Below, piece after piece: positions 1 to 64,000 of a DNA stretch of 64,000 nucleotides. The stretch lies in NCBI GenBank assembly GCA_964434115.1, contig CAYSSX010000007.1, forward strand, positions 82,734 through 146,733. The letters run 5' to 3'. Source of the stretch: an uncultured bacterium (GTDB taxonomy: Bacteria; Omnitrophota; Omnitrophia; Omnitrophales; Aquincolibacteriaceae). Under the pieces are notes generated by a model. The model was not told where the DNA came from. It ran no database searches and saw only the letters and a program-made list of their open reading frames with translations. Within the stretch, counting starts at the first letter, position 1, and the number at the start of each line of letters is the position of its first letter. The translations under genes and the position numbers were made by a program.

Positions 1-1
1 A

Positions 2-3000
2 ACGACAACGGTCACGGGAACTCTCGGCGACACGGTTACGCTTCGCCGCAAAGACTACGTGATTGAAGATCAGGGCGGCGGCAAGATCGGTCTTGTTCGG
101 TCCTTCGCGTCCCGCTCTACGGATCAGATCATGCTCAACGGTGTCCGCTACGCGGTGTTCACCGAGTCGGACGGCCGCATCCGCCTTTCGGATGGCGTGA
201 ATGACCCGAGCTATTCCAACCCGGAACAAACCGAAATCAAGGTGGCTGGCGTCACGTATCAGATTTTCCGTGATGAAGCGGGCAAGCCTCTTTTCTTCGA
301 GAAAGACGTTTACCTGGCGCATCAGCTCGTGACTTTGGACGGCCAGGAATACTGGGTGAAGAAGCAGCCGGACGGATCGGTTCAGCTCTCCACCGAGATT
401 TTGACTCATGGCAGCTGGCGTCCGGCGGAATCTGAAAAGACCTCCAGCATTTTCCAGTACAAAACCAAGACCTACGAAATCCGTGAAAACGGTGACGGCA
501 CGATCACCGTGAAGGGTGAAAACCTTGAAATCCGCAGCAACCCGGTCAACAAGAAACTCGTTTTTGACGGCCACCTCTGGGACACAGTCAAGGATGCTCA
601 GGGCCATTGGGTTCTGAGAAACGACAGCGCCAGCATCAAGGCGGACGGCAAGCTGATGGAATTTGCCGGAGACATTTACCTGGTCCGTGAGGACGGCAAC
701 GGGTTCTTTACTTTCACCGACCTGACCACGACCACCAGCAACAAATGGGTGCTTACGGATTATGCCGTGACCGATCTTGCGGATACGGTGGAATCCGGTG
801 ACAACGGTGATTTTGGCGATGGCGAGTACATGGGCGGCATGGGCGGAAGTTCCACCTGGGCCAGAGAGTCTGGAAGCTATGTGTCCTTGGACGGCGTTAC
901 CTACCTCTGGAAATACTCCAAGGGCACGCAGGGTTATTCCTGGGGCACGGACGCTGAGAAGTGGACCTTCAAGATTTGGAAACAGGGGGATACGGAACCC
1001 TCTGATCCGGGCCAGGGCTACGGCGGTTACGGCAACCAGCCGCCCGCGGATCCTCGTGTGTTCCAGGGAACCGGGGATGTGAAATTCAACTACGCCTGGG
1101 ATGAAAAGGTTCAGTACGAAGTGATCTACGATGCGGCCAATCACGCGCTCACGCTGGATCCCAAACAATTCCTGTTCTATGCCGGCAAAGATGCCATTAA
1201 GCTCGGCGATCATGTTTACGCGCTCTCCGGAGACACGCTGGCGAACCTTCGTCTGTATGTCCGCGATTTTGTGAACCAGGATTCTGTTGAACGGAAGCTT
1301 ACGGTCGGTACCTTGACCATGCCTTACACGGTCACGCTCGACAGCGCCACGGGAAATTATGTTCTCAATGTAATCGATTCGGAACGGTCCATGACCTACT
1401 CCAGCCGCAAAACCGGCAATCAGGTCTGGATCGCGATTCGCGGTGAACGCTATAACGTTACAGGCCTTCTGAGGCCCGATATCCCCAACTTCCAGCTCGT
1501 CCTCCAATCCGGCGCAGCGGCTGATTCCATGGATGTCAGCGGCGAAGTCATGACGATTGAAAACAACTTCTACCGCTACGGCCTGAAATCCGGAAGCTCC
1601 GACACGTACGAAGTCACGGACGGTAAAACCAAGCGCGAAGTCAAGGCCGGGGAAACACTTGAATTCAACCAGCGCATTTATCTGGCGTCCGACGATCCGG
1701 ATATGAAGATCATCTTCACCAGCAGCGAGACGATAACCGACACCCTTCGCGTTAAAATCGTCTCGACCCAAAGTGATGATGGTGAAGGCGGACACATGGG
1801 GATGGGCGGCTACGGCGGCTACACCACCAGCGTGGTTTATACCATCCTTGAGCAGGAAGACGGCAGTCTCAAACTGACGGACGGTACCAACAGCTACACC
1901 AGCGATGTCCAGAAGACATCAATCACGATCGGCAGCAAAAAATTCTTTATTGATGTGCTGCCGGAAGGAGGCTATCAGTTTGTCGAATCCGATGAAAACG
2001 TGCCGTTTGTCAAAGAAACGCTGACTTACAAGAGTGACGCGCGCACCAAGAAGATCTCCGTCAAGGGCGTGCACTATGATGTCATCGTTGATGCGAACGG
2101 CGATGTGCGTTTCATTGAAGAGCATGAAGCTTCGGACTCTCTCGGAACCCCAGCTGTGAATATCGCAGGCCGCAAACTGGCTTATTCCTTTAATGGCAGC
2201 CAGGTGATCTTTACGGACGGCAAAGTGACCTTTAAGAGTGATCTTACGGGCAAAGAGATCCGGATCGATAACCGCCTTTACAACATCACGCGCCAAGGCG
2301 ACACCGTGACGCTGGCCGAACCCAATCAGCCGTATCTTCAGACCATTGACCTGGACGGCGTGTCCTGGCTTGTCCGCGAAACGCCGGATGGGCGCGTGGC
2401 GTTTGAGAACCCCGGGAGCGGCGAATCCTATGTCAGCAATGTCAATAATGAACTTGTGAAGATCCGGGATGCGGGTTATGAAATCCAAAAAGTGGACGGC
2501 AAGTATCAGCTTAAGAAAGTAGCGCGTTCAAGCCTTACGATCGCTTATGAAGCCATCCGCCTCCGCAACCAAACTTATCTTGTGGACCAGCAGAACGGGG
2601 TCTTTGCGTTTACCCGGCTTTCTGACAAGAAGGTCTTCACCAGCGATCCGGTCTCTGGAAAGGTGCAGATCGACGGGATGCTTTACAACATTGAAACCCT
2701 TGAAAACCAGGTCCGCCTGCATTTGGCCACGACGGAAATCGGCCGTGAGATCGACAATGAAGTGCTTTATGTGAACGGAACACTCTATGAAGTGATTCCA
2801 AACGAGGACGGCAGCGTCGAATTAACCGATGGCGTCCATTCATACACAAGCGATGCCAAGAGCGGCAGCATCTGGCTCGGTGACATCCAGGCAGAAGTGA
2901 AAAAGGATCCCATCAGCGGCCGCTGGACCTTGACGGTTCCGACTGCGGCCAGCATCAAGCGTGGTGATCAGGTGGTGGCTGTGGAAGGCGTCCAGTATTG

Positions 3001-6000
3001 GGTCCTTCGTCTTGAAGGCGGGGCCTATGAGGTCACAGACGGGGAAACGGGCAAGAAATACACTAGTGAAATGGAATCGATCGACGGTGCCGTGGTGCCT
3101 GTGGTCAATCTTCCGATTGGCAAATACCGCATTCTGGATGACGAAGACACCAAGGAAATCAAACTTATCGAGGCAACGACCAAGTTCTATTCCGACAAAG
3201 ATTTCAAAATTATGCTGGATGGCAAGGAATACACGGTTGGCCGCAACGAAAGCGATTTGAGTTTCTACCTGGATGACGGCAAGCACCAGTACTATGCGGA
3301 TTCCAATGGCAAGGTCCGCGTCGGCGATAAGGTCTATGATATTACGGAAATGGAAAAACGCCGCTTGAATCATCCGGAAGTGGTGAAGCGCGCGGACATG
3401 AACGGCGATGGCACTTTTGATTCCGCGGATTCCGATGAACTGACCCGCCTGTCCAGCCATTACAAGGATGTCAATCAAGACGGCATTGTGGACATGGAAG
3501 ACGTCAACTCGCTCAACAAGATCATCAATTATGTCAAGGACGGCCAGATCCAGGACACGAACGGCGACGGTCAGTACACGACATCCGACTTCCTGAAGTT
3601 CGATGTCAACAAAGACAAGCAGATCAACTTCCGTGACGCCAACGCGCTCAACCAGGTTGTGCAGAACCGCTACGACATCAACCGCGACCGCAAGACGGAT
3701 GAAGGCGATCTGGCCTTCTTTGATGAAGTGGTGGGCAAGATCCGCGACGCGCAGTCCCAGGGCGTAGACGTACAGCCGGATGCGCTGGCCCGCATGGACG
3801 TCAATAATGACGGCCAGGTCAGCCGCAAGGATCTGGAAGAAATGGGCAAGCTCTTTGGCGAGGACGGGAAGCTGAAGAACCTCGACGTCAACGGCAATGG
3901 CAAGACCGGGGACGACGAAAAGCGTATGCAGCAGATTTTGGAAGCCCAGGCCCTCGGCGTGACCAAGTCGGAAATTGATCACGCGGATGTCAACCGTGAC
4001 GGCGTGGTCAACAACCAGGACCAGTCGGTGTTAAGCGAGTCGATCCGCAAATACAGCTCGCTCAAGGGGCAGGCGGATTACGACGGTAACGGCAACCTTG
4101 ATTTCATGGATCTTCTCGAACTGCAGAAGACCGCCAATGATGTGAAACGCAACCAGATGATGAATCCCAAGCTTCTGGACCAGGCTGATGTGAACGATGA
4201 CGGCCGCGTGGACGACCGCGATGTCCGGTTCCTTGATCAAACGATCCGCAGCTACAAGGATGTCAATGAAGACGGCGTGGTGGATGCCGAGGACGTGGCC
4301 CTCATCTCAAAAGTCCTCGACTATCTCAACAAAGAAATTGTCAGCTCAAAGGAAATCCGGCTGGACAACGCAGACGGCCTGGTGAGCAGTATCATCGGCC
4401 AGGAAGCAATTGCCCTGGACGGCGTCCGTTATGTGGTTTCCCTGCATCCTTCCGGCGCGTACCTGTTTACGTCATCCGAAGGGGTTTATCAGGCGTACAA
4501 GGACATCCAGATCGTCAATATCAAGGACAAGATTTATGACATTTATGTGGATGACAAGGGCAATGTCCGCCTTCAGGAACAGGGCAACCGAAACCATGAA
4601 AGCGCGCATCTTTCCGACTTTGTCATCACCGTCGGCGGCAAAGAGTACGATGTTCTTTTTCAGCCCTATGAACGCTACCTTTTCCGCGACCGGGACGGCA
4701 AAGAAATCGTGAGCGGGTTTGACGATGTCGTCACTCTCGACGGACATGAATTCATTTTGGAACGCGATGTCAAGACCAAGCGCGTGAAGCTGGTTGAAAC
4801 CGCCTATCGAAGCCGCCGGATCGCGGATGAAGTGATCAAGGTGGAGGGGATCGAATATTACGTTGTTAACAATTTCGACGGCACCTACACCTTCAAGAAG
4901 GACGGCTTTGAAAAGCGCTCTGATCTGGACAGCAAGCGTGTTTCTCTCGAAGGCACAGTGTATGAAATCCATGAAGATCCTTTCTCAGGTCAAATGACGC
5001 TTATTGAAGCTCATTCCATCAGCCAGGTGGTTGCGGATCAAGTCATCCGCATTGTGGGCACCGGGTATAACCGCAGCCTTTCGGATTCCTTTTCCGAATA
5101 CGGCCCGGGCGGCAACTACGGCGGCTACGAGGGCGCCTTCTTGGGCGGCAATTACGGAGGAACGCCGCAGGACCAGCAAAATGACAGCCCGATCGTGATG
5201 GATAACACCTACCATGTTCTGGAAAATCTGGACGGCACTTACACCTTTATAGACCTCAAGACCCAGAAAGAAATCAAGGGTTCCAAAATTGAAAAAGGTT
5301 ATGGCGGCCAGGAAACGGGTTTTGCCGGGACATTTTCCAAAGCGATCGGCAAGGTGACTTTGAACGGCGCCGACTTCTTTATTTATCCGGACTACGAGCA
5401 GGGCGGCATTTATCTTGAACAGGCCACGGACAAATCCAGCTCTGACCTGACGGTCGGGGCCACGGCCGGCAAGATCTCCTTCCTCAAAGGCGGCAAATCA
5501 GTGACCTATGACTGGACGTATGATTCCTCAACGGGTGAGATCTCGATCAACGGCCAGTGGGTCGACCCGAAAAACAATACGGTCCTGGTTGACGGCATGA
5601 ACCTTCTCATCAGTTTTGACCCGGAACAGGGCCGTCTGATTATGAATCGGGATTACCTGAGAAGCGCCCGCGTGGCCGACCAGCGGATCCGCCTTGACGG
5701 GATCCGTTATGACGTCGAAGAGAACGCAGACCAGAGCTACACCTTCTTTGACGGCCACGAAAACTATACGAGCAATGCGGTTTCCAAACAGGTGAAAATC
5801 CGCGGCAGCATTTACGACATCATTGCGAACACGTACACCGGAACCGTGACTCTCGTAGAGCAGTTCTCCAAGCGCAGCGAGCATGTTTTTGACCAGGTCA
5901 TCCAGCTCGGAGAGCAGACGTTTAAAGTACTCCGTAACCGTGATGAACGGGTCTATGACTTTGTGGATGAACAGGGGCAGGTGCTTAAGAGCAATGCGAT

Positions 6001-9000
6001 CATGGAATGGCGTGACCGTGAAGAGAACTTTGACAATGACTCGGCGCCGAAAGGCTGGACGCCGGAGGCTGGTAAATGGGCGGTCCGCGGGGAGATGCTC
6101 GAGGCGGAACGCCAGGGTGTGCGTTCTTACGGCAACACCGGCATCTACACGGACGCCGACTTTGAGCTGTCGGTGGATATGGCCATGGAACAGCTGACAG
6201 AAGTCCGTGACAGCGATCTGAACAAAACCTGGGAATCGTCGGTGCTTTTCAACGCCACGGACCGCTTCAACCACTATGCTTTCCGCATTCTCCGTAACGG
6301 CGATAATACCACCATCGGTCTATTCAAGATGGTGGACGGCCGTGAGTACCGCCTCGCGGAAACAAAGCCGTTCCCGTTTGAGTTCGTGGCCGATGATTTC
6401 TACCGCCTTAAGATCACCTCCAAGGACTCCGAGATCACGGTATCTCTTAACGACAATGTTGTCTTTGAAGTCACGGATCATCTCTACAGCGAAGGGTATG
6501 TCGCGTTTTCAAACCTTCGCGCCGACGCCCAATTTGACAATTTGAAAGTTCGTTACGAAGTGGCGACCGGAGAAATCGCCGCAGTGGATATCAACGGCCG
6601 GAAATTCCTCATTAACGAAATCAGCCTGACCCAGGGCGATCAGTTTGACCTGAATGCCGACGGGCGCTTTGACCGAAAAGATGCCGATGCGCTTCAGAAG
6701 GCCATGTCGGACAATGGAATGCTTCCTAATCAGCAGCAGTTCTGCTCCCCTGGCATGGAAGGTTGTGAGGGCTATGAATCAGGCGGTTATCCCGGCATGG
6801 GTGGTTCCATGGGTGCCGGCGGTTATAACTTCGGAGGCAGCGGTGGTGAAGGCTTTAATTACGGCGGTATCGGCGGCGTGAACTCTCCGGGCAACCAGCC
6901 GAAATCCAAGATTGACGTCAACGGAGACGGGGTCGGCGATGCCAAGGATCTTGAATTGATGCAGAAAATTCTCGATGCTGACCGGCGCGGCGAGATTGTT
7001 CAGCAGAAGGAGTATCAGAAGGCGGATGTCAACGGCGACAATGTTGTCAATGATCTTGACTGGAAAGCGATCGAAGAATCCATGAGCAAGGTTGCCAACG
7101 GCGACGTGAACAACGACGGCAATGTCGACTTTAAGGATACTGACGCGATCCGCGGAGTGGTGCGTAAGAACCAGATCGGTGTTACGACCAATGAAACACG
7201 CGCCGCCGACCTTGACCATAACGGTCTCATTGACGGAAACGATGTCGTTGCATTGAAAAACACCCAAAACATTCTGTATCAGATGGACCTGAACTTTGAC
7301 GGAAAGGTGGAATTGAGCAAGGAACTGCAGGCTTTTGATAAGGCCCAAGAGTTCTATGATCTTGGCTCCAAGCTGGATCCTCTTCAGATGATGAAGGCTG
7401 ATATCAACCAGGACGGCATGGTTGATCAGGCCGACCGGGCGATTTATCAGGACTTGACCCGTCAATGGGACGACAACGGTACGACCCGCAACCTCTATGA
7501 TCTCAACAACGACGGAAAGGTCGACTCACAGGATCTTTCCCGCCTTGATATGATCAAGTTTGGACAGGATTTGAAATTGACCGACGATGAAAAACTCGTC
7601 GGGGACGTGAACCGGGACGGCAGCATCAATGGCCGTGACCGCGACCTCTATGACAGCATCTATCAAAACAACCTGGTCCTTGACCTCAATGGCGATAATG
7701 CGGTTAACGGTCTTGACCGCGATGTCCTCAACGCCCGTATGACGGCCATGCAGAACCAGGGAATCCCGAACCCCGGTGAACTGGAGCGCGCGGATATCAA
7801 CCGTTCGACAAGCAGCTCCGACCCGCGCGACCGCATTACATCGGCCGATGCCACGATGCTTTCATCCCTTTACAACAACGTTTTCCGCAACGGTGCCGGC
7901 GATTTACGCGACCTTGACGGAAATGGAACGCTGGATTTGAAAGACCTTGTCCGCCAGCGTGAGATTCAGGAATTTGAAACGTACGGACTTGATGACGCTA
8001 AAGTCAACCAGACGCTTTGGGACGTCAATAAGGACGGAAAGATTGATGATCAGGACCTTATCGACCTGCGCGCCTCAATGCAGAATTACGTACAACATGA
8101 TATTAACGCGGACGGCAAGGTGGATCAGTCGGATATTTCCCTCATGGATCGTATGATCGACCATCAGCGTCTGGATTACACCGTTAAGCCGGAAAACCTG
8201 GAAACGGCGGATATCAATAAAAATGGTTCTTTTGATCTTGACGATGTGCAAGCGTTTGAAAACAACCTGCCTTCCTATCAGGATGTCAACGGCGACGGCA
8301 AGGTTAATAAATTTGATGCCCTTGACGCCACGAATGCGATGAATATTCAGAACTCAGGGTATATCGCGCGGATGGAAAATGGATCCGCGGTCTATGAAAA
8401 GGTCACCGCGGATGTTCTGCACCGCGCGGACTTCAACCAGGATGGTTCGTTTGAATCTCTTGATGTGGCCCTGCATTCCAACGCCATCAAGAACAATTCG
8501 GACGTGACCGGCGACAATGTTGTCGATGCTAACGATTGGCTGCGCCTGAAGCAGTATTCCAGCTGGGGCGTGGGTGCCGCGCAGGTCCGGCGCGCGGACG
8601 TCAACGGCGACGGCGTGATCACGGACAAAGACAGAACAGACCTTCTTTCCGGAATCAGCGGGCATGACCGCGCGGATGTGAACGGGGACGGAAAAGTGGA
8701 CGCCAGCGACCTGCAGAGCCTGCGTACGATGGTCGAAGCCGTAAAACTCAAAGTCACGGCCCAGGATATTTTTGCGGCCGACATTCAGAAAGACTTCATT
8801 ATCGACACGCTGGACCTCAACAAACTTCTGAAAGCCATCAATGAACTGCCGCTTTACGACATTGACCAGAACAACCTCGTTAACCATCTCGATCTGGATA
8901 CACTTTTCCGGGTTTGGGGAACAAGCCCGATTGATCTTCTGACCCAGCAGCTGGGACTGATCCAGGGCCTGCCGGCTCAAAGTGAAGCGAGCGTGGATTA

Positions 9001-12000
9001 TGACGAGGTCCGCGCCATGTATTATTCGGCGCTGGATGTTCAGGATAAAGCTGAAGACTACAAGGAGCTGGCCGAAAAAATCGCGGCCCTTGTATTGAGC
9101 CCGAGCGAAGCTCTTCAACTGACCGATTCGGCGGCGCTTTTGATGGGGCAGATCAATTCGGTCATCCTGGCCCTCTTCCACCGCATGAATGAGCTGGATG
9201 CCTTGAGAGGCCAGCCGCTCAGCCTTGAGGCGCAGATTATTGCCGCCTTGAAGCTTTTGGATGAAACCGTCAGCCGTGCTGCGGAAGCCGTGAATGCCGA
9301 GGATCTGGCCAATCTCGCCAAAGTCGGAGACGGTCTCCATGCCAGGATCGCAGGCCTTGCCGCAGGACATCCTGAATGGCAGGTGAAGTATGTTGACCGC
9401 GCGCTTGAAAGCAAAACAGCTCTTGAAAACCTTCGTGACACCGCTTCGTACGCCGAAGGCAAAGCTAAAACCGCCACAGCTCAGGCTGAAAAGAACGATA
9501 CCTTTGCGAATTGGCTAAAAACCCAAGCGGAAATTTCTTCGGATTCACCGGAACTCCTCAAGGTTCTTGCCGCCCTGGCGGAAACGCTTCACGATTCGGT
9601 TCTTGCGGATCTCCGTACCGTGGCTGTTGAAGCTGCCGGCCGCCCAGAGAACCAGGTTCTTCAGGATTCTCTTAAGCGTCTTGAAGATTCCGGCAAGCTC
9701 ACTCAGGAAGTTTTGGCAGCGATTCAGAGTTCGGCACGGCAATCCCAGAACATGAGGGATAATGGTGCCGCCTCCGTGAGCCAGGGAGAATTGGCTCTTG
9801 CCGGAATCCGCCATCTCGCCGGCGAGGGGATGGCCATGGGGCTTCTGGCTTCGCTGGATATTTTCCTGAGCCGTCTCAGTGTTGTGTACCACGAGCGGCC
9901 AATCAACCGTGACGAACTGCTGAAGGCCTTCCGGGCTTTCCGCGGCGGGGACTCGATCGCTGATATTGCGAAGTCTGTTCTTGAACTCCCGGATGAACTG
10001 GACCTTGACCTGGCGCAAAAAATGGCCGCGATTGCCAACGATACATCTCTTGGCAAAATTGATTGGGTACGGCGCTATCAGGCATGGATGGAAGGCCTTG
10101 GCTCAACGGCGTCGGATTTCTATGAAAATGCTTTTGACAAGTATGACTCTTCAATTGATCTTACGGCTTACTTTGACGCCGTGTCGGCGTCCGCTGTGGC
10201 GCGCCTTGAAGAGCTGCAGAAGCTCCGGGATGGCCTTGACCTTTTAATTTTCCGCAATCCGGACAACCTCGAGCTGGCCGCCCAGCAGGCCTCTCTTCAG
10301 GACCAAATCCGCAAGAGCGCGGATGCTGTTACCGCGATTGTGGAAATGCAGAAAACGCTGAAACCCGAATTAACTTATATGAGTGCCGTTAAGGCCGACC
10401 GGGAAATGGCGTCCCAGCTTGTCAGAAAAACCGATGGTATGTTGCTCGCTTTTGATGGGATCCGTACGAAAATCACAGGCTATGAAAGTATTGAAGACAT
10501 CCGTCTTGAAATGGAATGGGCGGAATCGCTTGCCGCGGCCCACGAAAAGGAGCTGAAAAACCTTGAAGCCTTGAAGCAGAAGTATCCTTTTGATGCCTCG
10601 ATCAAGGCCTTGTCGGATGAGGCCTCCGCGAAACGTGCCCAGCGCGTCAGCTTGCTGGCGGACCTTGAAAAGATGGCTGGCGATGCGGAAACCTTCCACG
10701 AAACCCTGGCTTTCTTCAAGGGGGTTCCGGAGTATACCCAAGCGCTCAAGGCCTTTGCAGAAGGTATCACGGATACGAAAGCCCGGGCGGATGTCGTAGA
10801 CGTCATACAGGGATGGGCGGCTCTCCTCAGCCGGAAAGCGCAGGAAGCGCAAGCGCTGATTAACCTGCATCCGCAAATGAAATTTTTGGCTTCCCAGACC
10901 GGCGTGCCAGCTTCCCGGATGAGCGAAGTGTTGAGCGCTTTCGATCAGGTCCGCTCTGAACTTGCGGTTGACCAGATGAAGGCCAGCGCCGGTGAAAGCC
11001 TTGTCGACGACCTGCGCAATGATCTGCAAAGCAGCGCCCAGATTTCGAAGATGTCCGAAGGGACAACCGATCCGGCTCTCCTTCGTTTCTATCACCGTCT
11101 GTTGACGGCTTCCAAGGTGGAAGCGGATTCACTCCGCACCAAGCTGGCTGCCTTCGCGGGCCAGCCTGACGTTGACCAGGCCAAGCTGAACGTTAACCTG
11201 GCGATCATCGATGATCTTAAAGCCCGCTTTGCGGCACTTGTGCAGGCCCTGGAAACCCGGGCCTCAGCCCTGTCCGTCAATCTTGGGGCAGAAGACGACG
11301 CTGCGGCGCTCGCGGGTGTTTACCGCTCCGCGCTCGCGCAGGCCGCTCTTGTGAACAGCGATGCGAACTCCGAAATTCCGGCTGTGGAAGGGGTCCTCGC
11401 GTTGATTGATCAAATTGAAGCTGTTAACACGGATGCGGGTCTTATCAATGATCTTGACCAGGCGCGCCGGCAGACGATCCGCGTGCTCGGGGAAAAGACC
11501 GAAGGCGCCTGGATTGTGGATCATTCTCTTTCGCTTGTGACGGCAGGACGCATGGCCAACAGCCTGCTAGGCTCCATTGAGGACGCTTCGGTCCTGAGCG
11601 CCCTTGAAAGTTACGCTTCCACTTTCTCTGGCAAAATGTCTGCGAATGAGGCGATCCTCAGCGATCTATCGAAGGCTCATCCGGAAGCTGTTTATTATCC
11701 GGCGCACCTTGAATCGCTGCGCAGCATGATGAATGAACTCAACAGCAGCGTTGAAATGGTCCGCCAGAAGCGCCTTTATTTGGAATCTCACGCCGAAGTT
11801 AACGTGGAAGAAAACCTGCGTAAGGCCTCTCATGATGCCGCCAGCGCTTTGGATGCGCTCACGGGCCTCCAGCAGCCGGCGCCTGAAGTTGTCTATGCGT
11901 GGAAAGAATATGCCGCCGTTCTCTCTGCTTGGTTTGAGGCTGAGAAGAAAAAGATCATCACAGGCACGGATGAAACCAAGGAACAGTATCAGCCCGTGCT

Positions 12001-15000
12001 TGAGGCGTATCAGGCGAATCTGACCGAAACCATGAATAACCTCCAGAGCCGCGTGAATGAAACCGAAACTGCGATTGCCGCTGCGGCGGCTCTGGGCTCC
12101 AAAGTCCGCGAAAGCGAGCGCCATTTTGCCCTCGTGAGCGCGATGGAAACTCCTCGCGCGGATTACCAGGGCGCGCTTGTGACACTCGCTCGTGACAGCC
12201 TGAACCGCCTTGACCAGCTTGGCGCTTATGAACGTATGCCCGCGCTGATCGCCGAGTTTGAGACGCTTCGCGCAGGCGCATCTATTTCGTCTCTGCAGGA
12301 GAACGGGGGAGAGTCCCTGAAGAAACTCAATCAGGGATTGAACACACTTCTCAACCGGCTTGAAAATGCGGCTCTGGAAGCGGCTTCCCCTGACGAAATG
12401 AAAAACCGCGCTGCTTTCTTTGAAGCTTCCCGCGGACTTGTCAGTGTATGGAATGTCGACGCCTCCCGCGCCGGCGCGGCCGAGCTGCTTCCGGAACTGA
12501 ATGCCGCCGCAAGCCGTATCAACACGCAGAAACAATTGAACGCCGCACAAGCCGGATCCGTGGCGGAAGGTGAAACCTGGTTTGCAGAAAAAGAGCAGGT
12601 CCTTGGGGAATTGGCGGCCTCCATGGACGCTCTTGAAACAGAACTACGCGCCGAGCAGGATGGCAATGCCGTCCGCGCCGGGGTCCAGACTTACGCGACC
12701 CTTTTTGATCAGCTTGCGGGACTTGTTAATGAAGCGATGAATAAATTGCTTGAAGGGGCGCGCAGCGAATCCATGGAGAAATCACTCGACCGGTTTGTCG
12801 TCTCTTATCATAAATACGGCCTCGCGCTTTCCGAAATGAACCGCCTCGCGGACCTCCGTGAGGGAGTGTCTGACAGCGGTACCGCGATGCTGGCGGAGAT
12901 CCGCAGCGCTGAAGCTAAGCTCCTTGCCGTAAGCGCGGATCTTGCCGCGCTGAATGACGCCTCGCTTGCAAGGGCGCTGCGCACCGGAGCGGAAAGTTTC
13001 CTGAATGAAGCCTCTGAAACGGTGGATGTCCTCGGAGAGCTGCGCACGGTCAACGGCGGAACGCCGGAAACCGAGCAGGCTTACCGCGATGCCAAAGCCG
13101 CCTTTGAAAGGGTCGCAAGCGCTTTTGACGCAGCGTCCAGAAAGGCCCTGCAAATTGAGTTCGCCTCCGGTGACCGCGTGCAGCCGGGCCGCGAGATGGA
13201 TAAACTTTATGAACAGATCCGCGAACTTCGCAACCGCATCTTTGAAGTCTCTTCCGGTTCTGAAGCGGCAATGAATCTTGAGATGCTCAAACAGCTAAAG
13301 ATTGATTTCTCCGCTTATATGGCGGCTTTGACCACGGCGGCGGAATCCCTGCCGTCCGACAAAGCCCTTGCTGAGCTCAAGACCCGCTATCAATCGCGCA
13401 GCGATGAACTTGAACTGGCGGTTACGGAATCTTCTGAAAAAGCTGCCAAGATCCAGCTGACGAGTAGCGTGGCCCGGATGAACAATCTCGGTGAGCTGTC
13501 TAAGACGTTTTTGGCCAACGCCCAGGGCGCGCTGGAAGACGGCCCCCGTCAGGCAGCACTCGACAGCATTCACTCACTTCGTGATGACGCGGAAGCCGCG
13601 CTGATGCAGGCCCGTCTCGCAGCGTCGGGGTATGAAGAGCAGCAGGATGTCAAAGCCTGGCTCAGTAATATTGGGGAAAAATTCAGCCAGATCCTCAGCG
13701 ATGTTAAAAAGGCCGACCTGTCCGCGGTGACGGGACGCCTTGACACAGGCGGAAACAAAGCGCTGGCGGATCTTTTGAACGACAATAAAGCGTTCCTCGG
13801 CAACCTGTCCGTCTTGAGCAGTGCGGAGAGCAATACGGCGAAGACGGAAGCCTTGGCGGAAATCGGTTCTGAGAACGCCGAGCTTTCTACGCAGGTGATT
13901 GAATCCATGCGCGCTTATCTGAAGAGCGGCAAATCCGGAATTACAGATATCGCCGAAATGGAGCGTGGTGAAGGCCTCTTTGATCTGATTCTGGCCAACC
14001 GTAAAATCCTTGAAGACCGCGCCCGCCAGACGGATGCGGATCAGACGGACGGCGTTTCTCTTAAAGACGAAATTCTGCATGACCGTGACATCCTGGAATA
14101 TGCCTTGAGCCTTGTTCAGCGGGTGATTGATGGTACCAGCGGCGGCGGTATGGGCGGTTATGGCGGTATGGGCGGTTACGGCGGCATGGGCGGCTACGGC
14201 GGCGAAGAGGGCGGCGAGTACCTTGGAAATCTGACCACCACGGATGCCCAGAGTATTCTGCAGTTCGCGGCGTATCTGAAAAACCGCGCGCAAGACCGGC
14301 TTATGGAATTAAACAACCTTCCGGATGCGAGTTCTCAAATCCGTTCCGATGCGGATCAGGCTGTGAACGCGATGATTCAGGCAGTCCAGGAGAAATTGAC
14401 CTTGGCCCAGCAGGCCTTCTGGATGGGGCAGCCGAGAAAAACTTATGAAGAAGCCAAAGACTTGAGCCGTGTCGTCCGGATTGAAGGGCGTGATTTTGAG
14501 AAAGCCTACGAAGAGCTTCCGGTCCAGACCATGAGGGACTTCGACATCCGGAATGATTTCTTCGCTATGGTGAAAGACCGGGTGTTTGATCTCTATTATG
14601 AAAACCAGAAGGCTTACCGTGAAGACCGCGCCCAGCAGGGCCTGCAGGACCACTTGACCGCGGCCTATGACGCGCTGACGAAGATTAATGATGCGTCGGC
14701 ATCTTTCGTCCGCATTGATGCCGCGAAAGAACTCGAAATAGCGTCTGCCGAATCCCTGAAAACGCAGACACGCGTCCAGACCCTTTTAGAGAAAGCTGCG
14801 GCCGCCAGTTACGGAGAACAATCCAAGCGGCTTGCCGAAGAGGCTAAACAGACGCAGGACCGATTTGAAAATCAGGTGGCCGGCCTCGGGTACCGTCTTG
14901 CTGACCAGAAAGCGGTGACGGCTGAAAACCAGATCGCGCTTGATCAGATTCAAAGCCGTATCCGTGCCGGAAACCGCACGGCCGAAGACGGCCTTGTCTC

Positions 15001-18000
15001 GGCCTATAAAGCGGAAGCTTGGGAAACCAAGGGCGCCTCGGCCGTTCTTCAAGCACAGGAACTTTTGGATTCAGCCAAACAGCGTAACGGCCTGCTTGCA
15101 GGCGTGAAGAGCTTTGACAGCACGGTCAACGTTGTGCGGGAAATCGAAATGGCGCAGCTTGCGGCCGCGAGCCTGGAGACACGTCTCCAGGAACTGAAAA
15201 ACCAGTATCCGGGAACCCCTGAGTATGCGTCCAATTTGGCCCGCCTGCAGGGAGTGTCTTCCGATATCGAACAGGAATTCCAGAAGGCTCTTGAAGTACT
15301 CGGTAAGAAGTATGAATCCCTGGACCGTAACGAAATCGCTTCCGCAGATCCCTATGTGCTCGCGGGCGTCCTGAAACGGACATCCTTGGACACGGAAGTT
15401 GAGACTGCCGGCTCCAAGCTGGGAATTCTGGCGGGTTTCCTTCAAGAAGGACAGGATATCCTCGGAGGTCTGCGTAACGAAGTTCTTGAAGAAAACCGTG
15501 CCGGTCTGCAGGCCGTGAGGACCAACGCCAGACTTGAAGAAATCCTTGCTTCGGCAGGCGATAATGCCCGTATGAGTGAGTTTCTTGCCCTCGAACTTCT
15601 CCGTGCGACTGAGCCTTCGGCGGACAATGGTGCCGGTTATAAGAGCGTGGCCCAGGGTATTTATCAGCACATCCTGGATAACACCGAACAGATCAACGGC
15701 GAGACGAGTTCAAGTCCAATGAAGCCGGTGCTTGCTGATTCCGTCAGCTACATGAATCAGATTGAACCGCTCATTACAGCGCTCCGTCAGGCTTCCTTGA
15801 GGGACCCGAAGAACGGCGAATTACTTCAGAATGTCATTGCCGCGGCCAGCCTCCTGGAACAGGCGAAGGCTGAAATTAAGATCCAGGACAAGAAAATCCG
15901 TGACAAGGAAGCCCTTGAAACCCAGGGGGCCAGTCTCTACAACCGGATCAATGATTTCAAAACCAAGTCCCAGAAGGCCAAAGATTTTGCCGATGAGTTC
16001 CAGATGGCGGCCAATGTTAAGTCCCAATGGGACCGTATTGCCGATTGGTACACTCAGGCCGATACGATCAACCAGGAACTGGCCCAGATGGCGGCCCTTG
16101 GAAACCCGCAGGTTCAGGCTAATGCGGCGCTCGGCCAAGCCGCCTTCAATGACATTCTGAACATGAAAAACGAAATGGAAACCCTTTACAGCAACCTTCT
16201 GGACGGTGAGACCCGTTCAAAAGGTTATCTTGAAGCCCTTAAAAGCGCCTATACCAATCTTCAAGGTCTGCAGCGATCCATTTTCTCGGCTTCCAGTGCT
16301 TCCCAGGCCCTTGAGATGATGAAAGACGTCCAGACCGCGGTCGATGTGATTACCGGGAAATGGGACCAAATGAACATTATTCACAGCACTTTCCCGAAGG
16401 ACTCTATTGTGACTAGTCTTTTGGTCGAAGCCAGCCGCTTGAAGGGGATTGCGCTGGATATTCGCAAGAACGTTCAGGACGGAATCGATAAGGTTAAGTC
16501 GGTTGAGACCGCGATTGCAGAAGATTATCTTCAGGTCGCATCGCTTCTGAATATTATTCGCGCCGGCCACAACCAGTCTTCCGTAGAGAAAATGTATTCG
16601 GCCGTGGCCGCCATCCTCGCTAATGCCCAGAACCTCTTCACTTCGATGAAGACGAAGGTCCAGGCGATGGCCAAGGATGCCGCTGATTACCTCTTCAACC
16701 TGGTGATGCGTAACTATGTCGCGAGGGGAAATCTGGCGATCCGTCAGGCCAGTGAGCTCCTGGCCGAAATAGCCTCGCGCGCGAAAATGACCTCTTTCTA
16801 CGGAAGCATGAACCCATACCTTCAGCGTCGCGCGGACATCAACCTGGATGACCGGGTCAACGCCAAGGATGTTTTCGATCTCAGCATGGCCGCGAAGTTC
16901 ATGATCGACATCAATAATGACGGCAAGAGAGACATGCTTGACAAAGCCATTTGGCAGCACCTGCTTCCGGTTGTTGCCACGATGAACCTCGTGGGTGGAA
17001 ACGTTGCCATGAAGGGCGATGTCAACGCTGACGGCCTTCTCACGGATCGTGATGTGGGACTCTACCGTGAATATATGAAAAACCTTGTGGATGTGGATGG
17101 CAACGGTGTCGTGAATGCGGCCGACGTTGCGGCGATTAACGGTTTTGTTTTGGGCATTCCGAGGAGCTTCGGGACCCCCGATACCGTGACGGTCTACCGG
17201 TATTACGGAGAAGACGAACGTTCAGCCGCGGAATTTATCGGCGAGCGCGACCGGCTTTATGCTAATGACATTTTTGACCTTATTGACAATCTGAAAGACG
17301 AGGTTATTGAAGTGCTTGATCCGGCGTCCTTCCCGCATCAGCTCGGAATGACCGCGATCCGCCTTACGGGCCTCGAACGGGAAGTCCTTGACTCCGATAA
17401 TCTTGAAGCGACCCGGGCCATGTGGGAACGCGCCCAGCTTCTTTATAAAGATGCCCTGGATGGGCGCGATGTACTGACTGTGACCAATGTGCCGATTCCC
17501 GGAATCACGGTTGGGGCTGACGGGACGGATGATTCACCCGCGGACATTCTTGCCCTTCTTATTGATTGGCGCCGCCGGGTTGCGAATCAAGAGGGGATTG
17601 TCGATGTTCAGAAAGCTTCCCAGCTGGCGGCTTCAAACCGGGTGATTCAAGTTTCCCAGGAACTGACCACTCTTCTTAACGAAGTCGACAGCGGGCTCCG
17701 CAATCCCAGTGACCCCTTGATTGCGATCAAGCAGTTGGAATTGGCCGCGGCCCAGACCAATTACGGAAATCAGACCAATATTCTGAATCGCGAGGTTGCG
17801 ATTCTTCGCAGCTTTAAACGCGATGTGATCGAACTTGAGCAGCTCTTTGCCACGGCCCAGGAAGACCTCATGGCCGTCAAGAACTCGATGAGGCGCATCA
17901 ATGAACACATGGAAGCTCTTGCTATGAAAAACCCCGGCGGTGCCTTTGCTTCCCTGATCCGCTACCTTGGTGATGCAGCTTGGGAAGGGAAGCAGGATAC

Positions 18001-21000
18001 TACGGTAACGCCTGTCAACCCGCTGCTTTCAGCTGACCTCACAGCCGCCCAGCAGTTTGAATGGAAACTGGCTTACGACATGGGCAATACACTCATGGAT
18101 CTTTACGGCGGTGCTGCGGGGCGCAACAATGTATGGAATGCTGGTGCTGCCGGAGCGCCTGTTGCCGGCACAGACGATTTTAACCCTCTGCAGGGGATCG
18201 ATACGGCCAATGGCAACCTGCAGGAATTCCGCAATAACATTTTGCGGATTTGGGATCAAGCGTTGGGCACCGGGGAGTTTGTGAATTACCTGGGTGCGCT
18301 TGATCTGACGTCTCTCGACGAAACCTCACCCAGCTTCTTGACAGACCTTGCCCAAATGCTCAAGGACATCCGTTTTGAATACAATAAATCTCTCAAAGGC
18401 GGCGGAGAGTACAGAAGTCTTTCCGATTTCCTGAACGGAACTCCCAAGTTCTTCTCGGAAGCCCGGATGATTATTGAAGGCGTCAAGATTTATTACCTCA
18501 AAATCAAACAGCGCTTCACGCTCCTGAATGAAACCAAGAAAGCGTTCAGCACAAGACAGGGCGATTTCTCCGCGCTGGCGGTCAAGGAACTCGGCCTTGT
18601 GATCGGCGTGGATATTATTGACCGCAACGGCGACGGTTTCTTGACGTTTAATGAACTGAATCAGTCATGGACTGAGGCGTCGGCCGAACTTCAGGAATTT
18701 GAGAAAGCGGGAACTGGACTCTTGGCCCTTATTCAGGATCCTAACAAGGGCCTTGAGCAGATGCTGAATAAAATGGAACTCTGGTACGGCCAGATGAAGC
18801 CGCAGGACCTGATGGAATATCTGCGTAAAGGCTTTGTCCAGCTCGAAGAAAGAATCCGCAAGGCGCCTTCGGCTGCGGCGGCTCTTGGTGAATACCAGCA
18901 GGCGACCCTGCGGCTCGTCGAGCTTTATGAGCTTGGTCATAAAGATGGAGCTGGAAATGCTAACAATGCTCTGGATGGATTCGGGAACCTGATTAGTGAT
19001 GAGGCCGTGCGCAAGGCTCTTTCCATGGACGCTTTCCTTCAGGCTGACGACATTATTGCGGATTCTTTTGCCAACATCACCAGCGCCAGCCAGCTTGAAA
19101 ACCTTTTGATCAACGCGAACATCACGAACGGCGGCGATCCAACGGACAAATATGCGGATCAAATGTTTGCGTTTACGGCGGAACCCAGCACGGTGACCAC
19201 GGAAGCCGCCCCTGGCAATTGTGCGGCAGCACCGAATGACCCGACCAAGTGCCGCAAGTTTGATGTGCCGGTCCGTCTGCGCTGGGACTTCAAAGATCCG
19301 GGCGGCGATCCCAATTTCCTTGGCGTGGTCTACGGCGTCATTGCAGGCGACCAGACCAAAAAGCCGCCGGTGCTGGACGGCTCCTATACGTTCGTTCATT
19401 TATACGATGTCATCCGCAACCCCGCGGACGGCACTGAGTCCCTGCAGGAAGTTTTTGCCGCAGGCGCCGTGCCGACGCAATTTAATTCTGTTTTTGATCC
19501 GGTCACCCATGACCAGAGAGTCACGCTTACAAGCCGCGGCCTGAAGAAAACCTTCCTCATCCAGGAGGGCCTGGTCGGACAAGTGCTCCAGGTCAATGAA
19601 GACGCGAAGCTTTATGCGAGCAAAGCGCAGACCTACTATGATCAGTTTATGGACGGCGGCACCAATGGTGTCGGCGTTCCGGCCCGAGGCAGCTACCGCG
19701 ACTTCTATCAAAACAACGACCTCGTCCGGGCCTATGAAAACAAAATGACCACGGAAAGACTTCTGTATGAGCAGGTGAAGATGGAAGAAGTTGTGGTGGA
19801 TACAGCGATGAAGGCGCGCGCCGTGGCGGTGAAGAACGAAATGTCTTTGATCATGAATGGTCCCGGCGGAGCGGCGCTTCTGGATGACGGAACGCTGGCC
19901 CTGGCCGGCATTATGTCGATTGACCTGAGTGTGATCAACACCCGGCTTGATGCCGCGGCGGTTGCGCAATCGGCCCTGAAGAACCGCATGGATGAAATCA
20001 AGCGCCTGCAGAGCTATGCGACGGACGGTTCCAAGCAGGAGATTGAAGTGGCTTTTGATGCGGCGACGATATTCATGAGCCAGATGGATGAAGTGATCAA
20101 CAACCTTTGGTTCTCACAGCAATTCAAAATTCTTCAGGCTGAAGCGCAGACTGTGATGGACAACGGAGTCCGCGTGATTCTGAACCAGGCAACCGTGACG
20201 CTTCAGAGTTCCAATCTCGGGACCATGTCAGAAGCTGCAGCGGTCGCGCTTTATAATCAGCTCGTGACCCTCCGCGGCCAGATGGAAGACAAACTTCTGA
20301 AGTACGAAAGACTTTTTGCCCAGGCCCCCGTGCCTGTCAAAGAATGGCTGAAGACCCTTTATCAGACTGCGAACCTGCGCTCTGAATTTGACGCATTGCT
20401 CGGCCCTGTCAGTGAAGCCATCGGTCTGAAACAGGGATTGCAGAAAAAAGCCGAACTTCAGGCCGGGACCCTCACGCAGGAACAGATGAACACCGCGATG
20501 CGTGCCCGGATCGATGCGTTGACCCAGCTTTATAAGTCACGTGTTCAGGATCTCCAGGCCGCCGAAGCCAATGCCTTCACACAGGTGCAGGTCAGTGACC
20601 TTCTTTTTAACGCGAACGGGTTTATTGCCTCTTACCTTAACGCCACTGCCGCGGTCAGCGAAATGATGCAGGCTTTGCAGTGGTCGGATGATGGCGCGTT
20701 CCAGAATGACGTGCGTCTTGCCATGACGGCCCTGTCTTATTACCGGGATCTTTTGGGCCGTGATATTCAACCGCTGAACCGCAAGCTTGCAGGCCTTGAA
20801 GCCAAGAACGCGGTCGCTTTGCCGAACACGGCGCTTGTCCAGGCCCGCAAAGCCAATGCTGATGCGATCATGAATGCCCTACCGCCCTTGCCAGACTTGA
20901 ATGACCTGGCTTCCGTGGCGGCTGTCTCCGTCGTCCTCCGTGCGGGTATTACCCAGATGTACAACGAGCTTGCAGCTGCGGAGCGCATTGCCCGTGTGAC

Positions 21001-24000
21001 CCAGGCCCTCCAGGAAGCGATGGGTTCCGAAGGCTTCACGTATATCTTTGATCACCTTAAGGAACAGCAGATCCTGATCCTTGAAATTACGCGAGGCATT
21101 AAGCTCGCGTCCGAGCGTCTGGCGACGCTGGAAAAGACCAGCTTCCAATTCTCTCTTAACGGGCTTCTTGCCAGCTGGCAAGTGGCACAGGCGGAAACGG
21201 AAAGAGCGCGCAAAGACGTGAGTAACAACCCGGTTCTTCACTGGTATGACATGACTTACCAGCATGCCAAAGATATGTTGGAAAAAACGAAGGATGTGAA
21301 GCAGTCCGGAGAGCTTGCGGTCAACGAACTCGAAGCGGCTTTAAAAGACCTTAAAGGCATTTCCCTTGAGTTTTTCAACATGGAGAAAATGGCCAAGGAT
21401 CAAAGCGAGGCGATCAAAGTCAATGCCGGTATTCTGAATAGCTTCCTGTCGGATCTGGGCTCCTTCAAGCTTTTCGATAAGATGCTGGTGGATTCCGAAA
21501 ACAAAACGCTTTCTTATAATGACCTCAAGTCTTCCACGGAAATATTCATGAAAGAATTGAACCGTCTCGTGGGCGGACTCCAGGGCGGAGGCAAGGGGAT
21601 TTCGGACTTTTACCGCGACCTCCGCGCCCTAGTCCAGTCCTATGATGATAATCAAGAGCTTCAGCGCCTGCTGGCAAGTATCGAACCGACCGCGCTTGAC
21701 GCTATGGCGATTCAAAAGGTTCTCGGGGACCTCGGCGCTATCATGACTTTCTACGCCCAGTCACTCCAGTATCGGGACAATGCCATGGCGGCGGTTGAAG
21801 CCCAGAAATCCATGGTTACGCTTTTCGAATCCGAGACTGATCCGGGCGCGCGCGCCGCGATCTTTGAACTTTACCGCGAGGCGGACAACAAACGCCAGGA
21901 AGCGATGAACCAGTCCATGGCCGCGGCACGCCAAATCCTCGCGCAGATCGGCCACCTTCGTGAATACATCACGAATTCCGATCCCTTTATTCAGAAAAAT
22001 TATCCGACGGTCATTTCCTTTGACAAACAGATGATCGTGGATCTTGTTGAAAAAATTATCGGCAGCGCGAGCCTTCTGACGCTTGCCAACGGCACTGGGG
22101 TGGAATCGCCTCTCGGTTCGATTGCGGAAGCCGAACACCGCGCCGATCAATTGACGCGGCTTCGTGCGGACGGGGGCCTTGCCAAGGATCTTACGCCGCA
22201 AGTTTCCGAAAACGGCGAAGAAGACGGCTTCTCATTTAAATTCACTGACAGCGTTGGGGTGAAAGATCTCCGTAATAATACGGTTTACCTCTGGAAGCCG
22301 GGGACCGGAACCGAAAACTGGTACGATCTTTCTGCCGGCAGCATTCAGGATGCGGCGGTCGGAATTCCCGCCGGCGGCGGCACGGATCCGCTGAACACGC
22401 CGGCCAACTTTGAACCGGGTAAATCCTATGTGATCATCCGCAACATCAAGCACCCGACAGACTTCGTGGTGCCTGAACCGCCTGCGGGCCCTCCGGTCCA
22501 TGAAAACAATGAATTCCTGTACCGCCTTGTGACCTTCCTCCGGGAACCGAAAGATGACCAGCCGGGCGAAATCGTGACCTATGTTCAGGTGCTGGAACGC
22601 CGCATTCTGGGAACGGCCCCGAATGATTATGTGGCATGGAACTGGGTGACTTTCGGCGGCGAGAAAAAATCCACCATTCCAAGCTACAAGCCCATGGTCG
22701 TCGTGAACTCGAACTTTGAACCCTGGACAGGCCGGGTTGTCCTGGAAAGCCGCGATGAGACCGGCGCGCCGGTGGTTTCCGTGGACGGTAAATCCTATAA
22801 AATCACGGGAAGTTCCACAGCGAACGGTGTCCGCACTTACACGGTCCAGATCCCGCCGAGCAGCACGGTTCCTCCCGCAAGCCTTGGAACCTTGACTCTG
22901 GATGTGACCAGCGCCCCGTTTGACGGACAGTTCACCGGGGATGTATCAACCCTTTACAGCGCCAAGCTTCGTCAGGACCAGATTGCAAAAGCACTCTTTG
23001 GTTTGGGGACCGCAACGTATGACGTGGATCCGACAAGCATACTCGGATTGAGAGGCGATACCTTCCGCCGCTCCGGCATGGTGGAAAATGCCGAGTCCAT
23101 TTCCTTCGTTCTGGATACCAACAATCCGAATTACGCCAACAAGGAAGTGGAAATTCAGGAAGGCCAGCCTGCGGCGGGCGGAGCGGCTGCCGTGCCCGAA
23201 AAATTCCGCATGCAGGGTGACGCGAATTGGACATCGGTCGGCGCGGATGCGGTCAAAACCGCTTATGGTTACATGATCAAGCAGACGATGGATCTGAAAG
23301 TCGTGGATGGACAGCTGAAGGTAGACGACTCATCGGATGATCAAATTGAAGGCAAGGTCGTGACCGAATATAAAGAAGGCGCCGTTGTGACGCGCATTTT
23401 TGTCCCGGGACGCGGCAACTTTGATGTCGCCGATGGCGTTCCTTTTGACGCTGCCAAACATCAGGCCGTTAAGATTGGTCCGAACAAGTATGTGATTTAC
23501 TACCGTATTGATCTGGGTGAGAGACTTGCCGACAAAGACGGCGATGGATTCATTTCCATGGATGTGGACCCTGACCTGATGTTCTGGCAGGACGGTCAGC
23601 TCGTGGACATTAAAAAGACCGATCTTGCAAACGGCGGAAAAGATAAATGGTATCACTTCGGCATTCAGGTGAAACCCGATGCCGATATCCTGAGCGCGGA
23701 CCGCGAGAAATACGCATTCACAGCGACCCGTGACCAGCTGGATGTTTCAAAACTTTTCTATCAGGGTGTCATCGATGCCCAGGATCCCCGGCTCTTCCAC
23801 AAGCAGATCGGCAAGTCCGGAGCGCCGCTCACGGCAAGCGATTCGATTGCGGTCGGTGATACGCTTGAAGTCCGGGACTTTGATTTTGAAGGCAGCTGGA
23901 GCCAGCCCGCGAAGTATAAAGTGATGAGTGCCGTGGCTATGCAGGTCCAGCTCGCCGGAGGGATCTGGGTCAAGCTCCGCAAAGGCCCCTCAGGCTGGGT

Positions 24001-27000
24001 TGTGCGGGGATCCAATCAAGAGTCTCTTGTGACGACGAATGAGTCGGATCCCGTGACCTATGAAACGACCGGTGCCAACACGGCAGAAATCTGTATTGCC
24101 GGGACATGCACAACCTATTCGATTGTTGAAATCATGAACCGTACCTTTATGGTTGTTCCCGCCGTGGCGGCCGGTGATCCTGAGACCATCAGCGGCATTG
24201 AGATCACAATCGGCAAGGTGGTGCAGCCGAATTTTAACGCGGATGCCGCGGAACTCATGACCTCTATCCTGCGCAACATCACCAACTCGGGAGGCAATGA
24301 CCTTGAACGCGACTTGAGCATTGAACAGCTTGCCGGGGTCCGCGCCGCCTATCTCGAATCGAACAAGCAGCTCGCTGCAGTTGAAGAAGAATACAAGGCC
24401 GCCGCGCTCCGCTATCAGGCTGCCATGGATATGTGGAAACTTTACGAACGCAAATCCAATGCCGCGCCCGAATTTGCGAATGACAAGGAACGGGAACTTT
24501 GGGACGCCCTGCAGACAACAGAACTGCGCGACAGCGCCTTGCTCCAGCAGATTTATGGAACGAACAAGAACCCAATCACGGGCGAGGTTTTGACAGAGGA
24601 CCTCCGCTTTGGTGCCTTTGAATACCTGCAGCGGACAAAGGCTGAATACCTGAAGGCCAAGGAACAGCGCGACCTCATGAATCAAGAGCGCGATGCCCTT
24701 CTGCGTGTAATCCGCGCTAAGGTGAAAGAGTATCAGGAAGCTGAAAAACGGGTAAAGGAAGTTCAGGAACTGGAAAAGAATGTGACTTCCTTGATTGAAC
24801 GCATCCGTCTGTGGATCGGCAATGACGATGATTTGGCCAGCTATAACCCTGATTATACCGGTCAGCAGGCCGAAAACTTCCTGACGCATCCCAAGGACCT
24901 GATGGCGATCGACGCCCGTAACGATGCGTCCAATGAATTCCAGGGCTGGATCCAGCAGGAAGCCTTCCGCATCATGCGCCTGATTTGGCCGGAAAGCACC
25001 ACTGATGATCCGCGTTTCGGAATGCTCAGCGCGACGTTTGTGCCGCAGATGCTGCCGGATCAAAATGGCCGTTTCGACCCGAACCGTTTAAGCACGCAGT
25101 ACCAATTTGGAACCGGTATTGGCAAACAGTTTGATTTTGCCCAGGACAGCTTCTGGGAATCGGACAGCTGCAATGCCGGACAGACCATGTGCGTCTACAA
25201 CGCCAATGCGATTCCGTTGATTGCGCCGCAGCCACCGGCGAGCGGCACGGCTTCCTGTACGCCGTGTCAGGGCGCGAATGGGCCTTTCCATGCGGGCTTT
25301 GGGAATCCGGGGGGGCCGCCTCTGACCTATTCACCGAGCATGAAGGGCAATGAATTCCGCCTTGACCGCGTGCCGACCGGTAAACTGGAGCCGAGAATGT
25401 TTGAAATCGGTGTCCGCCCCAACAGCCAGGACATTACGGAAACCCAGCAGCTTTACAAACAGTACCTTGACCTTCTGATTTCAAGCAGCCTCTATTTTGC
25501 CCGCGGCGCCCGCGATGATGTTTCCTTCACAAGCGCCTTGACGATTCTTGAAGGACAAATCCGCGCCCTGGAAGGGTCGATGACCCTTGCTCCGGGATCC
25601 AACCTCAAGGAGTACGGCGTGGGCGTGATGGATTTCGGCGAAGAGGCGCTGGAAAACGGCGGGGAAATTGAATTTACTGTTGATGGTTTGGATGCCAGCG
25701 GTAATTCTTTCTTTGGCGACATCAACCTCTCGGGAGACAAGGACAACAGCGGGACGATTGATGCCTGGTACCGTGACAAGCTGAACCAGGATAAGACCAT
25801 GGCCAAGGTGATCAAGGGCGCGGAAGCTCCGGAAATCGACGGTAACGATGATGTGAAAATCAAGGTGGAATGGACCGGGCTCCGCGAAGCCGTGAGAAAT
25901 GACGGGAATGCCAGCGACACGGGCACAGACCGCACATCGCAGAATACGGTTCAACTTGCGGATCAATATTACCTCAAAGAAATTGAGTGGATTGATGTTG
26001 CCCAGCGGGTCCTTGAAGACGGGACCGTTGTTTCCGATCCCCCCAGAATCCGCAGGAATGTCTATCTTCCGTTCCCGGAAATGCTGAAGAAATTTGAGGC
26101 CGCGCTTTCCGGTCCTGATACGGAAGCTTTAAATTCGTTCAAAAAACTTTTGGCTGATTACGACCTCTTTATCAAGGCGCAAAAAGACATCCAGAAATTT
26201 ATTGGCGAGATGAGCCACGACGATGATGAGCAAGACGCGCAAAATCTGAGAGAGAATTTCGAGAAGGCCTTGAAGGGGGATGACCCCGCGGCCGTTGCCT
26301 GGCTCAAAGAACAAGGCTACACCGTTCCTTCCGGCGGGTTTGTGAACCTGATCAACAAGATCCGTGACGCGATTACGGATTTGAATGCGAAACTTGCTAA
26401 ATCCAACACGGTGATTGAAAATTACTATCCGCCGCTCAAAATCGAAGCCGGAAAACCGCTGGATATTGATTTCCTGACCGGCCGCCGGGACCCCTATTAC
26501 GACCCGAACGCGAACAGCGACAAAACGAACCTCGCGGACGTTCAGGCTATTTCTGATTTTATGAAAAACTATGCCACGAGTTCGTCTCTTCAGAACCTTT
26601 TCAGCCGGCAGTATATTGATCCGAAATCGCACAAGTACTCTTTCTACCTTGATGTGGACACGCTTCCGGGCGCAGACCCCGCGAGCACACAGCGCTCTGT
26701 CCGCCTTCGCCGGGTTGGGGGACTGGTTCAGCAGGCCGAGGAAATGCTGAAAGGCAAGCAGACCGACACCGACAAGGAGTTCATCATTGATGATAAGGAC
26801 TCCGAGCATTATAAAGTTTTCCGCGACACCACAAGACCCGTGAGCCTTGGTCTTATTGATTACCGGGATAATCTAGGTAAAGAGGTGGATGCGCTTTTAG
26901 AAAAGTTCCGCAACAATTTCGGGACCCATGATACCCAAGATCCCGCCAACACGGATCCGCTGCTTTCCTTCTGCGGCGCCAACAAAGACCAGTCATGCCT

Positions 27001-30000
27001 GCTTATTACGAACTTCGTCCAGCAGTCTTCTTTTGAACGCGTGAGTATGACTCTGGACGAAGACAGAGAAGCCTTCTTCAGTGCCCTTGATCTTGAAGCC
27101 AAGGCCCGCCAGCAGCTCGACCGCGTCCGGGTAGACTTTGAGTCCATTCAGAAAAAATACGAAGAAACGCTGGATTTCCGCAATCAGACCTTTAACACTT
27201 TTGTGCAGAGCGCTGCGCTGCAGTACCAGGACAAAGCGAAAGAAGATCTTCGCCGTGAGTGGGAGAAAAAAGAGACTCGCGCCCGTGAGCTTGAACAGCT
27301 GGTGGAAGAGCTTCGCAACCAGCCCGATGCTCCGGATCTTTCTTCTGCGATTACTAACGCAGCCGCGGCCCGTGCCCTGGCCAATCTGGCCCAAGCCAAT
27401 TTTATGGCCTATTTGTCGGCCCGGCATACTCAGACCGATCGTTTTGAGGATCTTGTTTATGATCCGGCGAAGGAAGATTTCGAAGCCTCTCAGGCACTTT
27501 ACAGCCGTATCGAAAAGGCCTACCTGGAAGGACGCGGCGCGATTGAAAAGATGCGCGGTGTGCTGGCGGACACGGAAGTGAAAAAAGTGGAATTCCGTTC
27601 AGGTTTTCAGCTTGCCCAGTACATGATTGAAAACCGCAAGGAAGAAGAACGCACCTTGAAATGGGCGAGCCGTCTGGCGGAACGCGCGGCATCATTTGCC
27701 CGCGAAACCGTAGTGCCCCGCACCATGGCCGTCGAAACGGAGTTTGCCAGAATTACTAAGGCGTTGGATGCCGTGACGCGCCAGATTGAAGACCGCGCCA
27801 AAGGCAAGGCCATTGAAACAACCGATCAGAAAGAGGCCCTTGGTGACATCGACCGTGCGGAGAAACGAACGGATCAAATCCGCGAGGAATTGACAACCGC
27901 TTTTGATGAGTTCCTGTATTGGCTGGGCGGAAACAGCCAATTTAAGACCACTCTCCGTTTTGACCCCTGCGTGGCGCCGGCTTGCAATCCTGCTGCCTGG
28001 GAGCTTACGATTCAAATGCCGGGCTTGATCGATTCCTGGCGCGATGCGAACGGCAATGTGATTCTGGACAATACAAAAGTGAATAAGTACGGCCGCCATC
28101 CGGACATGGACGGCGACGGAAAATTTGACGAACTTCTAGAAATCAAAGTCGTCTTTGAGCCTGAGCTTGGCCTGTTTTGTTTAGAAAAGGCCTGTCAGGC
28201 GGGCGGCGCAGGCGGCCAGCTTATGCTTGACGGCGGCAGGGTTGACTTTGAAGGCCAGTTCTATGAAGTCAATTTTACGGGTGACCCCAAGAACGGCGGA
28301 ACGCTCACGCTGACTGCGCCTCAGGATGATCAAAAGGCGGGTGTTTTTGATGTCGGCGACATGGCGAAGGAAGACTACTTCAGCCTTGAAATCCGCAAGG
28401 TGGGTCTGGTCCGTGAAATCGGACTTCTTGTTGAAGAAATGCGCGCCCGGGACGAAGAGCTGACTTATCAGTACACCAAGCTCCTTACGCTGGAAGACCG
28501 CTACAAAGACGCGTTAAATGATCCTGCCTTTGGCGCCCCCGCGGAACGGAAAAATCATCCGGAAGCCGTCCGACGCTATGAACAATGGCGTGTTCAGCGC
28601 GACCTTGTTTCGCGTTTGACGATTGAACGTTTCGGCGTCATTGAAGTGCAGTGGGATGTGGCAGACCGCTCTAAACCGAAACTGCAGACCAATACGCTGT
28701 TCGCGGCAGGGGCCAACAAGTACCTGCCTTGGGACATCAAGACGGGCATTCCCAAACCCGCGGGCTATCCGGACATTGACGCCCGCAATCCGGGTGGGAC
28801 ATTTGACTGCACAAAAGATCCCTGGAAAGGCCAGTGCCATGATCCTGCGAGCGACAACATCGTCAAGAGCGTTGAGTTCCGCCTGCTTGCCAGCTTTGCC
28901 AAATTGAAATCGGTTGATAATCCGGACACCGCTGACGTGGACGGCCTTCTTAAGACGGCCAAAGACAAATACAACGAAGCCCTTGTGCGGGCCGGAACGT
29001 TTGCCGCCAGTGCCGGGGCGGGATCCATCCGTGATAAGTATTTGAAGGAATTGAAGGGTGTTGTGGATACCACCGCACTCACGGACCCGACGGTATACCA
29101 CCCGATTTGGGGCACCACGCGCGATGAAAGCAGCTGGGCCATGGCCAATGCCCGTTACATGGGTTACACCGGGCCTTATGATTTTGACCTGAAGGAAAAC
29201 CGCCTTGTCCAGCTGTGCCCGATGTTCACACTCCCGACATCCGATGACTGCGTCATGATGGATGACGATGGCAAGCCCATGATGGATGCTGAAGGTAATT
29301 ACAAACGCCGTCCCATTGAACAGTTCACGGGTCCCGGCACAGGTGAAGCCTTCCGTGAAATCCAGTGGCTGGCGTATTACCAGAAGGAAGCGGACATGAA
29401 GGACCTCGAGATCCGCAAGAGCTATCTGCGCCAGACAATTGAAGCCCTGGATAAACAGATCAATGAAATGACGGTGGCTAAACTGACTATGGAACAGGAA
29501 CTCCAGGGCCTGACCACCTCGCGCCAAAGCCTTACGGGCGCTGACAAGACACCGGGACAGGCCATTAACTTTTATTTTGATCCGGACTCCTATCCCATGA
29601 CGGGTTCTTCGGGCGCCGCGCTTGATCCTTTTGCTGCGGGTGAGATGACGCCGTATTTCTATGACCCGGCCAATGCCGAAAAATACATTAAAGCTGAAAC
29701 GAATTCCCGCGCCTTGATGCTGATGCGCCTTATTAAGCCGAAGACCAATAATAATGTCACGGTCAATGGGGAAGTGGTCACGACTGAAGAAGGTATCGTG
29801 ACGCAGGCGTTGAAAGACCTGATGGCACAGCGTAAGCAGTTTGAAGAAATGTATTCCCAGATGTTCCTTGGCTGGAACCAGCAGCCTGAGGACCCGGCCA
29901 AGCTTGAGCCAGGCGCGCCTACAGGGGAAGCGATTCAGGAAAACTGGCAGGATCATCAGGCGGCCTGGACAGGCAACTGGAGCCAGGTTCCGCCCAAGAC

Positions 30001-33000
30001 CTATGACGGGAAGGATATTGAAGCCGAGGCGCGCAGCCGTGCCTTGGATGCCGCGCGCGAGAACGCCCGCAAGGCCCAGTACATCCGGGCCGAAGACAAA
30101 GCGACCTCCGCCAATCTTGAGCAGCAGGCGTCAGCGAAAAATCTTGATGCCCGCCGCACGGAAGCTCGTGTTGAAATTGAACAGGATATCCTGGCTGGGC
30201 TTCAGAAAGATGCAGACCAGTATCGCACGCTCCAGAAAAACCTTGAAACCACCCGTGACAAGATCACCGACGAACTCAAGCTGATAGATTTGCAGCTGCT
30301 TTTCTACCGGGAACGCGACGCGGAAATTAGAAACCTCTATAACCCGAATTACGATTTCAGCAACCCTGTTTTCAACAAGGACCCGAACTTGAACACAGCC
30401 GCGGGCGTGAAGCAGGAAGAAAAGAACTCGGTCATCAGCCGCCTTGGTTTTGATCCGTTTGAAACAGACGGCGCCGGTGCCGCGGGTTATTCCAAGGAGC
30501 GCAAGGATTTAATGACCGAATTCTGCGGTTCCGCGGACGGGCTCAACTGTCTGCTCTTTGATGCCATTAAGACCGGCGGCGGCAGAATGAAAGACATTTA
30601 CGATAAACTTGAAGCCCTGAGAGTGAAACCTGACGGCTCAAGAACCGATGAAGCCACTTACGCCAAGTTCCTCAAGGCCAAGCAGAATCTGGATGCCTTC
30701 CTGAAATTCGTCAAGGATGATTCGGGGGTGGCTCTGTTGACCGAGCAGGCCGTCGCAAGTGCGGACCAGGAGCTTGACGGACGCTCTCTGAAGTGGTTCA
30801 AGCCGGATGCCGCAGGCGCAGACAAGTGGGATTTCCCCGCGGAAGCCAGATATGAATTGGCCAAATTTCTTGTGGATTATCAGAACTGGTATATGCAGGA
30901 ACTTGCCAGCAAAGGCCTTCAGGGGTCTGCGGAATATGCCCAGGCCGAGTTGCAGCGCTCGTCCCTGATTTTTGACCGCTCCAGTGCCAAGACAGAAGTC
31001 GACAATCTTAAGGCGCAGCTTGAACAGCTCAGGGCCGAAACCGCCTCTTACAAAGCGGAACTTTTAAACCTGCACAACCCGTCGTTCTCGCTCAAGACCA
31101 ATTACGCCAACATTGAGGCCAAGACGCCTCCCCGCGGTAAGATTGACGAGCTGGAGTATCAGCGTCTGCGTCTGAGCAGCAGCTATGACAGCAACCAGGT
31201 AACGGTTCCGGCTGGGGACCAGATGACGGTTTCCAAGCGTAAGTGGATTTTATACATGGTCCAGGAAATGAAAAACCGGGTGGCGATATTGGATAACCCG
31301 TCCAACCTGCTGGATGCTCCGGCTGTAGGCCCGGCACAGCCGAACATGGTTGACCCCACAGACCCCGATTCAGGACTCCTTGGACTTTTGATCGAGCCGC
31401 CCGGCGGAACACTGATGGTTCCCAGGGGTAAGATCCAAAGGCAGCAATATTTAATTGATGCGGATTCCGATATTGGCGGCGGCAAGAGAGTTAAGGGTGT
31501 CCGCCGGCAATACTCCGACGCGGTGAGCGCGGCTGAAGAGCGCGGTTTTACGGCCATGGTGCTTGAAGGCCGGATATTCCGCCGCGGCGCGACGCAGGAA
31601 CTTCTGGCGCAGGCCGGAAAAGCCCGCAAATTTTATACCCGTGCGGCCCGTGAAGGCGACCGGCTGAAGAGTGTTGTTAAAGAAGCGAATTTACATTCTT
31701 CCCGCCTGATTCTTTCAGCGACGAATACGAACGGGCTTTTGTCCACGGCGGCCTCAGGACTCCGCCAGGCTTTCGCTTTCCGCAATATTGGAGGCGTCAA
31801 TGCAGAAACTCTGCGCCGGCAGTTCAACACGCTCAGCACTCCGGAAATGAATATTGAGTACCTGTTTGACCGCTCGAAAGGTTTCAGCTCGGCGGCCAAT
31901 GTTCTCGCCGGGCTTCTGGCCGACCCGACCGTTGTCAGTAATTCGAATGTCGCGAAACTCATTGCGGACTTGATCCGCTTCGCCGGTCTCCAGACTTCTC
32001 AGGCGGGTATTTTCCTCCAGAACCTGATTCACCTGGAAGGATCCGTCAACCTCTCCGGCGCTCTTCTGGACGCGATCAGCCTCCGCTTTGATCCGAACTT
32101 CCTGAATTTTGTGGAAATCCAGACCCAGTACTTCCAGGCCACTCAGGACACAGCGTCCGCCGAGGCCGCTTACCGCGATTCCCGTGAGCGTTTGATCGCC
32201 CAGATTCGCGATCTTAAACTCCGCCAGGACGATCTGGACCGTCTGCGCAAGCAGTACAAACTGGATTATGACCAGACGCTGAGAGATAAAGCCACGATAC
32301 AAGCCGAAGTTAGCGAGATTATGGCCACGCAGACCAGCTTGGCGGCTGATGCGGCTGGGGCCTTGGCTTTGATTCCGGGGCTTCGTGCCGCGGTGAGCCT
32401 GGCAGAAAGAAATTACGAGCGCGATCTTGGTACTTTCCAGGATGCTCGCCGCCAGTTTGAACTCAATCCGACGGCCCCCAGAGCCGTGGCTGTTAACAAT
32501 GCGTGGAATGCCTTGCTTGTGACTTCCGCGGCGCTCGAAACGGCCCGGCGTAACCTGAACAACGGCGAAGCGAATTACCGTGAAATTCAAAACAAACTGA
32601 ATTTCCTTGTGAGTGATAACTCCCTGCTTGACGCGCGTGCGCGCCTTGCCCAGGCCGACGCGAATATCGCCCGGGCCAAGGAAATTTACGATGCGACCCT
32701 GCTGGATTACGAGCGCGCCAAAGAAATGGCCCGCGGCGCAGACGACATTCTGGCCCAGTATGAGTTGGAAGTTAAGAACGGTCCTCCTGCGGGCCAGACA
32801 TGGCAGCAATGGCGCGATGTTCTTGATGATCTTCTCGATAATGCATACTACGATGCCGACCGCATTCAGGTAGGTAAGGATACGAACGGGAACCCCATTT
32901 ACGCGAAGTCGCAGCGGGCCCTTCTTCGCGACCAGTTCCTTGAACTGAAGAAAAACCTGAAAACCAAGACCGAAAAGGAAAGTAACCTGCGCACTCTTTA

Positions 33001-36000
33001 TGACACGCAGAAGGGCTGGGGGACCGGCGCCGCTGCCCAGTTAACACCCATGGGCGTGATCGCGCATCTCAACGATATCGCCTCAGACACGGTCCTGTTC
33101 TATGACGGCCTTGAGAAGTTTAATTACCTGGACAGTGAATCCCAGAAACACGGCCTGATGCTCAATGAACTAGATGCCGCGATCAAAAGCACGCCGGAAG
33201 GGGACTTGAAGCGTCTCTATCAGAATGAGATCCAGAACATCTGGAACCGCCTGCAGTCCGCGGAACGCGAGATGAAGACTTATATTAATCCGTATCCGCA
33301 GCCGGCGAATGCCGCTGAAATCAAGAAATGGGAGGATGCGGGAGGCCCCGGTCTTCTTCAGCTGATCATGGATCGTGTCATCCGTGTTACGGCAGGTACT
33401 CCGGATGGAACCACGCTCTGGGAATTCGATAAAGACCCCATGGGCAAATCCCTGCTGACAACCATCCGGGAACAGAACTCATCTCTCTATGACCGGATTT
33501 CAAAATCACGCAGTTATGACCGCACGGCCAAGGAGCCGATTGAAGACAACTTCAAGATTATTGACGACACCATTCTCCGCTCGACGGCGATTTATAACCG
33601 CCTGAAGAGTTCCTTCAATATGGGAACGTCGCGGCTGGTTCTGAAAGGCGTGGGGCAGCTCACCTCGAACGCGCAGGCCATGGCGGCCACGTTTAAACCC
33701 AGCGCCCTTTCAGCGCACAATCCTTTCCCCGTGACCGTTGATGACTATGCGTCGGCTGAAGGCGTGTATGAGTGGGCCCAGGCTCAGATCAGCCTGCTTG
33801 ACAGCCAGAATTCATTCGAGGAAGCCAAAACCATCGTCGAAGCCATTGTGAGCGCCCGCGAATACGGCATCATGCGTGCCGGCGCGGCCAAAGACAAGCT
33901 TGAAGCATCGCACAACGACATCATTAAAAATCTTCTTCCCAACACAACGGACGAACGGGAAAAAGAACTCTTGAGAACCATGGCCGCGCGCATTTATGAA
34001 CAGATCCAGCGCATGAATGATGTGCTCGAATTTTTTGAAATGTTTACGCGCGAAAGCCTGGGCGGCTGGATTTACAATGGGTACCTCGAGTACACCAAAA
34101 TCCGCACCCAGAGCCGCACGGTGACGGAGCTCCGCAGCCAGCTGACCGCCTCGTCAGCAAGCAATGACATCCGCGGCGACAAATTTATCGCCAACCGTGC
34201 CATGGATATCCAGAACAAGATGAACAATTCTGCGGCGAAGCTGACTGCGATCAAGGGGCAATACGATGCTGCGAAGGCGCAGAACGAAACCATCAAGATG
34301 AACATCTTCGACCTCATGAACGTATCGTCCAAGAATGTGATGGAAAAAGTTTCAACCCAAGGCGGCTTTACCCGGTACTTCCTTGATTACGCTTCCCAGT
34401 TTGGACAGAAGACGCCCGGAAGCCTGTCTTATTCGGAAACGTACAAACTCGTACCGACCGAAGGGGTCTGGGCTCCGAAGCTGACGTCTCAGACGGACTT
34501 TTTGGAATCCGCCCAAGGGCCCAAAGTCGGAAAAATTGTCCGTTTCGATGATCAGGGACAAGTGGCTGACAGTTCCTATTATTGGTACGACCCGAAAACC
34601 AAGTCCTTGCATCATGTGGACATGATGCCTAGCGGCGGTTTCAAAATCACGGGCCGTATTTATTACCAGGACCCGTCGGATCCTGCGGCGACGATCCCGT
34701 CACCCAGAGAAGTGCGCACGGATAAATTCGGCCAGGGCATTCCGGCCGTCCCGTACAACTGGTCCTCTCCGGAAGTCCCGGGAGGCAGCCAGCTGGCCAA
34801 CACCACTTACAATTTTTACAAATTCGACGGGACCATGTCCCAAACGCAGAAGTTTGAGTTCCAGGAAGTGGAGTCAACGAGCGGGACCAAACGTCTTTCC
34901 CTTCTGACGGATACGCGTTACCGGGGTACTCTGAATTACGAAAAACCGGGATTGGTCCGTTCTTATCGCACGCTTGAGTACGATGGCAAGCCCTCTTCAG
35001 GCAAGGCGGTGGTTCTGCCAGGCGATGCCGGGGCCGTGGACGCGGGCTTTAAGGATGAAGGCGCGCTGCACATTGAACAGCGTTTCTACAATACAGCACC
35101 CCTCGTCAAGGCTGATCCGTTCGGCGTAAATCCTCTTCAGGATCCTTTTTGGGCTTTCTTTGATCCCGCGACACCCGCGAGTTCGATTTATCCGGACTTT
35201 GACGGCGACGAAGGCGCAGGGGACGCTCCGGACCTCGACGTTAGCGGCCAAATTGAATATTTCAGCGACGGCCTGATCCAAAAAACGATTACGATTCACC
35301 AGGATGATGAAAGAAGTGAAGTTCCGGCGGCTTCTATCACCATGAAGAAACGCAGCAATGATCCCGTTGGAGGACCGCCCCTCGCAGAAGAATTCGGCGT
35401 GGAAAAAGTCGCGTTCTTTTTCTATGACACTGACAGCACGCTTCTCAAACAGGTTGTTCTCCGGGGCGGAACCGCGACCTACAAACAGGTTGTGGAATGG
35501 ATTAACGGGCTTGGCGGAGCCGGGATATTTGATTTCCAGAAATTTTTTGACGCGGGTTTTGACGTTGAGCTTATTAACGCCTATGAAGGCGCCAAGGGTA
35601 CGGAGAAAGTCCGCCAGAGCTGGCAGTTTGGAAAACGCAAGACGCAGACCCTGAGCGCTCCGGCCGCGGCACTTGCCGGGGATGACGCTCTGGTTTCCGG
35701 CAAGGCGGGGACTGAAAATGAAATCCTCAGCCGCCTCGGCGCGGATATCCAGCGCATGGTACAGGAAAACTTTGTACTTCAGTCCTTTACCAACAGCTTC
35801 TACGGCGCGGACGGAAATCTTGACTATACGATTACACAGCGTTACCCGGAACACGGCGTCCGTGTCTCTCAGACGGTACGTACCGAATTTGAAGATTACG
35901 GCGGGACGCCGCGCATCAAGACCGTGACGGAAGATGACGGCGTCACGCATTACTATTCTTATGTTTTGGATTCGGAAACGGTCCAGTTCCAGCGCGAAAA

Positions 36001-39000
36001 GGACACGGATCCCTTCCCGCCATTCCACTTCACGCTTCCCGGGAACCGCCAGATTCCGTTACTTTGCACGCCTGCGGCAGGTGATACCTGTACCTTTGCG
36101 CAGACCTGTCCCGCGGCGGGCTGCCCTGGAGGCGCAGCGCCTCTTGCCGGAACCCTCGAGAACGGCAAGCGCGTTTTGATCGGCGGCCAGTGGTACCGCG
36201 TGACTTACTCGCTTAAAGGCAATACCGGAATGATGACCATTACGGGAGATGACGTCCTCACCGTTGCGCGCACCAGCAACGAGTACATCAATCCGCAGCT
36301 TTCCATTCAAAGCGGATTTACGACCGAGGTGAACTTGAGCCGGTCTTCCCAGTCTTACACGGCGATTGACTTCTCAAGATCAGGGGCAACGGCAGTGGGC
36401 TCTGTGTCGGGCGGTGGTGTTGTGAACACGGGTGCCAGTGCGGCGGCCAGCGGTTTGGTTCTGTCTCCGGACTCCCTCAGGGGAGGCGCCGCCTGGGCGA
36501 TTCCTCAAGGTATGAGCTGTACCTCCGGGGATGGCGGCGTTGAGTGTACGAAGGCTTTTGCGGCGGGAAGCTCCTTTAATGTCGCGGTTCCGCATGCGCC
36601 GGCTTCTGTTTTTGATGTGAACTGGAATGCCGCAAGCGGCGCTTACGAAATGAGCGGCCCTGGAATGGCCTCCGCGGTGACACTGACAAACGGAGCCACC
36701 GTGAATATTGGAGGAAACACTTATGTGGCCCAGCTCAAACTAAACGGCCCAACCAGTCAGCTGGCCTTAGATTTCTATACCTGGCCGCTGCCGAAGGCTT
36801 TTGACTACGGGATTGTCCAGCCTTCGGAAACCTCCGGTTCTTCTGTGACCTTCAACTGGGGCAATCCTTTCACGCTCAATGGACTTAATGCGACCTACAA
36901 TGGAACAGACTATCTCTTGACCGATCCTGCGACTTCGCTCACCTATGTACTCGCAGATCACTCTACGCTTTATGCAAATGGCAAATTCTACAACCTGCGC
37001 CTCGTGAACAATGGGGCTCAAAGCAGGATGGAACTGCTGGATGTTGTCTATTCTTCCGACTTCTTTACAGGCTCGAATTCCAGTACGCCGGTCACAACTT
37101 CCCGACTGGATGTGATCAGCATCGGAAGCCTTGATCCGGCCAATGGCCTGCAGGTTCCCGTTACGGTGCCTGGCCAGAAAGTTCAGGATGGTGCTCAACT
37201 GGTCATCCTCCTTCGCTATAACAAAGCCAACGGCCACTTCATGTATTACCCGAAATGGACGCCGACAAATCCTGATTTGTCGGATGCCGTGGACTTCCTC
37301 AGCGCAGCTGACCTGAGCGGCGGCGAAGCTACGGTTGAAATCAACGGGCAGGAGTACCTGATTTTCGGGGATGGTCTCGGCTACTCAATCGCCTCAAAAA
37401 CCGGTTTTTACTTTGAAGTCCCTGACCAGTACGCCAAGCAGGAAAGTGAAGAGTACGTCTACCTGCATACCTATCAGAAAGAAGGCCCGGGCCAGCCGAA
37501 CATCAAGCTGGACCTCTCCGAAGTCCTGCCGGAACACAAGAGTTTCTATTTCAATATTCCCGGCACAGCGATGTGGATGGAAAATGAGGACGAAACTTCT
37601 CTCAGCGCGGCCGGAACGTCCGGTCAGGACATTGTGATGCGTCTTCCGGGATATAGCGATTCCGTGACCTTCAAGTGGAATGCGGCACTGCAGCATTATG
37701 AGTTTGACGGAGGCATTCCCAACTTTACACCGTGGGTCATTAGCGAGGGCGGCGAATTCATTTCCCACGGCCGCACTTATAAGGTGGACGCCTTTTCAAT
37801 CGCCGGCAATCAGGTGAACCTGACGGTGAGCACTTCGCCGGAAGCGACTTTGATGGCGCTGGGCGTCTGGAATGACGCCAAGGGGCTTTATGAGATCGAC
37901 TATAGCTGGCCGCTTGCGGGCGCGATAACGGAGTTGAAACAAGGCAGCGGTTTTGGAAACACTCAGCTTTATACCGGAAGCACCACCTATCCTGATCCGG
38001 GTGCGGCCCCCACGCCCTCCGACAAAGTGCGCCGCGGTTTTGAAATCGTCAATTTCATCCGCAATGGGTCGGTGGAAAGCGGGGCCGAAGACATCAACGG
38101 TATTATTCCCGCCAATAAAATTCAGTGGAACCCGGCCCTCAAAGCGTTTGTTTACAAACAGAATGGCACGGCTCCGCGCCAGATTTTTGCCGGAAAAGAT
38201 GCGGTTTTTGCCGGCAATTCCGCCACACAACTCGTGGTGGGGGACATCAAATATGCCATCATTTCGTCGAAATCAGACCCTGTTTATGAGGACACCTTGA
38301 CGGTGCCTGCAGGTACGAGCTTCTCGATAACGCCGAAGCATGTTAACACCCAGCCCAGACGCGATTCCGTGGGCAACGTTATAGACGGCCTGGCAGAGGG
38401 AGATTGGCATTATGACTTTAGCTATGACGCTGCCAATGAGCGTTACGTCATAGCGGAATACCGCCGCTCCCAGTGGGACTGTGAGCAGGGAAATGTTGAT
38501 TGCAGCCAGCCGCCAGTCCCCACGGTTATAGGCTCTACGGTTTCAGCCAATGGCGGTGAAGTGGAAGTCAAGATGGGCGGCTATCCTTACAGGGTCAAAA
38601 TTTCCCTGGATGGCAGTAACAATGTCATTGTCCGGTATTCGCAGATTGCCCCCGGCAATACCGTTGTGCTGAAGCGCGAATCCGATAAGCGTATGGCTTA
38701 TGCGGTGTTTGACCCGCGTTTTTCGGATCCGGTAACGGGCAAAAAGGGCGCGTACTTCTATGTCGATGGCCAAGGCGCGAGGACACGGCTTGAAAACGGC
38801 AAGATTGTGGAAATCAAGGACCCGAATCAGTACGAAAAAGAGGTCAAATTCCAGTGGGGCAAATCCGTATCAATCGCAATTCCTCACAATCTTAAGTCCA
38901 AGGCCACTGCCAATGTTAATGGGGACGGTTCGGGTTACACGATTACGGACCCCGCCACGCGAACGGTCTACAAAGTTCCGGGTCCCGTCATGCTGGATGG

Positions 39001-42000
39001 AAAAGTCTACACAGCCAGTCTGTCCAGTATGGTCAATGGGACCTTGACCATCGGCACGCTGAAACTCACTCCCACTTTTGCGCATGATGACAACGACTTC
39101 TTTAAAGTGAATTTGACGTTGGATCCTGTCACGGGTGAAGGTTCATTCAGCCTGGGTGCACGTCCCAAAATGGCGCAGAAAATTTTCGCAGGCGCTCAGC
39201 AGTTTACCTGGGGGGATGAGATCGAAGTTTCCATGCCGCACCGCCCGGACATGAAACTTAAGGGCAAGGCAACGGGAGCGGGCGCCTATGAGCTGGTGGA
39301 TGATGAGGGGAACATCTACACCGTTTCCGCCGCCGGCAATGAAGTTACGATTGACGGTAAAAAGTACAAGTCCCGTGTTTTCAAAAATGACGACCGCGGC
39401 GTCCTGACCCTGGATATGACGATGGAAGTTCAGATGGACAAAAACACCGGCAAATACTTTGTGGACAACCAGGGCGTCCGCGTAGACCTTGTCGATGGCG
39501 CTACGTTCACGTGGAACGGGGAAGACTTTAAAGTTTCCATGAAAGACGAAGGCGGGGGCTTCCAGATCAACCTCCAGAAAACAAGCCTGATCGTAAAAGC
39601 GCCTATCGGCGGCCAGCTGGACCGCCTTACCGGCAGGCCGGTGTCTTCTGACATCCGCCTTGACTGGGATGACACGCTTGGTAAGTACGTCTTCAACGGG
39701 GATCCCGCGCATCCGAAGCAGGTGGCCGAAAATGGATCGACCCTTATCATTGACGGCATGAAATACAGCGTCAGTATCCGTACCGGCCTTGACGGCCAGA
39801 CCCTCATGACGATTACCACGGGTGTGGCCGCGGTCACCGCCATGACGCTTGAATCCCGTTATGTCAGCAACCAGCTTTTGCAGAACCAGGCCGATCCGTT
39901 CAGTCAGCAGGATTCCTCACACTCTGCGGTTTATACGGATGAAAACGGCCTGCGCGTCAAGGCCATCGACGCCAACGGCAGCGTTACCCGTTACTATTAT
40001 TCCCGCGATCCAGTGACCGGTGCGATTCTCCGGGCGCCGAACCTGCAGCCGCAGGAAACCTATGTGGTCATGCCTAACAACATCATCCAGATCCTGGGTT
40101 CTGAAGGGGAACTCCTTGTCACGCTGGATTACAACAAGGAATCCTCGGAAGATCTCACCAAGAACATGAAGGTGGATTTCTGGGATTGGAGCGCTGTGCC
40201 GCCCGTGCTCCGTAAAGGCGTGGTCCTGAACACATTCATGACTGACCCGTCGCGCTTTCACCTTCCGCTTTTTGCCGGATTGGACACTTGGCTTAAGGAT
40301 GTTTCAACCGCGGGTACGCCCGGGACCGTGCGTCCGACCGTGCATTTCTTTGAATATGACCGTGACCCCAAGACGGGAACCATTATGCGTGATGTCTACG
40401 GCCGCCCGATGCAGATGCTGGAAAAAACGACGGACCGTGAAATTCCTCCGTACGGGACGAAGTTCGGCTCCGACTACCTGGACAAAGTCAGCACCCTTTA
40501 TTATGAAAGCGGCGTGCTGATCGGTCAGGACACGGAAATCAAGGATCCTAACGTGGAAGCCGAACTGGCGGCTGTTACGCCTGCCCCCGCATACGCGGAT
40601 TACAAGAAATTCCGCCATGTCCGCATTCGCCCGGATGGCGTGATTGAAACCATTGAAGTAAACCAGAAAGATGAGAACGCTTACCGCACTCAGTGCGCTG
40701 GCGCCGACAAGAAGCAATGCGGTGACCTTCTTTATGTCAGAAATGATGTGCTTCGCATGAAATTTGACCCGGCCACCGGAACGCTTTCGCAGATGGGGAA
40801 GAGTTCGACAACGGACCCGGATTTCTACGCTCCGCTCAGTTTTGGCTCATTTGATTTTCAGTCCACGCTCCTCACGGAAAATCAGATGCTGGTGAAGCGC
40901 ATGAGAAGAAATAACAGCACCAATGAATTCCAGCCGGAACTCAGCCTGCTTTATGAAAGGGCCAAGAACACAGACCCGTGGGTACTCACCAAGGTCATGA
41001 ATGATGCGACCGGAACCATTACCATTCCCAAGGATCCTTCCAGCTACAGCCGTCTGCTTCTTTCAGGCTATGTGGACGCTGCGGGCGCCGCGACAGGCGA
41101 CACCTATGCGGGCCGGGATGTTTATGGGATGCCGGCGAACTGGAACGCACTGCCTACGGCCGATATTACCAATGGCCTCGTCCCGTTCACCTATTACCTG
41201 AAACCTCCGACAGCCGCGGAAGAGAAATACTACATCGAACAGAGAAACCGCCTGCAGTATGCGCTTAATGGCGGTATGGGATTCCAGACGCTCTACCGGG
41301 GATCTACGGAAATGTACGCGCTGGGAACAAGCCCGGAAGATCCTGATCGCAGCGTGACCTTCAACGGTGCGGGCACCGATTACAACCTGGCCGGGTATGC
41401 CATCTCGCGTCTGGGCGGTGTCGAGCGAAACCGCATGACTGGTGAGATTTTTGACACTCTGGTCAAGAATCCTGACGGCGGTCTTCCGATTGAACTTCTG
41501 AATCTGCGTTTCACGCAGGAAATGAACAGCGGTCTTCTGAAGTATGCCGTGGATGCCGGCAACCATAACAATTTCAACCTGGGAGTCATTGAGCGCTGGG
41601 ACCTTGACCTTAAGCCGCTGGACGCCGCCGGAGGTATTGAAAATTCTGCGAACCGCGTTTTTGATACGCTTTATAACAATGCCAAATCCAAGGCCACTTT
41701 TGGTCCGCCGCTTGAAGTGACGGATGAAATCATTCACCGTGAAATTGATTGGCTCAAGGAAGATTTGAGCCGTCTGACCAATGAGAAAGACACGGAATTC
41801 AAACGGATCATTGATGAGTTGTTAAACGGCGCGGCTCCTGGGGACGGTCTTCGCGCCATTGAAAACATGGTTGACCGCGGCGGCTACTATCAGATCAGCG
41901 GTTTTGCTTTTACGGACCAAATGCCGCCGACCGTGGTACTTGATGACATTGCTAAGGCGTACCAGAAAATTGCCGCGGCACGCGGCGGGTCCATGGCTGG

Positions 42001-45000
42001 TATGGCCGGTTTCCTGCAAGGCCTTTCTCAGAATGGCGGCCAGAATATTGGTAACCTGCCCGGTTTTGATGAGCTGAACCGCCGGTCAGGTTATGGCCAG
42101 GCTCTTTTCGGATACTTCTTGAATATGACCATGCTGGCCATGTCTTTCCCGGTCATGATGGGCCTTGCCGGCGGTCTTTCCGGGCTCGGCGTTGGCGCTG
42201 CGATCGGTGAAGCCATTATGGAAGGCGCTTTGATTGCCCCGGACGCCAATATCATTTCTCCGCGCTTTGAATCCACGGACCAGACCGTCCGCCAGATTTT
42301 CAACCCGGAATACTGCTATCCGCCTGATCCGGAATGTCCCACGGAAATCGAACACCGCTGGACACTCAAGGTTCTTAAGGGCTATGCGACAAACCTGACG
42401 GAGTACGTGACCAAGTACGATCAGCCGCTGGATTCCATTGACCCTGTGCTTAAGGATGAAAAAGATGAAACCGGTGACATGGCCAATTCTTTCCTGGATG
42501 AACGGGCGCGTGAAAACAGCAGTCTTGCGCACACGATTGAAAGGTATGTGACCGACCGGTTAAAAGAAATCGAGTTCAATAAAGAGCTTTGCGATACCAA
42601 GGGGGTCTGCGACGCGGACCTTATTAGAGATCCGGATAAAATCGGTATGCAGGATTTCCTGGAAAATTACCTCTGGGAAGAAGATACCGCCTACATGAAT
42701 GTCAACGGTCCGCATGCCGGCCGTGAACAGGCCCGCCAGATGCTGGCCGTGTTCCCGTTTATGACCAAGGAGTTTTACAATACGACGTACGGCGCCAAAC
42801 CGGACAGCGAGGCCTTGGGGCTTTTGGCAGATATCGTGGATTATCAAGTGGCAGCGCTGACACCCCGAAAAGTGGAGTGGGGTCCGCCGCCTTCATCCTC
42901 CGGCGGCGGCACGGGCGGCCCCGGAAGCCCCGGCGGCTCGACGACGACGACACCTCCGGGTGGAACCATGACCGGCTCCGGTTCCGCCGGCTCGGGCATA
43001 CTTTCTGCCGTATCCTGCAATGGAAATCCGAACTGCAAAGTGGTGAGAAGTGAGCTTGTGGGGCCTCCGAACCCCGCGCTTCAAGGCCAGTTTGAAGCCC
43101 TTGATATGAACGAGAAGATGGAATGGCTCCTTGCCGGCAAAGTGAAGCTGGTTTTCAGCGACTCGACGTGGCTGGGCAAGACTATTAAAGACATGATTAC
43201 TAAGACCAAAGTTTACCAGGTCGAAAAAGACGCGGAGTTTGACACCTTCCTTGAGAAGGTTGGTTTTACAACGGCAACAGATTCGACCAAGTTTGATGAG
43301 GTGATGGGCCTTCTTACGCACAACATTGTGACCACGACGACGGACGAAGCTTCCCGTGTGGGCCAGTTGAGCCTTCTTGACGAGGTCCAGAATGAATACC
43401 GTTCTTATATTGAAGAACGGCGCATGGAAGCCAAACGCACAGCCACTCAGCAGGCGGAAGAAAGCCTCAGGCGCAGCGCCAACCTTGTCGGCGGTTACAA
43501 GGCCGACATCATGCAGGCCACTGACCTTGTGGCCTATGATCTCAATGAGACCCGGAACCAGGATTTGCGCGGGTTTGTCCGCTATGAAAATGGCGCGGAA
43601 CCTGCGGCCGATGCCTCAGCCGAAGAGTGGGAGAAATACTGGAAGGAAACCAAGTTCACCACCGGCTGGACGGAAGTTCCCTCCACGCTCCAGTCGCTGA
43701 TTCTGCCTTCTGAAAGGATGATACTCCCGACCGATGCCGAAAAGCGCGAAAGCGGCGTTGCCGGCCCTGACCTTCAATATGCGCTGGGCAACCTTGACCG
43801 TTATGAATACGACGTTGAAAAACTCTTTAAGCAAAGCCTTGAAGCGATCAATAAACTGACCACTGAAACGGTCAACGGCCTCAAGGAACATGCGGCCACT
43901 GAACCGCCTGTCCGCATTGCGGATCTGCAATACACGTCGCCTGATGAATCCGGGCCAATGAGCCAGTTCTTTGCCAAATACATGGATACAATCTGGGAGC
44001 AGGGCCGCACGGATTATGACGGCACTCTGACCGGTGATATGTCGGTCCGTCTGTCCAAGATTGACAGCCTGACCCGTGACATCTCGGGCTTCATGGAAGA
44101 ACTGCTGTCGAATCCGACGAAGACTCTCAATAGCACGGGAGACAATGATTCGCCGCTTCTTAAGATTGAAGATTATCTGGCCAAACTCCGCGAGCTGGAT
44201 AATTCGCTTCTGCTTTTCCAGGAAACCAAACTGAAGCGCGTTTATGACAGCAATGTTCTCGGCGGCAATCCGGCGGATGAGGCCATCACGGGCCTTGGCG
44301 ATATTTTCGATTTCAAGGGAACGACCCGCTACGGTAAAGACCAGGCCACGCATGTCCTCGACTTTGTGTCGAGCCAATACAACCGCTATGTGGACATTGC
44401 CCGCGCTCTCCTCACCGGGTATGAACAGATCCGCAAGCAGAATGGCCTGAATCTTGCGACCGAAGAAATTCGTTTTGACCTTGAGACCGTTGACCTCAGC
44501 CTGAAACTTGACGAAATCCAGAAAGTGGACCCTGAGCGCGCCGTCAAGATCCTTCAGCTGCGCAACCAGGCGCTTTCCATGATCCGGACCAATGATGCGG
44601 TGGCCAACTCCATCGCCTTCGCTTCCGCGGCCCGCTACATCATCAACCGTGAAGTGGCGCGTAATCAATTCTACAAACTTGCCAAGGAAGACGGTCAGAA
44701 GGTCAGCGATCTTGACCCGGCGTACTACCTCGCGTTCCAGGGCGGCAAGTGGGTCGCTACCGGCGGTGACAAGACTTTTGAAACAGACGGTGCGTTTATG
44801 GCCGAATACAAACAGTTCCTGCGTGAAGAGCTGGCGCCGACCAAGGCGTATGTGAACCATTACGTCATGGAATCGGTCGACGATCTCAATAATCGCGATG
44901 ACGCGATGGGTGTTGATGAAGCCGCTGCGGAAGAGGCCCGCCGCGACAGCCACGAATTGGAAAGGCTCAGCGACCCGACAAGCGATTACGCTGAAGACGT

Positions 45001-48000
45001 GATCAAGGACAATGTGAAGCCGGGCGTCAACGTGTTTGAAGAGTATGAATCCAAGGTTTACCGGGAAGTTTACGCTACGAAGATCGGTACGGGCGGCAAG
45101 ATGCTGGCCGACAAATTCGATGAACTTGAAAAGAAGGCTGCAGAATGGCTGAATGCCGCCGCCAAGCGCCGTGTGGAAGAGGGGATTGAGGGTGAAGCCC
45201 GCTTCCAGCAGTCCATCCGCGCGATCAAGGAGTACAAAATCGCTTACCGCGATTACCTCATCCGGTTCCTGAGAGGCGATACCTCGGAAGTTTTTGGAAA
45301 TCCGTTTGATCTTCCCGTGGGAACTCCGATCGAAACGCTCGAAACCGGCGACTTCGGCATCCTTCATAACCTCAGCCTGTATCTTTCCAAAGATGAAAAT
45401 TGGGAGATGACGATTGGCAAGGCCCTGAAAGACCAGTACGGCATGTATGAGCTGGTTGATCCCAAGGGCGCGGATGTCCAGAGCAACCGCCGCTATATTC
45501 TGGACGCCTCCGCGGCCAAGGAAACGGACAATCTCCAGACTCCGTGGGATGAAACCTTGGGCATGCCTTATCAGGATGACAGCTACAAATCAGTCCAGAA
45601 AGAAGTCTTGGTGCGCGGTGATGAAGCGGAACTTGTCATGGGAGAAGAACTGACCCGCCTCGTAAACAATTACGATTCCTGGTTTGACCAGATGGTGGAT
45701 GCGTACCGCGGAGGACTTTCCTATTTTGAAATTAACCAGACTCTGACGCCGGGAGCCGCCGCGGCTGCCCCGGTCACGCCCGGATCGATTCCCGCGGGCC
45801 TTGATATGCAGGCGGCGCGCGAATTGAAATACATGGAAATGCTGGGCAGCTTCCACCTCGGCCAGAGCCTTGCCGGGGCCACGCCCGCGACGGCCGAGGA
45901 TGCCGCGCTGTTCAACAACTTTAAGGCTTCCGTGAACGCGCAGTTTACGGCGGCCGGCACGAGCTACGGTATCAAGAAGAGCAAGGATTTCTTTGATGCC
46001 GTGCACGAAGAGGCCCTGAATATTTACGAAAAATTCCTTTTTGGAGATCCGGCCGACCCGACGCAGCCGGGTGCTTTGACGGAATACCGCAGCGATGTTC
46101 AGAGTCTCTATGAACTTGTGAAAGGTCTCGACAAGAAGGTTTCGAACATCCGTCAGCTGAAGGATGTGGCGCCCGTGGCGCAGGCCCTTGGAGAAGAAAT
46201 TTTCAGCCAGATTTACGACGTGATCCGCAACCTCGGCAATGAAATGCTTCGCGAGCAGATCGTCTATAACCGTCTGCTGATCCTTAAAATCAACGCCCAG
46301 AACTCCCTGAACAATTTCTACATTGAGAAAGTGCGCAAGATCATCACGATCATGCAGCAGCTCACGGCGGGCCAGTACACGAAGTTCTTCTCTCTGCCGA
46401 GAGACTGGTGGAAGCCGTTCTACGCGGGCGATTTCGGGCGCTTTACGGAAAGCGGACGCGATAACTTTATCCGTGACGCGATTGCCGCTCCGCTCGGCCT
46501 CAACTATAACGGCAGCGAAGATGACCGCAATAAGGTTTATCAGGAAATGGGCTTTATCGTCCTTGATTCCCTGACCAATCACGCCTTTGAAATGGGCGCG
46601 ACCAACCAGGAAATGGCCCTGTTTTCAACCGTTGCCGAGATTTTCGGCGAAAGCGTCGGGCCGATCAAATATTTCGACACGAAGAAAGACTTTGACGACA
46701 AGATGAATTACCTGCGGCAGGGCGGAAATCCTAATGACCCGCGCGGCCAGAAGATGACCACCCTTGAAGTCCTCGCGGAATGGCTGGACAAGGGCTTTAT
46801 CACGGAACAGGAATTCTTCAACTACACGGACCCGCACACGGAAACCAAGACCAAGGACGTGAACGTCATTATCGATATGATCCGCTCTTTGGCGGTCTTC
46901 GGCGAGAACCGTTTCAATAATATCATCGTGGGTTACGAGGACGGCATCCCCATCATCAAGAAGACCTATGGCAGCTATGAAAAGAAGATGGAAGAAATCA
47001 AGCGCAAGATGCTTCTTGCCGGCCGGCGTTTAGGCAGTGACGGAACGGTCCGCTTTGACGGCCCTGCCGCCGCTGATACGGCCCGCCGCAACGAAGTGCT
47101 TTCCGACCCGCGCATCAAGGCCGGCGAGGAAATCCGCGGAGACGGACAGCTGGCGAACATTTACAACGAAACCGGTGATTTCAGCGTCATTGTCGCTTCG
47201 CATGCCGATTTCTTTGACGGTACCGACGTGGCGAAGATCGTGACCCGTCCCAAAACGCCGGGTCTTTATGAGCTGGCAAAAACATTTTGTAAAGATACCA
47301 TCGGTGCGGATGGCGCGGACTGCAAAGCCTTGACCCGCATTAATGATCCGGGCGATCCCTGGAACAACGGGCGCTATGACTACACCGGTGAGTTTGAAGA
47401 TCTGTTCCTGGAAGGCGGCGCAGGGGACACGGGCGTCGGCTTGATCAACAGCTATTACAGCTCGGGTTCTGACGAGTGGGAATCCTATGTGCCGGACAAC
47501 TACGGCGGCATTTCAAGCGGCGCGGGTATCCGAGTCAGAACCAATTACGGTATTGACGCCCTGAAGAACAAGGAAGGGTATCTGGACATCATGCACGCTC
47601 TCATGAGCGGCGAATATGCCTCCGGAGATATTGACCCTGTGCTCGGTAAATTCCTCTACGGCTTAGGCGGTGAAAGCGGTATCGCGTCCCTGAACAACAA
47701 CAAGGAAGCCGCCCTGGAAGAAACCCTCCGGGCCATGCGTCTCAAGATTCAGCGGGATTACACGGAAGGCGGCGGCGCGGTTGAACTTTTGGCCCGCGAC
47801 GCGACGCATGTGGCCAATACGGTCCAGAAACTTTATGAAGACACCGTGGCCCGTATTTCGGACTTCTATGAAAACGGATCCGCGGCAGGTAAGGTGGAAG
47901 ACGGTAAACTTCTCGATGATTTCTCCCTGAACGGCCGCCGGAATCTTTCTGACTGGTCCTACAACTTAATGTTCAACTTCTCTGATTTTGATCCGCAGAA

Positions 48001-51000
48001 GTTCACCTCCAGCTCGAACTATGATTACCTGGCGGTTGAGGCGGATCAAGGGCTTAAGGAAATCGGTCTTCTTTCCGAGGCCCGTGACGGCGGCTTCGCC
48101 TCACGTGCTCGGGCTTACCAGAGCAAGTCGATTTTCCTTTCGGAAACCCTGACTGAAATCAACGCCCTTGAAGAGCGTGTCAAAGCCCACGTCACGCTTT
48201 CCGCCGACGGCCGTGTGCTTAACGGAGGCCTGCACTCCAGCGAAATCTGGGCCGGTATTGAAGAACAGAAAAAAGCCCGCCTTCGTGAATTGGAACGTGT
48301 GGGCGCGATCACGGCAGAAGACATTGAAAAGGTCGAAGGCCTTGTGGCCCTGACCGAAGATGAAGCCAAGCTTCTCAGCCTTCTGAATCAGGCGCAGGTT
48401 GCGGTTTCTCTTGTCGACAACCGCGACAACCAGGTGAGAAAAGTTTTCCAGAGCGGCCTTGCGATTTTGGAACAGGTCTTTGCCGGCAAGACAGGCGGCG
48501 CGTTGATCAGTGAAACCGTACGTTCCCTGCGTGAAAACGGCCTTATTGATGAACACACCCGCCAGGTCCGTCAGGAACTCCAGCGTGACAAGTACGGTGT
48601 TGCGCATTTGGTGGAAATCACAGAAATCACCAACAGCGTAAGCAATGCCGCAGGTGAACGGGCTGTTACCGGTTTTTGGGTGAACACAGTGGGTGAGCCG
48701 CTCAAACTGCAGGATTGGGACAGCTTCACGATTGATAAACCGTATGAAACCGTGCGTCTGCACAAAGATATTTTTGAACAGATCTTTGATTCTATTAAAG
48801 AAACACTGCAGCCAGTTTGGGACTATGTCCTGAAGCCTGTGGTGGATTACTTGACATATGTTAAAGATTTTTGGGTTGAGCAATGGAACAACTATGTGGT
48901 TCCTGCCGCGAACTGGGTTTGGAACAACGCGATTGCCCCTTGGGCCGTGCCCCTCTGGAATAATGTCGTAAAGCCTGCAGTAGAAACGGTTGGAGGATGG
49001 ATTAAAGAGGGGGCGGCTTGGGTTGGTAAGCAGATTGTTGCGGGTCTTGAAATCGCACGTGATTTTCTGCGGCCTATTGTGAGCGAAGTTGGCAGCTGGA
49101 TTAACTGGGCGGGACAGCAAGTCGTGGCTGCGTGGAATTGGTTTGCGTCGACAGAATTAGCCAACTGGTTGGTGAATGGTGAAGGTATTCTCCACACTCT
49201 GGCTTGGGGAGCCATTATTGCCGGATCTTTGTTGATTGCGCCTTCATGGTTTATTTACGCAGCCGTAGGAGCGGGTGTCCTTGCAGCTGTTGCCAATTCT
49301 GATTTCGAAGCAGGCTTTGTTTCGTTGATGAATGGCATGATCAACTTTACGAATAACGCCGTGAGAGTTGTTAATAACACCGTCGATTTTGTCAATAAAA
49401 TCATCAATAGCAAGAGCCCGGTTGAGGTGCTTAGTCACCTTGGGCATGCCATTAAGGATATCGGCGATTGGATTACCGCGAATATTGTTAGGCCCATTCA
49501 GAGCGCTCTTGTTCATGCCGCTGCAGCTATTCTCCGCTGGGCAGAGGCGAATCCCGAAATGGCGATAGCCGTTGCTATTGGCGTGGGCATCGCCTTGATT
49601 GCGCTTGCGATTGCGGGAGCGATCTTTTTTGCTCCCTTGCTTTTCGCGGCAGCCGGCACGCTCTCCTTTGGGGCGTCCATCCTGGCGACCGTTCTGACCG
49701 TATCCCTTTTGACCATGACGCTCGCCGGAATCATCCTTTTAGTGGGTGGAATTGCCGCGTATAACCAGGGTTCTCTTGCCGATAAAAAAGCCGTGATCAT
49801 GGCCACTTACACAGCCGCGATTCTGCTTGTGGGAAATATTTTGGGCGTGGGAGAACATGATTACAAACGGATCATGGGTAAAAATAATATTGTCACCCAG
49901 AACATCGCACTCATGAATAACCTGGCTCAGAACAGCTTTTATCTTTCCCTGGCTCTGAATCTGGCACTGATTGGCGGTTTTGTCGGAGCTGCCTTTGCCC
50001 TTGGCGGCGTAGGTTTTCTTCTTTTGATTCCTGCACTTCTGATCGGTGCAGCCACGCTTGCAGGCGCTAATTTCTTTACCATGACAGGCCTTAAGTTTAG
50101 TGGCGTTTTGGGTCTTGCTGCGGATGTAATTCTATTTATCGCCAGCATGAAACTTTCCGGCTGGTCAACCGGTGTTTCCAAGAAGTTCGCGAGCATGGTC
50201 CCGGAAGTGACCAGCACGTTCCGGGGTATGCTGTCTGCTATCGCGGGCCGAATCCTGGGGACGGTTAAAGGATTGCTTGGCTTTAAAGGAAACTGGATTT
50301 TTGTCAAAGCCATGGTGGCGCAGACGCTTTCAACCGGTTCATTTGCCCTTTCTTTGAGACTTTGGATGAACATGATGTTCAGCGGCGCCCAGGCCACGAT
50401 TTCAAGTCTTGGTACCTTGATGAATTTGATTTCGGCGGGTTCGGGCAATGGACTGGTCAACTATGATATTCGTCAGAATTTGTTTCAGATGGCCAACGCT
50501 CTTAAACAGTACGCAAATCCGTCGAATAAAGAGGCGTCTGCGTTCGCGAAATTTTTCGCCAATCTTTTGGGCGGTTTTATCAGTACCGCCCTCCATTTGG
50601 GCAATATCAGCGGGGAGTCGTCACTTTTGACCTTCCTTCATACCATGCCCCTTGGGCCCGCGTTGTTCTTGCTGGGTCCCATGGGTTTGTATTTGGGACA
50701 GAAATTCGGGCTCAGTTTCCTGAACGCTATCCCGGACATCAGCCAGAAGGCGATCCAGATGGGAAGTCAGAATTTCCTGGCTAACTTCATCGGCCAGGGA
50801 TTGAAGGGGTTCCTTGACGAAGTGTTTGTGGAAGGTATTGGCGGCGATGTGACGGAGTTGCTGCTTATTACGATCGGAGTTGACAAGGATGCCGCACAAA
50901 CTCTTGCCGAGCAATTCGCAGAATTCCTTTCTATGGGCGGTGAAGGCGGCGCGATTAGCACCAGTGAAAACCTGGCCGCGCTCCGCGATTTTATGGGCAC

Positions 51001-54000
51001 GGCGGATTATCAGCAGTTGATTACCAATATGGGCAGTGCAGACCTTGACGCTGTGGCAGGTCTCTTTAAGGATGCGAAAGATTTCCAGGCCTTTGTCACC
51101 CAAACCCTGGGACAGGCCGGCGGCCTTGAAGTTTTGAAGAAAACAGCGGATGTCGCTGCTACCCTCCGGGCTGTCAAGGGCCTGGATGGTAACGAAGTTC
51201 TGGAAACACTGGGTGAGAATCTTAAACTGACCAAACTCTCGGATGTTTACAAGGATGGCGGCACTGACGGACTGACGAAATTTGTGTCCCAGATTTCCAA
51301 CACCAATGTGTTTATGGCTGCGGCCAAGCTTGCGGGAACACAAACAGCGACTCAGGCAGCCAATATCCCGTCGCAATTCCATACGGAACACTTTTTGAAT
51401 AATCTTCGGGACACTTTGGCATCGACCCAGGCTACCCGCGCGTCACCCGCGATTCCGCAGGCCATGCCGTCATCTCTTCCGCTTTCCCCGGGAACCGCCT
51501 CAATTCTTGGAAATACACTCGTGAATCGTTTTGGACTTATCGGAGGCTCCATCCTGGAAGGAATGTGGGAAGAAAGCGCGTTCCGCGGCGTGCTTGCTAT
51601 TGGCGCGACCCTGGCGGCTTCGTTCCTGACAGGCGGTCTGGCCTTAGGGCTTGTGCTTGGCGGCATGGTGGTGGCTCAGGCGCTTGTGTTCGCGGCGCTT
51701 CATAATAACGACTACCACGGCACATTGTCTCTGGGGAACTTCATGGGACTCTTTGCTTTTGGCGTTGTGGCCGGCGGCCTGGTCACCGCGATTACGCTTG
51801 CCACGGGCGGGACTTTCCTGGGTATTGCGGGTGCTATCGGTGCGGCCGCCACTTTCCACACCGCCTTTAATATTATTCAGCGGTTCAACAATTCCACCGG
51901 CGTGTCCAGCTTCTTCTCAGCTTTTCTCAATCAGGCCGGTTTTGTCTTCTCACCGTTGATTCTGCCTCTGCTTTCGCTGTCAGGCACCATGCTCACCGCG
52001 CTTGCCGGGGCCGCGGGTTTTGTGACATCGCTTTTGGGCGGCCTGGGCTTCCTGGTGGGATTGACGGGCATCTTCAATATGCTGCAGGGACAGCTGGTGA
52101 ACCTGCCGCAGGTGGCGCCTGACCTGGTCCGTTTGGATAATTTGAACTTCCTTCTCGGCCAGTATTCTCTGCCTCAGGTTGTAAGCCTGTTCCGCATGCA
52201 GGGCTTTGATGCTGAAACACTCCGCGTGGCGCTGGTTCAGTACACGCTGAGTACCAATTTCAGCAAGTTTGATTTCGGCCAGCTTGCCATTGCCTTGATT
52301 CAAGGCTATCAGGGCGTTCCAAATTTTGATCTTGCTGTGCTGGTTCAGAACTTCCTCGCGGTTCCGCAAATTCAGGTAGATGCGGCCAATTTTACATCGC
52401 TCATTCACGGCCTGCTGCAAAGCGGCGTGAACATTGGGGAAATCACGCAGCTGATCGCGTTGAGCTCTTTCCTGCAGAACAGCAATTTCAGCTCTTTACA
52501 GGTCATTACGGCGCTTCTGACGCTCCCGAATATCGGACACGACCAGATTGTGGACATCCTGGGCGCCTTAGTCCAGCTGCCGGGAATTAACGACACCAAC
52601 ATTAATGACATTATCAGCAATATTCGTGCGGTGCAGGGACTTGACCTTGATTTGTCGGAACTCGCGGGTATCCTGGTGCAGTTTAATAAATTCTCGATCC
52701 CGAACCTGGTGCAGGTTTTCGCCGGCCTTGTGGATTTCGCGAATATTAAAGTTGAGGACCTTCAGAATCTTGTCCTTGTCTTTTCATCGGTGGTGGACCT
52801 TTCGGACCTCCAGAACTTGACGGATTTTGTCACAGTGTTTGCAGGCAATGTGACAGACATTGCCCAGCTCCAGAAGCTGATCAGCAGCTTCACGAACCTG
52901 AACGTTCCGATTGTGAATGTGGTTCAGGTCTTCCTCGGGCTTCCCAATTTGCAGGGCCTGAATTTTGTGGACCTTCTTACGGTATTTACCACGATCCCGA
53001 ACTTGAGCAATACGGATCTCGTTGATATTTTCAACGCCTTTTCCACACTGGGAACTTTCCAGGGACTTACCGCCGTCGGTATTTTGAATGCCCTGATGGC
53101 TGGCAACTTTGCGAATGTTCCAGGCTTTACGGGCGCGAATTTACTTCAGATTCTGGACCTTTTCCGTGACCTGAATTCCTTTAAAGATCTGAAGGCGCTG
53201 GATATTGCGAACATCTTCAAGGCGATTCCTTCCCTGACAAGCCAGGACATCGTGAATCTTATGAATCTTTTGACAGGGTTTACCACGATCAACGATATCG
53301 TGGGGCTCGCCAATGCTCTTGTGGGTCTGGAGCAGCTGACGCAGGATGATGTGATCCGCCTCGCCAATCTTTTGATTATCAACATGCCGCAGGCCGCGGC
53401 CCTCGATGCTGCAGGACTTGCCGCGCTCGCGGATATCTTTAAAGCAAAAGGCCTTGATGATCTGCACATGATCCAGATCGCTCAGGTCTTTGCCGGCATT
53501 CCGAATCTTGACTCCACGAAAGTCCTGGCGCTTCTGTCCGTGTTTATGTCTATACCGTCCCTGCAGACGGAAGCGAATCTGCTTCAGCTGGCGCAGATTT
53601 TTGCCGGCGTCCCGGGCGTTGGCCTTGTGGATATCGCGACCGTGTTCCTTAACCTGCCCAATCTTTCCGAAGCGGCGGTTCTGGGTTTTGCCGGCATTTT
53701 CGCAGGAATCATGAATGCGAATGTCAATGTGAGCGTTCTGGAAATCCTGGGCGTGCTGAACCTCTTCTCGAGTGTGCCCAACATCAACATGGTCAATCTT
53801 GCGAGCGTGTTTGCCGGAGCTTTCACCGGCAATGAAAGCTCGCTGCTCATGCTGGCTCAGTTCTTTGCGGGCAAAATCAATGCGGGCGACCTTCAGGCCC
53901 TGACCCAGCTGCTTAAAGTCTTCACCGATATCCTGAGCCTGAACAACATGACGCAGGATGGGGCTGTGGACCGTCTGATCACAAGCTTCCTCGGCAATTC

Positions 54001-57000
54001 GAATGTTTCGATCGTGGATCTTGTGAAAGCGTTTATGACGCCGGAAAATCTTGCGGATGCGAATTTTGCCCAATCCCTTGCAAATCTCATGGCCCTCAGA
54101 ACCAGTGCCATGACGGTCCAGGAGCTCCAGGATATCCTTGGCGTCTTTGTGAACCAGGGGAGCATCAATTTGTTGAATCTTGTCGGAATTTTTGTGGACG
54201 CTCTTCCTGCGGGAGATCTGGACGCCCTTAAATTCCTAGTGCTCGGCTTCTCGAATTACCGGAATGTGGGACAGCTTTCCGAGCTTTCCGAATTGCTTGA
54301 GTTCTTTCACACGGCAGGCGTTGACATTCTTGACCTGGCGAACGCCTTCCAGGTCCTTCCCATGGTCCAGGCCGACATCCGGGGTTTTGTGGGGTTGTTT
54401 GCCACGCGTTTTGCGGACCTCAGCATCATTCAACTGGCTGGACTTTTTAATCTCTTCAAGTCCTTAAAGGACATTGACGGCAATAATTTTACGCTTGAGA
54501 CGCTTGTCGATATTTTCAAGGGAGTTGTGGACATCAATGATTTGAACAACCTTGGCAAAATCCTTGAATCTCTGTCCCAGATCACGAACCTCAATGATGC
54601 TGCGCAGTTCACGGAACTGTTCAATGCTTTCGCTGCCGCTCAAGTGAATTTGGCGGATCTGCTGTTTGCCTTCGGCACGCTCTCGAATGTGACTTTGACC
54701 CAGACGCAGATCCTGCAGCTGGCCAATTTGGCCGCGCTTGCAGCCAAAAAACAGGGTTATTTCACAAACGCGGCCGAGCTTGCCCGCATTTTGGACGTCC
54801 TTTCCAATCTGGGACTTTCAGCCACGGAAATTGCAGGCGTCCTTCTCGCACAGATTGATGTCACGGACAGCGCTCAAATGGCGCAGATCCTCGCGGCCTT
54901 TGCCCGGAATACGGACCTGTCGGTTCCGGCAAACTTGAGCGCGATCATGAATGCCTTTGCCGCGAATCTTGACCTTACAAACGTCCTTGAGCTCTTCAGC
55001 CTTTTTGAGGCTTTCAATACTCAGCAGGGTGTCACTTTCCCGGCGTTTACTCAGGCCTTTGTGAGTATCCCCGGTATTGTGACCATGCCGCAGGTCTTTG
55101 AAGAACTGGCCGAAATGCTGGCCCACCGGTATATGACCGACTCAAATTTCAGCGCTGCTGATATGCAGGCCGTCATTGATATTCTGATGAATCAGGGCAA
55201 TGTTTCGCGGGTGGCAATCCTCCAGCGTTTCATGCGCAACATGAACGTTCAGGACATCAATGACATGGCGCGTCTGGCCGCGGCTTTTGAAAACGCAGTC
55301 ACAAATGAAGCTGATTTGAGAAGCCTTATCAATGACTTTTTGGCCGCAGGTTTCACCGACCTGGGTAATGTCATCGCTGGAATTTCAACGCTCGGCTTCT
55401 TCTCTGATTTCAACAATCTCAAAGTGCTTGCGCTTGTGGCTGCACAGCTTCTGGATTATACGAGCGGGGATATTGAAGCAGCTGCCGCACGGGTGTTTGG
55501 CGCGATTGCCAGCCGCATGGACATGGGCGATAAAGCGCAGGTTCTGGCGATGCTTGAGATTTTTGCTAATAACGCGCTGCTGACGCTGCCGGAATATGCG
55601 ATGGGTATCCTGGTGAAAGCGTTCTTTGCCCAGGTGAACATCACGGATGCCAATGCCGTGAAGACCCTGGTGGAAGCTTTCTCGGAATTCTATCATTTGA
55701 CCACGGACGCGGCGAACCTTGACGTCTTTATTGCGGCCCTGTCGCAGGCGGGCCTCTCTCTCGGCGCTGTCGCTGAAACGCTGGCGGGCCTTCCGGGAAT
55801 GAATGCCTTTATGCTTGCCAACTCCATGGCCAAGGTTGCGCGGCTTGAAGATATGGAAGCCCTGATGAATGCCTTTGTCCGTGACGGGCGCCTGACTCTG
55901 GCGCAGTTTGTCGTCGCGGTGGCGTCGGCCCAAAACGTCGATATGGTTGAGTTTGCGCGTCTGATTGCCCCGCGTGTGGACGCTTCCAACCGCGAACAGC
56001 TCCGGATCATTATTAACGTCCTTCACCTCCAGGGCGGTGTTTCCTTTGTGACGCTTGCCGGAATCTTTGTCGATGCCGGAAAATTGAGTGTGGCTGAAAT
56101 CGCGGATATCTTCGGCCGTGAAATCGATGAGGCAAGCGTGAATGACATGATTACCTTCTTTGTCAGCAAGGGCTTGAGCCTTCTCCAGATCGCCCAGATC
56201 TTCATTAATGGCCAGGCGGACAGCACGACCCTGACCATGGAAGATCTTGTGTACTACTTCGGCGGTTTTGTGAACCAGCAGGATCTTGGAAGTTTGATCG
56301 ATCTCTTCCTGGCCTCCGGCAGTATCAGCATTATTCAGATTGGTCAAATGCTTCTGAACGCCACGAACGCGAATGTTACGAAAAACCAGATGGCCCGTGC
56401 CGTGATCTCCCGCGCCGGCATCGGCGATGTCATCGGGCTTTTTGGGCTGATTTGGAACTTCTTCTGGAACCAGAGTGTTTTTGGGTTCCTCGAAACGGCC
56501 CGCCTCTTCTTTGACGCGCTGGCCATGCCGCTGATTAATAGGCTCTCGGTGCTTGCGTCCGTCTTCAAAGCGTACTCGCAGCCCTATTCCGGAGTCGTCA
56601 AACTGAGTCTTGAAAACGGGTTGACGCTCGAAGACGCGGTCAAGAGTTTGAGTGAGCAGAATGTGCCGCTTGTGGACATCGTCCGCGCGATTCAGGCCGA
56701 GCTTCCGGGCATGAGCCTTCTGGATATTTCGAAAGTTCTTTATGACGCGGCCAAAATCAAGGGAGCGGCGATTTCCCTTCAGGACATCGTAAATCTGTAC
56801 AGAGATACGTTTGGTATCGATTACCGGCTTGTGATCAAGGCGATTTTTGGAATTGATACCCTGCCCGGCGGTGTCGTGGTGACTCAGCCGATCCGAGCCT
56901 CGGACATTGAAGCGGCTGGAACGATTCTGAATACCGTAAACCAGGCGACCCAACCAGCGGTGTCTAACAATAACGTGACAGTATCCCGCGATACGGCGAC

Positions 57001-60000
57001 AGTGACAGCCATTGCCCGTGCTGTGGCAACGTACGGAGTCGAACGAGCTCAGGAGATTGTGCAAGCTCTTCAGACCATCGCTGCCCAGGGAACCGTCGTG
57101 GTTGTGACAACTCAGACCGTGGATCTTGTTCAGCAGGTAATTCTTGACCGGGCCGCGAAACAGGAGAATGTTGCCCAATTGGCGCAGAATGCGGCCCTTG
57201 CGGTTCAGATCCTTCAGCAGGCGAATGTGACTCTTGGCGCGCAGGCGATTCCCATTACACCGGCGCTCATCAGCGGCGTGGTGGATGTGATTCAGCGCGT
57301 GGATGTGACCGTGACGGCTGCGAATCTTGCCCAGGCGGTTGCGGCGATTCAGCTGGTGGTGCCTGCGGGAACAACTATTACGGCTGCTCAAATCGCCGCG
57401 ACCATTGTTGCCATTCAATCCGGTGTGTTGGTGCAGGATATTACTCTCGCCAGTATTCAAGCCGTTCAGGCGATTCTTGACTCGAAAGACAAGGCGATTG
57501 ATGTCACAAAGATTACTGCTGTGGACATCAAATCTGTCGAAGCGATCCTTGTTGTGAACCCGGCGTTCCAGATCACAGCCGCGAGCATTGCCGCGGTCAA
57601 TATTCTGATCGAAAAAGGTCTTGCGGTTCAAACCGTGGAACGTATTGAAGCCGCGGTTCAGCTTGCGGCTGCGAAAATAGATATCGTGGAAGCCAGTGTT
57701 TTGGCCGCGGTCCAGGTGATCAGCTTTGGCTTGAAGGTCGATGTTGCGACTCTTCAGGCGCTGACTGAGGTCACGGGCGGCCTGACCCAGGTCACTGCGA
57801 CCAATATTGCGCTTGTGGCTGCGATTATCCGTTCAGGGGTTGCGGTCACGGACCTTGCTCAGTACATCGTGGCCAATGGCAGCGGTATTCAGATCATTAC
57901 CCCGCCTGCCGGGACAGCACTTAACATCCAGATGGGAAATGTTCAGGTCCAACTGCCGGCGGACACGGTGTTCCAGGTCAATCAAGCGACCGGTGAATTG
58001 ACCTATAAGGTTCCCGATATTGGCGGTCTTGTTACGATCGGCAGCCATTCTCAACTGGCCCTTGCCGGCGGTACTCAGGTGACGGTCAACCGCAACGGCG
58101 TGATGACTTATCAGGTGGCCGGAACCACGACCCAGATCGGCGGAGTAACGCTTGCGGCCAACACGACGATTACCGTGAACTCTCTTGGAGCCGTGACGGT
58201 GACCGGTACCAATGTGATTAATCTTGCTGGAAATACCGTGACTGTGACAACGATTAATGTCACGGAGCAGGGAGCTGTTCAGTACACGCTTCCCGCCGCG
58301 ATTCTTGTCAATGGTCTCGTGGTTCCGGCAGGAACCACGGTTTCTCAAACCGCGACAACTGTGGAATACACTGCCGTAGCCGACCTTACAGTTCCGGTCA
58401 ACGGCCAGAATGTTGTGCTTCCCGCCGGGACAATCTTTACGCTTTCAGAAGCAGGCCTTGCGATCAAGGTTTCGGCTGTGGAACAGACGATTACCGTGGC
58501 GGGTGAAACCGTGAAGATTGCGGCCAATGCCCAAGTCCTTGTGCTGGGTCAGGAAGGCGTGAAAGTGGTTGAAGGCACTGTGACTCTCGGCAGTGTGGTG
58601 GTTCAGCAGGGTGTGACGTTTACGGTCAGCACGGTGAATGGAACCGCGGCCGCAGTGGTGACGATCGCGGGCCAAGCCGTGACCCTGACGAATAATGTGC
58701 AGGTTTCTGTGGTGAACGGCGTTACGACGATTCAGGGTACGAATGTCGTGGGACAGGTGGTGGTAGGCACAACGGTTTATCAGGTCGCGGCCGGCACTCA
58801 GCTCACTTATACCGCTCAGGGAGCTCTTAAGATTGAGAGCGCTGCCGGTACGGTCATGGTCACCGAAGGCACCCTCAAGATCGAAACCGGCGGCCAAGTG
58901 GTGGAAGTTGCGGCGGGCGTTCAGATTGTTAAAACCCAGGACGGTATTTCCTTTGTCAATACGGGAGCAGCTGCCACAGTTGTCAAAGTCGGGACAGGCA
59001 TTTTGGATGTGTCCGGGTCTGGAAGCATCCGCGTGGACAGCAATGGCAATGTGATCGTCACAGGCGGGAATGTCAGTGTCACGGGACCGACAGCCGTGAC
59101 CATGCGTTTTGGTTCAGTGACGACAGCGATCAGCGCGGGAACTCTGGTCAATGTTAATGCTCAGGGGACGGTTCGGATCACGGCGGCCAATTCCCAGATT
59201 GCGGTCGGCAGCATGGTGGTTCCACTTGCCACAGGCATCAGCGTTTCGATTGATACGCAAACCGGCAAAGTGGCCGTGATTTCTGAAACCGCAGGAACCG
59301 TACTTAATGTCGGCGGCACTGTGATTAACACCACTCCGGGTGTCACGGCAGTGATCAACACTCAAAACGGACAGGTCGAGCTTACGGCTGTTTCCGCCGC
59401 TGCGGTCGTAACCGTCGGCGGAACGGTGGTGAATGTCAACCAAGGCAGTGTGGTTCGCGTGGATACGGCAGGCGCTGTCACCCTGGTTGCCGGAACCAAC
59501 GGCTCTGTCATTCAGGTTGCTGGCACTTCGGTGGTGGTCGGACAAAGCGGGGTGGTCAATATCGACGTTCAGGGTAAGGTTTCGATCGCGGCCCCTGTGA
59601 ACCGTACTTTGGACGTGACGGTTGGCACTACGGTTTATACGGTTGGCGCGGGAGTTCAGACCGTTTTTGAAAATAGCGTTCCGTCCTTCCATGCGACCGT
59701 GGATTCGAATGTGGTTGTCAATGGCGTCAAGGTGGAGGCCAAGGCCGGCACGGTCTTCGCTGTGGATGCCGCTGGTTCTATCAATGTTACGACCGGCGCC
59801 GTGGCCGTGGCTTCGGGTCCTGCCTCTGTGACGGTCACGATTCTGGGGCAGGTTTATGAGCTCGCTCAGGATTCCCGGATCGAAGTCAATACGCAGGGTG
59901 CTGTAACTCTTTCACAGGGCACTGTGGCCATGGTCGTGGATGTGAACAAGGCTCAAACGGTCAATGGCGTGACTTATACCGCCACGCAGGCCGCCACAAA

Positions 60001-63000
60001 GATCGAAGTTACTTCGACCGGCGGTTTGGCTGTGACAACCGGTGCTGTGACGATTGCCCACGCGGCTGCTGCGGAAGTCCGGGTGCTGGATATCAATGGT
60101 CTGGGGTACCGCCTCACGGGCGGCTCCACGATGACGCTGGACGCCGCCGGGAATGTGACCGTAACCGGCGGATCCATCTCCATCGCGAACCCCGGCAGTA
60201 CGGCTGCGGTGCGTACGGTAAATATCAACGGTGCTCTTTACACAGTCAATGGTAATTCCGCCCTTACGGTTCAGCAGAATGGAAGCATCCGTCTTGTGAA
60301 TGGAACTGTTACGGTTCAAAATGTTGCGGCCCAGGCGAAAACTGTGACGGTGGGTACGGCCGTGATTACAGTTGCCGCGAGTGAACGGGTCATTTTGACG
60401 GAAGGCAAGAATATTGAAGTTACGGGAGTCTTCACGCTTGAGAATACTTCCGCCACGGAATCTGTCACGGTTGTTTCAAACGCCCAGCTGATCACCGCTG
60501 CGGCAAGCTCTGCGGTTCGTGTTCAGGAAGTCGCAATTGGCGCCAGCGGAACCGTGGCTCAGAAAATTACGGTTGTTTCCGGAACCGCCACCGTGGTGAA
60601 CACGAGCACGTCATCGGTGCACTCGGTGGTAACGGCAGACGGTTCGATTTACCAGTTGGCCCCGGGCGCGGTCATGACGATTGATACGGCCAGCGCCATC
60701 ACCGTTACCGAAGGCCGCGTGGAACTCACGGCGGGCCGCGGAGGCTTGATCCGCTACGGCCAGTCGGTCATTCAGGTTGAAAAGGGAACTGTCATTGAAG
60801 TCATAAACGACACCGTGACCATCGCCGCATCAAGCAATGTCCGGACAGTGACGGTGGGCACAACCGTTATGCAGGTTGGTGCGGGTGCGGTCATCACCAC
60901 GGACCTCGCCGGTAACGTGGTTTTGAATGTCCAGGACATTACAACGATTCAAGCCAATGGCGTTCAGATTGAAGCCGGAGTTGGGACTCGGGTCAATGTG
61001 ACGTCCACAGGCGTTGTCACTATGGTCACTGGCGTGGGTGCCGCGGCGGTGACCGTGAACGGAATTCAGGCCCAAGTGGGTGTGGGCGCAATTATTTCTG
61101 TCGATGCTCAGGGAGTTCAGGTTCTTTACCCGGCCGGCCAGATTCTTCTGACGGTGAACGGCCAGACCTTTACGGTGCCGGCCCAGGTGGGTGTGAACTT
61201 TGCGGGTGGTGCCGTGACACTGGAATCCGGCGACCGGACCCGCACGGTTTCCTCCGCGAGCCTGACTTACACAATCGGCGCCAACAGCAGTCTTACTATT
61301 AATAACTCAGGCGTTTTGACAGTTAAAGCGGGTCAGGTCACGATTTCAGGCGGCAGCGCGACGGTTCAGTATGGAAGCGCCACAGTCCGTGTTACCGGAA
61401 CTGTGGTGGCAGCGGTGGACACGGTTCGTCCCACGACTTCAGCAGCGGTGACCTATACCCTTGGAAACGCCACGCTGACGGTTGCTGCAGGTCTTGATGT
61501 TGTTGCTGGCGGCGTGATCCGCACCACAGCCTTGACTCAGACCGGTACGTTGACTGTGGCTGGAACGCAGATCCTTACGAAGGCCGGCGCAGCGGTGGAA
61601 GTCAATGCACAGGGAGTCTGGACGGTTCAGGCTGGTGCTTTGGGTGCGGCAGTGGTGATTAATGGTGTTACGACTCAGGTGACGGCCGGCGGCGTAATCA
61701 CGGTCGACAATCTGGGACATATTTCAATCGTTTACCCGCAGACACAGACTCAGGTGGTTTTGGTTGGCAGCACGGTTGTTGAAGCTGCGGCGGGTGCCCA
61801 GGTCACCGTGAATAACGGTGTTGTTAATGTGGTCGCACAGCAGGCCTCGACGGTCACGGTGAACGGTTCCGTTTATCAGGTGGCGGCGGGAACCGAAATG
61901 ACGGTCAATGCGGCCGGCGTTGTCACGCTCACAAAAGCAGGCTCGGTGACAGTTGTCACGGGTACCGTCAATGTGCAGGTTGGCGCCAATGTGATTACGG
62001 TTCAAAACGGGACAACCCTGACACTGAATGCGAGCGGCAATTTCACGGTTGCCTCTGCGGCCAATGTTACGCTGATCGTTAACGGTGTCACGGTCACAGC
62101 TGCTGCCGCGAATATTAATGTGACGGCGCAGGGCCTTGTGGAAGTGACTGATACAGTGAATCAGCAAAAACAGATTTTTGGCTTTGGCCAGTCCGTCACA
62201 GTCCCTGCCGCAGCCCAGGTGAGCCTGGTCAATGGCCAGCTCTCAGTTCAGGTTGCTCAGACAGCGGGCAATGTGGTGGTTGGAGCTTCGACTCTTGCCG
62301 CGGCGGCAAACACTTCATTCCTTGTGAACAGCTCAGGCCAGATCATGGTGCAGACCGGTCAGCTGACGGTCGGCAGCACAACGGCCGCGGGCGTCAGTTT
62401 TGCGTATGGAAGCACGGTCATCAACGCTCGTACAGGAACCGTTGTCAATGTCAACAGTCAGGGAGTTTCGACGATCACACCCACAGCAGCGGTGACCGGC
62501 GGCCTGACCGTTGTCAACCAGGGCGTGACCGTACGGCTTGGAGCAGGCGTTGCCTTAACGGTCGACATTGCCGGAGTTGTTGTTGCTCAAAGCGGAGCCA
62601 ATACCGTTCTTTCGCTGAACGGCCAGCTTGTGGAAGTCGGACAGGGAAGATCGATTACGGTCACTGAAAATGGAACGGCCATCATTGCGGCTGGACCTCA
62701 GACAAGAATTTTTACAAATACGGGATTAACGCTGACTCAACTCGAAGATGCCCGTGTGACAGTTACGGCCCAGGGCATTGTGGTTGAAGCGGGAACAACG
62801 GGTGTACGCGCCAGCAGCGTCCTTTTCCAGGGTCTCACGTTCAGCGCCGGAACCATCCTTCGTTTTGAAAACAACACGTCGGTTGTGGAGCTTGCTCAGA
62901 ATGCGGTTATGACCAAGGGCGGAGCGGTTATTACGGCAGCCGAAGCAACACGTTTGACCTTTACGGAAGCCGCGGTTACGTTGCAAAGCGGTAATGTAAC

Positions 63001-64000
63001 GGTCACCAATTCTCCGGTTAATTTTGTGGTGGGCGCGACCGTGTTCGAAGCTCAGGTCGGCACAAAAGTTTCAGTCGACAGTCTCGGTGTTACTCAAGTC
63101 CAGGTAGGCACAGTGCCTGTGGTCCTTTCTACTGCGAATAACACCACTGTGACACTTGCCGCCGGATCCCAATTCTCAATCGATCAGGCAGGCGTCGCTG
63201 TGGTCACTAATACCGCTGCAGGCACGGTCGTCACATCCGGCTCTACGGCTGTAACGCTGGGTGCGGGAGCGAATCTTTTGGTTGCAGAACAGGGCGAGGT
63301 GATTGTCACGGCTGCGGTAGCGACAACGATCACCAACGGCACACAGTCCTTTGTCCCAGGCGTTGGAACAAGCCTTACTGTTGGCGTGAATGGAGCGGTT
63401 ACTGTTTCGACATCAACACAAACCTCCACGGGAATCTTGAATGGCATGACCACAGTCATGGCCGCCAACACCTCAATCAATATGGCCGCCAACGGCAGCA
63501 TCAATCTTGTCCGCGGTGCGATCCAGGTGAAAACAAATGCTGTCAGCGGCGTGCTGACGCTGGGCGCGAATACTTACCAGGTCAATGCGAACACAACCTT
63601 GAGCGTGAACGCTGCCGGCGTTCTTACGGTGACGGCAGGCAGTGTCACGGTCAGCCAGGGTGCTGTTACGGTTCAGATGGGTACAAGCAATGTTCAAGTT
63701 CTTGCCGGCAGCACGATTAGTGTAGATGCTTCGGGAATGGTGAAAGTTACGACGACACAGGGAACAGTCCAGCAGACCGCGACGGGAGTTACCGCCACGC
63801 AGAGCGGTGTGAGCGTGACGGTGCCGGTCGGTTCTGCTGTCAACACGACAACCGGCATGATTCAGGTCACCGTGAATCAGAATACTGATGCTGTCATTAC
63901 GATGGGCAGCGTGACGCGTACGATTCAGGCGCAGTCATCATCCATCGACATTCTGGTCCTCGGCGGAGTGGCTCAAATCATTGCCAACGATACGGCAACG
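2..64000 (+). CDS. Single uninterrupted ORF in frame +2, 21,333 sense codons, open at both window edges. Internal fragment of a giant (>21,333 aa) multidomain membrane/surface protein gene. Partial at 5' and 3' ends.
   Basis: Manual codon-by-codon translation of frame +2 from nt 2 to nt 64000 (last codon 63998-64000 'acg') gives a coherent protein throughout, with Ca-binding loops, TM helices, repeat families and helical low-complexity, and no in-frame stop. Independent support from the ORF track: frame +2 has many in-frame ATGs (for example 131-133), yet no + ORF in the track is in frame 2 mod 3. All + ORFs start at coordinates divisible by 3 (777, 2547, 2961 ... 59622), so frame 2 cannot contain a stop. 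All long - strand ORFs (55385..57631, 43616..45367, 28514..29956, 2840..3982, 23990..25063 and others) end at coordinates = 1 mod 3, which is the codon-aligned antisense frame of a real GC-rich CDS. Confidence 0.9.
806..853 (+). repeat. Gly/Tyr/Met-rich low-complexity island 1 ('GDFGDGEYMGGMGGSS')
   Basis: Direct translation. ggc/atg/tac-rich nucleotide stretch. Confidence 0.7.
1004..1050 (+). repeat. Gly/Tyr-rich low-complexity island 2 ('DPGQGYGGYGNQPPADP')
   Basis: Direct translation. Confidence 0.7.
1774..1830 (+). repeat. Gly/Tyr/Met-rich island 3 ('DDGEGGHMGMGGYGGYTTS')
   Basis: Direct translation. Confidence 0.7.
3385..4340 (+). repeat. Tandem array A of dockerin-type (F-hand) Ca2+-binding repeats. 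11 loops of form D-[VILM]-N-x-D-G-x-[VI]-[DN]-x-x-D, each followed by an amphipathic helix.
   Basis: Loops read directly: DMNGDGTFDSAD, DVNQDGIVDMED, DTNGDGQYTTSD, DVNKDKQINFRD, DINRDRKTDEGD, DVNNDGQVSRKD, DVNGNGKTGDDE (nt 3884-3919), DVNRDGVVNNQD, DYDGNGNLDFMD, DVNDDGRVDDRD, DVNEDGVVDAED. Post-loop helices such as 'DVNSLNKIINYV' and 'DVALISKVLDYL' match the dockerin repeat architecture. Asp rather than Glu at loop position 12 favours dockerin-like over canonical EF-hand. Confidence 0.75.
4380..5990 (+). repeat. Beta-hairpin G-x-x-Y repeat modules (block 2)
   Basis: 'LDGVRYVVSLHPSGAYLF', 'VGGKEYDVLFQPYERYLF', 'LDGHEFILERDVKTKRVKL', 'VEGIEYYVVNNFDGTYTF', 'LEGTVYEIHEDPFSGQMTL', 'LDGIRYDVEENADQSYTF', 'IRGSIYDIIANTYTGTVTL'. 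Same unit as block 1. Confidence 0.5.
5095..5180 (+). repeat. Gly/Tyr-rich island 4 ('EYGPGGNYGGYEGAFLGGNYGGTPQDQQ')
   Basis: Direct translation. Confidence 0.7.
6020..6565 (+). other. Concanavalin A-like lectin/glucanase-fold domain, resembling the DUF1080 / 3-keto-disaccharide-hydrolase-like family (~180 aa).
   Basis: 'FDNDSAPKGWTPEAGKWAVRGEMLEAERQGVRSYGNTGIYTDADFELSVDMAMEQ ... NHYAFRILRNGDNTTIGLF ... DFYRLKITSKDSEITVSLNDNVVFEVTD ... GYVAFSN ... AQFDNLKV'. This follows the G-W-x-V-x-x-G-x-L ... Y-x-D-F-E-L ... FDN[LI] landmarks typical of that family. Assignment from motif memory only, no search run. Confidence 0.45.
6640..8900 (+). repeat. Tandem array B of dockerin-type Ca2+-binding repeats (~21 loops), interrupted near its start by Gly/Tyr island 5.
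   Basis: DLNADGRFDRKD, DVNGDGVGDAKD, DVNGDNVVNDLD, DVNNDGNVDFKD, DLDHNGLIDGND, DLNFDGKVELSK, DINQDGMVDQAD, DLNNDGKVDSQD, DVNRDGSINGRD, DLNGDNAVNGLD, DLDGNGTLDLKD, DVNKDGKIDDQD, DINADGKVDQSD, DINKNGSFDLDD, DVNGDGKVNKFD, DFNQDGSFESLD, DVTGDNVVDAND, DVNGDGVITDKD, DVNGDGKVDASD (nt 8675-8710), DIQKDFIIDTLD. Loops sit at roughly 30-35-aa spacing, each followed by a short helix. Confidence 0.75.
6742..6900 (+). repeat. Gly/Tyr/Met-rich island 5, the longest ('CSPGMEGCEGYESGGYPGMGGSMGAGGYNFGGSGGEGFNYGGIGGVNSPGNQP'). Contains a C-x5-C pair.
   Basis: Direct translation. Confidence 0.7.
14135..14222 (+). repeat. Gly/Tyr/Met island 6 ('SGGGMGGYGGMGGYGGMGGYGGEEGGEY') with a nucleotide-level 18-nt tandem triplication (14147-14200).
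   Basis: Units 'ggtatgggcggttatggc' (14147-14164), 'ggtatgggcggttacggc' (14165-14182), 'ggcatgggcggctacggc' (14183-14200). They differ only at synonymous positions, and each encodes GMGGYG. Confidence 0.8.
16831..17155 (+). repeat. Four additional dockerin-type Ca2+-binding loops embedded inside the helical stalk.
   Basis: 'RADINLDDRVNAKDVFDL', 'IDINNDGKRDMLDKAIWQHL', 'GDVNADGLLTDRDVGLYREYM', 'VDVDGNGVVNAADVAAINGFVLG'. Confidence 0.65.
22200..24300 (+). other. Beta-rich globular module(s) of unknown fold, following the stalk.
   Basis: 'GFSFKFTDSVGVKDLRNNTVYLWKPGTGTENWYDLS ... SYKPMVVVNSNFEPWTGRVVLESRDETGAPVVSVDGKSYKITGSSTANGVRTYTVQIPPSSTVPPASLGTLTLDVTSAPFDGQF'. Alternating pattern, Pro/Gly turns, no helix-forming runs. 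Confidence 0.4.
24800..29900 (+). other. Mixed alpha/beta modular region carrying sparse paired-cysteine motifs, consistent with small disulfide loops in extracytoplasmic domains.
   Basis: Cys pairs read directly: 'SCNAGQTMCVYN' (~25165-25200), 'SCTPCQGANG' (~25255-25285), 'SFCGANKDQSCLL' (~26965-27005), 'DPCVAPACNP' (~27965-27995), 'FCLEKACQAGG' (~28175-28210), 'FDCTKDPWKGQCHDP' (~28800-28845), 'LCPMFTLPTSDDCVMMDDDG' (~29215-29275). Cys is otherwise nearly absent from the protein. Confidence 0.5.
30000..34330 (+). other. Second predominantly alpha-helical region (~1,450 aa)
   Basis: A/L/E/Q/R/K-rich helix-favouring composition, for example 'ARRTEARVEIEQDILAGLQKDADQYRTLQKNLETTRDKITDELKLIDLQLL', 'LDARARLAQADANIARAKEIYDATLLDYERAKEMARGADDILAQYELE'. 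Confidence 0.5.
34330..41800 (+). repeat. Beta-rich modular region (~2,500 aa) that re-uses the G-x-x-Y hairpin unit and carries paired cysteines.
   Basis: 'VLIGGQWYRVTYSLKGNTGMMTITGDDV', 'VEINGQEYLIFGDGLGYSIASKTGFYFEV', 'VKMGGYPYRVKISLDGSNNVIVRYSQI', 'VMLDGKVYTASLSSMVNGTLTIGTLKL', 'VTIDGKKYKSRVFKNDDRGVLTLDMT', 'IIDGMKYSVSIRTGLDGQTLMTITT'. Cys pairs: 'LLCTPAAGDTCTFAQTCPAAGCPGG' (~36060-36135), 'SCTSGDGGVECTKAF' (~36520-36560), 'WDCEQGNVDCSQPP' (~38480-38515), 'QCAGADKKQCGD' (~40693-40728). Confidence 0.5.
42095..42240 (+). other. Isolated ~48-aa hydrophobic segment with glycine-zipper character. Candidate helical hairpin or re-entrant membrane segment.
   Basis: 'ALFGYFLNMTMLAMSFPVMMGLAGGLSGLGVGAAIGEAIMEGALIAP' contains G-x-x-x-G-x-x-x-G spacing (GLAGGLSGLGVGAAIG). 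Flanked by polar sequence. Confidence 0.45.
42880..43000 (+). repeat. Pro/Gly/Ser/Thr-rich flexible linker
   Basis: 'WGPPPSSSGGGTGGPGSPGGSTTTTPPGGTMTGSGSAGSG', followed by the Cys pair 'SCNGNPNCKV'. Confidence 0.75.
48810..49160 (+). repeat. Trp-rich ~11-residue amphipathic repeats immediately N-terminal to the membrane core
   Basis: 'VWDYVLKPVVD/YLTYVKDFWVE/QWNNYVVPAAN/WVWNNAIAPWA/VPLWNNVVKPA/VETVGGWIKEG/AAWVGKQIVAG/...SWINWAGQQVVAAWNWFAS'. Trp and Pro/Asn recur with ~11-residue periodicity. Confidence 0.5.
49185..50725 (+). other. Polytopic transmembrane block 1 (about 10-12 predicted TM helices)
   Basis: Consecutive ~20-aa uncharged hydrophobic runs: 'ILHTLAWGAIIAGSLLIAPSWFIYAAVGAGVLAAVA', 'MAIAVAIGVGIALIALAIAGAIFFAPLLFAAAGTLSFGASILATVLTVSLLTMTLAGIILLVGGIAAY' (nt 49558-49765), 'AVIMATYTAAILLVGNILGV', 'FYLSLALNLALIGGFVGAAFALGGVGFLLLIPALLIGAATLAGANFFTMTGLKFSGVLGLAADVILFIASM', 'WIFVKAMVAQTLSTGSFALSLRLWMNMMF', 'LLTFLHTMPLGPALFLLGPMGLYLG'. 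These are separated by short polar/charged loops (K/R-rich, for example 'KKAVIM', 'HDYKRIMGKNN'). Confidence 0.7.
50730..51570 (+). other. Soluble ~280-aa loop between the two TM blocks
   Basis: Polar/amphipathic sequence with few long hydrophobic runs: 'ISQKAIQMGSQNFLANFIGQGLKGFLDEVFVEGIGGDVTELL ... TADYQQLITNMGSADLDAVAGLFKDAKDFQAFV ...'. Confidence 0.5.
51580..52075 (+). other. Polytopic transmembrane block 2 (about 5-6 predicted TM helices)
   Basis: 'FRGVLAIGATLAASFLTGGLALGLVLGGMVVAQALVFAALH', 'LSLGNFMGLFAFGVVAGGLVTAITLATGGTFLGIAGAIGAAATF', 'FFSAFLNQAGFVFSPLILPLLSLSGTMLTALAGAAGFVTSLLGGLGFLVGLTGIF'. Confidence 0.7.
52110..56880 (+). repeat. Array of about 80-90 short (~16-20-aa) helical repeats, roughly L-x-x-[LIV]-[LIVA]-x-[VIL]-F-x-x-[LIV]-P-N-[LI]-x-x-x-D. 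Candidate alpha-solenoid of unrecognised family.
   Basis: 'LVQVFAGLVDFANIKVED / LQNLVLVFSSVVDLSD / LQNLTDFVTVFAGNVTDIAQ / LQKLISSFTNLNVPIVN / VVQVFLGLPNLQGLNFVD / LLTVFTTIPNLSNTD / LVDIFNAFSTLGTFQG ... LHMIQIAQVFAGIPNLDSTK / VLALLSVFMSIPSLQTEAN / LLQLAQIFAGVPGVGLVD / IATVFLNLPNLSEAAV ...'. This continues without interruption for ~1,590 aa. Confidence 0.65.
56900..57870 (+). repeat. Ala/Ile/Val/Gln-rich low-complexity repeats of form (I/V)-T-x-A-x-I-x-A-V-Q-A-I-L
   Basis: 'NVAQLAQNAALAVQILQQANV', 'ANLAQAVAAIQLV', 'ITAAQIAATIVAIQSGV', 'ITLASIQAVQAIL', 'ITAVDIKSVEAIL', 'ITAASIAAVNILIEKG', 'IEAAVQLAAAKIDIV'. Confidence 0.55.
57870..64000 (+). repeat. C-terminal Thr/Val/Gly/Ala/Asn/Gln-rich beta-strand repeat region (>2,040 aa in window, continues beyond nt 64000). 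Candidate beta-solenoid / fibrous adhesin-like shaft.
   Basis: Nearly charge-free alternating pattern, for example 'TVTVGTTVYTVGAGVQTVFEN', 'VTVTGGSISIANPGSTAAVRTVNINGALYTVNGNSALTVQQNGSIRLVNGTVTVQNVAAQAKTVTVGTAVITVAAS', 'TVTVNGSVYQVAAGTEMTVNAAGVVTLTKAGSVTVVTGTVNVQVGANVITVQNGTTLTLNASGNFTV'. Degenerate ~30-45-aa periodicity with recurring 'G-x-V-T-V', 'V-N-G', 'A-G-T' elements. Confidence 0.6.

Follow-up and report, generated by a model that had tools for sequence, protein, structure and literature searches.

Frame +2 of the analyzed DNA (the window, a stretch of 64 kb) can be read from one end to the other, which raises the question of whether the window belongs to a single genuine giant gene and what kind of protein this gene encodes. 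The earlier note had described it as one stop-free fragment of such a gene, and computational re-translation bore this out: 21,333 codons (nt 2–64000) contained no stops. The other five frames of the same 64 kb contained 168–1257 stops each. About 890 stops were predicted from the base composition, and the probability of finding none was ~1e-395. The corresponding feature is as follows:

2–64000, + strand: coding frame, internal part of a giant gene; 0 stops, uniform codon-position signal, gene ends beyond the window

In all sixteen 4-kb bins, the frequency of G at codon position 1 was 0.35–0.46 in frame +2 versus 0.10–0.32 in the other frames, and GC3 in frame +2 was 0.57–0.68, the coding signature being the same throughout. 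The GC content of the window was even (0.51–0.58). The giant ORF was missing from the ORF list because the listing tool omits ORFs that run off both ends; it comprised only 13 ORFs, all of them on the minus strand and at least 250 aa long. These were attributed to shadow ORFs, since the 168 stops of frame −1 exactly match the number of TTA, CTA and TCA sense codons in the giant ORF. No tRNA or Rfam matches and no marker genes were found within the 64-kb window. Two viral contig scans and tblastn searches against plasmids and phages revealed no relatives, and a plasmid or phage origin gains no support.

Relatives and integrity of the assembly

The window was compared with the JGI metagenome contig Ga0209573_1000118 (L001; 212 kb, unclassified). 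The two proteins were collinear over aa 8–3830 of the window, with 66% aa identity and only 24 gap columns. The first 3.8 kaa were found to be under purifying selection: pN and pS were 0.22 and 0.73, identity at the three codon positions was 75/81/43%, and dN/dS was ~0.1 (about 0.06–0.16) over the first 3830 codons. The frame of L001 was open throughout the 21.5 kb examined, including at least 10 kb further upstream, as expected from the earlier claim that the gene reaches past the window. Judging from the extra 3326 upstream codons of this relative, the full gene would comprise at least about 24,700 codons.

West-Roberts et al. (2023, bioRxiv 10.1101/2023.11.21.568195) described the dockerin-type giants of Ca. 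Omnitrophota, and class 3 ("dockerin-bearing") in the study by Nielsen & Lui (2026, 10.64898/2026.06.07.730766) is the same group. Such genes fragment readily at repeats (West-Roberts et al. 2023) and the DNA studied here comes from a metagenome, which could point to an assembly error in which several shorter genes were mis-joined or collapsed and are in frame by chance. This explanation is extremely improbable. The independent assembly L001 is collinear and in the same frame over the first 11.5 kb, this frame extends another 10 kb upstream, and the order of blocks is the same in an Omnitrophota fragment (L002, see below). The window has no long or near-identical DNA repeats that could trigger a mis-join, its largest repeats being one 60-nt tandem and direct repeats of up to 47 nt with identities of 82% or less. 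In addition, the GC, GC3 and codon-position signals are even across all bins, and the frame would survive a random junction in only one third of cases.

The sole named relative, obtained in a search with two peptide patterns only, was a contig annotated as "MAG: Candidatus Omnitrophota bacterium" (L002; JBAYFK010000010.1). It is open from end to end (5198 aa), has a GC content of 51% and encodes Dockerin_1, TSP3_bac and Laminin_G_3 domains. Its alignment with the window consisted of three collinear blocks with 27% identity (185 bits). Such a distant match, together with the rather high GC content of the window (54%), would also suit an equivalent gene from a different phylum (Planctomycetota, Verrucomicrobiota, Elusimicrobiota and similar), where dockerins, DUF1080 and genes for proteins of more than 10 kaa occur too; proteins of at least 10 kaa have been reported from further PVC phyla, and seven Verrucomicrobiota proteins of at least 30 kaa from Baltic samples. 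However, the single named relative is an Omnitrophota sequence with a similar block order and a GC content of 51%, and dockerin-rich giants carrying a membrane anchor further downstream have been published as an Omnitrophota class. Assignment to another phylum is therefore regarded as rather unlikely, and the window as quite likely an internal piece of a genuine giant gene of at least 21,333 codons from the dockerin-type giant class of Omnitrophota.

Three regions, namely the N-terminal 500 aa, the membrane core and the beta array (see below), had no matches in an index of 5.8 billion proteins, and a full HMMER search with the membrane core gave 0 matches among 1.84 billion cluster representatives. 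The index apparently does not contain such giants, since even the 66%-identical L001 protein did not come back. A scan of genome contigs with the N-terminal 500 aa was also negative. With three regions lacking index matches, the comparative support covers 18% of the ORF. PDB sequence searches with all tiles revealed one marginal dockerin and nothing else, and an NCBIfam search with 85 tiles gave nothing significant. In total, no homologue could be detected for ~85% of the protein.

Domain organization upstream of the membrane helices

The domains follow each other in the order beta modules, dockerin array, beta modules, DUF1080, dockerin array, helical rod, Cys-stapled region, membrane core, 18-aa repeat and beta-hairpin array. 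The following features were located N-terminal of the membrane core:

2–3301, + strand: N-terminal beta-rich modules I (aa 1–1100), recurring "GxxYxV...DGxYxF", from internal repeats
3374–4336, + strand: dockerin/EF-hand Ca2+-loop array I (aa 1125–1445), Pfam Dockerin_1, nine D.[DN].[DN]G loops
4349–6001, + strand: beta-rich modules II (aa 1450–2000), paralogous to modules I, from blastp self-matches
6029–6553, + strand: LamG-fold lectin-like domain (aa 2010–2184), Pfam 3keto-disac_hyd (formerly DUF1080, PF06439)
6734–6901, + strand: flexible G/Y/M-rich linker with the first Cys-x6-Cys pair (aa 2248/2255), from sequence
6899–8911, + strand: dockerin/EF-hand array II (aa 2300–2970), best Dockerin_1 stretch 2833–2878, 16 Ca-loop motifs
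8939–15601, + strand: Ala/Leu/Glu-rich alpha-helical rod (aa ~2980–5200), from Chou-Fasman alpha excess and low Pro/Gly
16889–17143, + strand: isolated dockerin-like Ca-loop module (aa 5630–5714), three Ca-loop motifs
19199–47341, + strand: unique mixed alpha/beta region of ~9.4 kaa (aa 6400–15,780) with 19 of the 20 tight Cys-x(2-11)-Cys pairs

Modules I contain an internal repeat (aa 607–764 resemble aa 923–1081) and are 69–75% identical to those of L001, the identity rising to 80–87% in dockerin array I. The blastp self-matches of modules II link aa 1574–1684 with 1858–1969 and aa 751–999 with 1450–1689, and these modules are collinear with L002. The sequence HESAH at aa 1532 was considered as a zincin motif and ruled out: it is located in an inter-module linker, and the paralogous copies do not contain it. 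The match of PF06439 to aa 2010–2184 exceeded the gathering score, with E-values of 1.5e-7 (5000-aa tile) and 1.1e-8 (500-aa tile). The Cys pair at aa 2248/2255 is invariant in L001.

The poly-dockerin Ca-binding arrays that had been noticed by eye were confirmed using Pfam: Dockerin_1 matched 12 stretches of the ORF with an E-value of 3e-64, and EF-hand families matched too. Altogether, 31 Ca-loop motifs were seen against 2.2 expected. The isolated module at aa 5630–5714 scored 22.2 bits with Dockerin_1, next to a cut-off of 22.9. Neither RTX nor VCBS domains were found in any Pfam tile, which agrees with the previous statement that the protein is not a giant of this type.

The strongest autocorrelation lag of the helical rod is 7, and a weak match to Spectrin_SYNE1 is located within it (aa 3874–4020). 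A helical stalk of ~4400 aa had been proposed. Judging from alpha propensity and the heptad lag, helical character is clear only at aa 2800–5200, and onward to about aa 7200 (nt 21601) it is patchy.

No significant Pfam, NCBIfam or PDB matches were found for aa 6400–15,780. Self-comparison showed that the whole stretch of aa 3000–17,400 is unique and non-repetitive. Weak matches to DUF6594 (aa 8223–8327; 27.9 bits versus a cut-off of 30), MnmE_helical, flgK and RAMA were treated as noise once corrected for 85 tiles. All cysteine residues of the ORF occur in tight pairs: 40 of 40 were paired as C-x(2-11)-C, every pair lying N-terminal of the membrane core, and random placement gave a mean of 2.2 paired residues and a maximum of 12 in 5000 trials. 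From this pattern, the ~9.4-kaa region would be extracytoplasmic.

Membrane core and C-terminal repeats

The remaining features of the window are located in its last quarter:

49184–50149, + strand: membrane-helix cluster 1 (aa 16,395–16,716), ~8–9 hydrophobic spans, from hydropathy
51536–51874, + strand: probable divergent CPBP/Rce1-like intramembrane glutamic protease domain (aa 17,179–17,291), from a motif triple and PF02517
51587–52120, + strand: membrane-helix cluster 2 (aa 17,196–17,373), ~6–7 spans, including the CPBP-like core, from hydropathy
52199–56851, + strand: degenerate 18-aa repeat array "V(D/N)hhxhFxxhPNLxxxxh" (aa 17,400–18,950), from HMM iteration and autocorrelation
57926–64000, + strand: beta-hairpin array of at least 30 units of ~33 aa (aa 19,309–21,333), continuing past the window end

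The first strong hydrophobic spans appear at aa 16,395, and upstream of this position only one ambiguous segment was found (aa 14,029–14,069). The hydropathy peaks of cluster 1 are 1.8–2.75 and its uncharged stretches are 21–74 aa long. In total, 14–17 spanning helices were counted at aa 16,395–17,373, which bears out the polytopic membrane core of the earlier note, and at least 4 kaa beyond it are still inside the window.

The earlier note had found no catalytic motif by eye. This is probably wrong, as the membrane core contains the CPBP/Rce1 signature EExxFRG...FxxxH...HxxxN. According to the motif definitions EExxxR, FxxxH and HxxxN/D (PMC11980579), the three motifs are EESAFRG (17190–96), FAALH (17230–34) and HTAFN (17286–90), each within a hydrophobic span. 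Among the 21,333 aa, this triple is present only once, and it was obtained in none of 2000 shuffles of the membrane core and none of 200 shuffles of the whole protein. PF02517 was the top Pfam match of a 141-aa segment, covering profile positions 8–92 of 93 at a sub-threshold score (E-value 0.0029; 18.3 bits versus a gathering score of 22.4); tiles of 281 aa or more gave no PF02517 match. NCBIfam and PDB sequence searches with this segment gave no match. A tblastn search with a manually composed CPBP consensus was negative too, for which the low-complexity filter is the probable reason. Single-sequence modeling using AlphaFold 2 led to a model (pLDDT 53, pTM 0.31) that was too poor for fold assignment, and its Foldseek matches in the PDB were meaningless. 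A CPBP/Rce1-like intramembrane protease is probably present in the membrane core. As in the CPBP (type II CAAX) proteases, such as Rce1 (PF02517) and the bacterial myxosortase MrtX (PMC11980579), EExxxR starts one membrane helix, FxxxH ends the next one and HxxxN follows two helices later. However, the enzymes of this family are stand-alone proteins of ~250–300 aa, whereas the putative domain sits in a protein of more than 21 kaa, and its H-to-H spacing is 52 residues versus 35 in MrtX.

The 18-aa array past the core contains no cysteine residues. Nine copies were found at E < 0.01 by HMM iteration, the strongest at aa 17,638–18,133, and autocorrelation gave lags of 18, 15 and 33. The array has no Pfam match and corresponds to the novel short helical repeat reported previously. 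The T/V/G beta-repeat shaft of the same report was also recovered as the beta-hairpin array, with the unit consensus "VxVnGxxYxVxaGtxhxVdaxGxVxvtxGxVxV". Its AlphaFold 2 model was all-beta with short antiparallel strands, with a mean pLDDT of only 56.7. The Foldseek search preferred single-layer sheets (CPAP G-box, OspA) or Rhs shells, and Lpt-type sheets were matched as well.

The latter matches raise the question of whether the beta array, perhaps with the N-terminal modules, could form an Lpt/AsmA(TamB)-like "beta-taco" groove that is anchored in the core and moves lipids or other hydrophobic cargo; such a long hydrophobic groove would serve episymbiont–host transfer rather than mere adhesion. 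The module at aa ~149–258 weakly resembles LptC, which was its only NCBIfam match (TIGR04409, E-value 3.2e-4) and also a weak Pfam match, and a hollow antiparallel beta helix has been described in the dockerin-type class (West-Roberts et al. 2023). Nevertheless, a conduit is improbable. Both LptC matches are far under the cut-offs, ten 171-aa segments of the array gave no Pfam matches to Lpt, AsmA or FecR, and no significant profile match to the LptA, LptC, OstA, AsmA or TamB families was found. Any twisted antiparallel beta-meander can resemble a jellyroll, and for the low-confidence model obtained here the single-layer sheets and Rhs shells were the favoured Foldseek matches. In this respect, the window differs from the Lpt beta-jellyroll proteins (LptA, LptC, the N-terminal part of LptD) and from AsmA-like proteins and TamB, to which it has no significant sequence match.

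Possible role and comparison with known systems

The fully paired cysteine residues, the Ca-loops and the lectin-type domains suggest that the ~16.4 kaa N-terminal of the membrane core are extracytoplasmic. This part of the protein could be a fibre, stiffened by Ca2+ and stapled by disulfides, which keeps glycan-binding and dockerin modules at a distance from the cell so that they touch the surface of another cell, and the membrane core would be its anchor. The CPBP-like protease would probably cut the giant protein itself, or a partner, beside the membrane, and such a cleavage would resemble that by sorting proteases such as myxosortase, which processes MYXO-CTERM proteins ahead of type II secretion. 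The Cys-free C-terminal part, comprising the helical repeats and the beta-hairpin array, may form a second elongated element. A role as an adhesin or contact fibre is what the literature itself assumes for the dockerin-type class.

A CPBP-like motif inside the membrane core, the modular ORF with its G/Y/M-rich linkers and the C39/S8 peptidase cleavage proposed for related giants (West-Roberts et al. 2023) could also mean that the ORF is translated once and then proteolysed into several working proteins, in which case one giant fibre would be a wrong picture. We consider such a polyprotein an unlikely case: there are no known cleavage sites, C39 and S8 domains are absent from the window, and CPBP enzymes cleave beside membrane helices rather than chopping up soluble chains. 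Processing of this kind would be compatible with the anchored fibre, and the two readings do not exclude each other. It is also conceivable, at a similarly low probability, that the protein is a self-processing intercellular bridge and not a passive adhesin, with its own CPBP sorting protease and an Lpt/AsmA-like groove. If so, the protease of the core would free the chain from the membrane helices, and a metabolically reduced episymbiont could draw host lipids through the beta-jellyroll groove.

Omnitrophota harbour some of the largest genes known from any organism. The fragment adds a well-supported member to the rarer dockerin-bearing class, with an intact frame and with purifying selection where testable, and its ~85% of homologue-less sequence shows the extent of protein space hidden in giant genes. 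What is added here are the probable CPBP protease, the all-paired Cys pattern and the weak Lpt-like beta-jellyroll signals; these provide handles on the export, anchoring and use of such proteins, namely a probable anchor protease, a mark of the extracytoplasmic part and hints of a jellyroll.

Ca. Omnitrophota are ultra-small, host-dependent or predatory PVC bacteria. By 2026, the proteins of at least 10 kaa reported from 18 samples numbered 3650 and those of at least 30 kaa 348, the longest having 147,155 aa. Since the architecture was described in 2023 and thousands of Omnitrophota proteins exceed 10 kaa, the novelty of the locus had been overrated at first. The window is a further example of the already described dockerin-type giants, and the basic published picture is unchanged. 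In the size terms used ("giant", at least 30,000 aa; "large", at least 10,000 aa), its ORF of at least 21,333 aa is "large", as it would be at ~24,700 aa with the upstream codons of L001.

Like the dockerin-type giants, the protein measures tens of kaa, has many dockerin/EF-hand repeats and a DUF1080 domain, and reaches its membrane anchor after an N-terminal majority that is free of membrane helices. It also shares with them a long repeat region predicted to be all-beta and antiparallel; most of its sequence is family-less, and it has a collinear relative in an Omnitrophota MAG. A long antiparallel beta-helix is a feature of the class; the array of the window was modeled as all-beta (at the low pLDDT given above). 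Unlike these giants, the window lacks TSP3, discoidin, GNAT, C39 and SecA-like domains: bacterial TSP3 (PF18884), present in L002, did not match any window tile, and SecA-like (DEAD/preprotein-binding) and C39 domains had no Pfam matches anywhere in the window. The gene ends beyond the window might contain TSP3 repeats, and SecA and C39 might be encoded downstream of nt 64000. At least 4 kaa (helical repeat and beta array) follow the core, and the anchor is not C-terminal within the window. The CPBP-like motif and the all-paired cysteine residues were reported neither by West-Roberts et al. (2023) nor by Nielsen & Lui (2026). The loci of the class include a type II secretion-like locus upstream and pilZ and sugar importers downstream.

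A comparison with other systems indicated partial similarity. The archaeovorins (giant protein of Velamenicoccus archaeovorus LiM) are also membrane-anchored giants from the same phylum, with a presumed role where the cell meets its prey or host. However, they are built as enzyme mosaics (glycosyl transferases and hydrolases, methyltransferases, NUDIX, peptidases) without dockerins, whereas the window has dockerins and none of those enzyme domains. The duplicated Ca-binding loop-helix motif of Dockerin_1 is shared with the cellulosomal type I dockerins of Clostridia, which are single C-terminal modules on enzymes, unlike the arrays of 5–8 within one chain in the window; no cohesin partner was seen in the window. 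Finally, the giants of Chlorobium chlorochromatii CaD3 (36,805 aa) and the RTX/VCBS T1SS adhesins are likewise very long, Ca-binding and proposed to be cell–cell linkers. In contrast to these repetitive proteins, the window contains no RTX, VCBS or haemagglutinin repeats, is unique over aa 3000–17,400 and carries a polytopic membrane core in the middle of the chain.

Open reading frame and coding signal

The earlier note described the whole window as one stop-free ORF and proposed its re-translation as a check. The re-translation bore this out: no stop codon was found in the 21,333 codons of frame +2 (nt 2–64000), and each of the other five frames contained 168–1,257 stops. About 890 stops would be expected from the base composition, and the probability of finding none is ~1e-395. 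The frequency of G at codon position 1 of frame +2 was 0.35–0.46, uniformly over all sixteen 4-kb bins; across the bins, GC3 was 0.57–0.68 and GC 0.51–0.58. Thirteen minus-strand ORFs, all of at least 250 aa, make up the ORF list of the window. The giant ORF is missing from this track, as the note had also pointed out, because ORFs running past both window ends are not listed. The number of stops in frame −1 (168) equals exactly the count of TTA, CTA and TCA sense codons, so the 13 listed ORFs are shadow ORFs. No tRNA and no Rfam family were found in the window. The observation made in the note holds up, and the gene is genuine.

The DNA of the window is nearly repeat-free. Direct repeats did not exceed 47 nt and 82% identity, the sole tandem repeat is 60 nt long and codes for GGM/GGY (nt 14143–14202), and repeat analysis revealed no sequence prone to cause a collapsed or chimeric assembly. 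Short low-complexity linkers rich in Gly, Tyr and Met, of the (GGM/GGY)n type, were noted at nt 14143–14202, nt 1773–1819 and nt ~6770–6900.

A scan of JGI metagenomes using the first 500 aa as the query led to one relative, on contig Ga0209573_1000118 (212,387 bp; L001), in which one frame is open over all 21,470 nt retrieved. Window aa 8–3830 are collinear with aa 3334–7156 of L001 (66% identity, 24 gap columns). Synonymous sites are saturated (pS 0.73, pN 0.22), dN/dS was 0.06–0.16 where computable, and identity at the three codon positions was 75/81/43%. Judged by these substitutions, the protein is under purifying selection over aa 8–3830, the 18% of the ORF covered by the comparison. The gene is larger than the window, in agreement with the earlier note, since that of L001 runs at least 3,326 codons further upstream of the window's first codon. 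This upstream part (L001 nt 2–9979, aa 1–3,326) consists of Thr/Gly/Ser/Tyr-rich beta repeats of ~100 aa ('GPDG.SY.W.F...NW...') that match no Pfam family, and it shows no region with a start codon.

Domain organization and cysteine distribution

Features of the frame +2 translation (forward strand; nt = 3 × aa − 1 for a start and 3 × aa + 1 for an end)
aa 1–1,100 and 1,450–2,000: paralogous beta-rich modules (blastp self-comparison)
aa 1,125–1,445 and 2,300–2,970: two dockerin/EF-hand arrays (Pfam Dockerin_1, E 3e-64, 12 stretches)
aa 2,010–2,184: LamG-fold 3-keto-disaccharide-hydrolase/DUF1080 domain (Pfam)
aa ~2,980–5,200: Ala/Leu/Glu-rich segment (alpha propensity, low Pro/Gly, dominant lag 7)
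aa 5,630–5,714: isolated dockerin-like module (Ca-loop motifs; Dockerin_1 score just below cut-off)
aa ~6,400–15,800: unique sequence, no significant family or PDB match
aa 16,395–16,716 and 17,196–17,373: two hydrophobic-span clusters (~14–17 helices in total)
aa 17,179–17,291 (nt 51536–51874): CPBP/Rce1-like signature, in the second membrane-helix cluster
aa 17,400–18,950: degenerate 18-aa repeat 'V(D/N)hhxhFxxhPNL'
aa 19,309 to window end: array of beta-hairpin units, ~33 aa each, at least 30 copies

Loops of the D.[DN].[DN]G type were found 31 times against 2.2 expected. The Ala/Leu/Glu-rich segment gave a weak spectrin-like hit, and patchy helical character continues to ~aa 7,200. Internal repeats are essentially absent from aa 3,000–17,400 according to blastp. 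An Ala/Val/Ile/Gln-rich stretch with an apparent ~35-aa repeat 'I.TA..IAA.V.AIQ.GV.V.D' and no family match lies between the 18-aa repeat and the beta-hairpin array (nt 56852–57925, aa 18,951–19,308).

All 40 cysteine residues of the 21,333-aa translation form 20 tight C-x(2-11)-C pairs; with randomly placed cysteines, 2.2 were paired on average and 12 at most (5,000 trials). The pairs, all of which precede the membrane core, span nt 6743–47323 (aa 2,248–15,774); the final 5,559 aa contain no cysteine. The six cysteines of L001 are likewise all in pairs, with 2248/2255 conserved; in the distant relative L002 (JBAYFK010000010.1), none of 12 is paired. The pairs look like short disulfide staples, and the pairing of every cysteine in this staple-like manner argues for folding of aa ~2,200–15,800 outside the cytoplasm, on the oxidising side. 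The complete absence of cysteine suggests that the C-terminal part may also be extracytoplasmic. This cysteine pattern is unmentioned in Nielsen & Lui 2026 (10.64898/2026.06.07.730766). A lone uncharged hydrophobic segment of 41 aa (nt 42086–42208, aa 14,029–14,069), flanked by cysteine pairs on both sides, is located ~2,300 aa before the membrane core; it might be buried or form a re-entrant hairpin.

CPBP-like motif and possible mechanism

In the membrane core, EESAFRG (aa 17190–96) opens one hydrophobic helix, FAALH (17230–34) closes the next one and HTAFN (17286–90) follows two helices later. This signature and its placement match intramembrane glutamic proteases of the CPBP/Rce1 type, as defined for MmRce1 and myxosortase (PMC11980579). 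The motif triple is found a single time in the 21,333 aa, and shuffled sequences lack it. Among 24,736 Pfam families, PF02517 (Rce1-like) ranked first on a 141-aa segment (E 0.0029; profile positions 8–92 of 93), scoring 18.3 bits, below the gathering score of 22.4. The match appears only with segments of up to 141 aa, and long tiles of the core gave no Pfam hit; this segment gained no further support from NCBIfam, from a search of PDB sequences or from an AF2 model of low confidence (pLDDT 53). On balance, aa 17,179–17,291 are somewhat more likely than not to be a divergent CPBP domain. The structural reading in the earlier note is largely right in outline; its statement that no catalytic motif is present is probably wrong, given the motif triple and the sub-threshold PF02517 match. 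CPBP/CAAX domains go unmentioned in both West-Roberts et al. 2023 (bioRxiv 10.1101/2023.11.21.568195) and Nielsen & Lui 2026.

Modeling of aa 19,981–20,660 using AF2, with an alignment whose three rows were paralogous segments of the window, led to an all-beta model of ~70 strands of ~5 residues with no helix (mean pLDDT 56.7, two blocks at 65–84). Its top-probability Foldseek matches were single-layer antiparallel sheets (CPAP G-box, OspA) and Rhs/teneurin shells. LptC was the sole NCBIfam hit of the module at aa ~149–258 (E 3.2e-4, below cut-off), and no Lpt, AsmA or FecR Pfam hit was obtained from ten segments of the beta array, each 171 aa long. These Lpt-like signals are weak, a lead and not a finding.

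A possible mechanism can be proposed. Export would go through Sec, directed by an N-terminal signal beyond the window, and at least the first 16.4 kaa would then fold extracytoplasmically into an elongated fibre. Ca2+ bound in the dockerin/EF-hand loops would stiffen this fibre, as would the 20 putative disulfide staples, and the helical rod would serve as a spacer. The fibre would expose its DUF1080 lectin-like and beta modules for contact with glycans on the surface of another cell, and would be anchored through the polytopic core. The CPBP-like site of the core may cut either the giant protein itself or a partner beside a membrane helix, as myxosortase does before type II secretion brings its substrates to the surface (PMC11980579). 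Such a cutting step fits the secretion genes reported beside such giant genes. The cysteine-free C-terminal part, with its 18-aa repeats and beta-hairpin array, would be a second elongated element. A combined reading, in which the beta arrays form an Lpt/AsmA-like groove between cells and the protein processes itself, is speculative and quite improbable; if true, it could make the giant protein important.

Relatives and comparison with known giant proteins

A search of a 5.8-billion-protein index gave no match for the N-terminus, membrane core or beta array, and an exhaustive HMMER search of 1.84 billion representatives gave none for the membrane core. The L001 protein was not returned by the index either, though its contig is in the JGI metagenomes; the index seems to lack such giants, and the empty searches therefore say little about rarity. 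Plasmids, phages and IMG/VR contained no matches to the window queries. A scan of GTDB genomes using the window and L001 alignment led to one locus, L002, annotated as 'MAG: Candidatus Omnitrophota bacterium isolate SO_2016_GW1_1'. It is open end to end (5,198 aa, GC 51%), and its alignment with the window is collinear over three blocks, namely L002 3334–4120 with window 980–1645 (27% identity, 185 bits), 4431–4585 with 1815–1981, and 4882–5196 with 2305–2572. Its domains include Dockerin_1, TSP3_bac, Laminin_G_3 and an RHS repeat. The phylum is likely to be Omnitrophota.

The giants of Omnitrophota were divided into enzyme-rich 'Archaeovorins' and the rarer 'Dockerin-type' (West-Roberts et al. 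2023), so the earlier note overrated the novelty of this gene. Dockerin-type proteins are rich in dockerin/EF-hand and TSP3 repeats, carry discoidin and DUF1080 domains, lack membrane helices in their N-terminal majority and include a long beta helix, antiparallel and resembling Rhs; type II secretion-like genes lie upstream (West-Roberts et al. 2023). The window shares the dockerins, DUF1080 and the membrane layout and is compatible with the beta helix; unlike the Dockerin-type, its 64 kb lack TSP3, discoidin, GNAT, C39 and SecA-like domains. In 18 samples, 3,650 proteins reached 10 kaa or more and 348 reached 30 kaa or more (maximum 147,155 aa); long proteins with Dockerin_1 numbered 21, one of them with as many as 15 copies, and singletons made up 80% of sequence clusters (Nielsen & Lui 2026). 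The window fragment, with its more than 21 kaa, ~13 dockerins and a remainder of orphan sequence, is thus as expected of this class, and its gene can be assigned to the Dockerin-type giants with good confidence.

Follow-up and report, generated by a model that had tools for sequence, protein, structure and literature searches.

The 13 kb of helix-favoring sequence considered here encodes many separate long helices and not one continuous coiled coil. Our best explanation, which we hold to be reasonably probable, is that the region, rich in helix and unique in sequence, belongs to the N-terminal arm that a giant, membrane-anchored Dockerin-type protein extends outside the cytoplasm, where elongated helical bundles would act as a spacer or scaffold. 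The window (the whole 64,000-nucleotide stretch of DNA that was analyzed) is filled by one giant ORF on the + strand (2..64000, in frame from nucleotide 2), which runs for 21,333 codons with zero stop codons; both of its ends are open at the window edges, and the N and C termini of the protein lie beyond them. The product is a giant surface protein of more than 21,000 residues. The interval that concerns us, nucleotides 8900-22150, lies in frame within this ORF as aa 2967-7383, and all the features described below are on the same + strand.

This helix-rich sequence is coding and under purifying selection. Across the ORF, pN (0.14-0.30) falls far under pS, and because synonymous sites are saturated (pS 0.73), positive selection is not readable. 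Three relatives were found, with homologous stop-free ORFs filling their loci (L001, L002 and L003). The window protein is 62.8% identical to that of L001, 59.5% identical across aa 1-7506 to that of L003 (a metagenome contig and the longest relative) and 37% identical to P0001 of L002 (MBI3306332.1), which comes from a Candidatus Omnitrophota metagenome-assembled genome and is the only homologue carrying taxonomy. Through this one homologue, of 25-37% identity, the window may be placed in the Omnitrophota. The position of the helical region is conserved in all three relatives, and its sequence is nonrepetitive.

How helical is it? Over aa 2967-7383, Ala makes up 11-17% of residues and Leu 10-14%; Ala, Glu, Leu, Gln, Lys and Arg together reach 44-56% in most 200-residue blocks vs. 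28-38% in the flanks, falling to 34-36% in the blocks that are interrupted. By Chou-Fasman, helix minus strand comes to +0.10 to +0.175 over aa 3001-5400 and to near 0 in the flanks, and the helix-rich composition is strongest in aa 2967-5600, which we call the core. The first-pass annotation had claimed more than 13 kb of helix-favoring coding sequence, and both measures, standing above the flanks, bear it out. So does a single-sequence AlphaFold2 model of aa 2967-4166, which is predominantly helical (81% helix, 0% strand, mean pLDDT 42.8). In the tile covering aa 5400-6599, helix drops to only 58% (mean pLDDT 36.5), and there the word “continuous” fails. These models (pLDDT 37-43, pTM 0.25-0.28) are too poor to separate a rod from compact packing. 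The same annotation saw very few Gly and Pro, and this part of its compositional claim was overstated: together they account for 8.1% of residues in the interval and 7.2% in the core, vs. 1.1% in tropomyosin. Pro occurs 94 times in the interval, and Asp or Glu stands within three residues after Pro in 59% of cases vs. 38% in shuffles, an excess that looks like helix N-caps.

The edges of the interval match shifts in composition, and its start coincides exactly with the end of the last dockerin repeat (aa 2966/2967). Upstream of it lie a ConA-like lectin/3-keto-disaccharide hydrolase domain (PF06439, formerly DUF1080; 6029..6553, aa 2010-2184; Pfam E 8.8e-8, over the gathering score) and the last dockerin type I array (6890..8899, aa ~2297-2966), in which Dockerin_1 (PF00404) is matched in 11 stretches (Pfam E 1.5e-64) and self-BLAST finds repeats at aa 2297-2964. 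Then comes helical core A (8900..14113, aa 2967-4704), which by composition, AlphaFold2 and a hydrophobic period of 3.415 consists of nonrepetitive amphipathic helices. Direct reading of the sequence places a hinge rich in Gly, Tyr and Met, GGMGGYGGMGGYGGMGGYGG, at 14114..14245 (aa 4705-4748). Helical core B (14246..16801, aa 4749-5600) carries the 3.42-residue periodicity at its strongest and most coherent, for example at aa 5009-5116 and 5296-5472 (spectrogram power 8-12 in 120-residue windows, period 3.41-3.435), and AlphaFold2 makes aa 5400-5500 helical with pLDDT 56-78.

Beyond the core, the helices are repeatedly interrupted. A dockerin-like or EF-hand-like Ca-binding module at 16811..17161 (aa ~5604-5720) matches the N-terminal dockerin arrays by BLAST (E 1e-6 to 1e-4), and its weak Protein Data Bank (PDB) matches are a GH9 dockerin and a sarcoplasmic Ca-binding protein. 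The next segment (17162..19165, aa 5721-6388) is mixed helix and coil in the second AlphaFold2 tile, with 11-82% helix per 100 residues and runs of coil; near aa 6201-6221, it holds an EF-hand-like loop, DRNGDGFLTFNEL, below the Pfam cut-off (EF-hand_1, E 0.0016). A Pro/Gly-rich, nonhelical module of ~175 residues follows (19166..19696, aa 6389-6565), with 14% Gly plus Pro, a helix-minus-strand score of -0.02, coil and two short strands in the AlphaFold2 model and, at C6407/C6417, the one pair of Cys that the interval contains. In all, AlphaFold2 places nonhelical runs at aa 5665-5682, 5709-5756, 5765-5804, 5815-5845, 5995-6012, 6036-6061, 6184-6215, 6389-6463, 6486-6524 and 6551-6565. Helical block C (19697..22150, aa 6566-7383), of which structure prediction reached only the first ~35 residues, is helical by composition and period (3.435-3.45), with shorter coherence.

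The most informative property of the region is the spacing of its hydrophobic residues. The period peaks at 3.42-3.43 and not at 3.5 (z 14.7 at 3.43); it is robust to the choice of hydrophobicity scale, appears in the homologues as well and is kept at 25% identity. The amplitude of phase coherence is 0.040, 0.037, 0.026 and 0.003 at separations of 2-9, 10-19, 20-29 and 30-39 turns; that is, coherence spans ~100 residues and is lost beyond. Permuting pieces delimited by Pro or Gly destroys it, whereas permuting pieces delimited by Pro mostly preserves it. In the core, 28 coherent amphipathic segments, delimited mainly by Pro and each bearing a seam of large residues every ~3.42 positions, account for 70% of the sequence (median 59.5 residues, range ~35-108). 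Phase-coherent segments of ~60 residues, and of up to 108, favor elongated bundles. The helix breaks of the AlphaFold2 models, with a median of 20 residues, are at odds with segments of that length.

Where, then, does the region stand with respect to the membrane? In a scan with 19-residue Kyte-Doolittle windows at >=1.8 (simple hydropathy, not a trained predictor), ~10 transmembrane-like segments, a likely membrane anchor, cluster at 49211..52057 (aa 16,404-17,352). This cluster is the sole one within the window, and the scan saw no transmembrane-like segments or hydrophobic hairpins in aa 1-16,400. Cys is essentially missing from the interval, as had been claimed (two residues), yet it is low protein-wide (40 of 21,333), and all 40 are arranged as 20 close pairs, every one upstream of the transmembrane cluster. 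Because all Cys are paired and come before the cluster, the helical region would be extracytoplasmic. The order proposed at the outset, adhesion modules, then helical region, then membrane, survives, with PF06439 and the 11 stretches of PF00404 upstream and the cluster downstream. A stalk rooted at the membrane does not, given the ~9,000 residues of other sequence between the helical region and the first transmembrane segment.

These observations bear on the literal first reading, namely that the interval is one continuous coiled coil or spectrin-like rod of ~4,400 residues, hundreds of nanometers long and rooted near the membrane. Helix-favoring composition across 13 kb, the lack of strands in the model of aa 2967-4166 and a supercoil-like periodicity coherent to ~100 residues are what such a rod should display, but a check of heptads gave a different answer. 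Longer windows do not raise the power at period 3.5 in the way seen for tropomyosin, and autocorrelation is flat at lags of 28, 35 and 42; only 11% of 28-residue windows (vs. 90% of those in tropomyosin) reach a tropomyosin-level heptad score, and the longest run in a single heptad register is 51 residues. Gly and Pro at 7-8%, the loss of coherence past ~100 residues, the clear nonhelical interruptions and the long distance to the membrane all count against it too. Autocorrelation is positive at a lag of 106, the length of a spectrin repeat, but 106 is merely the 31st multiple of 3.42, one of many. The suggested test for internal duplication found none: neither BLAST nor 58 small tile HMMs (best 5 bits) detected internal repeats in the helical region, and there were no long-period spectral peaks of note. 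Pfam at E <= 0.01 returned nothing for aa 2901-7500 besides the subthreshold EF-hand, and NCBIfam had no match in the helical region. Foldseek, run on a low-confidence model, gave no match below E 0.49; its best matches, all insignificant, include alpha-actinin and spectrin repeats (top spectrin match E 1.2, probability 0.41). We consider the literal reading largely refuted and very unlikely to be right.

Two other readings turn on how the region has evolved. Compared with L003, no other stretch among the first 7,500 residues diverges as fast as the core (38-56% identity vs. 62-84% in the flanks), yet the core is almost frozen in length. There are no indels in aa 2281-4716 and five indel events in the core, two of them at the Gly/Tyr/Met hinge, or 0.35 indels per 100 substitutions vs. 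1.83 and 1.61 in the adjoining parts. Identity climbs to 67% at the dockerin-like module and is 58-68% at aa 5721-6388 and 55-76% at block C. Since the core holds almost no indels at such low identity, we take it to be folded and constrained in length. Could it instead be a low-complexity or intrinsically disordered linker, rich in Ala, Glu and Ser, that merely scores as helical? High contents of those residues, very low AlphaFold2 confidence and the want of family matches would suit that idea. But disordered linkers freely gain and lose residues, and here ~1,750 helical residues pass with zero indels; the large hydrophobic and aromatic residues are conserved best (conservation is 55-78% for W, F, M, L, P and G and 20-33% for the variable T, H, S, K and N); the amphipathic periodicity is strong on any scale and persists among distant homologues; and, the short Gly hinge aside, the region is free of repeats and of compositional runs. 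The conservation pattern speaks strongly against disorder, and we regard this reading as the most improbable of all. An all-alpha machine is a better rival, if still an unlikely one: the core might be a fast-evolving surface for recognizing prey or host, or else a helical apparatus that switches conformation or acts on membranes, for which colicin Ia with its long helical hairpins and the Tc toxins with their alpha-helical shell would in principle be parallels. Divergence at strictly conserved length fits a diversifying interaction surface on a rigid frame. A part in attaching to prey and attacking cell walls has been proposed for this class of proteins (10.1101/2023.11.21.568195), and the helical repeats of Embp themselves bind ligands (PMC7587433). 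Against it, the hydropathy scan of aa 1-16,400 shows neither a hydrophobic hairpin nor a transmembrane-like segment, the helical core has no sequence or structure match to a toxin, enzyme or binding family, and at saturated synonymous sites no positive selection can be read.

We therefore return to the spacer or scaffold of elongated bundles. Under it, the long helices would pack as a series of antiparallel bundles, each ~5-15 nm long, connected by short fixed turns and punctuated by the Gly-rich hinge, the Ca-binding modules and the one nonhelical module. Its mechanics would resemble those of rods made of helical bundles, such as Ebh/Embp, spectrin or talin: a semirigid element that keeps the N-terminal dockerin and lectin adhesion modules away from the remaining protein and perhaps, if the bundles are in series, adds 100-200 nm of length. 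A stand-off role of this kind is plausible; that the region functions as a spacer is something we purely infer. It would be one spacer within an extracytoplasmic part of ~16,000 residues and not a stalk planted in the membrane.

Among known systems, the closest are the “Dockerin-type giant proteins” of Candidatus Omnitrophota (West-Roberts et al. 2023, bioRxiv 10.1101/2023.11.21.568195), also described as the “dockerin-bearing” class 3 (Nielsen & Lui 2026, bioRxiv 10.64898/2026.06.07.730766). The window protein matches them by its dockerins, DUF1080 and late transmembrane cluster, and judged by these sequence features probably belongs with them. Shared are the single giant ORF, the many dockerin type I/EF-hand Ca-binding repeats, DUF1080 (PF06439), which is named among the domains of the class (10.1101/2023.11.21.568195), the long N-terminal part without transmembrane segments ahead of a cluster toward the C terminus, the bulk of the length lying outside Pfam annotation and the Omnitrophota origin of the sole homologue with taxonomy. 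Bacterial TSP3 repeats and, downstream of the anchor, SecA-like or C39 domains are reported as divergent in these giants; Pfam finds no TSP3, discoidin, GNAT, C39 or SecA-like domain within the window, past both ends of which the gene runs. The two reports (10.1101/2023.11.21.568195 and 10.64898/2026.06.07.730766) describe beta-helix tubules and CBM35/dockerin ladders, and a multikiloresidue helical region, coiled coil or stalk is absent from both.

With coiled coils, the region shares amphipathic helices and a regular hydrophobic seam. Their accessible periods run from 3.33 to 3.9, so that 3.42 falls inside the range; periods <3.5 are rare, and those <3.63 give left-handed supercoiling (Hartmann et al. 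2016, PMC4786415). Set beside tropomyosin, it differs in its period (3.42, not 3.5), in an amplitude about one-quarter as large, in a coherence that ends at ~100 residues and in its frequent Pro and Gly. With spectrin, alpha-actinin, the plakins and the talin rod, it would share the principle of a long rod built of consecutive antiparallel helical bundles, and the talin rod is likewise nonrepetitive in sequence. The spectrin-repeat rods are eukaryotic and cytoskeletal, whereas this region is bacterial and extracytoplasmic; Pfam gives it no match to PF00435, no 106-residue tandem unit was found, and its structural matches have E >= 0.49. Comparable in setting are Ebh of Staphylococcus aureus and Embp of S. 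epidermidis, whose 40-52 FIVAR-GA repeats of 125/126 residues build rods at ~7 nm per 125-residue helical-bundle repeat, 320 nm overall (PMC7587433; Tanaka et al. 2008, cited there). Like them, our protein has a multikiloresidue, nearly all-alpha extracellular region in a surface protein of the ~1-MDa class with an anchor on the C-terminal side. Their repeats are recognizable and belong to Pfam families, whereas here neither FIVAR or GA modules (Pfam) nor 125/126-residue repeats (repeat searches) were found, and the helical segments seem to be longer, at ~60 residues, with a hydrophobic period of 3.42. In Ebh and Embp, serial helical bundles make an elongated, fairly rigid rod that presents binding surfaces.

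The plus-strand frame that opens at nt 2 runs through the whole 64-kb window with no stop codon, giving 21,333 codons that are open on either side, with nt 3n-1 to 3n+1 coding for residue n; within it, nt 8900-22150 become aa 2967-7383. What sort of object are these residues? The first-pass annotation took them for a continuous alpha-helical stalk of about 4,400 residues, either a coiled coil or a spectrin-like rod. Our answer is that the region is helix-rich yet segmented, with a clean core of 2.6 kaa at aa 2967-5600. That the frame itself is an artefact can be set aside, given its freedom from stops across the window and a pN that is far below the saturated pS when it is compared with a homologous locus, L001. 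(The open reading frames of at least 150 residues listed for the window are all on the other strand, as by-products.)

The helix-favouring composition behind the stalk proposal holds up. In most 200-residue blocks, Ala makes up 11-17%, Leu 10-14%, and A+E+L+Q+K+R together 44-56% (vs. 28-38% in the flanks); the Chou-Fasman helix-minus-strand difference is +0.10 to +0.175 over aa 3001-5400, falling to about 0 in the flanks, and the composition shifts at both proposed edges, nt 8900 and nt 22150. Two AlphaFold2 tiles, both single-sequence runs of low confidence, divided on the matter: aa 2967-4166 came out as 81% helix, with 44 helices and 0 strand (mean pLDDT 42.8, so that the secondary structure alone is usable), and aa 5400-6599 as only 58% helix. 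It is the word “continuous” that fails. The second tile has ten nonhelical runs of at least 15 residues each, and the breaks along the plus strand can be identified: a Gly/Tyr/Met hinge at aa 4705-4748 (nt 14114-14245); a dockerin-like module at aa ~5604-5720, matched by BLAST to the N-terminal dockerin arrays (E 1e-6) and, weakly, to a dockerin and a Ca-binding protein in the PDB; an EF-hand-like loop near aa 6205-6221 (Pfam, below its cut-off); and a Pro/Gly-rich nonhelical module at aa 6389-6565, recognized by composition and by AlphaFold2. This last module carries the sole Cys pair of the interval (6407/6417), in keeping with the supposition that Cys is essentially absent; the companion supposition of very few Gly and Pro does not survive a count (8.1% of the interval). 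Helix-rich composition with identifiable breaks thus confirms the original observation in part.

Within the core, hydrophobicity has a sharp period of ~3.42-3.43 residues (z 14.7). This lattice of about 10.3 nt covers nt 8900-16741 (aa 2967-5580, plus strand) and is found as well in a second homologous locus, L003, and in the related protein MBI3306332.1. It holds across Kyte-Doolittle, Eisenberg, binary large-hydrophobic, and charged-residue scales; it is carried by the large hydrophobic residues and not by Ala; and it stays at 3.39-3.44 in all sub-blocks and homologues, one of which has 25% identity. Autocorrelation is positive at lags 7, 10, 14, 17, 21, 27, 34, and 41 and again at 55, 68, 72, 82, 99, 106, and 137, every one of them an integer multiple of 3.42, and it is flat at the heptad lags 28, 35, and 42. 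The in-phase minus anti-phase amplitude is 0.040, 0.037, 0.026, and 0.003 at 2-9, 10-19, 20-29, and 30-39 turns, meaning coherence to ~100 residues; by the same measure, tropomyosin (our coiled-coil control) stays at 0.16 throughout, and serum albumin is at about 0. The 3.42 period was not seen in the window's other helix-favouring parts. Blocks of this kind lie downstream at aa 9001-9400, 10001-11000, and 14400-15400, with periods of 3.53, weak or unclear, and 3.76, respectively, and because these differ, the protein, as judged from its sequence, has several distinct helical regions.

What are the units of this lattice? Shuffling the order of Pro-delimited pieces (mean 58 residues) retains most of the periodic signal, whereas shuffling pieces delimited by Pro or Gly abolishes it (z 3.7-4.7), and therefore, the phase runs through Gly, and Pro mainly delimits units. 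Pro has an Asp or Glu among the next three residues in 59% of cases, compared with 38% in shuffles, which resembles helix N-caps. Twenty-eight phase-coherent segments, with a median of 59.5 and a maximum of 108 residues, take up 70% of the core (28% in shuffles). Helix breaks in the AlphaFold2 model come closer together than that (median 20 residues), and we regard them as unreliable. Coiled-coil periodicities span 3.33 to about 3.9, with values below 3.5 rare (Hartmann et al. 2016, PMC4786415), and this places the lattice on the rarely populated side; a value of 3.42 (about 17/5, 24/7, or 41/12) would imply stronger left-handed supercoiling than that of heptads. A period of 3.42 residues also corresponds to 10.3 nt, nearly the helical repeat of DNA, and so, a contribution at the level of the DNA may be part of the periodicity.

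Both architectures first proposed for the stalk must be given up. With increasing window length, Fourier power at 3.5 climbs linearly in tropomyosin (3.4 to 24) and lies flat in the region (1.3-2.2); just 11% of windows score as high as tropomyosin on a crude heptad measure, and no run in the same register exceeds 51 residues. This is not a continuous canonical coiled coil. Nor is it a repeat array of the spectrin kind: internal duplication was looked for with BLAST, with 58 tile HMMs derived from three homologues (best score 5 bits), and as long-period spectral peaks, and none turned up; nothing meaningful matched the region in Pfam, NCBIfam, or the PDB sequences, and Foldseek with the low-confidence model of aa 2967-4166 gave no significant match. 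A TPR-like solenoid of 34-residue units might seem to be hinted at by the positive lags 34, 68, and 137 and by a weak Pro/Gly spectral peak at 33 residues (z 4.4); those lags are mere multiples of 3.42, the segments are too long, and Pfam has no TPR match. Amphipathic 11-mer repeats, as in apolipoproteins or LEA-like proteins, would give 3.67 rather than the 3.42 observed, and a pore-forming domain is rejected because a hydropathy scan shows no hydrophobic segment there.

Relatives are few. An exhaustive HMMER search with aa 2967-4166 against 1.84 billion representatives returned one protein, MBI3306332.1, a partial product of 5,283 residues from a Candidatus Omnitrophota metagenome-assembled genome, with module order identical to that of the window and 37% identity overall (~25% in the helical part). 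When aa 2967-4166 and aa 700-1900 were searched against a word-indexed protein collection, no match came back, and since this known relative was among those missed, the index seems blind to such proteins. Genome and metagenome scans with single-sequence patterns also drew no match; only alignment-derived patterns recovered L001 (CAYRBY010000086.1, equivalent to aa 1756-4667, 62.8% identity) and L003 (the 212-kb contig Ga0209573_1000118, equivalent to aa 1-7506, 59.5% identity). Conservation is far higher in the N-terminal beta-rich modules (aa 1-2966) than in the helical region, with 200-residue blocks at up to 84-86% in MBI3306332.1 and L003. Both homologues reach further upstream than the window does, L003 by at least 366 residues and MBI3306332.1 by about 1,150. 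The annotated start of the latter (TTG, nt 1572 of JACPXL010000010.1) is probably not its true N terminus: a 524-codon ORF in another frame, running from the contig start (nt 1-1660), encodes similar beta-rich sequence, so that the public record may contain a frameshift or be misassembled.

Against L003, the core diverges fastest (38-56% identity vs. 62-84% in the flanks), and from aa 2281 to 4716, there are zero indels. Indels per 100 substitutions number 0.35 in the core and 1.83 and 1.61 in the neighbouring parts; of the five indel events in the core, two lie in the Gly hinge. In the comparison with L001, the helical part has a pN of 0.30 and the sequence ahead of it one of 0.14; pS, at ~0.73, is saturated. 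Conservation is highest for W, F, M, L, R, P, and G and lowest for T, H, S, K, and N. Taken together, these patterns are the mark of a folded structure whose core is conserved, whose helices and turns keep their lengths, and whose surface is free to vary, and not of a disordered linker. Gly/Tyr/Met-rich linkers with GGY/GGM motifs, like the hinge at aa 4705-4748, also occur at aa 1700-1724 and 2254-2301 (nt 5099-5173 and 6761-6904), with a weaker one near aa 590-605, and several of the indels relative to L003 lie at or near them.

How might such a structure be built, and what could it be for? Most likely, long amphipathic helices (~5-15 nm) would pack as consecutive antiparallel bundles, a series that the hinge and the Ca-binding inserts would punctuate. 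Such a series would act as a semirigid spacer or scaffold, with the adhesion modules on its N-terminal side and the other ~9,000 extracytoplasmic residues beyond it. If the ~3,700 helical residues pack as in Embp, at about 0.046-0.056 nm each, they would reach roughly 170-200 nm; packed side by side instead, they would reach only 10-20 nm. The rapid divergence could be given another meaning, that the helical core is a functional, fast-evolving interaction surface, and this is a serious rival, albeit one that we think unlikely to be right. Bolder, and to us more doubtful still, is the thought that the core is an undescribed fibrous assembly in which ~60-residue helices lie on one strongly left-handed, nonheptad lattice of ~3.42 (about 24/7 or 41/12), nonrepetitive and length-invariant, a “molecular ruler” with a fixed reach of 100-200 nm from an ultrasmall Omnitrophota cell to its prey or host, its surface fast-evolving and its length frozen.

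The rest of the giant protein, all on the plus strand, supplies the setting for the spacer that we favour. Upstream are beta-rich modules, 11 dockerin type I stretches (Pfam E 1.5e-64), and a ConA-like lectin domain at aa 2010-2184 (PF06439, formerly DUF1080); from aa 2901 to the window end, Pfam finds no family at its cut-off. A hydropathy scan places ~10 transmembrane-like segments at aa 16,404-17,352 (nt 49211-52057) and none in aa 1-16,400; the sole other match, at aa 20,844 in a Val/Thr-rich tail, is borderline. All 40 Cys fall into 20 close pairs, C-x(2-10)-C, across aa 2248-15774 (nt 6743-47323; e.g., 2248/2255, 6407/6417, 8419/8422, and 15763/15774), and none occurs within or past the transmembrane cluster, a pattern that fits short disulfide loops and suggests that the N-terminal 16 kaa is an extracytoplasmic arm. 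Past the cluster, aa ~17,400-19,000 (nt ~52200-57000) are low in charge and rich in Leu, Phe, Asn, and Ala (D+E 7.6% and K+R 4.5% over aa 16,381-19,000, a span that includes the cluster), with internal repeats (17477-17668 vs. 17616-17854 and 17835-17985 vs. 18072-18202) and no Pfam match. The last stretch, aa ~19,000-21,333 (nt ~57000-64000), is nearly uncharged and rich in Val (16-23%), Thr (13-18%), Ala, and Gly, has a beta-strand-like look (e.g., TVNAAGVVTLTKAGSVTVVTGTVNVQVG), diverged internal repeats, and no Pfam match above cut-off, and continues past the window end.

Few known proteins are larger than the giants of Omnitrophota, and over most of their length, neither structure nor function has been assigned. 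If the helical region is a rigid spacer, it would show in physical terms how the dockerin and lectin adhesion modules are displayed, at a reach comparable to the cell's own diameter, and it would be a nonrepetitive orphan counterpart to the repeat-built Ebh/Embp rods; if it is merely a run of ordinary all-alpha domains, we have a better domain map of another dockerin-type giant protein. The 3.42 lattice and the near-zero indels at ~45% identity are concrete, testable handles for structural work.

The protein matches the “Dockerin-type giant proteins” of Omnitrophota in its dockerin/EF-hand repeats, its DUF1080 domain, and an N-terminal majority without transmembrane segments; these proteins, which are class 3 of bioRxiv 10.64898/2026.06.07.730766, are anchored in the membrane at the C-terminal end and have been proposed to act in prey attachment (bioRxiv 10.1101/2023.11.21.568195), and both papers are silent on a helical stalk or coiled coil. 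Functionally, the helical region comes closest to the Ebh/Embp rod, in which helical-bundle repeats add about 7 nm for every 125 residues and reach a total of 320 nm (PMC7587433), but that rod is a recognizable repeat array, and the helical region is not. What we have here is a real, somewhat unusual feature within a known class of giant genes.

Follow-up and report, generated by a model that had tools for sequence, protein, structure and literature searches.

An internal membrane core with a predicted CPBP/Rce1-type protease domain in a giant protein of Omnitrophota

The giant protein encoded in the 64,000-nucleotide stretch of DNA analysed here (the window), from an uncultured member of Omnitrophota, contains a genuine polytopic inner-membrane region built of two modules, and the second of these is predicted to be a divergent CPBP/Rce1-type intramembrane protease domain with all of its catalytic residues intact. 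We favour a reading in which the two modules are an anchor and a CPBP-type protease, with the topology and the self-cleavage proposed below, and we give this reading a probability of about 0.7. As a real transmembrane (TM) block and an intact protease domain are found together, this core probably anchors the giant protein in the cell membrane, where the protein is perhaps also cut.

The giant ORF and its membrane core

Frame +2 (from nt 2) is free of stops over 21,333 codons, while each of the other frames contains 168 to 1,257 stops, and thus the core (aa 16394-17362 of the ORF fragment) sits within one giant ORF (2..64000, + strand, as are all features below) that continues past both window ends. 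The first 5,000 residues encode 12 Dockerin_1 modules (E 3e-64) and one 3keto-disac_hyd (DUF1080) domain (E 1.5e-7). The C arm, downstream of the core (52088..64000), consists of helical repeats rich in L/A/V/N/F to aa ~18950, followed by beta-type repeats rich in V/T/A/G, with 3-5% K+R and no Cys, a composition resembling that of a secreted beta-solenoid. No Pfam family was matched by the C arm when searched as 400-aa tiles, and no more TM-grade segments are present in it within the window.

On the Hessa insertion scale, applied to non-overlapping 19-mers with a cut-off of summed dG < 3 kcal/mol, all ten qualifying 19-mers fall at aa 16,395-17,358 (nt 49,184-52,075), and none is found among the remaining ~20,300 residues. 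The Kyte-Doolittle scale gives the same picture, with peaks of up to 2.75 in the core. The integral membrane domain flanked by huge arms, proposed in the initial annotation, is thus borne out by both scales, and the 15-18 helices in two blocks suggested there were a fair estimate: by-eye counts give about 8-9 helices in block 1 and six in block 2, for a total of about 14-16 (14-15 of these firm), with a maximum of about 19 when the linker's four weaker amphipathic segments are included. Conservation in related loci argues against a chance origin of the core, its start being found in one (L012) and its protease block in another (L011). As to the charge-free runs separated by K/R-containing loops, from which the domain had been recognized, the loops do carry K/R (ADKK, EHDYKRIMGK, GLK), but the runs are not diagnostic, as the C arm possesses longer ones (86 and 85 aa) of low hydrophobicity; it is hydrophobicity, not lack of charge, that distinguishes the core.

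The protease domain in block 2

Block 2 comprises six helices (aa 17190-17362), and the first four correspond to the predicted CPBP/Rce1-like intramembrane glutamic protease core (51530..51889), for which PF02517 is the best Pfam match. The EExxxR motif (EESAFR, 51569..51586, aa 17190-17195) would provide the catalytic Glu (E17190), the FxxxH motif (FAALH, 51689..51703) on the next helix the catalytic His (H17234), and the HxxxN motif (HTAFN, 51857..51871; H17286 and N17290), two helices later, the oxyanion hole, with the 'TG' turn ahead of the HxxxN helix retained. An extra two-helix hairpin (51938..52087) follows 3' of the protease core; it is absent from L011, where the repeat region starts directly after HxxxN. 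The earlier view of the core as simply an unusual anchor is therefore to be revised.

The match of the window domain to PF02517 (E 0.0094, profile positions 12-92 of 93) scores 16.7 bits, below the gathering threshold of 22.4 bits, and is visible only with a 120-aa query piece. The homologous segment of L011, the one, distant relative on which the block 2 comparison rests, scores 27.8 bits (E 3.1e-6), above that threshold. Its motifs are WEEVAFRG, FAAAH and HAGIN, and the two proteins, 36-43% identical over the protease domain, share every catalytic residue (E, E, R, H, H, N). The L011 match (tblastn E 2e-6) lies inside a collinear match set of ~4,000 aa, and beyond aa 16,192 the protease domain is the sole segment with significant similarity to L011, suggesting that it is under functional constraint; that catalytic residues persist in two proteins which cannot otherwise be aligned nearby is a signature of selection on catalysis. 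Among ten reference CPBPs, all keep motif 1, and the F and H of motif 2 and the H and N of motif 3 are invariant. When the window and L011 pair was compared with ten annotated CPBPs by hhalign, the three motifs were in register (P 2.9e-4, probability 40%). In the 21,333 residues the three motifs are found in this order just once; with 200,000 shuffles each, the ordered triple appeared in none for block 2 and in one for the 1,001-aa core.

Not all of the comparisons point to this family, and the resemblance could be coincidental, block 2 being just more hydrophobic helices of some other, unknown fold. The Pfam score of the window itself is sub-threshold, an HMM built from ten CPBP sequences matches the window weakly (5.6 bits, with 19 of 2,000 shuffles scoring as high), and the motif spacing exceeds that of the ten references (EE-F 40 versus 28-29, F-H 56 versus 35-48). 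Fold searches brought no confirmation: the AF2 single-sequence model of block 2 has a pLDDT of 52 and its Foldseek matches are meaningless, and a PDB profile search did not reach 4CAD or anything else relevant. With L011 above the curated threshold, the motifs invariant and in register, and the triple motif virtually missing from shuffled sequences, we regard coincidence as highly improbable. A different proposal would be that block 2 is a structural, scaffolding or immunity module that does not cleave anything, the whole core simply being an anchor. Some members of the CPBP family in bacteria may work without proteolysis, parallels being SpdC of S. aureus and the Abi-type bacteriocin self-immunity proteins, and block 1 is evolving fast, as expected of a mere anchor; the preservation of all six catalytic residues in the two proteins makes this proposal quite improbable.

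If the domain is indeed a protease, it may act in trans, in sorting or maturation of other proteins, be they partner surface proteins, secreted peptides or further copies of the giant chain, with the giant protein only carrying the enzyme to the right membrane site, in the way myxosortase, MroQ-type and bacteriocin-processing CPBPs work. The conserved catalytic residues would fit such a role, all characterised CPBPs use separate substrates (PMC11980579, PMC5874806), and no recognisable cis-substrate motif was found, the lack of Cys after aa 15774 leaving no place for a CAAX or lipid-Cys type signal. However, fusion to more than 21,000 residues would be an odd deployment for a general processing enzyme, and the giant gene fills the window and both related loci entirely, so that no neighbouring genes are visible and no candidate substrate can be named. 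We consider action in trans rather unlikely, and prefer the combination of an anchor and a protease acting on its own chain.

Block 1, the linker and upstream elements

Block 1 (49181..50149) is poorly conserved, its hydrophobic segments being at nt 49181-49294, 49547-49765, 49793-49852, 49937-50077 and 50093-50149. The first of these (aa 16394-16431) is either a single long helix or a short hairpin, aa 16516-16588 hold 2-3 helices in 73 residues without charge, aa 16646-16692 hold two helices, and strong hydrophobic segments are found at aa 16598-16617 and 16698-16716. No family in Pfam, NCBIfam or PHROG was matched by this block, and its AF2 single-sequence model is all helical, with low confidence (pLDDT 56). 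The start of the block is conserved in L012 (NPEIAAVLFAVFG versus NPEMAIAVAIGVG), while the first hydrophobic segment, aa 16394-16431, is absent there, and no alignment with L011 was obtained at E below 1. Directly after block 1 comes a K/R cluster (50150..50371), with 9 K/R versus 1 D/E in 74 residues, and the equivalent region of L011 is K/R-rich too. The inter-block linker (50372..51529) starts with weakly hydrophobic or amphipathic segments and then turns into a soluble, helical region of acidic character; it matched no family, and the equivalent linker of L011 holds no TM-grade segment.

Directly 5' of the first helix is a Trp-rich amphipathic region (48761..49180, aa ~16254-16393) that likely forms interfacial helices, judging by its sequence. 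It has a weak match to a PHROG tape-measure family (E 0.008), and in L012 a W-rich stretch likewise precedes the first TM segment. Within the 16,000 residues upstream of it, the core is preceded by another hydrophobic element, a segment of 37 residues, QALFGYFLNMTMLAMSFPVMMGLAGGLSGLGVGAAIG, at aa ~14033-14069 (42098..42208), with RR just before it. This weak but conserved segment (dG 3.28; 67% identity in L012) is the sole exception in an N part that is largely without TM helices, and it matches the N-terminus of ORF P0001 of L011 (MLPRRIRHIQ plus ~50 hydrophobic residues). As disulfide-type Cys pairs bracket it (13565/13573 and 14105/14112), it is probably a membrane hairpin or an interfacial element.

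Topology and proposed mechanism

Whether the two arms are on the same side of the membrane or on different sides was a question raised by the initial annotation, and the Cys pairs along with the K/R clusters tentatively favour opposite sides. All 40 Cys in the window are in 20 close pairs, the last at aa 15763/15774, and among relatives these pairs are gained or lost as pairs; the paired cysteines suggest a position of the N arm outside the cytoplasm, and the Lys/Arg clusters, by the positive-inside rule, that of the linker inside. The 12 dockerin modules, too, fit an N arm outside the cytoplasm. Block 2 appears to be built of hairpins, which puts the C-arm start on the same side as the linker, and the extra hairpin, absent from L011, would be an even-numbered insertion that leaves the side of the C arm unchanged. 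From helix counts made by eye and the positive-inside rule, we tentatively propose an extracytoplasmic N arm and a cytoplasmic linker, with the catalytic cavity and the C-arm start probably cytoplasmic as well. This arrangement is supported by the cavity of MmRce1, which has its opening ~10 Å from the surface closest to E140 (PMC5874806), and in L011 by K/R-rich loops on the EE/H/HxxxN side and a linker without TM segments. Against it, block 2 of the window is almost without K/R, and in canonical bacterial CPBPs the charge pattern is reversed.

That the two arms share a side is a real possibility, if short of an even one: both could be extracytoplasmic and only the linker cytoplasmic, or everything could be cytoplasmic with the blocks inserted as hairpins. 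The V/T/A/G-rich, Cys-free C arm, with 3% K+R, is similar to secreted beta-solenoids, AF2 segmentation of block 1 gives eight helices, an even number, the segment at aa 16394-16431 is missing in L012, and the orientation of canonical bacterial CPBPs would place the C-arm side outside. Against this stand the confinement of disulfide-type Cys pairs to the N arm, the K/R clusters flanking the linker and, in L011, also the C-arm side of the protease block, and the hairpin architecture of block 2, which keeps the linker and the C-arm start together.

In the preferred two-module reading, module 1 (aa 16394-16716), a bundle whose roughly 8-9 very hydrophobic helices evolve fast, would act as the anchor, and module 2 (aa 17177-17362) would be a divergent CPBP/Rce1-type glutamic protease of four core helices plus a lineage-specific hairpin. 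Block 1 would cross the membrane an odd number of times, leaving the N arm outside and the linker in the cytoplasm, and the helical hairpins of the protease block would keep its catalytic cavity, like the beginning of the C arm, on the linker side. The built-in protease may then cut a membrane-proximal segment of its own giant chain, and such cleavage, after membrane insertion, would separate or trim the arms.

Comparison with known systems

The closest comparison is with the 'Dockerin-type giant proteins' of Omnitrophota, with dockerin and DUF1080 domains, in which most of the N part is TM-free and a TM region is followed by intracellular sequence (West-Roberts et al., 2023; bioRxiv 10.1101/2023.11.21.568195). 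The protein described here shares with them the dockerin repeats, the DUF1080-type domain, the TM-free N part, the TM region and the sequence beyond it. In those proteins SecA-like and C39 domains come after the TM region, whereas neither was detected in aa 17363-21333, the part of the C arm within the window, past which the ORF extends. TM helices or a signal peptide are present in 94% of 916 very long proteins catalogued in a 2026 preprint. A CPBP domain is mentioned neither in that catalogue nor by West-Roberts et al. (2023); thus a TM region that follows a long N part without TM helices has been described before, while for a built-in CPBP protease we found no report. The classical giant adhesins (RTX/T1SS, sortase-anchored) also have very long repetitive extracellular arms and Ca-binding modules, but a terminal signal anchors or targets them, and here the membrane element is internal, polytopic and enzyme-bearing. 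The anchor, described earlier as unusual, is so against these terminally anchored adhesins, and not against the dockerin-type giant proteins.

With the CPBP family (PF02517; MmRce1, PDB 4CAD) the domain shares the three motifs in canonical order on successive hydrophobic helices, and it spans the Pfam profile almost end to end. It differs in its internal position, with more than 17,000 residues ahead of it in a chain of over 21,000, ordinary CPBPs being stand-alone proteins of ~200-300 aa, in an uncharged EE-to-H hairpin that is longer by 8-11 residues, in the loss of the K/R-rich turns of bacterial CPBPs, and in having a ~470-aa linker where the usual three N-terminal helices would be adjacent. 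One bacterial CPBP, the myxosortase MrtX, cleaves beside a membrane-spanning segment and sorts large surface proteins (PMC11980579); it is a separate enzyme of 239 aa recognising a lipidated Cys in a C-terminal tag, whereas no Cys is present near or after the core here.

The proposed self-cleavage has parallels. One example is PrsW, fused to polymorphic toxins as a proposed release peptidase (Zhang et al., 2012, PMC3482391), also a polytopic membrane peptidase, distantly related to CPBPs, that is joined to a large protein for proposed processing. In those fusions PrsW comes ahead of a small toxin at the C-terminus, while the domain here is of the CPBP type (FxxxH) and internal, with arms of more than 16,000 and more than 4,000 residues. 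Another example is the C39/S8 peptidase domains, proposed to cut giant proteins (bioRxiv 10.1101/2023.11.21.568195), and the processing of surface proteins by myxosortase would be comparable.

A more specific, and in our view doubtful, version of the mechanism is a cis-acting 'autosortase', in which the Rce1-type protease, with its cavity facing the cytoplasm, inverted compared to ordinary bacterial CPBPs, would cut at the membrane once the N arm has been exported, and thereby sever or release that arm from the cytoplasmic one. If true, the autosortase would represent a new principle in the biogenesis and maturation of giant bacterial proteins.

Membrane core of the giant protein

The window is occupied by one open reading frame (ORF), with no stops over 21,333 codons in frame +2, as against 168-1,257 stops in each of the five other frames (amino acid positions refer to this fragment, which is open at both ends). 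One minus-strand frame carries just 168 stops and stays open for as many as 815 codons at a stretch, probably a by-product of the codon composition of the giant sense ORF. The sole Pfam domains above threshold in the ORF are a DUF1080/3-keto-disaccharide-hydrolase-type lectin domain and 12 dockerin type I modules (nt 6029-6553 and ~8400-8700; aa 2010-2184 and ~2800-2900), a content that fits the Dockerin-type class of giant proteins (West-Roberts et al., 2023).

Hydrophobicity profiles bear out the polytopic transmembrane (TM) core that the initial annotation had placed in the middle of the protein, at nt 49,185-52,075 (aa ~16,394-17,357). On the Hessa scale, all ten of the non-overlapping 19-residue windows of the ORF with a summed dG <3 kcal/mol lie at aa 16,395-17,358, with none elsewhere, and Kyte-Doolittle averages reach 2.75 in the core, whereas the beta-rich repeats toward the C-terminus do not exceed ~1.8. 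A lack of charge does not by itself identify TM helices, as charge-free runs of 85-86 residues and low hydrophobicity are also found after the core. By our count, block 1 consists of 8-9 firm helices (aa 16394-16431, 16516-16588, 16598-16617, 16646-16692, and 16698-16716) and block 2 of six (aa 17190-17362), with four weaker amphipathic segments in the 470-residue linker between them, against which the earlier estimate of about 15-18 helices is reasonable. An AF2 single-sequence model suggests, at low confidence, eight helices in block 1.

Directly before the first TM helix lies a Trp-rich amphipathic repeat region (nt 48761-49180; aa ~16254-16393), comparable to a W-rich stretch in a closer relative, L012, and weakly matching a phage tail tape-measure PHROG (E 0.008), the sole PHROGs match obtained. 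The core is preceded, at a distance of 2,300 residues, by a conserved hydrophobic Gly/Ala-rich segment of 37 residues with RR in front (nt 42098-42208; aa ~14033-14069), which shows 67% identity to L012 and whose counterpart in a distant relative's locus, L011, is the N-terminus of ORF P0001. The part after the core (C arm) begins with L/A/V/N/F-rich repeats, helical or LRR-like, over ~1,600 residues (e.g., QVFAGxPNL; nt 52088-56851), and continues with >2,300 residues of V/T/A/G-rich beta-type repeats (nt 56852-64000). Pfam searches of the C arm, the linker and the region before the TM core, each cut into 400-aa tiles, returned sub-threshold noise only. A sharp compositional break is seen at the TM core, from window position ~48000 onwards, the AT skew moving from about +0.09 to -0.16, K+R from ~10% to 3-5%, and D+E from ~15% to 4-10%.

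A probable CPBP/Rce1-type domain in block 2

Three motifs recognized by eye in block 2, WEESAFRG, FAALH, and HTAFN, correspond to EExxxR, FxxxH, and HxxxN of the CPBP/Rce1-type intramembrane glutamic proteases, whose roles have been described (PMC11980579; PMC5874806). The ordered triple occurs once in the entire ORF, and shuffling produced it in none of 200,000 versions of block 2 and in one of 200,000 versions of the 1,001-aa core; of the ten residues of the block that are charged or His, five belong to the catalytic motifs. For the 120-aa protease core, the top Pfam match is PF02517 (Rce1-like; E 0.0094, profile positions 12-92 of 93), at 16.7 bits, below the gathering score of 22.4 bits. 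The homologous segment of L011 scores 27.8 bits with the same profile (E 3.1e-6), above the curated threshold, and it reads WEEVAFRG ... GFAAAH ... HAGIN, with all of the catalytic residues kept and 43% identity over the domain, L011 being the one relative with which block 2 could be compared. When the two sequences were aligned and compared by hhalign with ten annotated plasmid CPBPs, the match had P 2.9e-4, with the three motifs in register. An HMM built from the same ten proteins was weakly discriminating, giving 5.6 bits, a score at least equaled by 19 of 2,000 shuffles.

Other searches contributed less. No match for the TM core was obtained with Pfam and NCBIfam on pieces of 231-700 aa, or with phmmer against PDB; the Pfam negatives from long chunks are weak, since the CPBP domain itself was missed in these pieces. 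A PDB profile search did not reach the Rce1 structure MmRce1 (4CAD), and AF2 single-sequence models were of low confidence (pLDDT 52 and 56), with Foldseek searches against PDB uninformative. Taken from the sequence comparisons, block 2 is very probably a CPBP-fold domain (a probability of about 0.9).

The domain departs from ordinary CPBPs in a number of ways. The spacing from EE to F is 40 residues, compared to 28-29 in ordinary CPBPs, and that from F to the H of HxxxN is 56, compared to 35-48, with the extra residues extending an uncharged helix 4-5 hairpin. The ten bacterial CPBP references have two K/R-rich turns whose counterparts in the window are charge-free. While in ordinary CPBPs three helices precede EExxxR, none is adjacent here, the 470-residue linker being found instead. 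Two additional helices follow HxxxN in the window, but not in L011; as these make an even insertion, the C arm would still start on the same side of the membrane.

Relatives of the giant protein

Relatives were reached solely with the soluble pre-TM region as query. The TM core found no homologue in an exhaustive phmmer search of 1.84 billion representatives, in GTDB genome contigs, JGI metagenome contigs or viral contigs, or by tblastn in plasmids; neither did the 1,001-aa core or the 120-aa protease core in a word-indexed search of 5.8 billion clusters, nor the two-sequence protease alignment in JGI metagenome contigs. The soluble region just upstream of the core retrieved one protein, P0001 (E 4e-194), whose locus, L011, is NCBI contig CALNYI010000047.1 (GC 46%). 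In tblastn, the matches between the window and L011 are collinear along ~4,000 residues (34-48% identity), with a gap across block 1 and the linker that ends at the protease core, where window aa 17,173-17,291 match L011 nt 19,491-19,814 (36% identity, E 2e-6). This match is the sole significant similarity to L011 within aa 16,192-21,333, so that the protease core stands out as a constrained island while its surroundings evolve fast. The closer relative L012, from a GTDB MAG, is 62% identical over 3,064 aa as one continuous ORF that stops at the contig end just inside block 1 ('NPEIAAVLFAVFG...' vs 'NPEMAIAVAIGVG...' in the window), thus placing block 1 at the same position in that lineage.

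The giant gene of L011 is divided into three ORFs in three frames, with breaks at L011 positions 9900-10010 and 15675-15810. Around the second break, the new frame (frame 3) is already homologous to the window before the annotated ATG of the third ORF, which points to a frameshift rather than a real gene start or separate genes; an assembly error, a pseudogene, or recoding could explain it. We have thus dropped the reading of the third ORF as an independent protein devoid of a signal peptide, and with it the argument for a pre-TM flank in the cytoplasm. Further along the same ORF, ~1,300 residues after the protease domain (L011 ~23800-25727; ORF3 aa 2668-3309+), at least 12 further very hydrophobic helices form repeated hairpin modules with 'A-P-A/I-L' turns. 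No such downstream run of helices is found inside the window; two similar turns (FFAPLLF and LLIPALLI) are found in its block 1.

Topology

All 40 cysteines of the ORF fall into 20 pairs, spaced by 3-12 residues, from aa 2248/2255 to aa 15763/15774 (nt ~6743 to 47323), and none is present in the 5,559 residues that follow. Between the window, L012 and P0001, cysteines are gained and lost pairwise, which is how disulfides behave. Such pairs, along with the 12 dockerin modules, place the part before the core (N arm) outside the cytoplasm. As both flanks of the hydrophobic segment at aa 14,033-14,069 carry disulfide-type pairs, this segment probably forms a hairpin or an interfacial element rather than crossing the membrane once. 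Immediately downstream of block 1, nine K/R but a single D/E are present in 74 residues, and the counterpart region of L011, whose linker has no TM-grade segment, is also K/R-rich, suggesting that the linker is cytoplasmic. In MmRce1, the catalytic water lies ~10 A from the surface where the cavity opens (PMC5874806); with EE 13 residues into its own helix, counted from the linker side, the cavity of block 2 would be expected to open on that side, on which the short loops of L011 are K/R-rich. Block 2 being made of hairpins, the C arm would begin on the linker side as well.

We thus lean, by a narrow margin over even odds, toward a topology in which block 1 makes an odd number of membrane passes between an N arm on the outside and a linker on the inside, where the cavity and the start of the C arm would also lie, in agreement with the report on Dockerin-type giant proteins (West-Roberts et al., 2023). 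Caveats to this model are the uncertain helix count of block 1, the almost charge-free loops of the window's own block 2, and a C arm whose composition (V 18%, T 15%, A 13%, G 10%, K+R 3%) looks like that of a secreted beta-solenoid. The charge pattern of ordinary bacterial CPBPs is also the opposite one, and orienting the domain by analogy with them conflicts with the charges of L011.

Possible function and implications

If active, the protease domain of block 2 would cleave a membrane-proximal peptide bond, and by analogy its most likely substrate may be the giant chain itself, a suggestion we make tentatively, at somewhat below even odds. One precedent is the PrsW domains fused to polymorphic toxins, proposed to act as release peptidases (PMC3482391), and another is the C39/S8 domains, which have been suggested to fragment other giant proteins (bioRxiv 10.1101/2023.11.21.568195). 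A third is a CPBP enzyme, myxosortase, which sorts surface proteins through cleavage beside a TM helix (PMC11980579). Processing of other proteins in trans is a rival to such self-cleavage. Less probably, block 2 could be a non-catalytic scaffold or an immunity module, a proposal to be weighed against a catalytic set intact in both loci. The likeness to CPBPs may even be a coincidence, as the sub-threshold Pfam score might suggest; the shuffles and the score of L011 make this unlikely.

The view that the architecture is without precedent does not hold. In one catalogue of very long bacterial proteins, 94% of 916 possess TM helices or a signal peptide, and the layout of the Dockerin-type class is known, with a TM-free N part followed by a TM region and an intracellular part (bioRxiv 10.1101/2023.11.21.568195); internal multi-pass regions are normal among such proteins. 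Published surveys of giant proteins state 'numerous TM helices' and exclude those regions from structural analysis. A CPBP/Rce1 domain is mentioned neither in West-Roberts et al. (2023) nor in the paper on the 916 proteins, and a full-text literature search for CPBPs and giant proteins yielded the PrsW analogy only.

Recognition of the conserved island as a CPBP/Rce1-type domain with its catalytic set intact replaces a vague 'anchor' with a concrete hypothesis that can be probed by mutation and comprises three motifs, five residues and about 360 nt, through which self- or partner processing at the membrane becomes testable. The paired cysteines and the charges provide a first topological model, with the N arm out and the linker and C arm in, and the CPBP family would come to include a domain lying inside a giant multidomain protein.

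Follow-up and report, generated by a model that had tools for sequence, protein, structure and literature searches.

Tryptophan-rich repeats beside the membrane core of a giant bacterial protein and their resemblance to phage tape measure protein arrays

Almost nothing in giant bacterial proteins has been annotated, and their membrane anchoring and their action on membranes are not understood. The DNA analyzed here, a window of 64 kb, raises this question at one locus: what is the tryptophan-rich segment that lies just ahead of the first hydrophobic span of the encoded protein? In the preliminary description, the segment was read as 11-residue amphipathic repeats of the kind found in apolipoproteins, perilipins and synucleins, which could form a collar on the membrane surface. 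Judged from sequence and profile comparisons, the array instead resembles the arrays of W-marker repeats in the tape measure proteins (TMPs) of siphophages, and not apolipoprotein-type membrane-surface helices.

The open frame and its tryptophan-rich repeats

A single open frame of 21,333 codons fills the 64-kb window (nt 2..64000, + strand; the frame begins at nt 2, so that codon i starts at nt 3(i-1)+2). It has no in-frame stop, is open at both window ends and encodes part of a protein that exceeds 21,333 aa. Pfam searches identified 12 stretches of Dockerin_1 (E 3e-64) in its N-terminal part, most of which is devoid of TM helices, and a 3keto-disac_hyd/DUF1080 domain at aa 2010-2184; the TM cluster lies far downstream. 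No Pfam match to TSP3 or SecA-like domains was found within the window, past both ends of which the ORF extends. The dockerin-type giant proteins known from Omnitrophota (West-Roberts et al. 2023, bioRxiv 10.1101/2023.11.21.568195), which are also marked by TSP3 repeats and by SecA-like domains following the TM anchor, likewise combine an ORF of tens of thousands of codons, many Dockerin_1 copies and DUF1080 with a largely TM-free N-terminal part and a distant TM cluster, and a class of dockerin-bearing giant proteins has been described (bioRxiv 10.64898/2026.06.07.730766); tape-measure-like repeats are mentioned in neither report. In the protein collection, no homologue of aa 16201-16733, 17400-18599 or 16255-16400 was detected, a full HMMER search with aa 16201-17400 against 1.84 billion representative proteins yielded no homologue, and no related locus was found among genome, metagenome and viral contigs (GTDB genomes, JGI metagenomes and IMG/VR).

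The most Trp-rich stretch of the giant protein is aa 16270-16387. Over aa 16271-16390, 14 Trp residues are present against 1.06 expected per 120 aa (Poisson, 1e-11 per segment of this length), the sole maximum of the 21,333-aa frame. Block 1 of the TMP-like W-repeat array (48755..49153, + strand, as are all features below; aa 16252-16384) essentially encloses, and slightly exceeds, this stretch. Its repeating unit can be written roughly as h-W-x-[N/D/Y]-[N/Y]-h-h-x-P-h-h. Four clear units, with W at aa 16273, 16295, 16307 and 16319, are spaced by 22, 12 and 12 residues and are followed by degenerate ones to about aa 16384; the total is only about 6-8. Unit 1, VWDYVLKPVVD (48815..48847, aa 16272-16282), is a domain of the unit HMM. 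Units 2-4, QWNNYVVPAANW, VWNNAIAPWAVP and LWNNVVKPAVET (48881..48988, aa 16294-16329), follow one another in an exact 12-residue register, the motif WNNhhxP recurring at aa 16295, 16307 and 16319 with W, N and P at constant positions across the three. At the DNA level, the window contains two matches to a pattern that encodes a pair of successive WNNxxxP units, and 0/100 shuffles contain any. The degenerate units IARDFLRPIVSEVGSW and WINWAGQQVVAAWNWFAS (49052..49150, aa 16351-16383) lead into an aromatic cluster, AAWNWFASTELANWL (49127..49171, aa 16376-16390), which immediately precedes the hydrophobic segment. Between the end of the W segment and the first strongly hydrophobic span lie 12 residues. 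This span, WGAIIAGSLLIAPSWFIYAAVGAGVLAAVA (49205..49294, aa 16402-16431), has a central Pro and is called TM1 here on the Kyte-Doolittle scale only. No DNA tandem repeat is present in the array, and a recent DNA-level duplication as its origin was set aside on that account; choline- or sugar-binding aromatic repeats were also set aside, as neither their G/Y signature nor a profile match was found.

The 11/12-residue periodicity of the array is the strongest within the giant protein, and the period depends on the part considered. In BLOSUM autocorrelation, the WNN core gives z=4.3 at lag 12 and z=0.4 at lag 11, whereas aa 16255-16420 as a whole give z=4.0 at lag 11 and z=2.9 at lag 12 (family-wise p 0.006-0.01). 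A Fourier transform of the W positions alone peaks at 12.0 residues and is marginal (p 0.04-0.12). The preliminary description was right about the Trp-rich repeats, about W and P/N at fixed positions, which holds for three consecutive units, and about their place directly before the first hydrophobic span. Its 11-residue periodicity survives over the wider region, whereas the units that it quoted have a period of 12; in the 11-mers into which it had divided them, W moves on by one place each time, standing at position 2, then 3, then 4, and the significant 11-residue Fourier period that it anticipated did not appear for the W positions.

The amphipathic character that it had assigned to the repeats is likewise confined to part of the region. 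Hydrophobicity along the array oscillates with a helical period of about 3.8 residues, which is significant (p<=0.003), and the helical hydrophobic moment averages 0.35-0.37 over the region, against 0.22 +/- 0.12 for the giant protein, with values of 0.5-0.63 in its two flanks, aa 16252-16275 and aa 16342-16365. In the WNN core, by contrast, the moment is no more than 0.16-0.25, near the average of the giant protein, the W residues fall on opposite helix faces, and aa 16294-16323 contain no charged residue. Wimley-White interfacial energies are favourable, at -2.8 kcal/mol for the WNN core and -5.7 kcal/mol for the 19 residues of aa 16366-16384; the latter value, from a stretch that reaches into the aromatic cluster, is among the lowest in the giant protein, under its 1st percentile. 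A single-sequence AF2 monomer model of aa 16230-16600 is all-helical at low confidence (pLDDT 48.6), too weak for a fold search. A beta-solenoid or beta-hairpin arrangement was set aside, the 160-degree hydrophobic moment being below average.

Similarity to phage tape measure proteins

A scan of metagenome and genome contigs with the DNA motif WNNxxxP-x5-WNNxxxP returned mainly unrelated GWGWNNWYGP low-complexity proteins and non-coding repeats; one TMP was among the matches, and phage records were therefore searched. With aa 16255-16400 as a tblastn query against 50,697 phage records, 322 were matched (best E about 1e-3, 26-34% identity, 50-90% query coverage). Genes annotated as tape measure protein accounted for all of the top 40 matches and for 57/60 rows sampled across the whole ranking; of the three exceptions, one record carries the note "putative tape measure protein", one gene sits at the coordinates that the TMP gene occupies in related phages of Paenibacillus, and one gene bears the annotation DD-metalloendopeptidase. 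The hosts of the matched phages include Gordonia, Microbacterium, Arthrobacter, Paenibacillus, Enterococcus and Brochothrix, and the best-matching TMPs were those of Gordonia phage Sour (gp28), Microbacterium phage AvGardian (gp16) and Arthrobacter phage KBurrousTX (gp22). With the reversed query, 5 records were matched (E>=1); with the shuffled query there were 3, and no TMP was among these 3. Since the reversed query still draws a few weak TMP matches, periodic composition contributes to the signal. Queries with two flanking segments returned 1 and 3 noise matches, and TM cluster 1 returned 0; no TMP likeness was found in the phage records for the flanks or TM cluster 1.

Profile methods agree with this result. 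In PHROGs, the TMP family phrog_1272 was matched at E=8.2e-6 over aa 16254-16502, and eight more TMP families were also matched, as against 0 families with the reversed control. These matches appeared only with the query trimmed to 146-281 aa; long queries gave no match in Pfam, NCBIfam or PHROGs. A profile built from six Microbacterium-phage TMPs aligns to block 1, and hhalign against this six-sequence alignment gave a probability of 95.4% (E 1.7e-8, 35% identity, 99 columns), versus 0.2% and 0.5% for the reversed and shuffled controls. When TMP-derived HMMs were run on pieces of the giant protein together with decoys, only the array was matched (E 6e-6 and 2e-5 versus >=1.1 for decoys). These reciprocal tests are not independent, because the TMPs in the profiles were picked by the same search, whereas the PHROGs result is independent. 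In the alignments, Unit 1 pairs with VWTYVIKPVVD of the AvGardian TMP, Units 2-4 with WLWNTIIAPAM and AWNNVIKPVIDFMLGGW of the Sour TMP and WLWNNAITPAWN of Fribs8, and the degenerate units with the TMP sequence YVKPAFEAVGDV...VWNW. The similarity also extends beyond the aromatic residues, to N, K, P, V/I, D and GGW.

The array and siphophage TMPs have in common the pattern W-x-N-N-h-h-K/A-P-h-h-D, followed by GGW or IG, as well as helix propensity, W and P content (9.6% W and 4.8% P in the array; 9.6% and 4.6% in that of Sour) and contiguity with hydrophobic TM-like segments, the W array beginning at or overlapping a hydrophobic segment in 8/9 TMPs inspected. TMP repeats and hydrophobic regions have been described by Belcaid et al. 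2011 (PMC3271669) and, for the TP901-1 TMP, by Mahony et al. 2016 (PMC5099701), and their W/F-marker repeats were characterized as 11-residue (11/3) helical repeats. The idea of 11-residue helical repeats, as put forward in the preliminary description, thereby finds a counterpart in the closest known relatives of the segment.

The differences are also clear. Spacing in the array is 12 or 22 residues, in contrast to 11 in TMPs of Firmicutes phages and 19/27 in those of actinophages, 11-11-18 also being found. The longest chain of [FW] residues in the array has 2 members at step 11 and 3 at steps {11,18}, unlike Patterns 1 and 2 of Belcaid et al., in which markers recur over many repeats at a constant spacing of 11, with seven markers in the strict form, or of 11-11-18; the best-matching actinophage TMPs likewise depart from the strict pattern, with lags of 19/27/46. 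The main W block is N-terminal to the hydrophobic segments in the giant protein and C-terminal in the TMPs examined. A whole TMP, encoded in a tail module after tail-assembly chaperone genes, is hundreds to about 2,000 aa long, lies as a trimeric helical bundle inside the tail tube and sets tail length, whereas the array sits within a >21,333-codon dockerin/DUF1080 ORF with no tail-gene cluster. Neither a PhageMin_Tail TMP core nor a lysin domain was found near the W array, and the approximately 7,000 residues surrounding it (aa 14255-21333) yielded no match to any further family of TMPs or phage proteins.

Taken together, the segment is interpreted, with a probability of about 55%, as a short TMP-type aromatic-marker helical repeat array within a dockerin-bearing giant protein. 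This interpretation builds on the sequence and profile relation to TMP arrays, the equal W and P content and the equal adjacency to TM-like helices. The modest individual E-values, with a best tblastn value of only about 1e-3, speak against it, as does the fact that repeats of biased composition can converge.

Competing explanations of the segment

The segment could alternatively be a generic aromatic pre-TM anchor, as in viral fusion proteins, whose Trp residues at the lipid-water interface would fix or strain the first TM helix and whose likeness to TMPs would be convergent. The favourable interfacial energies of the WNN core and of aa 16366-16384 fit such a role, as does the position of the terminal aromatic cluster directly N-terminal of TM1. 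Like the membrane-proximal MPER of HIV-1 gp41, the array places an aromatic cluster just N-terminal to a hydrophobic span and partitions favourably to the interface; the MPER holds the sequence WNWF..NWL, which AAWNWFASTELANWL recalls. The weak TMP matches drawn even by the reversed query, which imply that periodic composition matters, also favour convergence. However, the TMP similarity depends on residue order (322 versus 5 records; 95% versus 0.2% in hhalign) and takes in non-aromatic positions, and the approximately 130 residues of repeats far exceed both what an interfacial collar needs and the single 20-25-residue element of the MPER, to which the sequence similarity is not significant. 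PDB chains, those of gp41 included, gave no match at E<=10 to the W segment or the pre-TM cluster, and PDB sequence searches with these two and a TMP array gave no usable structure, so that the gp41 likeness is anecdotal. An anchor of this kind is accordingly regarded as unlikely, albeit worth keeping in mind.

The collar of the preliminary description would consist of 11-mer (3-11) amphipathic helices lying flat on the outer membrane, in the manner of apolipoproteins, perilipins and synucleins, and serving in membrane binding or curvature sensing. The above-average hydrophobic moment, highest in the flanks, the favourable interfacial energies and the place of the segment next to the first hydrophobic span are in keeping with it. 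The helices of ApoA-I are punctuated by Pro, as are those of the array, and both the array and the apolipoprotein, perilipin and alpha-synuclein 11-mers are helix-prone with a periodicity of approximately 11-12 residues. The array differs from these proteins in that it is Trp-rich and its core, with a period of 12, lacks both an 11-residue register and a charged polar face, in addition to having a low moment and W on opposite sides. No match to the Apolipoprotein, Perilipin or Synuclein profiles of Pfam and NCBIfam was found even at E<=10, all detectable similarity being to TMPs, and a TMP-like unit recurs past TM1, for which a one-sided collar fails to account. The proposed likeness to these protein families is consequently not supported, and a collar built from such helices seems very unlikely, although the tryptophans may still have an interfacial role.

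By analogy with the W/F markers of TMPs, which are said to anchor tail-assembly chaperones (PMC3271669), the array might serve as a chaperone or secretion handle, binding a partner that would keep the adjacent hydrophobic helices soluble until insertion. Its presence on both sides of the first hydrophobic segment would suit this function, but the chaperone-anchor role is itself only a proposal in the TMP literature, and no partner gene is visible because the window is occupied by one ORF; such a handle is given little credence. That the array is a chance or low-complexity artefact of no specific function is scarcely credible and was already disfavoured, given the Trp enrichment (P about 1e-11), the motif pattern in 0/100 shuffles and the order-specific TMP similarity with clean controls, even though the Fourier signal of the W positions alone is marginal and a homologue that would show conservation is lacking.

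A possible membrane-proximal module

If the segment is a TMP-type repeat array, it may form, as in TMPs, an extended and self-associating alpha-helical rod coupled to membrane-inserting helices. A rod of 133-146 residues would be approximately 20-22 nm long if fully helical. It could act as a membrane-proximal stalk that carries the N-terminal part of approximately 16,000 residues into the membrane core, with the terminal Trp cluster located at the lipid-water interface. Beyond the 30-residue hydrophobic segment the array resumes at aa 16450-16504, where a second HMM domain defines TMP-like block 2 (49349..49513). This block comprises N-rich helices with heptad periodicity (lag-7 z=4.3) and a unit, AIKDIGDWITANIVRPIQSALV, and the phrog_1272 alignment reaches aa ~16502 within it. 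TM cluster 1, the membrane core (49550..50161, aa 16517-16720), follows with approximately 6-7 hydrophobic helices. A low-GC3 tract (48590..50365, aa 16197-16788) spans the TMP-like array and TM cluster 1, its GC3 of 0.46-0.52 including the minimum of the whole ORF (0.63 +/- 0.048 overall), and 5/7 of its Pro codons are CCT, compared with 19% CCT overall. Because of this distinct codon composition, the array and TM cluster 1 are suggested to be one module with its own history, possibly phage-derived.

Related arrangements are found in other systems. A trimeric TMP, once released, forms an envelope-spanning channel (PMC13033339), and TMP-derived modules are reused by cellular contractile machines (PMC13277306). 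One such protein, Sle1, a cargo of the phage-tail-like particle of Streptomyces lividans, combines a TMP-like coiled-coil with a TM hairpin outside phages (PMC13277306); Sle1 is a small contractile-machine cargo, whereas the array is an internal part of a giant protein, and the two are likened by description, not by sequence. In the DNA-pilot protein H of phiX174 (PMC7354561), hendecad and then heptad amide-rich helices adjoin a TM segment and build an envelope-spanning tube, and the succession of an 11/12-periodic block, TM1 and a heptad-periodic N-rich block in the giant protein is analogous to it in architecture only. In a more far-reaching version of the TMP interpretation, a giant surface protein of an Omnitrophota-like predatory or episymbiotic bacterium would have taken over the membrane-penetration module of a TMP, that is, the W-marker rod with its hydrophobic helices, as an oligomeric conduit of about 20 nm or for insertion into prey membranes. 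The conduit would run between the membrane core and the 16,000-residue exterior, and its length of approximately 20 nm would roughly equal the width of a periplasm. This version is viewed as a long shot; if true, it would represent a tail-less use of phage injection hardware.

A TMP-type array joined to a membrane core would provide the first homology-based handle on this region and add another case of cells reusing phage tail parts. For TMP biology, a W-unit outside the tail tube would bear on whether such units act as rulers and chaperone anchors or have intrinsically membrane-related roles.

Farther downstream, a separate feature was observed. Intramembrane proteases of the CPBP/Rce1 type carry the motifs EExxxR, FxxxH and HxxxN/D in this order on TM helices. 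In aa 17190-17290, a region with no Pfam match at E<=10 (PF02517 included) and no PDB sequence match, a CPBP/Rce1-like motif triad, with E17190, E17191, H17234 and H17286 as putative site residues, occurs exactly once in the protein and in 0/300 block-shuffles.

Composition and periodicity of the Trp-rich array

The array (aa 16270-16387, nt 48810-49160) is the most Trp-rich place of the giant protein, with 14 Trp in 120 residues against 1.06 expected, and its self-similarity at lags of 11/12 is the highest among ~530 sliding windows. The three W/N/P units noticed in the preliminary description exist, but each is 12 rather than 11 residues long (QWNNYVVPAANW, VWNNAIAPWAVP and LWNNVVKPAVET, with WNN at 16295, 16307 and 16319), and they are preceded, 22 residues upstream, by the related unit VWDYVLKPVVD. 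In the core formed by these units (aa 16294-16329), BLOSUM autocorrelation was significant at lag 12 (z 4.3) as against z 0.4 at lag 11; over the wider region, the signal at lag 11 (z 4.0) reached significance as well as that at lag 12 (z 2.9), with family-wise p of 0.006-0.01. Fourier analysis of the Trp positions alone, which had been suggested as a check of the 11-residue period, gave a marginal peak at 12.0 (p 0.04-0.12), and a DNA tandem repeat is absent.

The hydrophobicity of the array has a clear helical period of ~3.8 residues (p<=0.003), and a single-sequence AF2 model predicts, at low confidence, continuous helices for the region (pLDDT 48.6). The hydrophobic moment is 0.5-0.63 in the flanks (aa 16252-16275 and 16342-16365), above the 95th percentile of the protein, and 0.16-0.25 in the uncharged WNN core, where the Trp residues occupy opposite helix faces. 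On the basis of the low moment and lack of charge of the core, of [FW] chains at step 11 with two members at most, and of Pfam and NCBIfam profile searches without a match to such families at E<=10, the proposed likeness to the amphipathic repeats of apolipoproteins, perilipins and synucleins was rejected; from the same proposal, a membrane-adjacent helical repeat survives.

Similarity to phage tape measure proteins

General family libraries and homologue searches gave no match for the array. The lead to siphophage tape measure proteins (TMPs) was a DNA motif scan of public contigs for two consecutive WNNxxxP units, which mostly returned unrelated low-complexity proteins and, as one match, a protein with PHROG tape-measure and endolysin-like matches, found on an activated-sludge contig (L010:8465-9871, minus strand) and on a Bacteroidota MAG contig (L059:3-1499, plus strand). 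This protein carries VKAWVTELWDDTLFPFWNNKMKPDIVDFWNNTLWPLMKKGG adjoining hydrophobic segments, and its FWNNKMKPDIVDFWNNTLWP units have such segments on either side; the WNNxxxP unit is thus not confined to the best-matching actinophage TMPs but is found in a TMP-like protein of a Bacteroidota MAG contig as well. By-products of the scan, none related to the array, were perfect 12-aa tandem repeats of YYWNNEVGPGSQ after a signal-peptide-like start (L011 and L048, four matches each at 72-nt spacing), Flavobacterium proteins built of GWGWNNWYGP repeats (L005, L058, L072 and many Flavobacterium loci), and 'WNNILLPKS' repeats broken by stop codons (L003, L008, L012 and others on Ga0116226-231 contigs), probably non-coding satellite DNA.

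A tblastn search of 50,697 phage records with aa 16255-16400 matched 322 records spread over several unrelated phage groups. Tape measure protein is the annotation of the matched gene in every one of the top 40 matches and in 57 of 60 rows taken at even intervals through the ranking; the other three are a record noted 'putative tape measure protein', a Paenibacillus-phage gene that occupies the TMP gene coordinates of related phages, and a gene with the annotation DD-metalloendopeptidase. The reversed query matched five records (E>=1); the shuffled query matched three, none of these three in TMPs, and the surroundings gave only noise from the flanks (one match from 655 residues, three from 501, none from the 367-residue TM cluster). 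In PHROGs, an independent library, the TMP family phrog_1272 matched the 281-residue aa 16240-16520 (E=8.2e-6). Eight TMP families were matched by the 146-residue core, the best of them at 8e-4; a further match was to a family of 1,338 positions with the label endolysin, and the reversed control gave no matches. Comparison by hhalign with an alignment of six Microbacterium-phage TMPs returned a probability of 95.4%, as against 0.2% for the reversed and 0.5% for the shuffled control, with 35% identity across 99 columns. HMMs built from TMPs only picked out the array as the sole place among giant-protein chunks and decoys; the individual E-values are modest, the TMPs behind these reciprocal profiles came from the first search, and repeats may converge.

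The alignments with the TMPs of phages AvGardian (VWTYVIKPVVDLI; giant protein VWDYVLKPVVDYL), Sour (AWNNVIKPVIDFMLGGW; LWNNVVKPAVETVGGW) and Fribs8 (WLWNNAITPAWN; WVWNNAIAPWAV) are persuasive by eye, and the Trp/Pro content of 9.6/4.8% equals that of the Sour array (9.6/4.6%). Sequence similarity and adjacency to hydrophobic segments are shared with TMP repeat arrays, and the strict 11-residue TMP pattern is lacking. The array is accordingly regarded as a known kind of repeat, the TMP type, varied and placed in a new context; taken whole, the giant protein is clearly no tape measure protein.

Membrane setting and proposed working

The TMP profile aligns twice, to aa 16252-16384 and, past the hydrophobic segment aa 16402-16431 (TM1), to aa 16450-16504 (AIKDIGDWITANIVRPIQSALV versus TMP AIGEIVDWVWTYVIKPVVDLIV), so the array straddles TM1. 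Similarly, the Trp array touches hydrophobic segments in eight of nine TMPs inspected, beginning at them or interleaving with them, and two hydrophobic regions near the repeats have been described in TMPs (PMC5099701). The likeness is absent from the rest of the TM cluster and from 7,000 surrounding residues. The N-rich stretch between TM1 and TM2 (aa 16432-16516, nt 49295-49549; MNGMINFTNNAVRVVNNTVDFVNKIINS) has significant heptad periodicity (lag 7, z=4.3), so that an 11/12-periodic block is followed by a heptad block, an order that recalls the helical tube of phiX174 protein H, in which hendecads give way to heptads.

Wimley-White interfacial energies of the array are favourable, above all at aa 16366-16384 (-5.7 kcal/mol). 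The aromatic cluster AAWNWFASTELANWL (aa 16376-16390, nt 49127-49171) adjoins TM1 on its N-terminal side and recalls the membrane-proximal 'WNWF..NWL' of HIV-1 gp41, a likeness without statistical significance (no PDB match at E<=10). A second aromatic cluster, GLFGLIWNFFWNQSVFGFL (aa 18804-18836, nt 56411-56509), distant from any predicted TM cluster, shows the protein's most favourable interfacial energy, -9.7 kcal/mol across 19 residues.

The array marks the centre of the ORF's deepest GC3 trough (0.46 at aa 16320 versus a mean of 0.63 +/- 0.048), within a low-GC3 tract (aa 16197-16788, nt 48590-50365; GC3 0.46-0.52) in which Pro codons, elsewhere mostly CCG, change to CCT. Since this tract spans both the array and TM cluster 1 (aa 16517-16720), the two appear to form a single module, with a separate history or with translational tuning of its own; possible causes of the trough are a foreign origin and tuning for slow translation at membrane insertion. 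Lesser troughs lie at aa 3074-3287 and aa 20786-21147.

TMPs use their repeat region as an extended helical ruler, and tails become shorter when this region is shortened (PMC3271669, PMC5099701). Within the tail lumen the TMP is trimeric; it is released on infection, and has been proposed to build an envelope-spanning channel by means of its TM regions (PMC13033339). Cellular contractile machines reuse TMP-derived coiled-coil and TM modules (PMC13277306). By analogy, the array most likely works as a rod running into the membrane core: it would form an extended, probably self-associating helical rod, ~20-22 nm long if each of its 133-146 residues adds 1.5 Å. The rod may lead the dockerin-bearing part of ~16,000 residues into this core, and the Trp cluster at its end would lie at the interface.

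The giant reading frame and its other regions

The plus-strand frame from nt 2 has no stop codon over 64,000 bases (21,333 codons) and is open at both ends, which makes the window an internal piece of a single giant protein. Pfam found 12 stretches of Dockerin_1 (E 3e-64) and, at aa 2010-2184 (nt 6029-6553, plus strand), a 3-keto-disaccharide hydrolase/DUF1080 domain, and no other domain in the frame. The DUF1080 domain is flanked by dockerin-type calcium-binding repeats (aa 1156-2900, nt 3467-8701; 18 D.N.DG-type motifs), an architecture that fits the 'Dockerin-type' giant proteins of Omnitrophota, whose descriptions make no mention of tape measure proteins (bioRxiv 10.1101/2023.11.21.568195; bioRxiv 10.64898/2026.06.07.730766). 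Searches of protein collections with aa 16201-17400, 17400-18599 and 16255-16400 detected no relative, nor did searches of contig collections (GTDB genomes, JGI metagenomes, IMG/VR) with aa 16201-16733. Residues 3000-6000 are Ala/Leu-rich, with a weak spectrin-repeat match at aa 3874-4020.

Strong hydrophobic segments are confined to aa 16402-16720 and 17197-17359; upstream of aa 16402, the sole weak candidate is aa 3277-3295. The second TM cluster contains the CPBP/Rce1-like intramembrane protease motifs EESAFRG, FAALH and HTAFN (aa 17190-17290, nt 51569-51871) in the right order and spacing, a triad found once in the giant protein and in 0/300 block-shuffles. Neither Pfam (PF02517) nor the PDB gave a sequence match for the region, which is therefore a candidate protease site by its motifs only. 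Past the TM clusters, aa ~19000-21333 (nt ~57000-64000) are rich in T, V, G, A and N, nearly devoid of Trp and poor in charges, and their short strand-like repeats recall those of a beta-solenoid or adhesin; this extracellular rather than cytoplasmic look makes a simple N-out/C-in topology doubtful. Weak matches to PHROG exonuclease (E 5e-4, aa ~18146-18417, nt 54437-55252) and baseplate assembly (E 1e-3, aa ~19591-19697, nt 58772-59092) families are probably noise, given ten queries against 38,880 families. Three long minus-strand ORFs within the giant frame, at 55385-57631 (748 aa), 43616-45367 (583 aa) and 28514-29956 (480 aa), are most likely shadow ORFs arising from sense-frame codon bias.

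Follow-up and report, generated by a model that had tools for sequence, protein, structure and literature searches.

The open frame and its features

The whole 64-kb window, that is, the complete stretch of DNA that was analysed, is a single open frame on the + strand, which starts from nt 2, extends over 21,333 codons and is open at both ends. No stop interrupts it, whereas the other five frames contain 168–1,257 stops, and codon-position GC is uniform in this frame. In the giant protein of >21,333 aa, Pfam recognises 12 dockerin stretches and almost nothing else; the protein also has clusters of TM helices. The dockerin domains are read in the same frame as the helical array described below (Pfam, E 3e-64), and Pfam Dockerin_1 is confined to the N-terminal part; the 19 dockerin-like Ca-binding loops found by a regular expression in the whole protein all lie in aa 1156–5697. 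The array itself is a diverged tandem repeat of ~1,570 residues (Table 1). The preliminary description had placed it at nt 52110–56880, which corresponds to aa 17370–18960, and both the coordinates and the frame are correct.

Table 1. Coordinates of the array, its subdivisions and the neighbouring features.
Feature	Residues (aa)	Nucleotides	Strand	Description	Basis
Divergent CPBP/Rce1-like core	17179–17291	51536–51874	+	motifs EESAFRG, FAALH, HTAFN	sub-threshold PF02517 match; motifs
Membrane cluster 2	17195–17360	51584..52081	+	~6 hydrophobic helices, directly N-terminal to the array	hydropathy
Whole array	17386–18950	52157..56851	+	~89 helix-loop units of 13–24 aa (median 17)	profile scan, cross-validation, tile-to-tile BLASTP, AF2 models
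Array core	17476–18500	52427..55501	+	motif clearly recurrent	autocorrelation, profile scan, cross-validation
Best-modelled tile	17819–17946	53456..53839	+	7 helices of 9–17 aa; 5–6-residue loops, e.g. G-I-P-N-L-D	AF2
Degenerate C-terminal part	18501–18950	55502..56851	+	helix-loop pattern persists, motif weak	profile, BLASTP, AF2
Downstream context		56882..64000	+	same frame, runs off the window	autocorrelation, hydropathy, composition, periodogram

The last membrane helix of the upstream cluster ends near aa 17360 and the first recognisable repeat unit starts at aa 17388, so that the array does follow the TM core immediately, as had been claimed. A 126-aa piece of this core matches PF02517 over model positions 8–92 of 93 (E 0.0046, 17.7 bits), below the curated cut-off of 22.4; longer tiles give no PF02517 match, and no match was found in NCBIfam. 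The motifs EExxxR, FxxxH and HxxxN/D, which we take to be the three catalytic motifs of the CPBP/Rce1 family, are present in order and all in hydrophobic segments (EESAFRG at aa 17190, FAALH at ~aa 17230 and HTAFN at ~aa 17286), and EE..FRG is unique in the 21,333 aa. These matches suggest a CPBP/Rce1-like identity for the TM core, divergent and sub-threshold as it is. No homologues of the core were found in any search.

Downstream of the array, a distinct repeat of 20–24 aa, ITAAxIAAVxxIxxGvxVxD, occupies aa ~19100–19290. It is followed by a Val/Thr/Gly/Ala-rich region with a periodicity of ~8.3 aa and strand-like hydropathy. In all, >2,300 aa rich in Val/Thr/Gly/Asn come after the array, with a strand-like periodicity that is typical of surface adhesins, and by these sequence features the distal region is probably beta-rich.

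The repeat unit and its predicted fold

The units of the array follow the pattern x-[SDN]-[LIM]-x-[DQN]-[LI]-[AVL]-x-[AVIL]-F-x-[GA]-[LIV]-[PG]-[NTS]-[LIV]-x-[DN] and are most often spaced by 15 or 18–19 aa. In aa 17501–19000 there are 41 occurrences of the seed motif [LIVM]x.[LIVMAT]F, against 0–3 per 500 aa elsewhere. BLOSUM autocorrelation peaks at lags 3, 15, 18 and 33 (z = 9.6, 5.3, 5.4 and 4.3), and the hydropathy periodogram of the array peaks at 18.1 aa. An iterated profile detected 63 units in aa 17300–19100, 59 of them inside the array, compared with 7.9 in shuffles of the same residues. For cross-validation, the background was the composition of the region itself: a profile from aa 17386–18100 recovered 14 units in aa 18101–18960 (shuffles 1.1 ± 1.0, maximum 5), and the reverse, from the second half to the first, recovered 19 units against 1.4 in shuffles. 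The flanks, like another helical region, score no better than shuffles. The signal of the motif is strong to ~aa 18500 and weak over aa 18501–18960 (4 matches against 0.5 in shuffles). By BLASTP, 150-aa tiles of the array match one another at 26–31% identity over ~130 aa, and tile 17986 still matches tile 18586, in the degenerate C-terminal part, at 26% over 129 aa. The tandem repeat that had been reported is therefore real and beyond chance by profile, shuffles, cross-validation and autocorrelation, and these data also establish its limits. At the nucleotide level, tandem repeats are not visible across the array; DNA-level copies are only 18–38 nt long, share 60–95% identity with the reference copy and lie, in all cases checked, at distances divisible by 3.

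Some details of the preliminary description need amendment. The Phe described as invariant is present in 44 of the 59 profile-detected units, where the detection itself was seeded on Phe. A total of 80–90 units is obtained only by counting predicted helices, since only ~60 are recognisable by sequence. The acidic residue said to follow the turn is in fact a D/N/S position at the N-terminus of the predicted helix that follows.

Neighbouring units at distance 1 and at distance 2 are equally alike, and this lack of A/B alternation indicates that the sequence unit is one helix rather than a hairpin. Such equivalence of all units is unusual for hairpin solenoids. The conserved columns are the hydrophobic positions, the turn and the D/N/S position, and elsewhere the unit is mostly variable, uncharged and polar, with no conserved patch and few charges. 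Over 1,575 aa, the array has a net charge of −72, 4.4% K+R, 52.6% L/I/V/F/M/A and a GRAVY of +0.59; the charge and the low K+R argue against nucleic-acid binding. For a soluble domain, a GRAVY of this size is very high. The hydropathy has its strongest periodicity at 120 degrees and not at ~100 degrees, which would suit some 3-10 character.

The array has no detectable relatives. Tiles of 300 aa gave no match in Pfam even at E ≤ 10, and NCBIfam and PDB sequences returned nothing specific to the repeat. No relatives of the array were found in two protein libraries of 5.8 and 1.84 billion entries, nor in GTDB genomes and JGI metagenomes. At the level of sequence, the array is thus a repeat family represented by a single instance. 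Without homologues, conservation gives no support for a function.

In AlphaFold2, the best-modelled tile (128 aa) consists only of helices and short loops with pLDDT 89.4 and pTM 0.79, in a model built with a pseudo-alignment of internal tiles that could favour regularity. A 1,200-aa tile, for which the input was nearly single-sequence, was modelled at a moderate pLDDT of 65 and pTM of 0.37. Helix accounts for 70% of it; 68 helices have 6 aa or more (median 12 aa), with a mean spacing of 17.6 aa, and strands appear only at its last residues. The helix boundaries of the two models agree where they overlap, and extrapolation from 68 helices per 1,200 aa gives ~89 for the whole array. The pLDDT is mostly 55–84 over aa 18501–18950. 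The conserved Phe is found 1–3 residues before the helix end. The helical nature of the units, which had been proposed, is therefore established as a prediction.

The closest superpositions of the 128-aa model in Foldseek are CSN4 (4d10_D; TMq 0.58, rmsd 4.5 Å) and the proteasome chain 9bui_W (TMq 0.54), with a best E against PDB of 0.46 and rmsd of 4.3–4.5 Å. The long model matches large HEAT/TPR/PPR arrays (Ski3, ATM, mTOR, importins and PPR10) at probability 1.0 but with TM-scores of only 0.1–0.17. The matches listed are generic alpha-solenoids (TPR-like, HEAT and PPR), none of them specific; together with Pfam, NCBIfam and PDB sequences, they leave the original statement that no named family fits in place. 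A generic alpha-solenoid is recognised by tandem helix-turn units, an all-alpha fold and no long-range globular topology, and the array has a regular helix spacing and solenoid-only Foldseek matches. On the models, the fold is very probably an all-alpha helix-turn solenoid of a new family. Stacking of the helices as hairpins may be supposed from the Foldseek matches alone. Of the ~40-repeat hairpin solenoid suggested in the preliminary description, the up-down hairpins fit the TPR-like, HEAT and PPR matches of the model, but the sequence unit is one helix.

Possible roles of the array

We consider it an even chance that aa 17386–18950 form one continuous alpha-solenoid of one-helix units that serves as a membrane-tethered rod or spacer and carries the beta-rich region. 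About 90 copies of the unit would be joined in a giant membrane-anchored, dockerin-bearing protein. Each would consist of a ~12-residue helix ending in phi-F-x, a 5–6-residue turn of the form G/A-phi-P/G-N-phi, and a D/N/S that opens the next helix. Since the conservation is limited to hydrophobic and turn positions and the rest is variable, uncharged and polar, the array would be structural and not a module for sequence-specific binding. As a semi-rigid rod or spring, it would measure tens of nanometres; judged from the usual rise of TPR-like and clathrin-leg solenoids, a length of ~30–60 nm may be expected. The N-terminus of the rod would be tethered to the membrane helix cluster with its CPBP/Rce1-like core, and the C-terminus would hold the Val/Thr-rich, probably beta-rich distal region away from the membrane. 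As a testable picture, the layout at the cell envelope would be, in order, the dockerin-bearing part, a polytopic anchor with the CPBP-like core, the helical rod and the beta-rich region. The role as a spacer, taken by itself, we put at slightly under even, and an extracytoplasmic location of the array appears plausible.

Alternatively, the array could be a cytoplasmic (or periplasmic) docking scaffold of the TPR/HEAT type instead of a spacer, with a long surface that would bring partner proteins or further segments of the giant protein to the membrane; we find this unlikely. The structural class does match that of TPR, HEAT and PPR scaffolds. The K/R-rich flank after TM cluster 1 suggests a cytoplasmic segment before cluster 2, from which six helices would return the chain to the cytoplasm and place the array there, the TM-helix parity of the clusters being uncertain by hydropathy. 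In a recent survey, 46% of 916 long Omnitrophota proteins are predicted to be TM-only, which its authors read as bulk on the cytoplasmic face (Nielsen & Lui, 10.64898/2026.06.07.730766). Nevertheless, a cytoplasmic domain would not typically sustain such low K+R and high GRAVY over 1,575 aa, the variable positions offer neither a conserved patch nor many charges, and the array is followed by the long adhesin-like sequence.

The same hydrophobicity, with 52.6% L/I/V/F/M/A and few charges, could also mean that the short helices lie on or in a lipid or other hydrophobic interface, or associate with themselves as a coat. The direct junction with the TM cluster and the unusual 120-degree periodicity would agree with such a membrane-surface layer. 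Yet no segment within the array reaches TM-like hydropathy, and helices of ~12 aa are too short for a bilayer. AlphaFold2 packs the helices against one another at pLDDT 89, and the regularity of the Pro/Asn/Gly turns and the D/N/S that open the helices agree with a folded solenoid; this arrangement, in place of a free soluble rod, is improbable. Equally improbable is that the array serves the CPBP/Rce1-like core as its substrate or as a regulatory appendage, whereby a membrane-near cleavage would free the solenoid and the beta-rich part from the giant precursor. The PF02517 match spans the full model, the three motifs lie ~95 aa upstream of the array, and it has been proposed that giant proteins are processed by peptidase domains of their own (10.1101/2023.11.21.568195). 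Against this, the Pfam score is under the curated cut-off, the TM core lacks homologues in any search and nothing points to a cleavage site; the 90-unit solenoid would be left unexplained, and processing would add to the main explanation without replacing it. Finally, an artefact of assembly or annotation, or an untranslated frame, is hardly credible: although protein and DNA are absent from all collections searched, the stop-free frame with its uniform GC, the in-frame dockerins, the in-frame spacing of the DNA-level copies and antisense ORFs without family matches all speak against it.

Most likely, the array is an extended helical rod beside its membrane anchor, in which the repeat family is new, while the type of architecture and the alpha-solenoid fold class are ordinary. 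Giant bacterial proteins are largely unannotated, and the array adds a well-delimited orphan family of ~90 units that folds confidently in silico. Its one-helix unit of 15–19 aa is shorter than the units of named alpha-solenoid families and could inform the evolution of helical repeats and the size of a minimal stackable unit, which is relevant to repeat-protein design. The significance is limited by the ordinary fold class, the single instance and the inferred function. A bolder view, to which we give perhaps half the weight of the rod itself, is that a solenoid class of its own is seen here for the first time, with equivalent helix-turn units of half the size of any named helical repeat, forming an unusually hydrophobic, nearly uncharged rod of tens of nm outside the cell as the stalk of a giant surface machine. 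If true, such a class would also suggest that a one-helix unit can give rise to hairpin repeats such as TPR, or be what remains when they collapse.

Comparison with known repeat and giant proteins

The TPR is a 34-aa unit with the signature W4-L7-G8-Y11 / A20-F24-A27-P32, and its antiparallel hairpins form a right-handed superhelix. A 34-aa unit with distinct A and B helices is ruled out here, as no TPR model matches at E ≤ 10, the periods are 15 and 18 aa, and neighbours are as alike at distance 1 as at distance 2. HEAT and Armadillo units have 37–47 aa and two or three helices; neither has a Pfam match in the array, the 15–19-aa unit differs, and the resemblance of the long model to such arrays is only local. 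Like TPR-like and PCI-associated superhelices, HEAT and PPR, the array consists of tandem short helices with tight turns, and its ~17.6 aa per helix is half of the 34–35-aa TPR or PPR unit. Unlike them, it has no sequence similarity to these families, a one-helix unit without A/B alternation, the same phi-P-N-phi turn after every helix and a far more hydrophobic, charge-poor composition.

LRRs have a 20–30-aa unit, LxxLxLxxNxL, and their concave face is lined by a beta-strand from each unit. They are rejected, given that AlphaFold2 places no strands within the array, Pfam has no LRR match and the Asn belongs to a phi-P-N-phi turn, which does not agree with LxxLxLxxN. Dockerin or EF-hand-like repeats were also dismissed, as a regular expression found the array free of DxNxDGxxxxxD loops. 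The LRV is a 24-aa alpha/3-10 solenoid with one alpha-helix per unit. By description, the array resembles it in having one helix per unit, all units equivalent, a Leu-rich sequence and a short turn or 3-10 element in between; it differs in the unit of 15–19 aa instead of 24, and there is no LRV match in Pfam or among the top Foldseek matches. The superposition of the model on TPR-like hairpins would also imply antiparallel helices, unlike the parallel helices of LRV. The leg of the clathrin heavy chain (the CHCR 'alpha-zigzag') is a rod of short 10–12-residue helices at ~14–15 aa per helix, with a super-repeat of ~145 aa that comprises 10 helices. The clathrin repeat itself is rejected: PF00637 does not match, clathrin is absent among the best 50 Foldseek matches, and no dominant lag occurs near 145 aa (with lags up to 400 computed, those beyond 33 are scattered at z ≤ 4). 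By description, the leg is the closest analogue of the array known to us for helix length and rod-like use.

Among giant proteins, those of Omnitrophota include dockerin-type, membrane-anchored forms, and the long proteins of this group are mostly unique in sequence, with an abundance of diverged repeats but no tandem repeats in the DNA, according to two reports (10.1101/2023.11.21.568195; 10.64898/2026.06.07.730766). To that extent the present protein is similar, with its >21,333 aa, dockerins, TM clusters and diverged repeats without DNA tandem repeats. In the available parts of these reports, the Omnitrophota giants are described with beta-helix tubules, CBM35/dockerin ladders and HEAT/TPR/WD arrays, and not with the unit of the array. 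Giant1–3 of Apilactobacillus kunkeei are extracellular and are predicted to form elongated, fairly stiff alpha-helical repeat rods with a beta-solenoid domain; they have a signal peptide and 3,000–8,000 aa, were recovered from cell-free culture supernatant, and their helices are described as parallel (PMC12863079). Unlike them, the array protein is anchored by polytopic TM clusters, and an exhaustive search of 1.84 billion representatives revealed no sequence relationship. The likeness is one of description rather than structure, and it lies in the logic proposed for the array, namely a helical rod with a beta-rich end.

Repeat unit and its recurrence

The tandem repeat reported in the preliminary description at nt 52110-56880, which corresponds to aa 17370-18960 in the + frame, is real. 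Within aa 17501-19000 there are 41 copies of the seed motif [LIVM]x.[LIVMAT]F, versus 0-3 per 500 aa elsewhere. In the BLOSUM autocorrelation, aa 17400-18960 show peaks at lags 3, 15, 18 and 33 (z = 9.6, 5.3, 5.4 and 4.3, respectively), a pattern different from that of the neighbouring regions, and the top long-period peak of the hydropathy periodogram of the array lies at 18.1 aa. An hmmsearch of the whole protein with a one-unit HMM yielded 11 domains only, and was replaced by our own profile scan for unit detection. Of the 63 units detected by the iterated 16-column profile in aa 17300-19100, 59 fall in the array; shuffled sequences give 7.9. In a stricter test, the background was the region's own composition and the profile was trained on one half only. 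Applied to aa 18101-18960, the N-terminal-half profile then found 14 units (shuffles 1.1 +/- 1.0, maximum 5), and the C-terminal-half profile, applied to aa 17386-18100, found 19 (shuffles 1.4); half-trained profiles gave no more than the shuffle level in aa 16721-17190, 18961-19800 and 3001-7000. Since BLASTP of the whole repeat region against itself returned the identity match only, 150-aa tiles were compared with one another, and these match at 26-31% identity over ~130 aa, e.g. tiles 17986 and 18586.

The unit is a single helix and a turn of 15-19 aa, with the consensus x-[SDN]-[LIM]-x-[DQN]-[LI]-[AVL]-x-[AVIL]-F-x-[GA]-[LIV]-[PG]-[NTS]-[LIV]-x-[DN] and commonest spacings of 18, 15, 19 and 16 aa. 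The Phe had been regarded as invariant; it is present in 44 of the 59 detected units, detection itself having been seeded on Phe, and the claim is not retained. The acidic residue noted after the turn would be, according to the models, a D, S or N at the N-terminus of the following helix. As for the 80-90 units proposed, ~60 are recognisable by sequence, and only the helix number extrapolated from the model to 1,565 aa, ~89, reaches that figure. The motif is strong to about aa 18500 and weak in the remainder of the stretch. Windows anchored at helix ends have a similarity of -10.4 at distance 1 and -10.8 at distance 2 (all pairs -12.5; random anchors -14.2 +/- 0.5). The near equality of the two distances indicates no A/B alternation of units; together with the lack of a super-repeat at lags up to 400 in the array, it leads us to reject a super-repeat of two or more units.

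The DNA of the array contains no tandem repeat. The DNA repeat copies are just 18-38 nt long, are 60-95% identical to the reference copy and, where checked, are spaced in-frame. The array is thus old and diverged, and a recent DNA tandem expansion is rejected. Repeats of giant proteins are generally reported to be likewise old and diverged (10.64898/2026.06.07.730766).

Predicted fold and search for relatives

The helical nature of the units, also proposed earlier, is supported by AlphaFold2 models. Twelve non-overlapping internal tiles of the array served as a pseudo-alignment; overlapping tiles were left out, since MAFFT would simply align such tiles at the offset they have in the sequence. 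The 128-aa tile aa 17819-17946 was modelled in this way with a mean pLDDT of 89.4 and a pTM of 0.79, as seven helices of 9-17 residues joined by loops of 5-6 residues. The predicted helices end in V-F-A, and the loop reads G-I-P-N-L-D or a variant. A control model of aa 17761-18960 with almost no alignment (two rows) has a pLDDT of 65, a pTM of 0.37 and 70% helix; its helix boundaries agree with those of the smaller tile in the overlap, where the pLDDT is 64-82. Its helices of 6 residues or more number 68, with a median length of 12 and a start-to-start spacing of 17.6 on average (median 17). Its only strands are two short ones at the very end, near aa 18950.

Foldseek found nothing significant in the PDB for the confident model (best E 0.46). 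The best superpositions are with CSN4 (4d10_D, TMq 0.58, rmsd 4.5 A) and a proteasome chain (9bui_W, TMq 0.54), and TPR-like solenoids as best superpositions lend support to the solenoid reading suggested before. The long model matches very large alpha-solenoids only (Ski3, ATM, mTOR, importins and PPR10) with probability 1.0 yet TM 0.10-0.17, so that the resemblance is one of local helix-turn-helix only. Weak ankyrin-like and giant-virus matches were obtained in BFVD (E >= 0.63). The matches to solenoids point to the alpha-solenoid as the fold class, and the predicted fold is most likely one of up-down hairpins. The hydropathy of the array (52157-56881, +) peaks at an angle of 120 degrees (period ~3.0) and not at ~100, versus 105 degrees in aa 3001-7000, the Ala/Leu-rich helical region; a triplet-like pattern of polar and hydrophobic columns runs across helix and loop. 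This would be compatible with short helices buried broadly on two sides, or with a degree of 3-10 character.

Other folds were considered. An LRR or a beta-solenoid is rejected since no strands are predicted in the repeat, and a left-handed beta-helix with an 18-residue coil since lags 6 and 12 carry no signal. Helix-hairpin-helix, EF-hand and dockerin loops are rejected as well, with neither a Pfam match nor a Ca-loop regex match in the array.

The repeat had been assigned to no named family, and this stands. No repeat match was found in Pfam with 5,000-aa tiles or with 300-aa array tiles (the latter at E <= 10), nor any match to the array in NCBIfam, nor to a repeat tile or the membrane core before the array among PDB sequences at E <= 10. 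A word-indexed library of 5.8 billion proteins gave nothing for the 1,581-aa region, for the membrane core or for a profile of 16 three-unit tiles. When aa 17400-18599 (1,200 aa) were compared exhaustively by phmmer with 1.84 billion cluster representatives, there were 0 matches at E <= 0.001, and GTDB species genomes and JGI metagenomes, each searched with two different 800-aa queries, gave nothing. Of the clusters that proteins of 10,000 aa or more form, ~80% are reported to be singletons (10.64898/2026.06.07.730766), with which this absence of relatives is consistent. We regard the array as a new repeat family, unique so far, inside the well-known alpha-solenoid class. It is noteworthy for its one-helix unit, its extreme composition and the total absence of relatives in the searches made; its significance is limited by the ordinary fold class and by a function that is inferred.

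The host protein and the flanks of the array

The window (2-64000, +) is a single reading frame that is open at both ends and has no stop in its 21,333 codons, and the gene therefore exceeds 64 kb. In the other five frames there are 168 to 1,257 stops, for which reason the ORF listing comprises short antisense ORFs only. Along the frame, codon positions 1 and 3 have a uniform GC and position 2 a more variable one (0.33-0.48). An artefactual frame or array is excluded for practical purposes by the absence of stops, the dockerin match (E 3e-64) and the uniform codon-position GC. Two long antisense ORFs were noted, 55385-57631 (-, 748 aa) and 53141-54073 (-, 310 aa). Neither has a Pfam match, and their frame is stop-poor throughout the window, with just 168 stops; they are ruled out as real genes, the most likely reading being shadow ORFs of the giant gene.

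Features of the giant frame around the array
Feature	nt	aa	Strand	Basis
Dockerin type I stretches (12)		first 3,000 aa	+	Pfam Dockerin_1, E 3e-64
Dockerin-type Ca-loop motifs DxNxDGx[LIVM]NxxD (19)	3467-8710 and 17018-17125	1156-2903 and 5673-5708	+	regex
3-keto-disaccharide hydrolase-like domain	6029-6553	2010-2184	+	Pfam, E 1.5e-7
Ala/Leu-rich helical region (A 12-16%, L 11-13%)	9002-21001	3001-7000	+	
Membrane cluster 1, ~9 helices	49184-50152	16395-16717	+	hydropathy
CPBP/Rce1-like core (probable)	51536-51874	17179-17291	+	EESAFRG, FAALH, HTAFN; PF02517 E 0.0046
Membrane cluster 2		17195-17360	+	hydropathy
Repeat array	52157-56851	17386-18950	+	
Second, different short repeat ITAAxIAAVxxIxxG-v-x-V-x-D, 20-24 aa	57299-57870	~19100-19290	+	
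Val/Thr/Gly/Ala/Asn-rich region (V 18-19%, T 14-18%), off window end	~57900-64000	~19300-21333	+	

A weak spectrin-like match lies in the Ala/Leu-rich region (Spectrin_SYNE1, E 4e-4, aa 3874-4020). Pfam at E <= 0.01 gave nothing for aa 5001-10000 or for the final 10,000 aa. The composition switches sharply at cluster 1, from a GRAVY of ~-0.4 and K+R of 10-12% upstream to +0.5 to +0.7 and 3-6% downstream, up to the window end. Just upstream of the array, EESAFRG (aa 17190), FAALH and HTAFN, which we take to be the three motifs of CPBP/Rce1-like intramembrane proteases, occupy consecutive hydrophobic helices; EE..FRG is found nowhere else in the 21,333 aa. When a 126-aa piece is scanned alone, it matches PF02517 over model positions 8-92 of 93 with 17.7 bits (curated cut-off 22.4); longer tiles do not match. 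The membrane core probably carries a very divergent CPBP-like core. Beyond the array, neither the second repeat nor the Val/Thr-rich region has a Pfam match. The latter has an autocorrelation period of ~8.3 aa (peaks 7-9, 16-17, 24-25, 33-34 and 41-42) and a strand-like hydropathy with an angle peak of 180 degrees, and is probably beta-solenoid or adhesin-like.

Proposed role and comparison with known systems

The array stands between a polytopic anchor and a long region that is probably beta-rich. This placement suggests that it may act as a rod or spring keeping the distal part off the membrane. TPR-like solenoids usually rise ~0.9-1 nm per hairpin, and the clathrin leg ~0.4 A per residue; from these values the array would be roughly 30-60 nm long. 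The conserved unit positions are the hydrophobic ones, the turn and D/N/S, the others being variable, and the region is acidic and charge-poor, which matches a purely architectural solenoid. Such a pattern speaks against code reading in the manner of PPR or TALE arrays, and nucleic-acid-reading repeats of this kind are rejected on the net charge of -72.

Judging by its K/R-rich composition, the flank after cluster 1 would be cytoplasmic and the dockerin-bearing part outside. For the array, an extracytoplasmic location is favoured by its composition and adhesin-like continuation, with the helix number in aa 16718-17386 uncertain; a docking scaffold on the cytoplasmic side appears unlikely. The composition is odd for a soluble domain (GRAVY +0.59, K+R 4.4%, over 1,575 aa), and a lipid- or interface-associated layer could be imagined, improbable as we judge it. 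It is equally doubtful that the array is an appendage released by the adjacent CPBP-like core.

The array unit is half of a TPR/PPR unit. The architecture of the host protein matches that of the 'dockerin-type', membrane-anchored giant proteins of Omnitrophota in two reports (10.1101/2023.11.21.568195; 10.64898/2026.06.07.730766). No sequence relationship to the extracellular giant proteins of Apilactobacillus kunkeei was detected by phmmer in the 1.84 billion representatives; the proposed rod design resembles that of these proteins, in which a predicted rod of alpha-helical repeats is combined with a beta-solenoid domain (PMC12863079).
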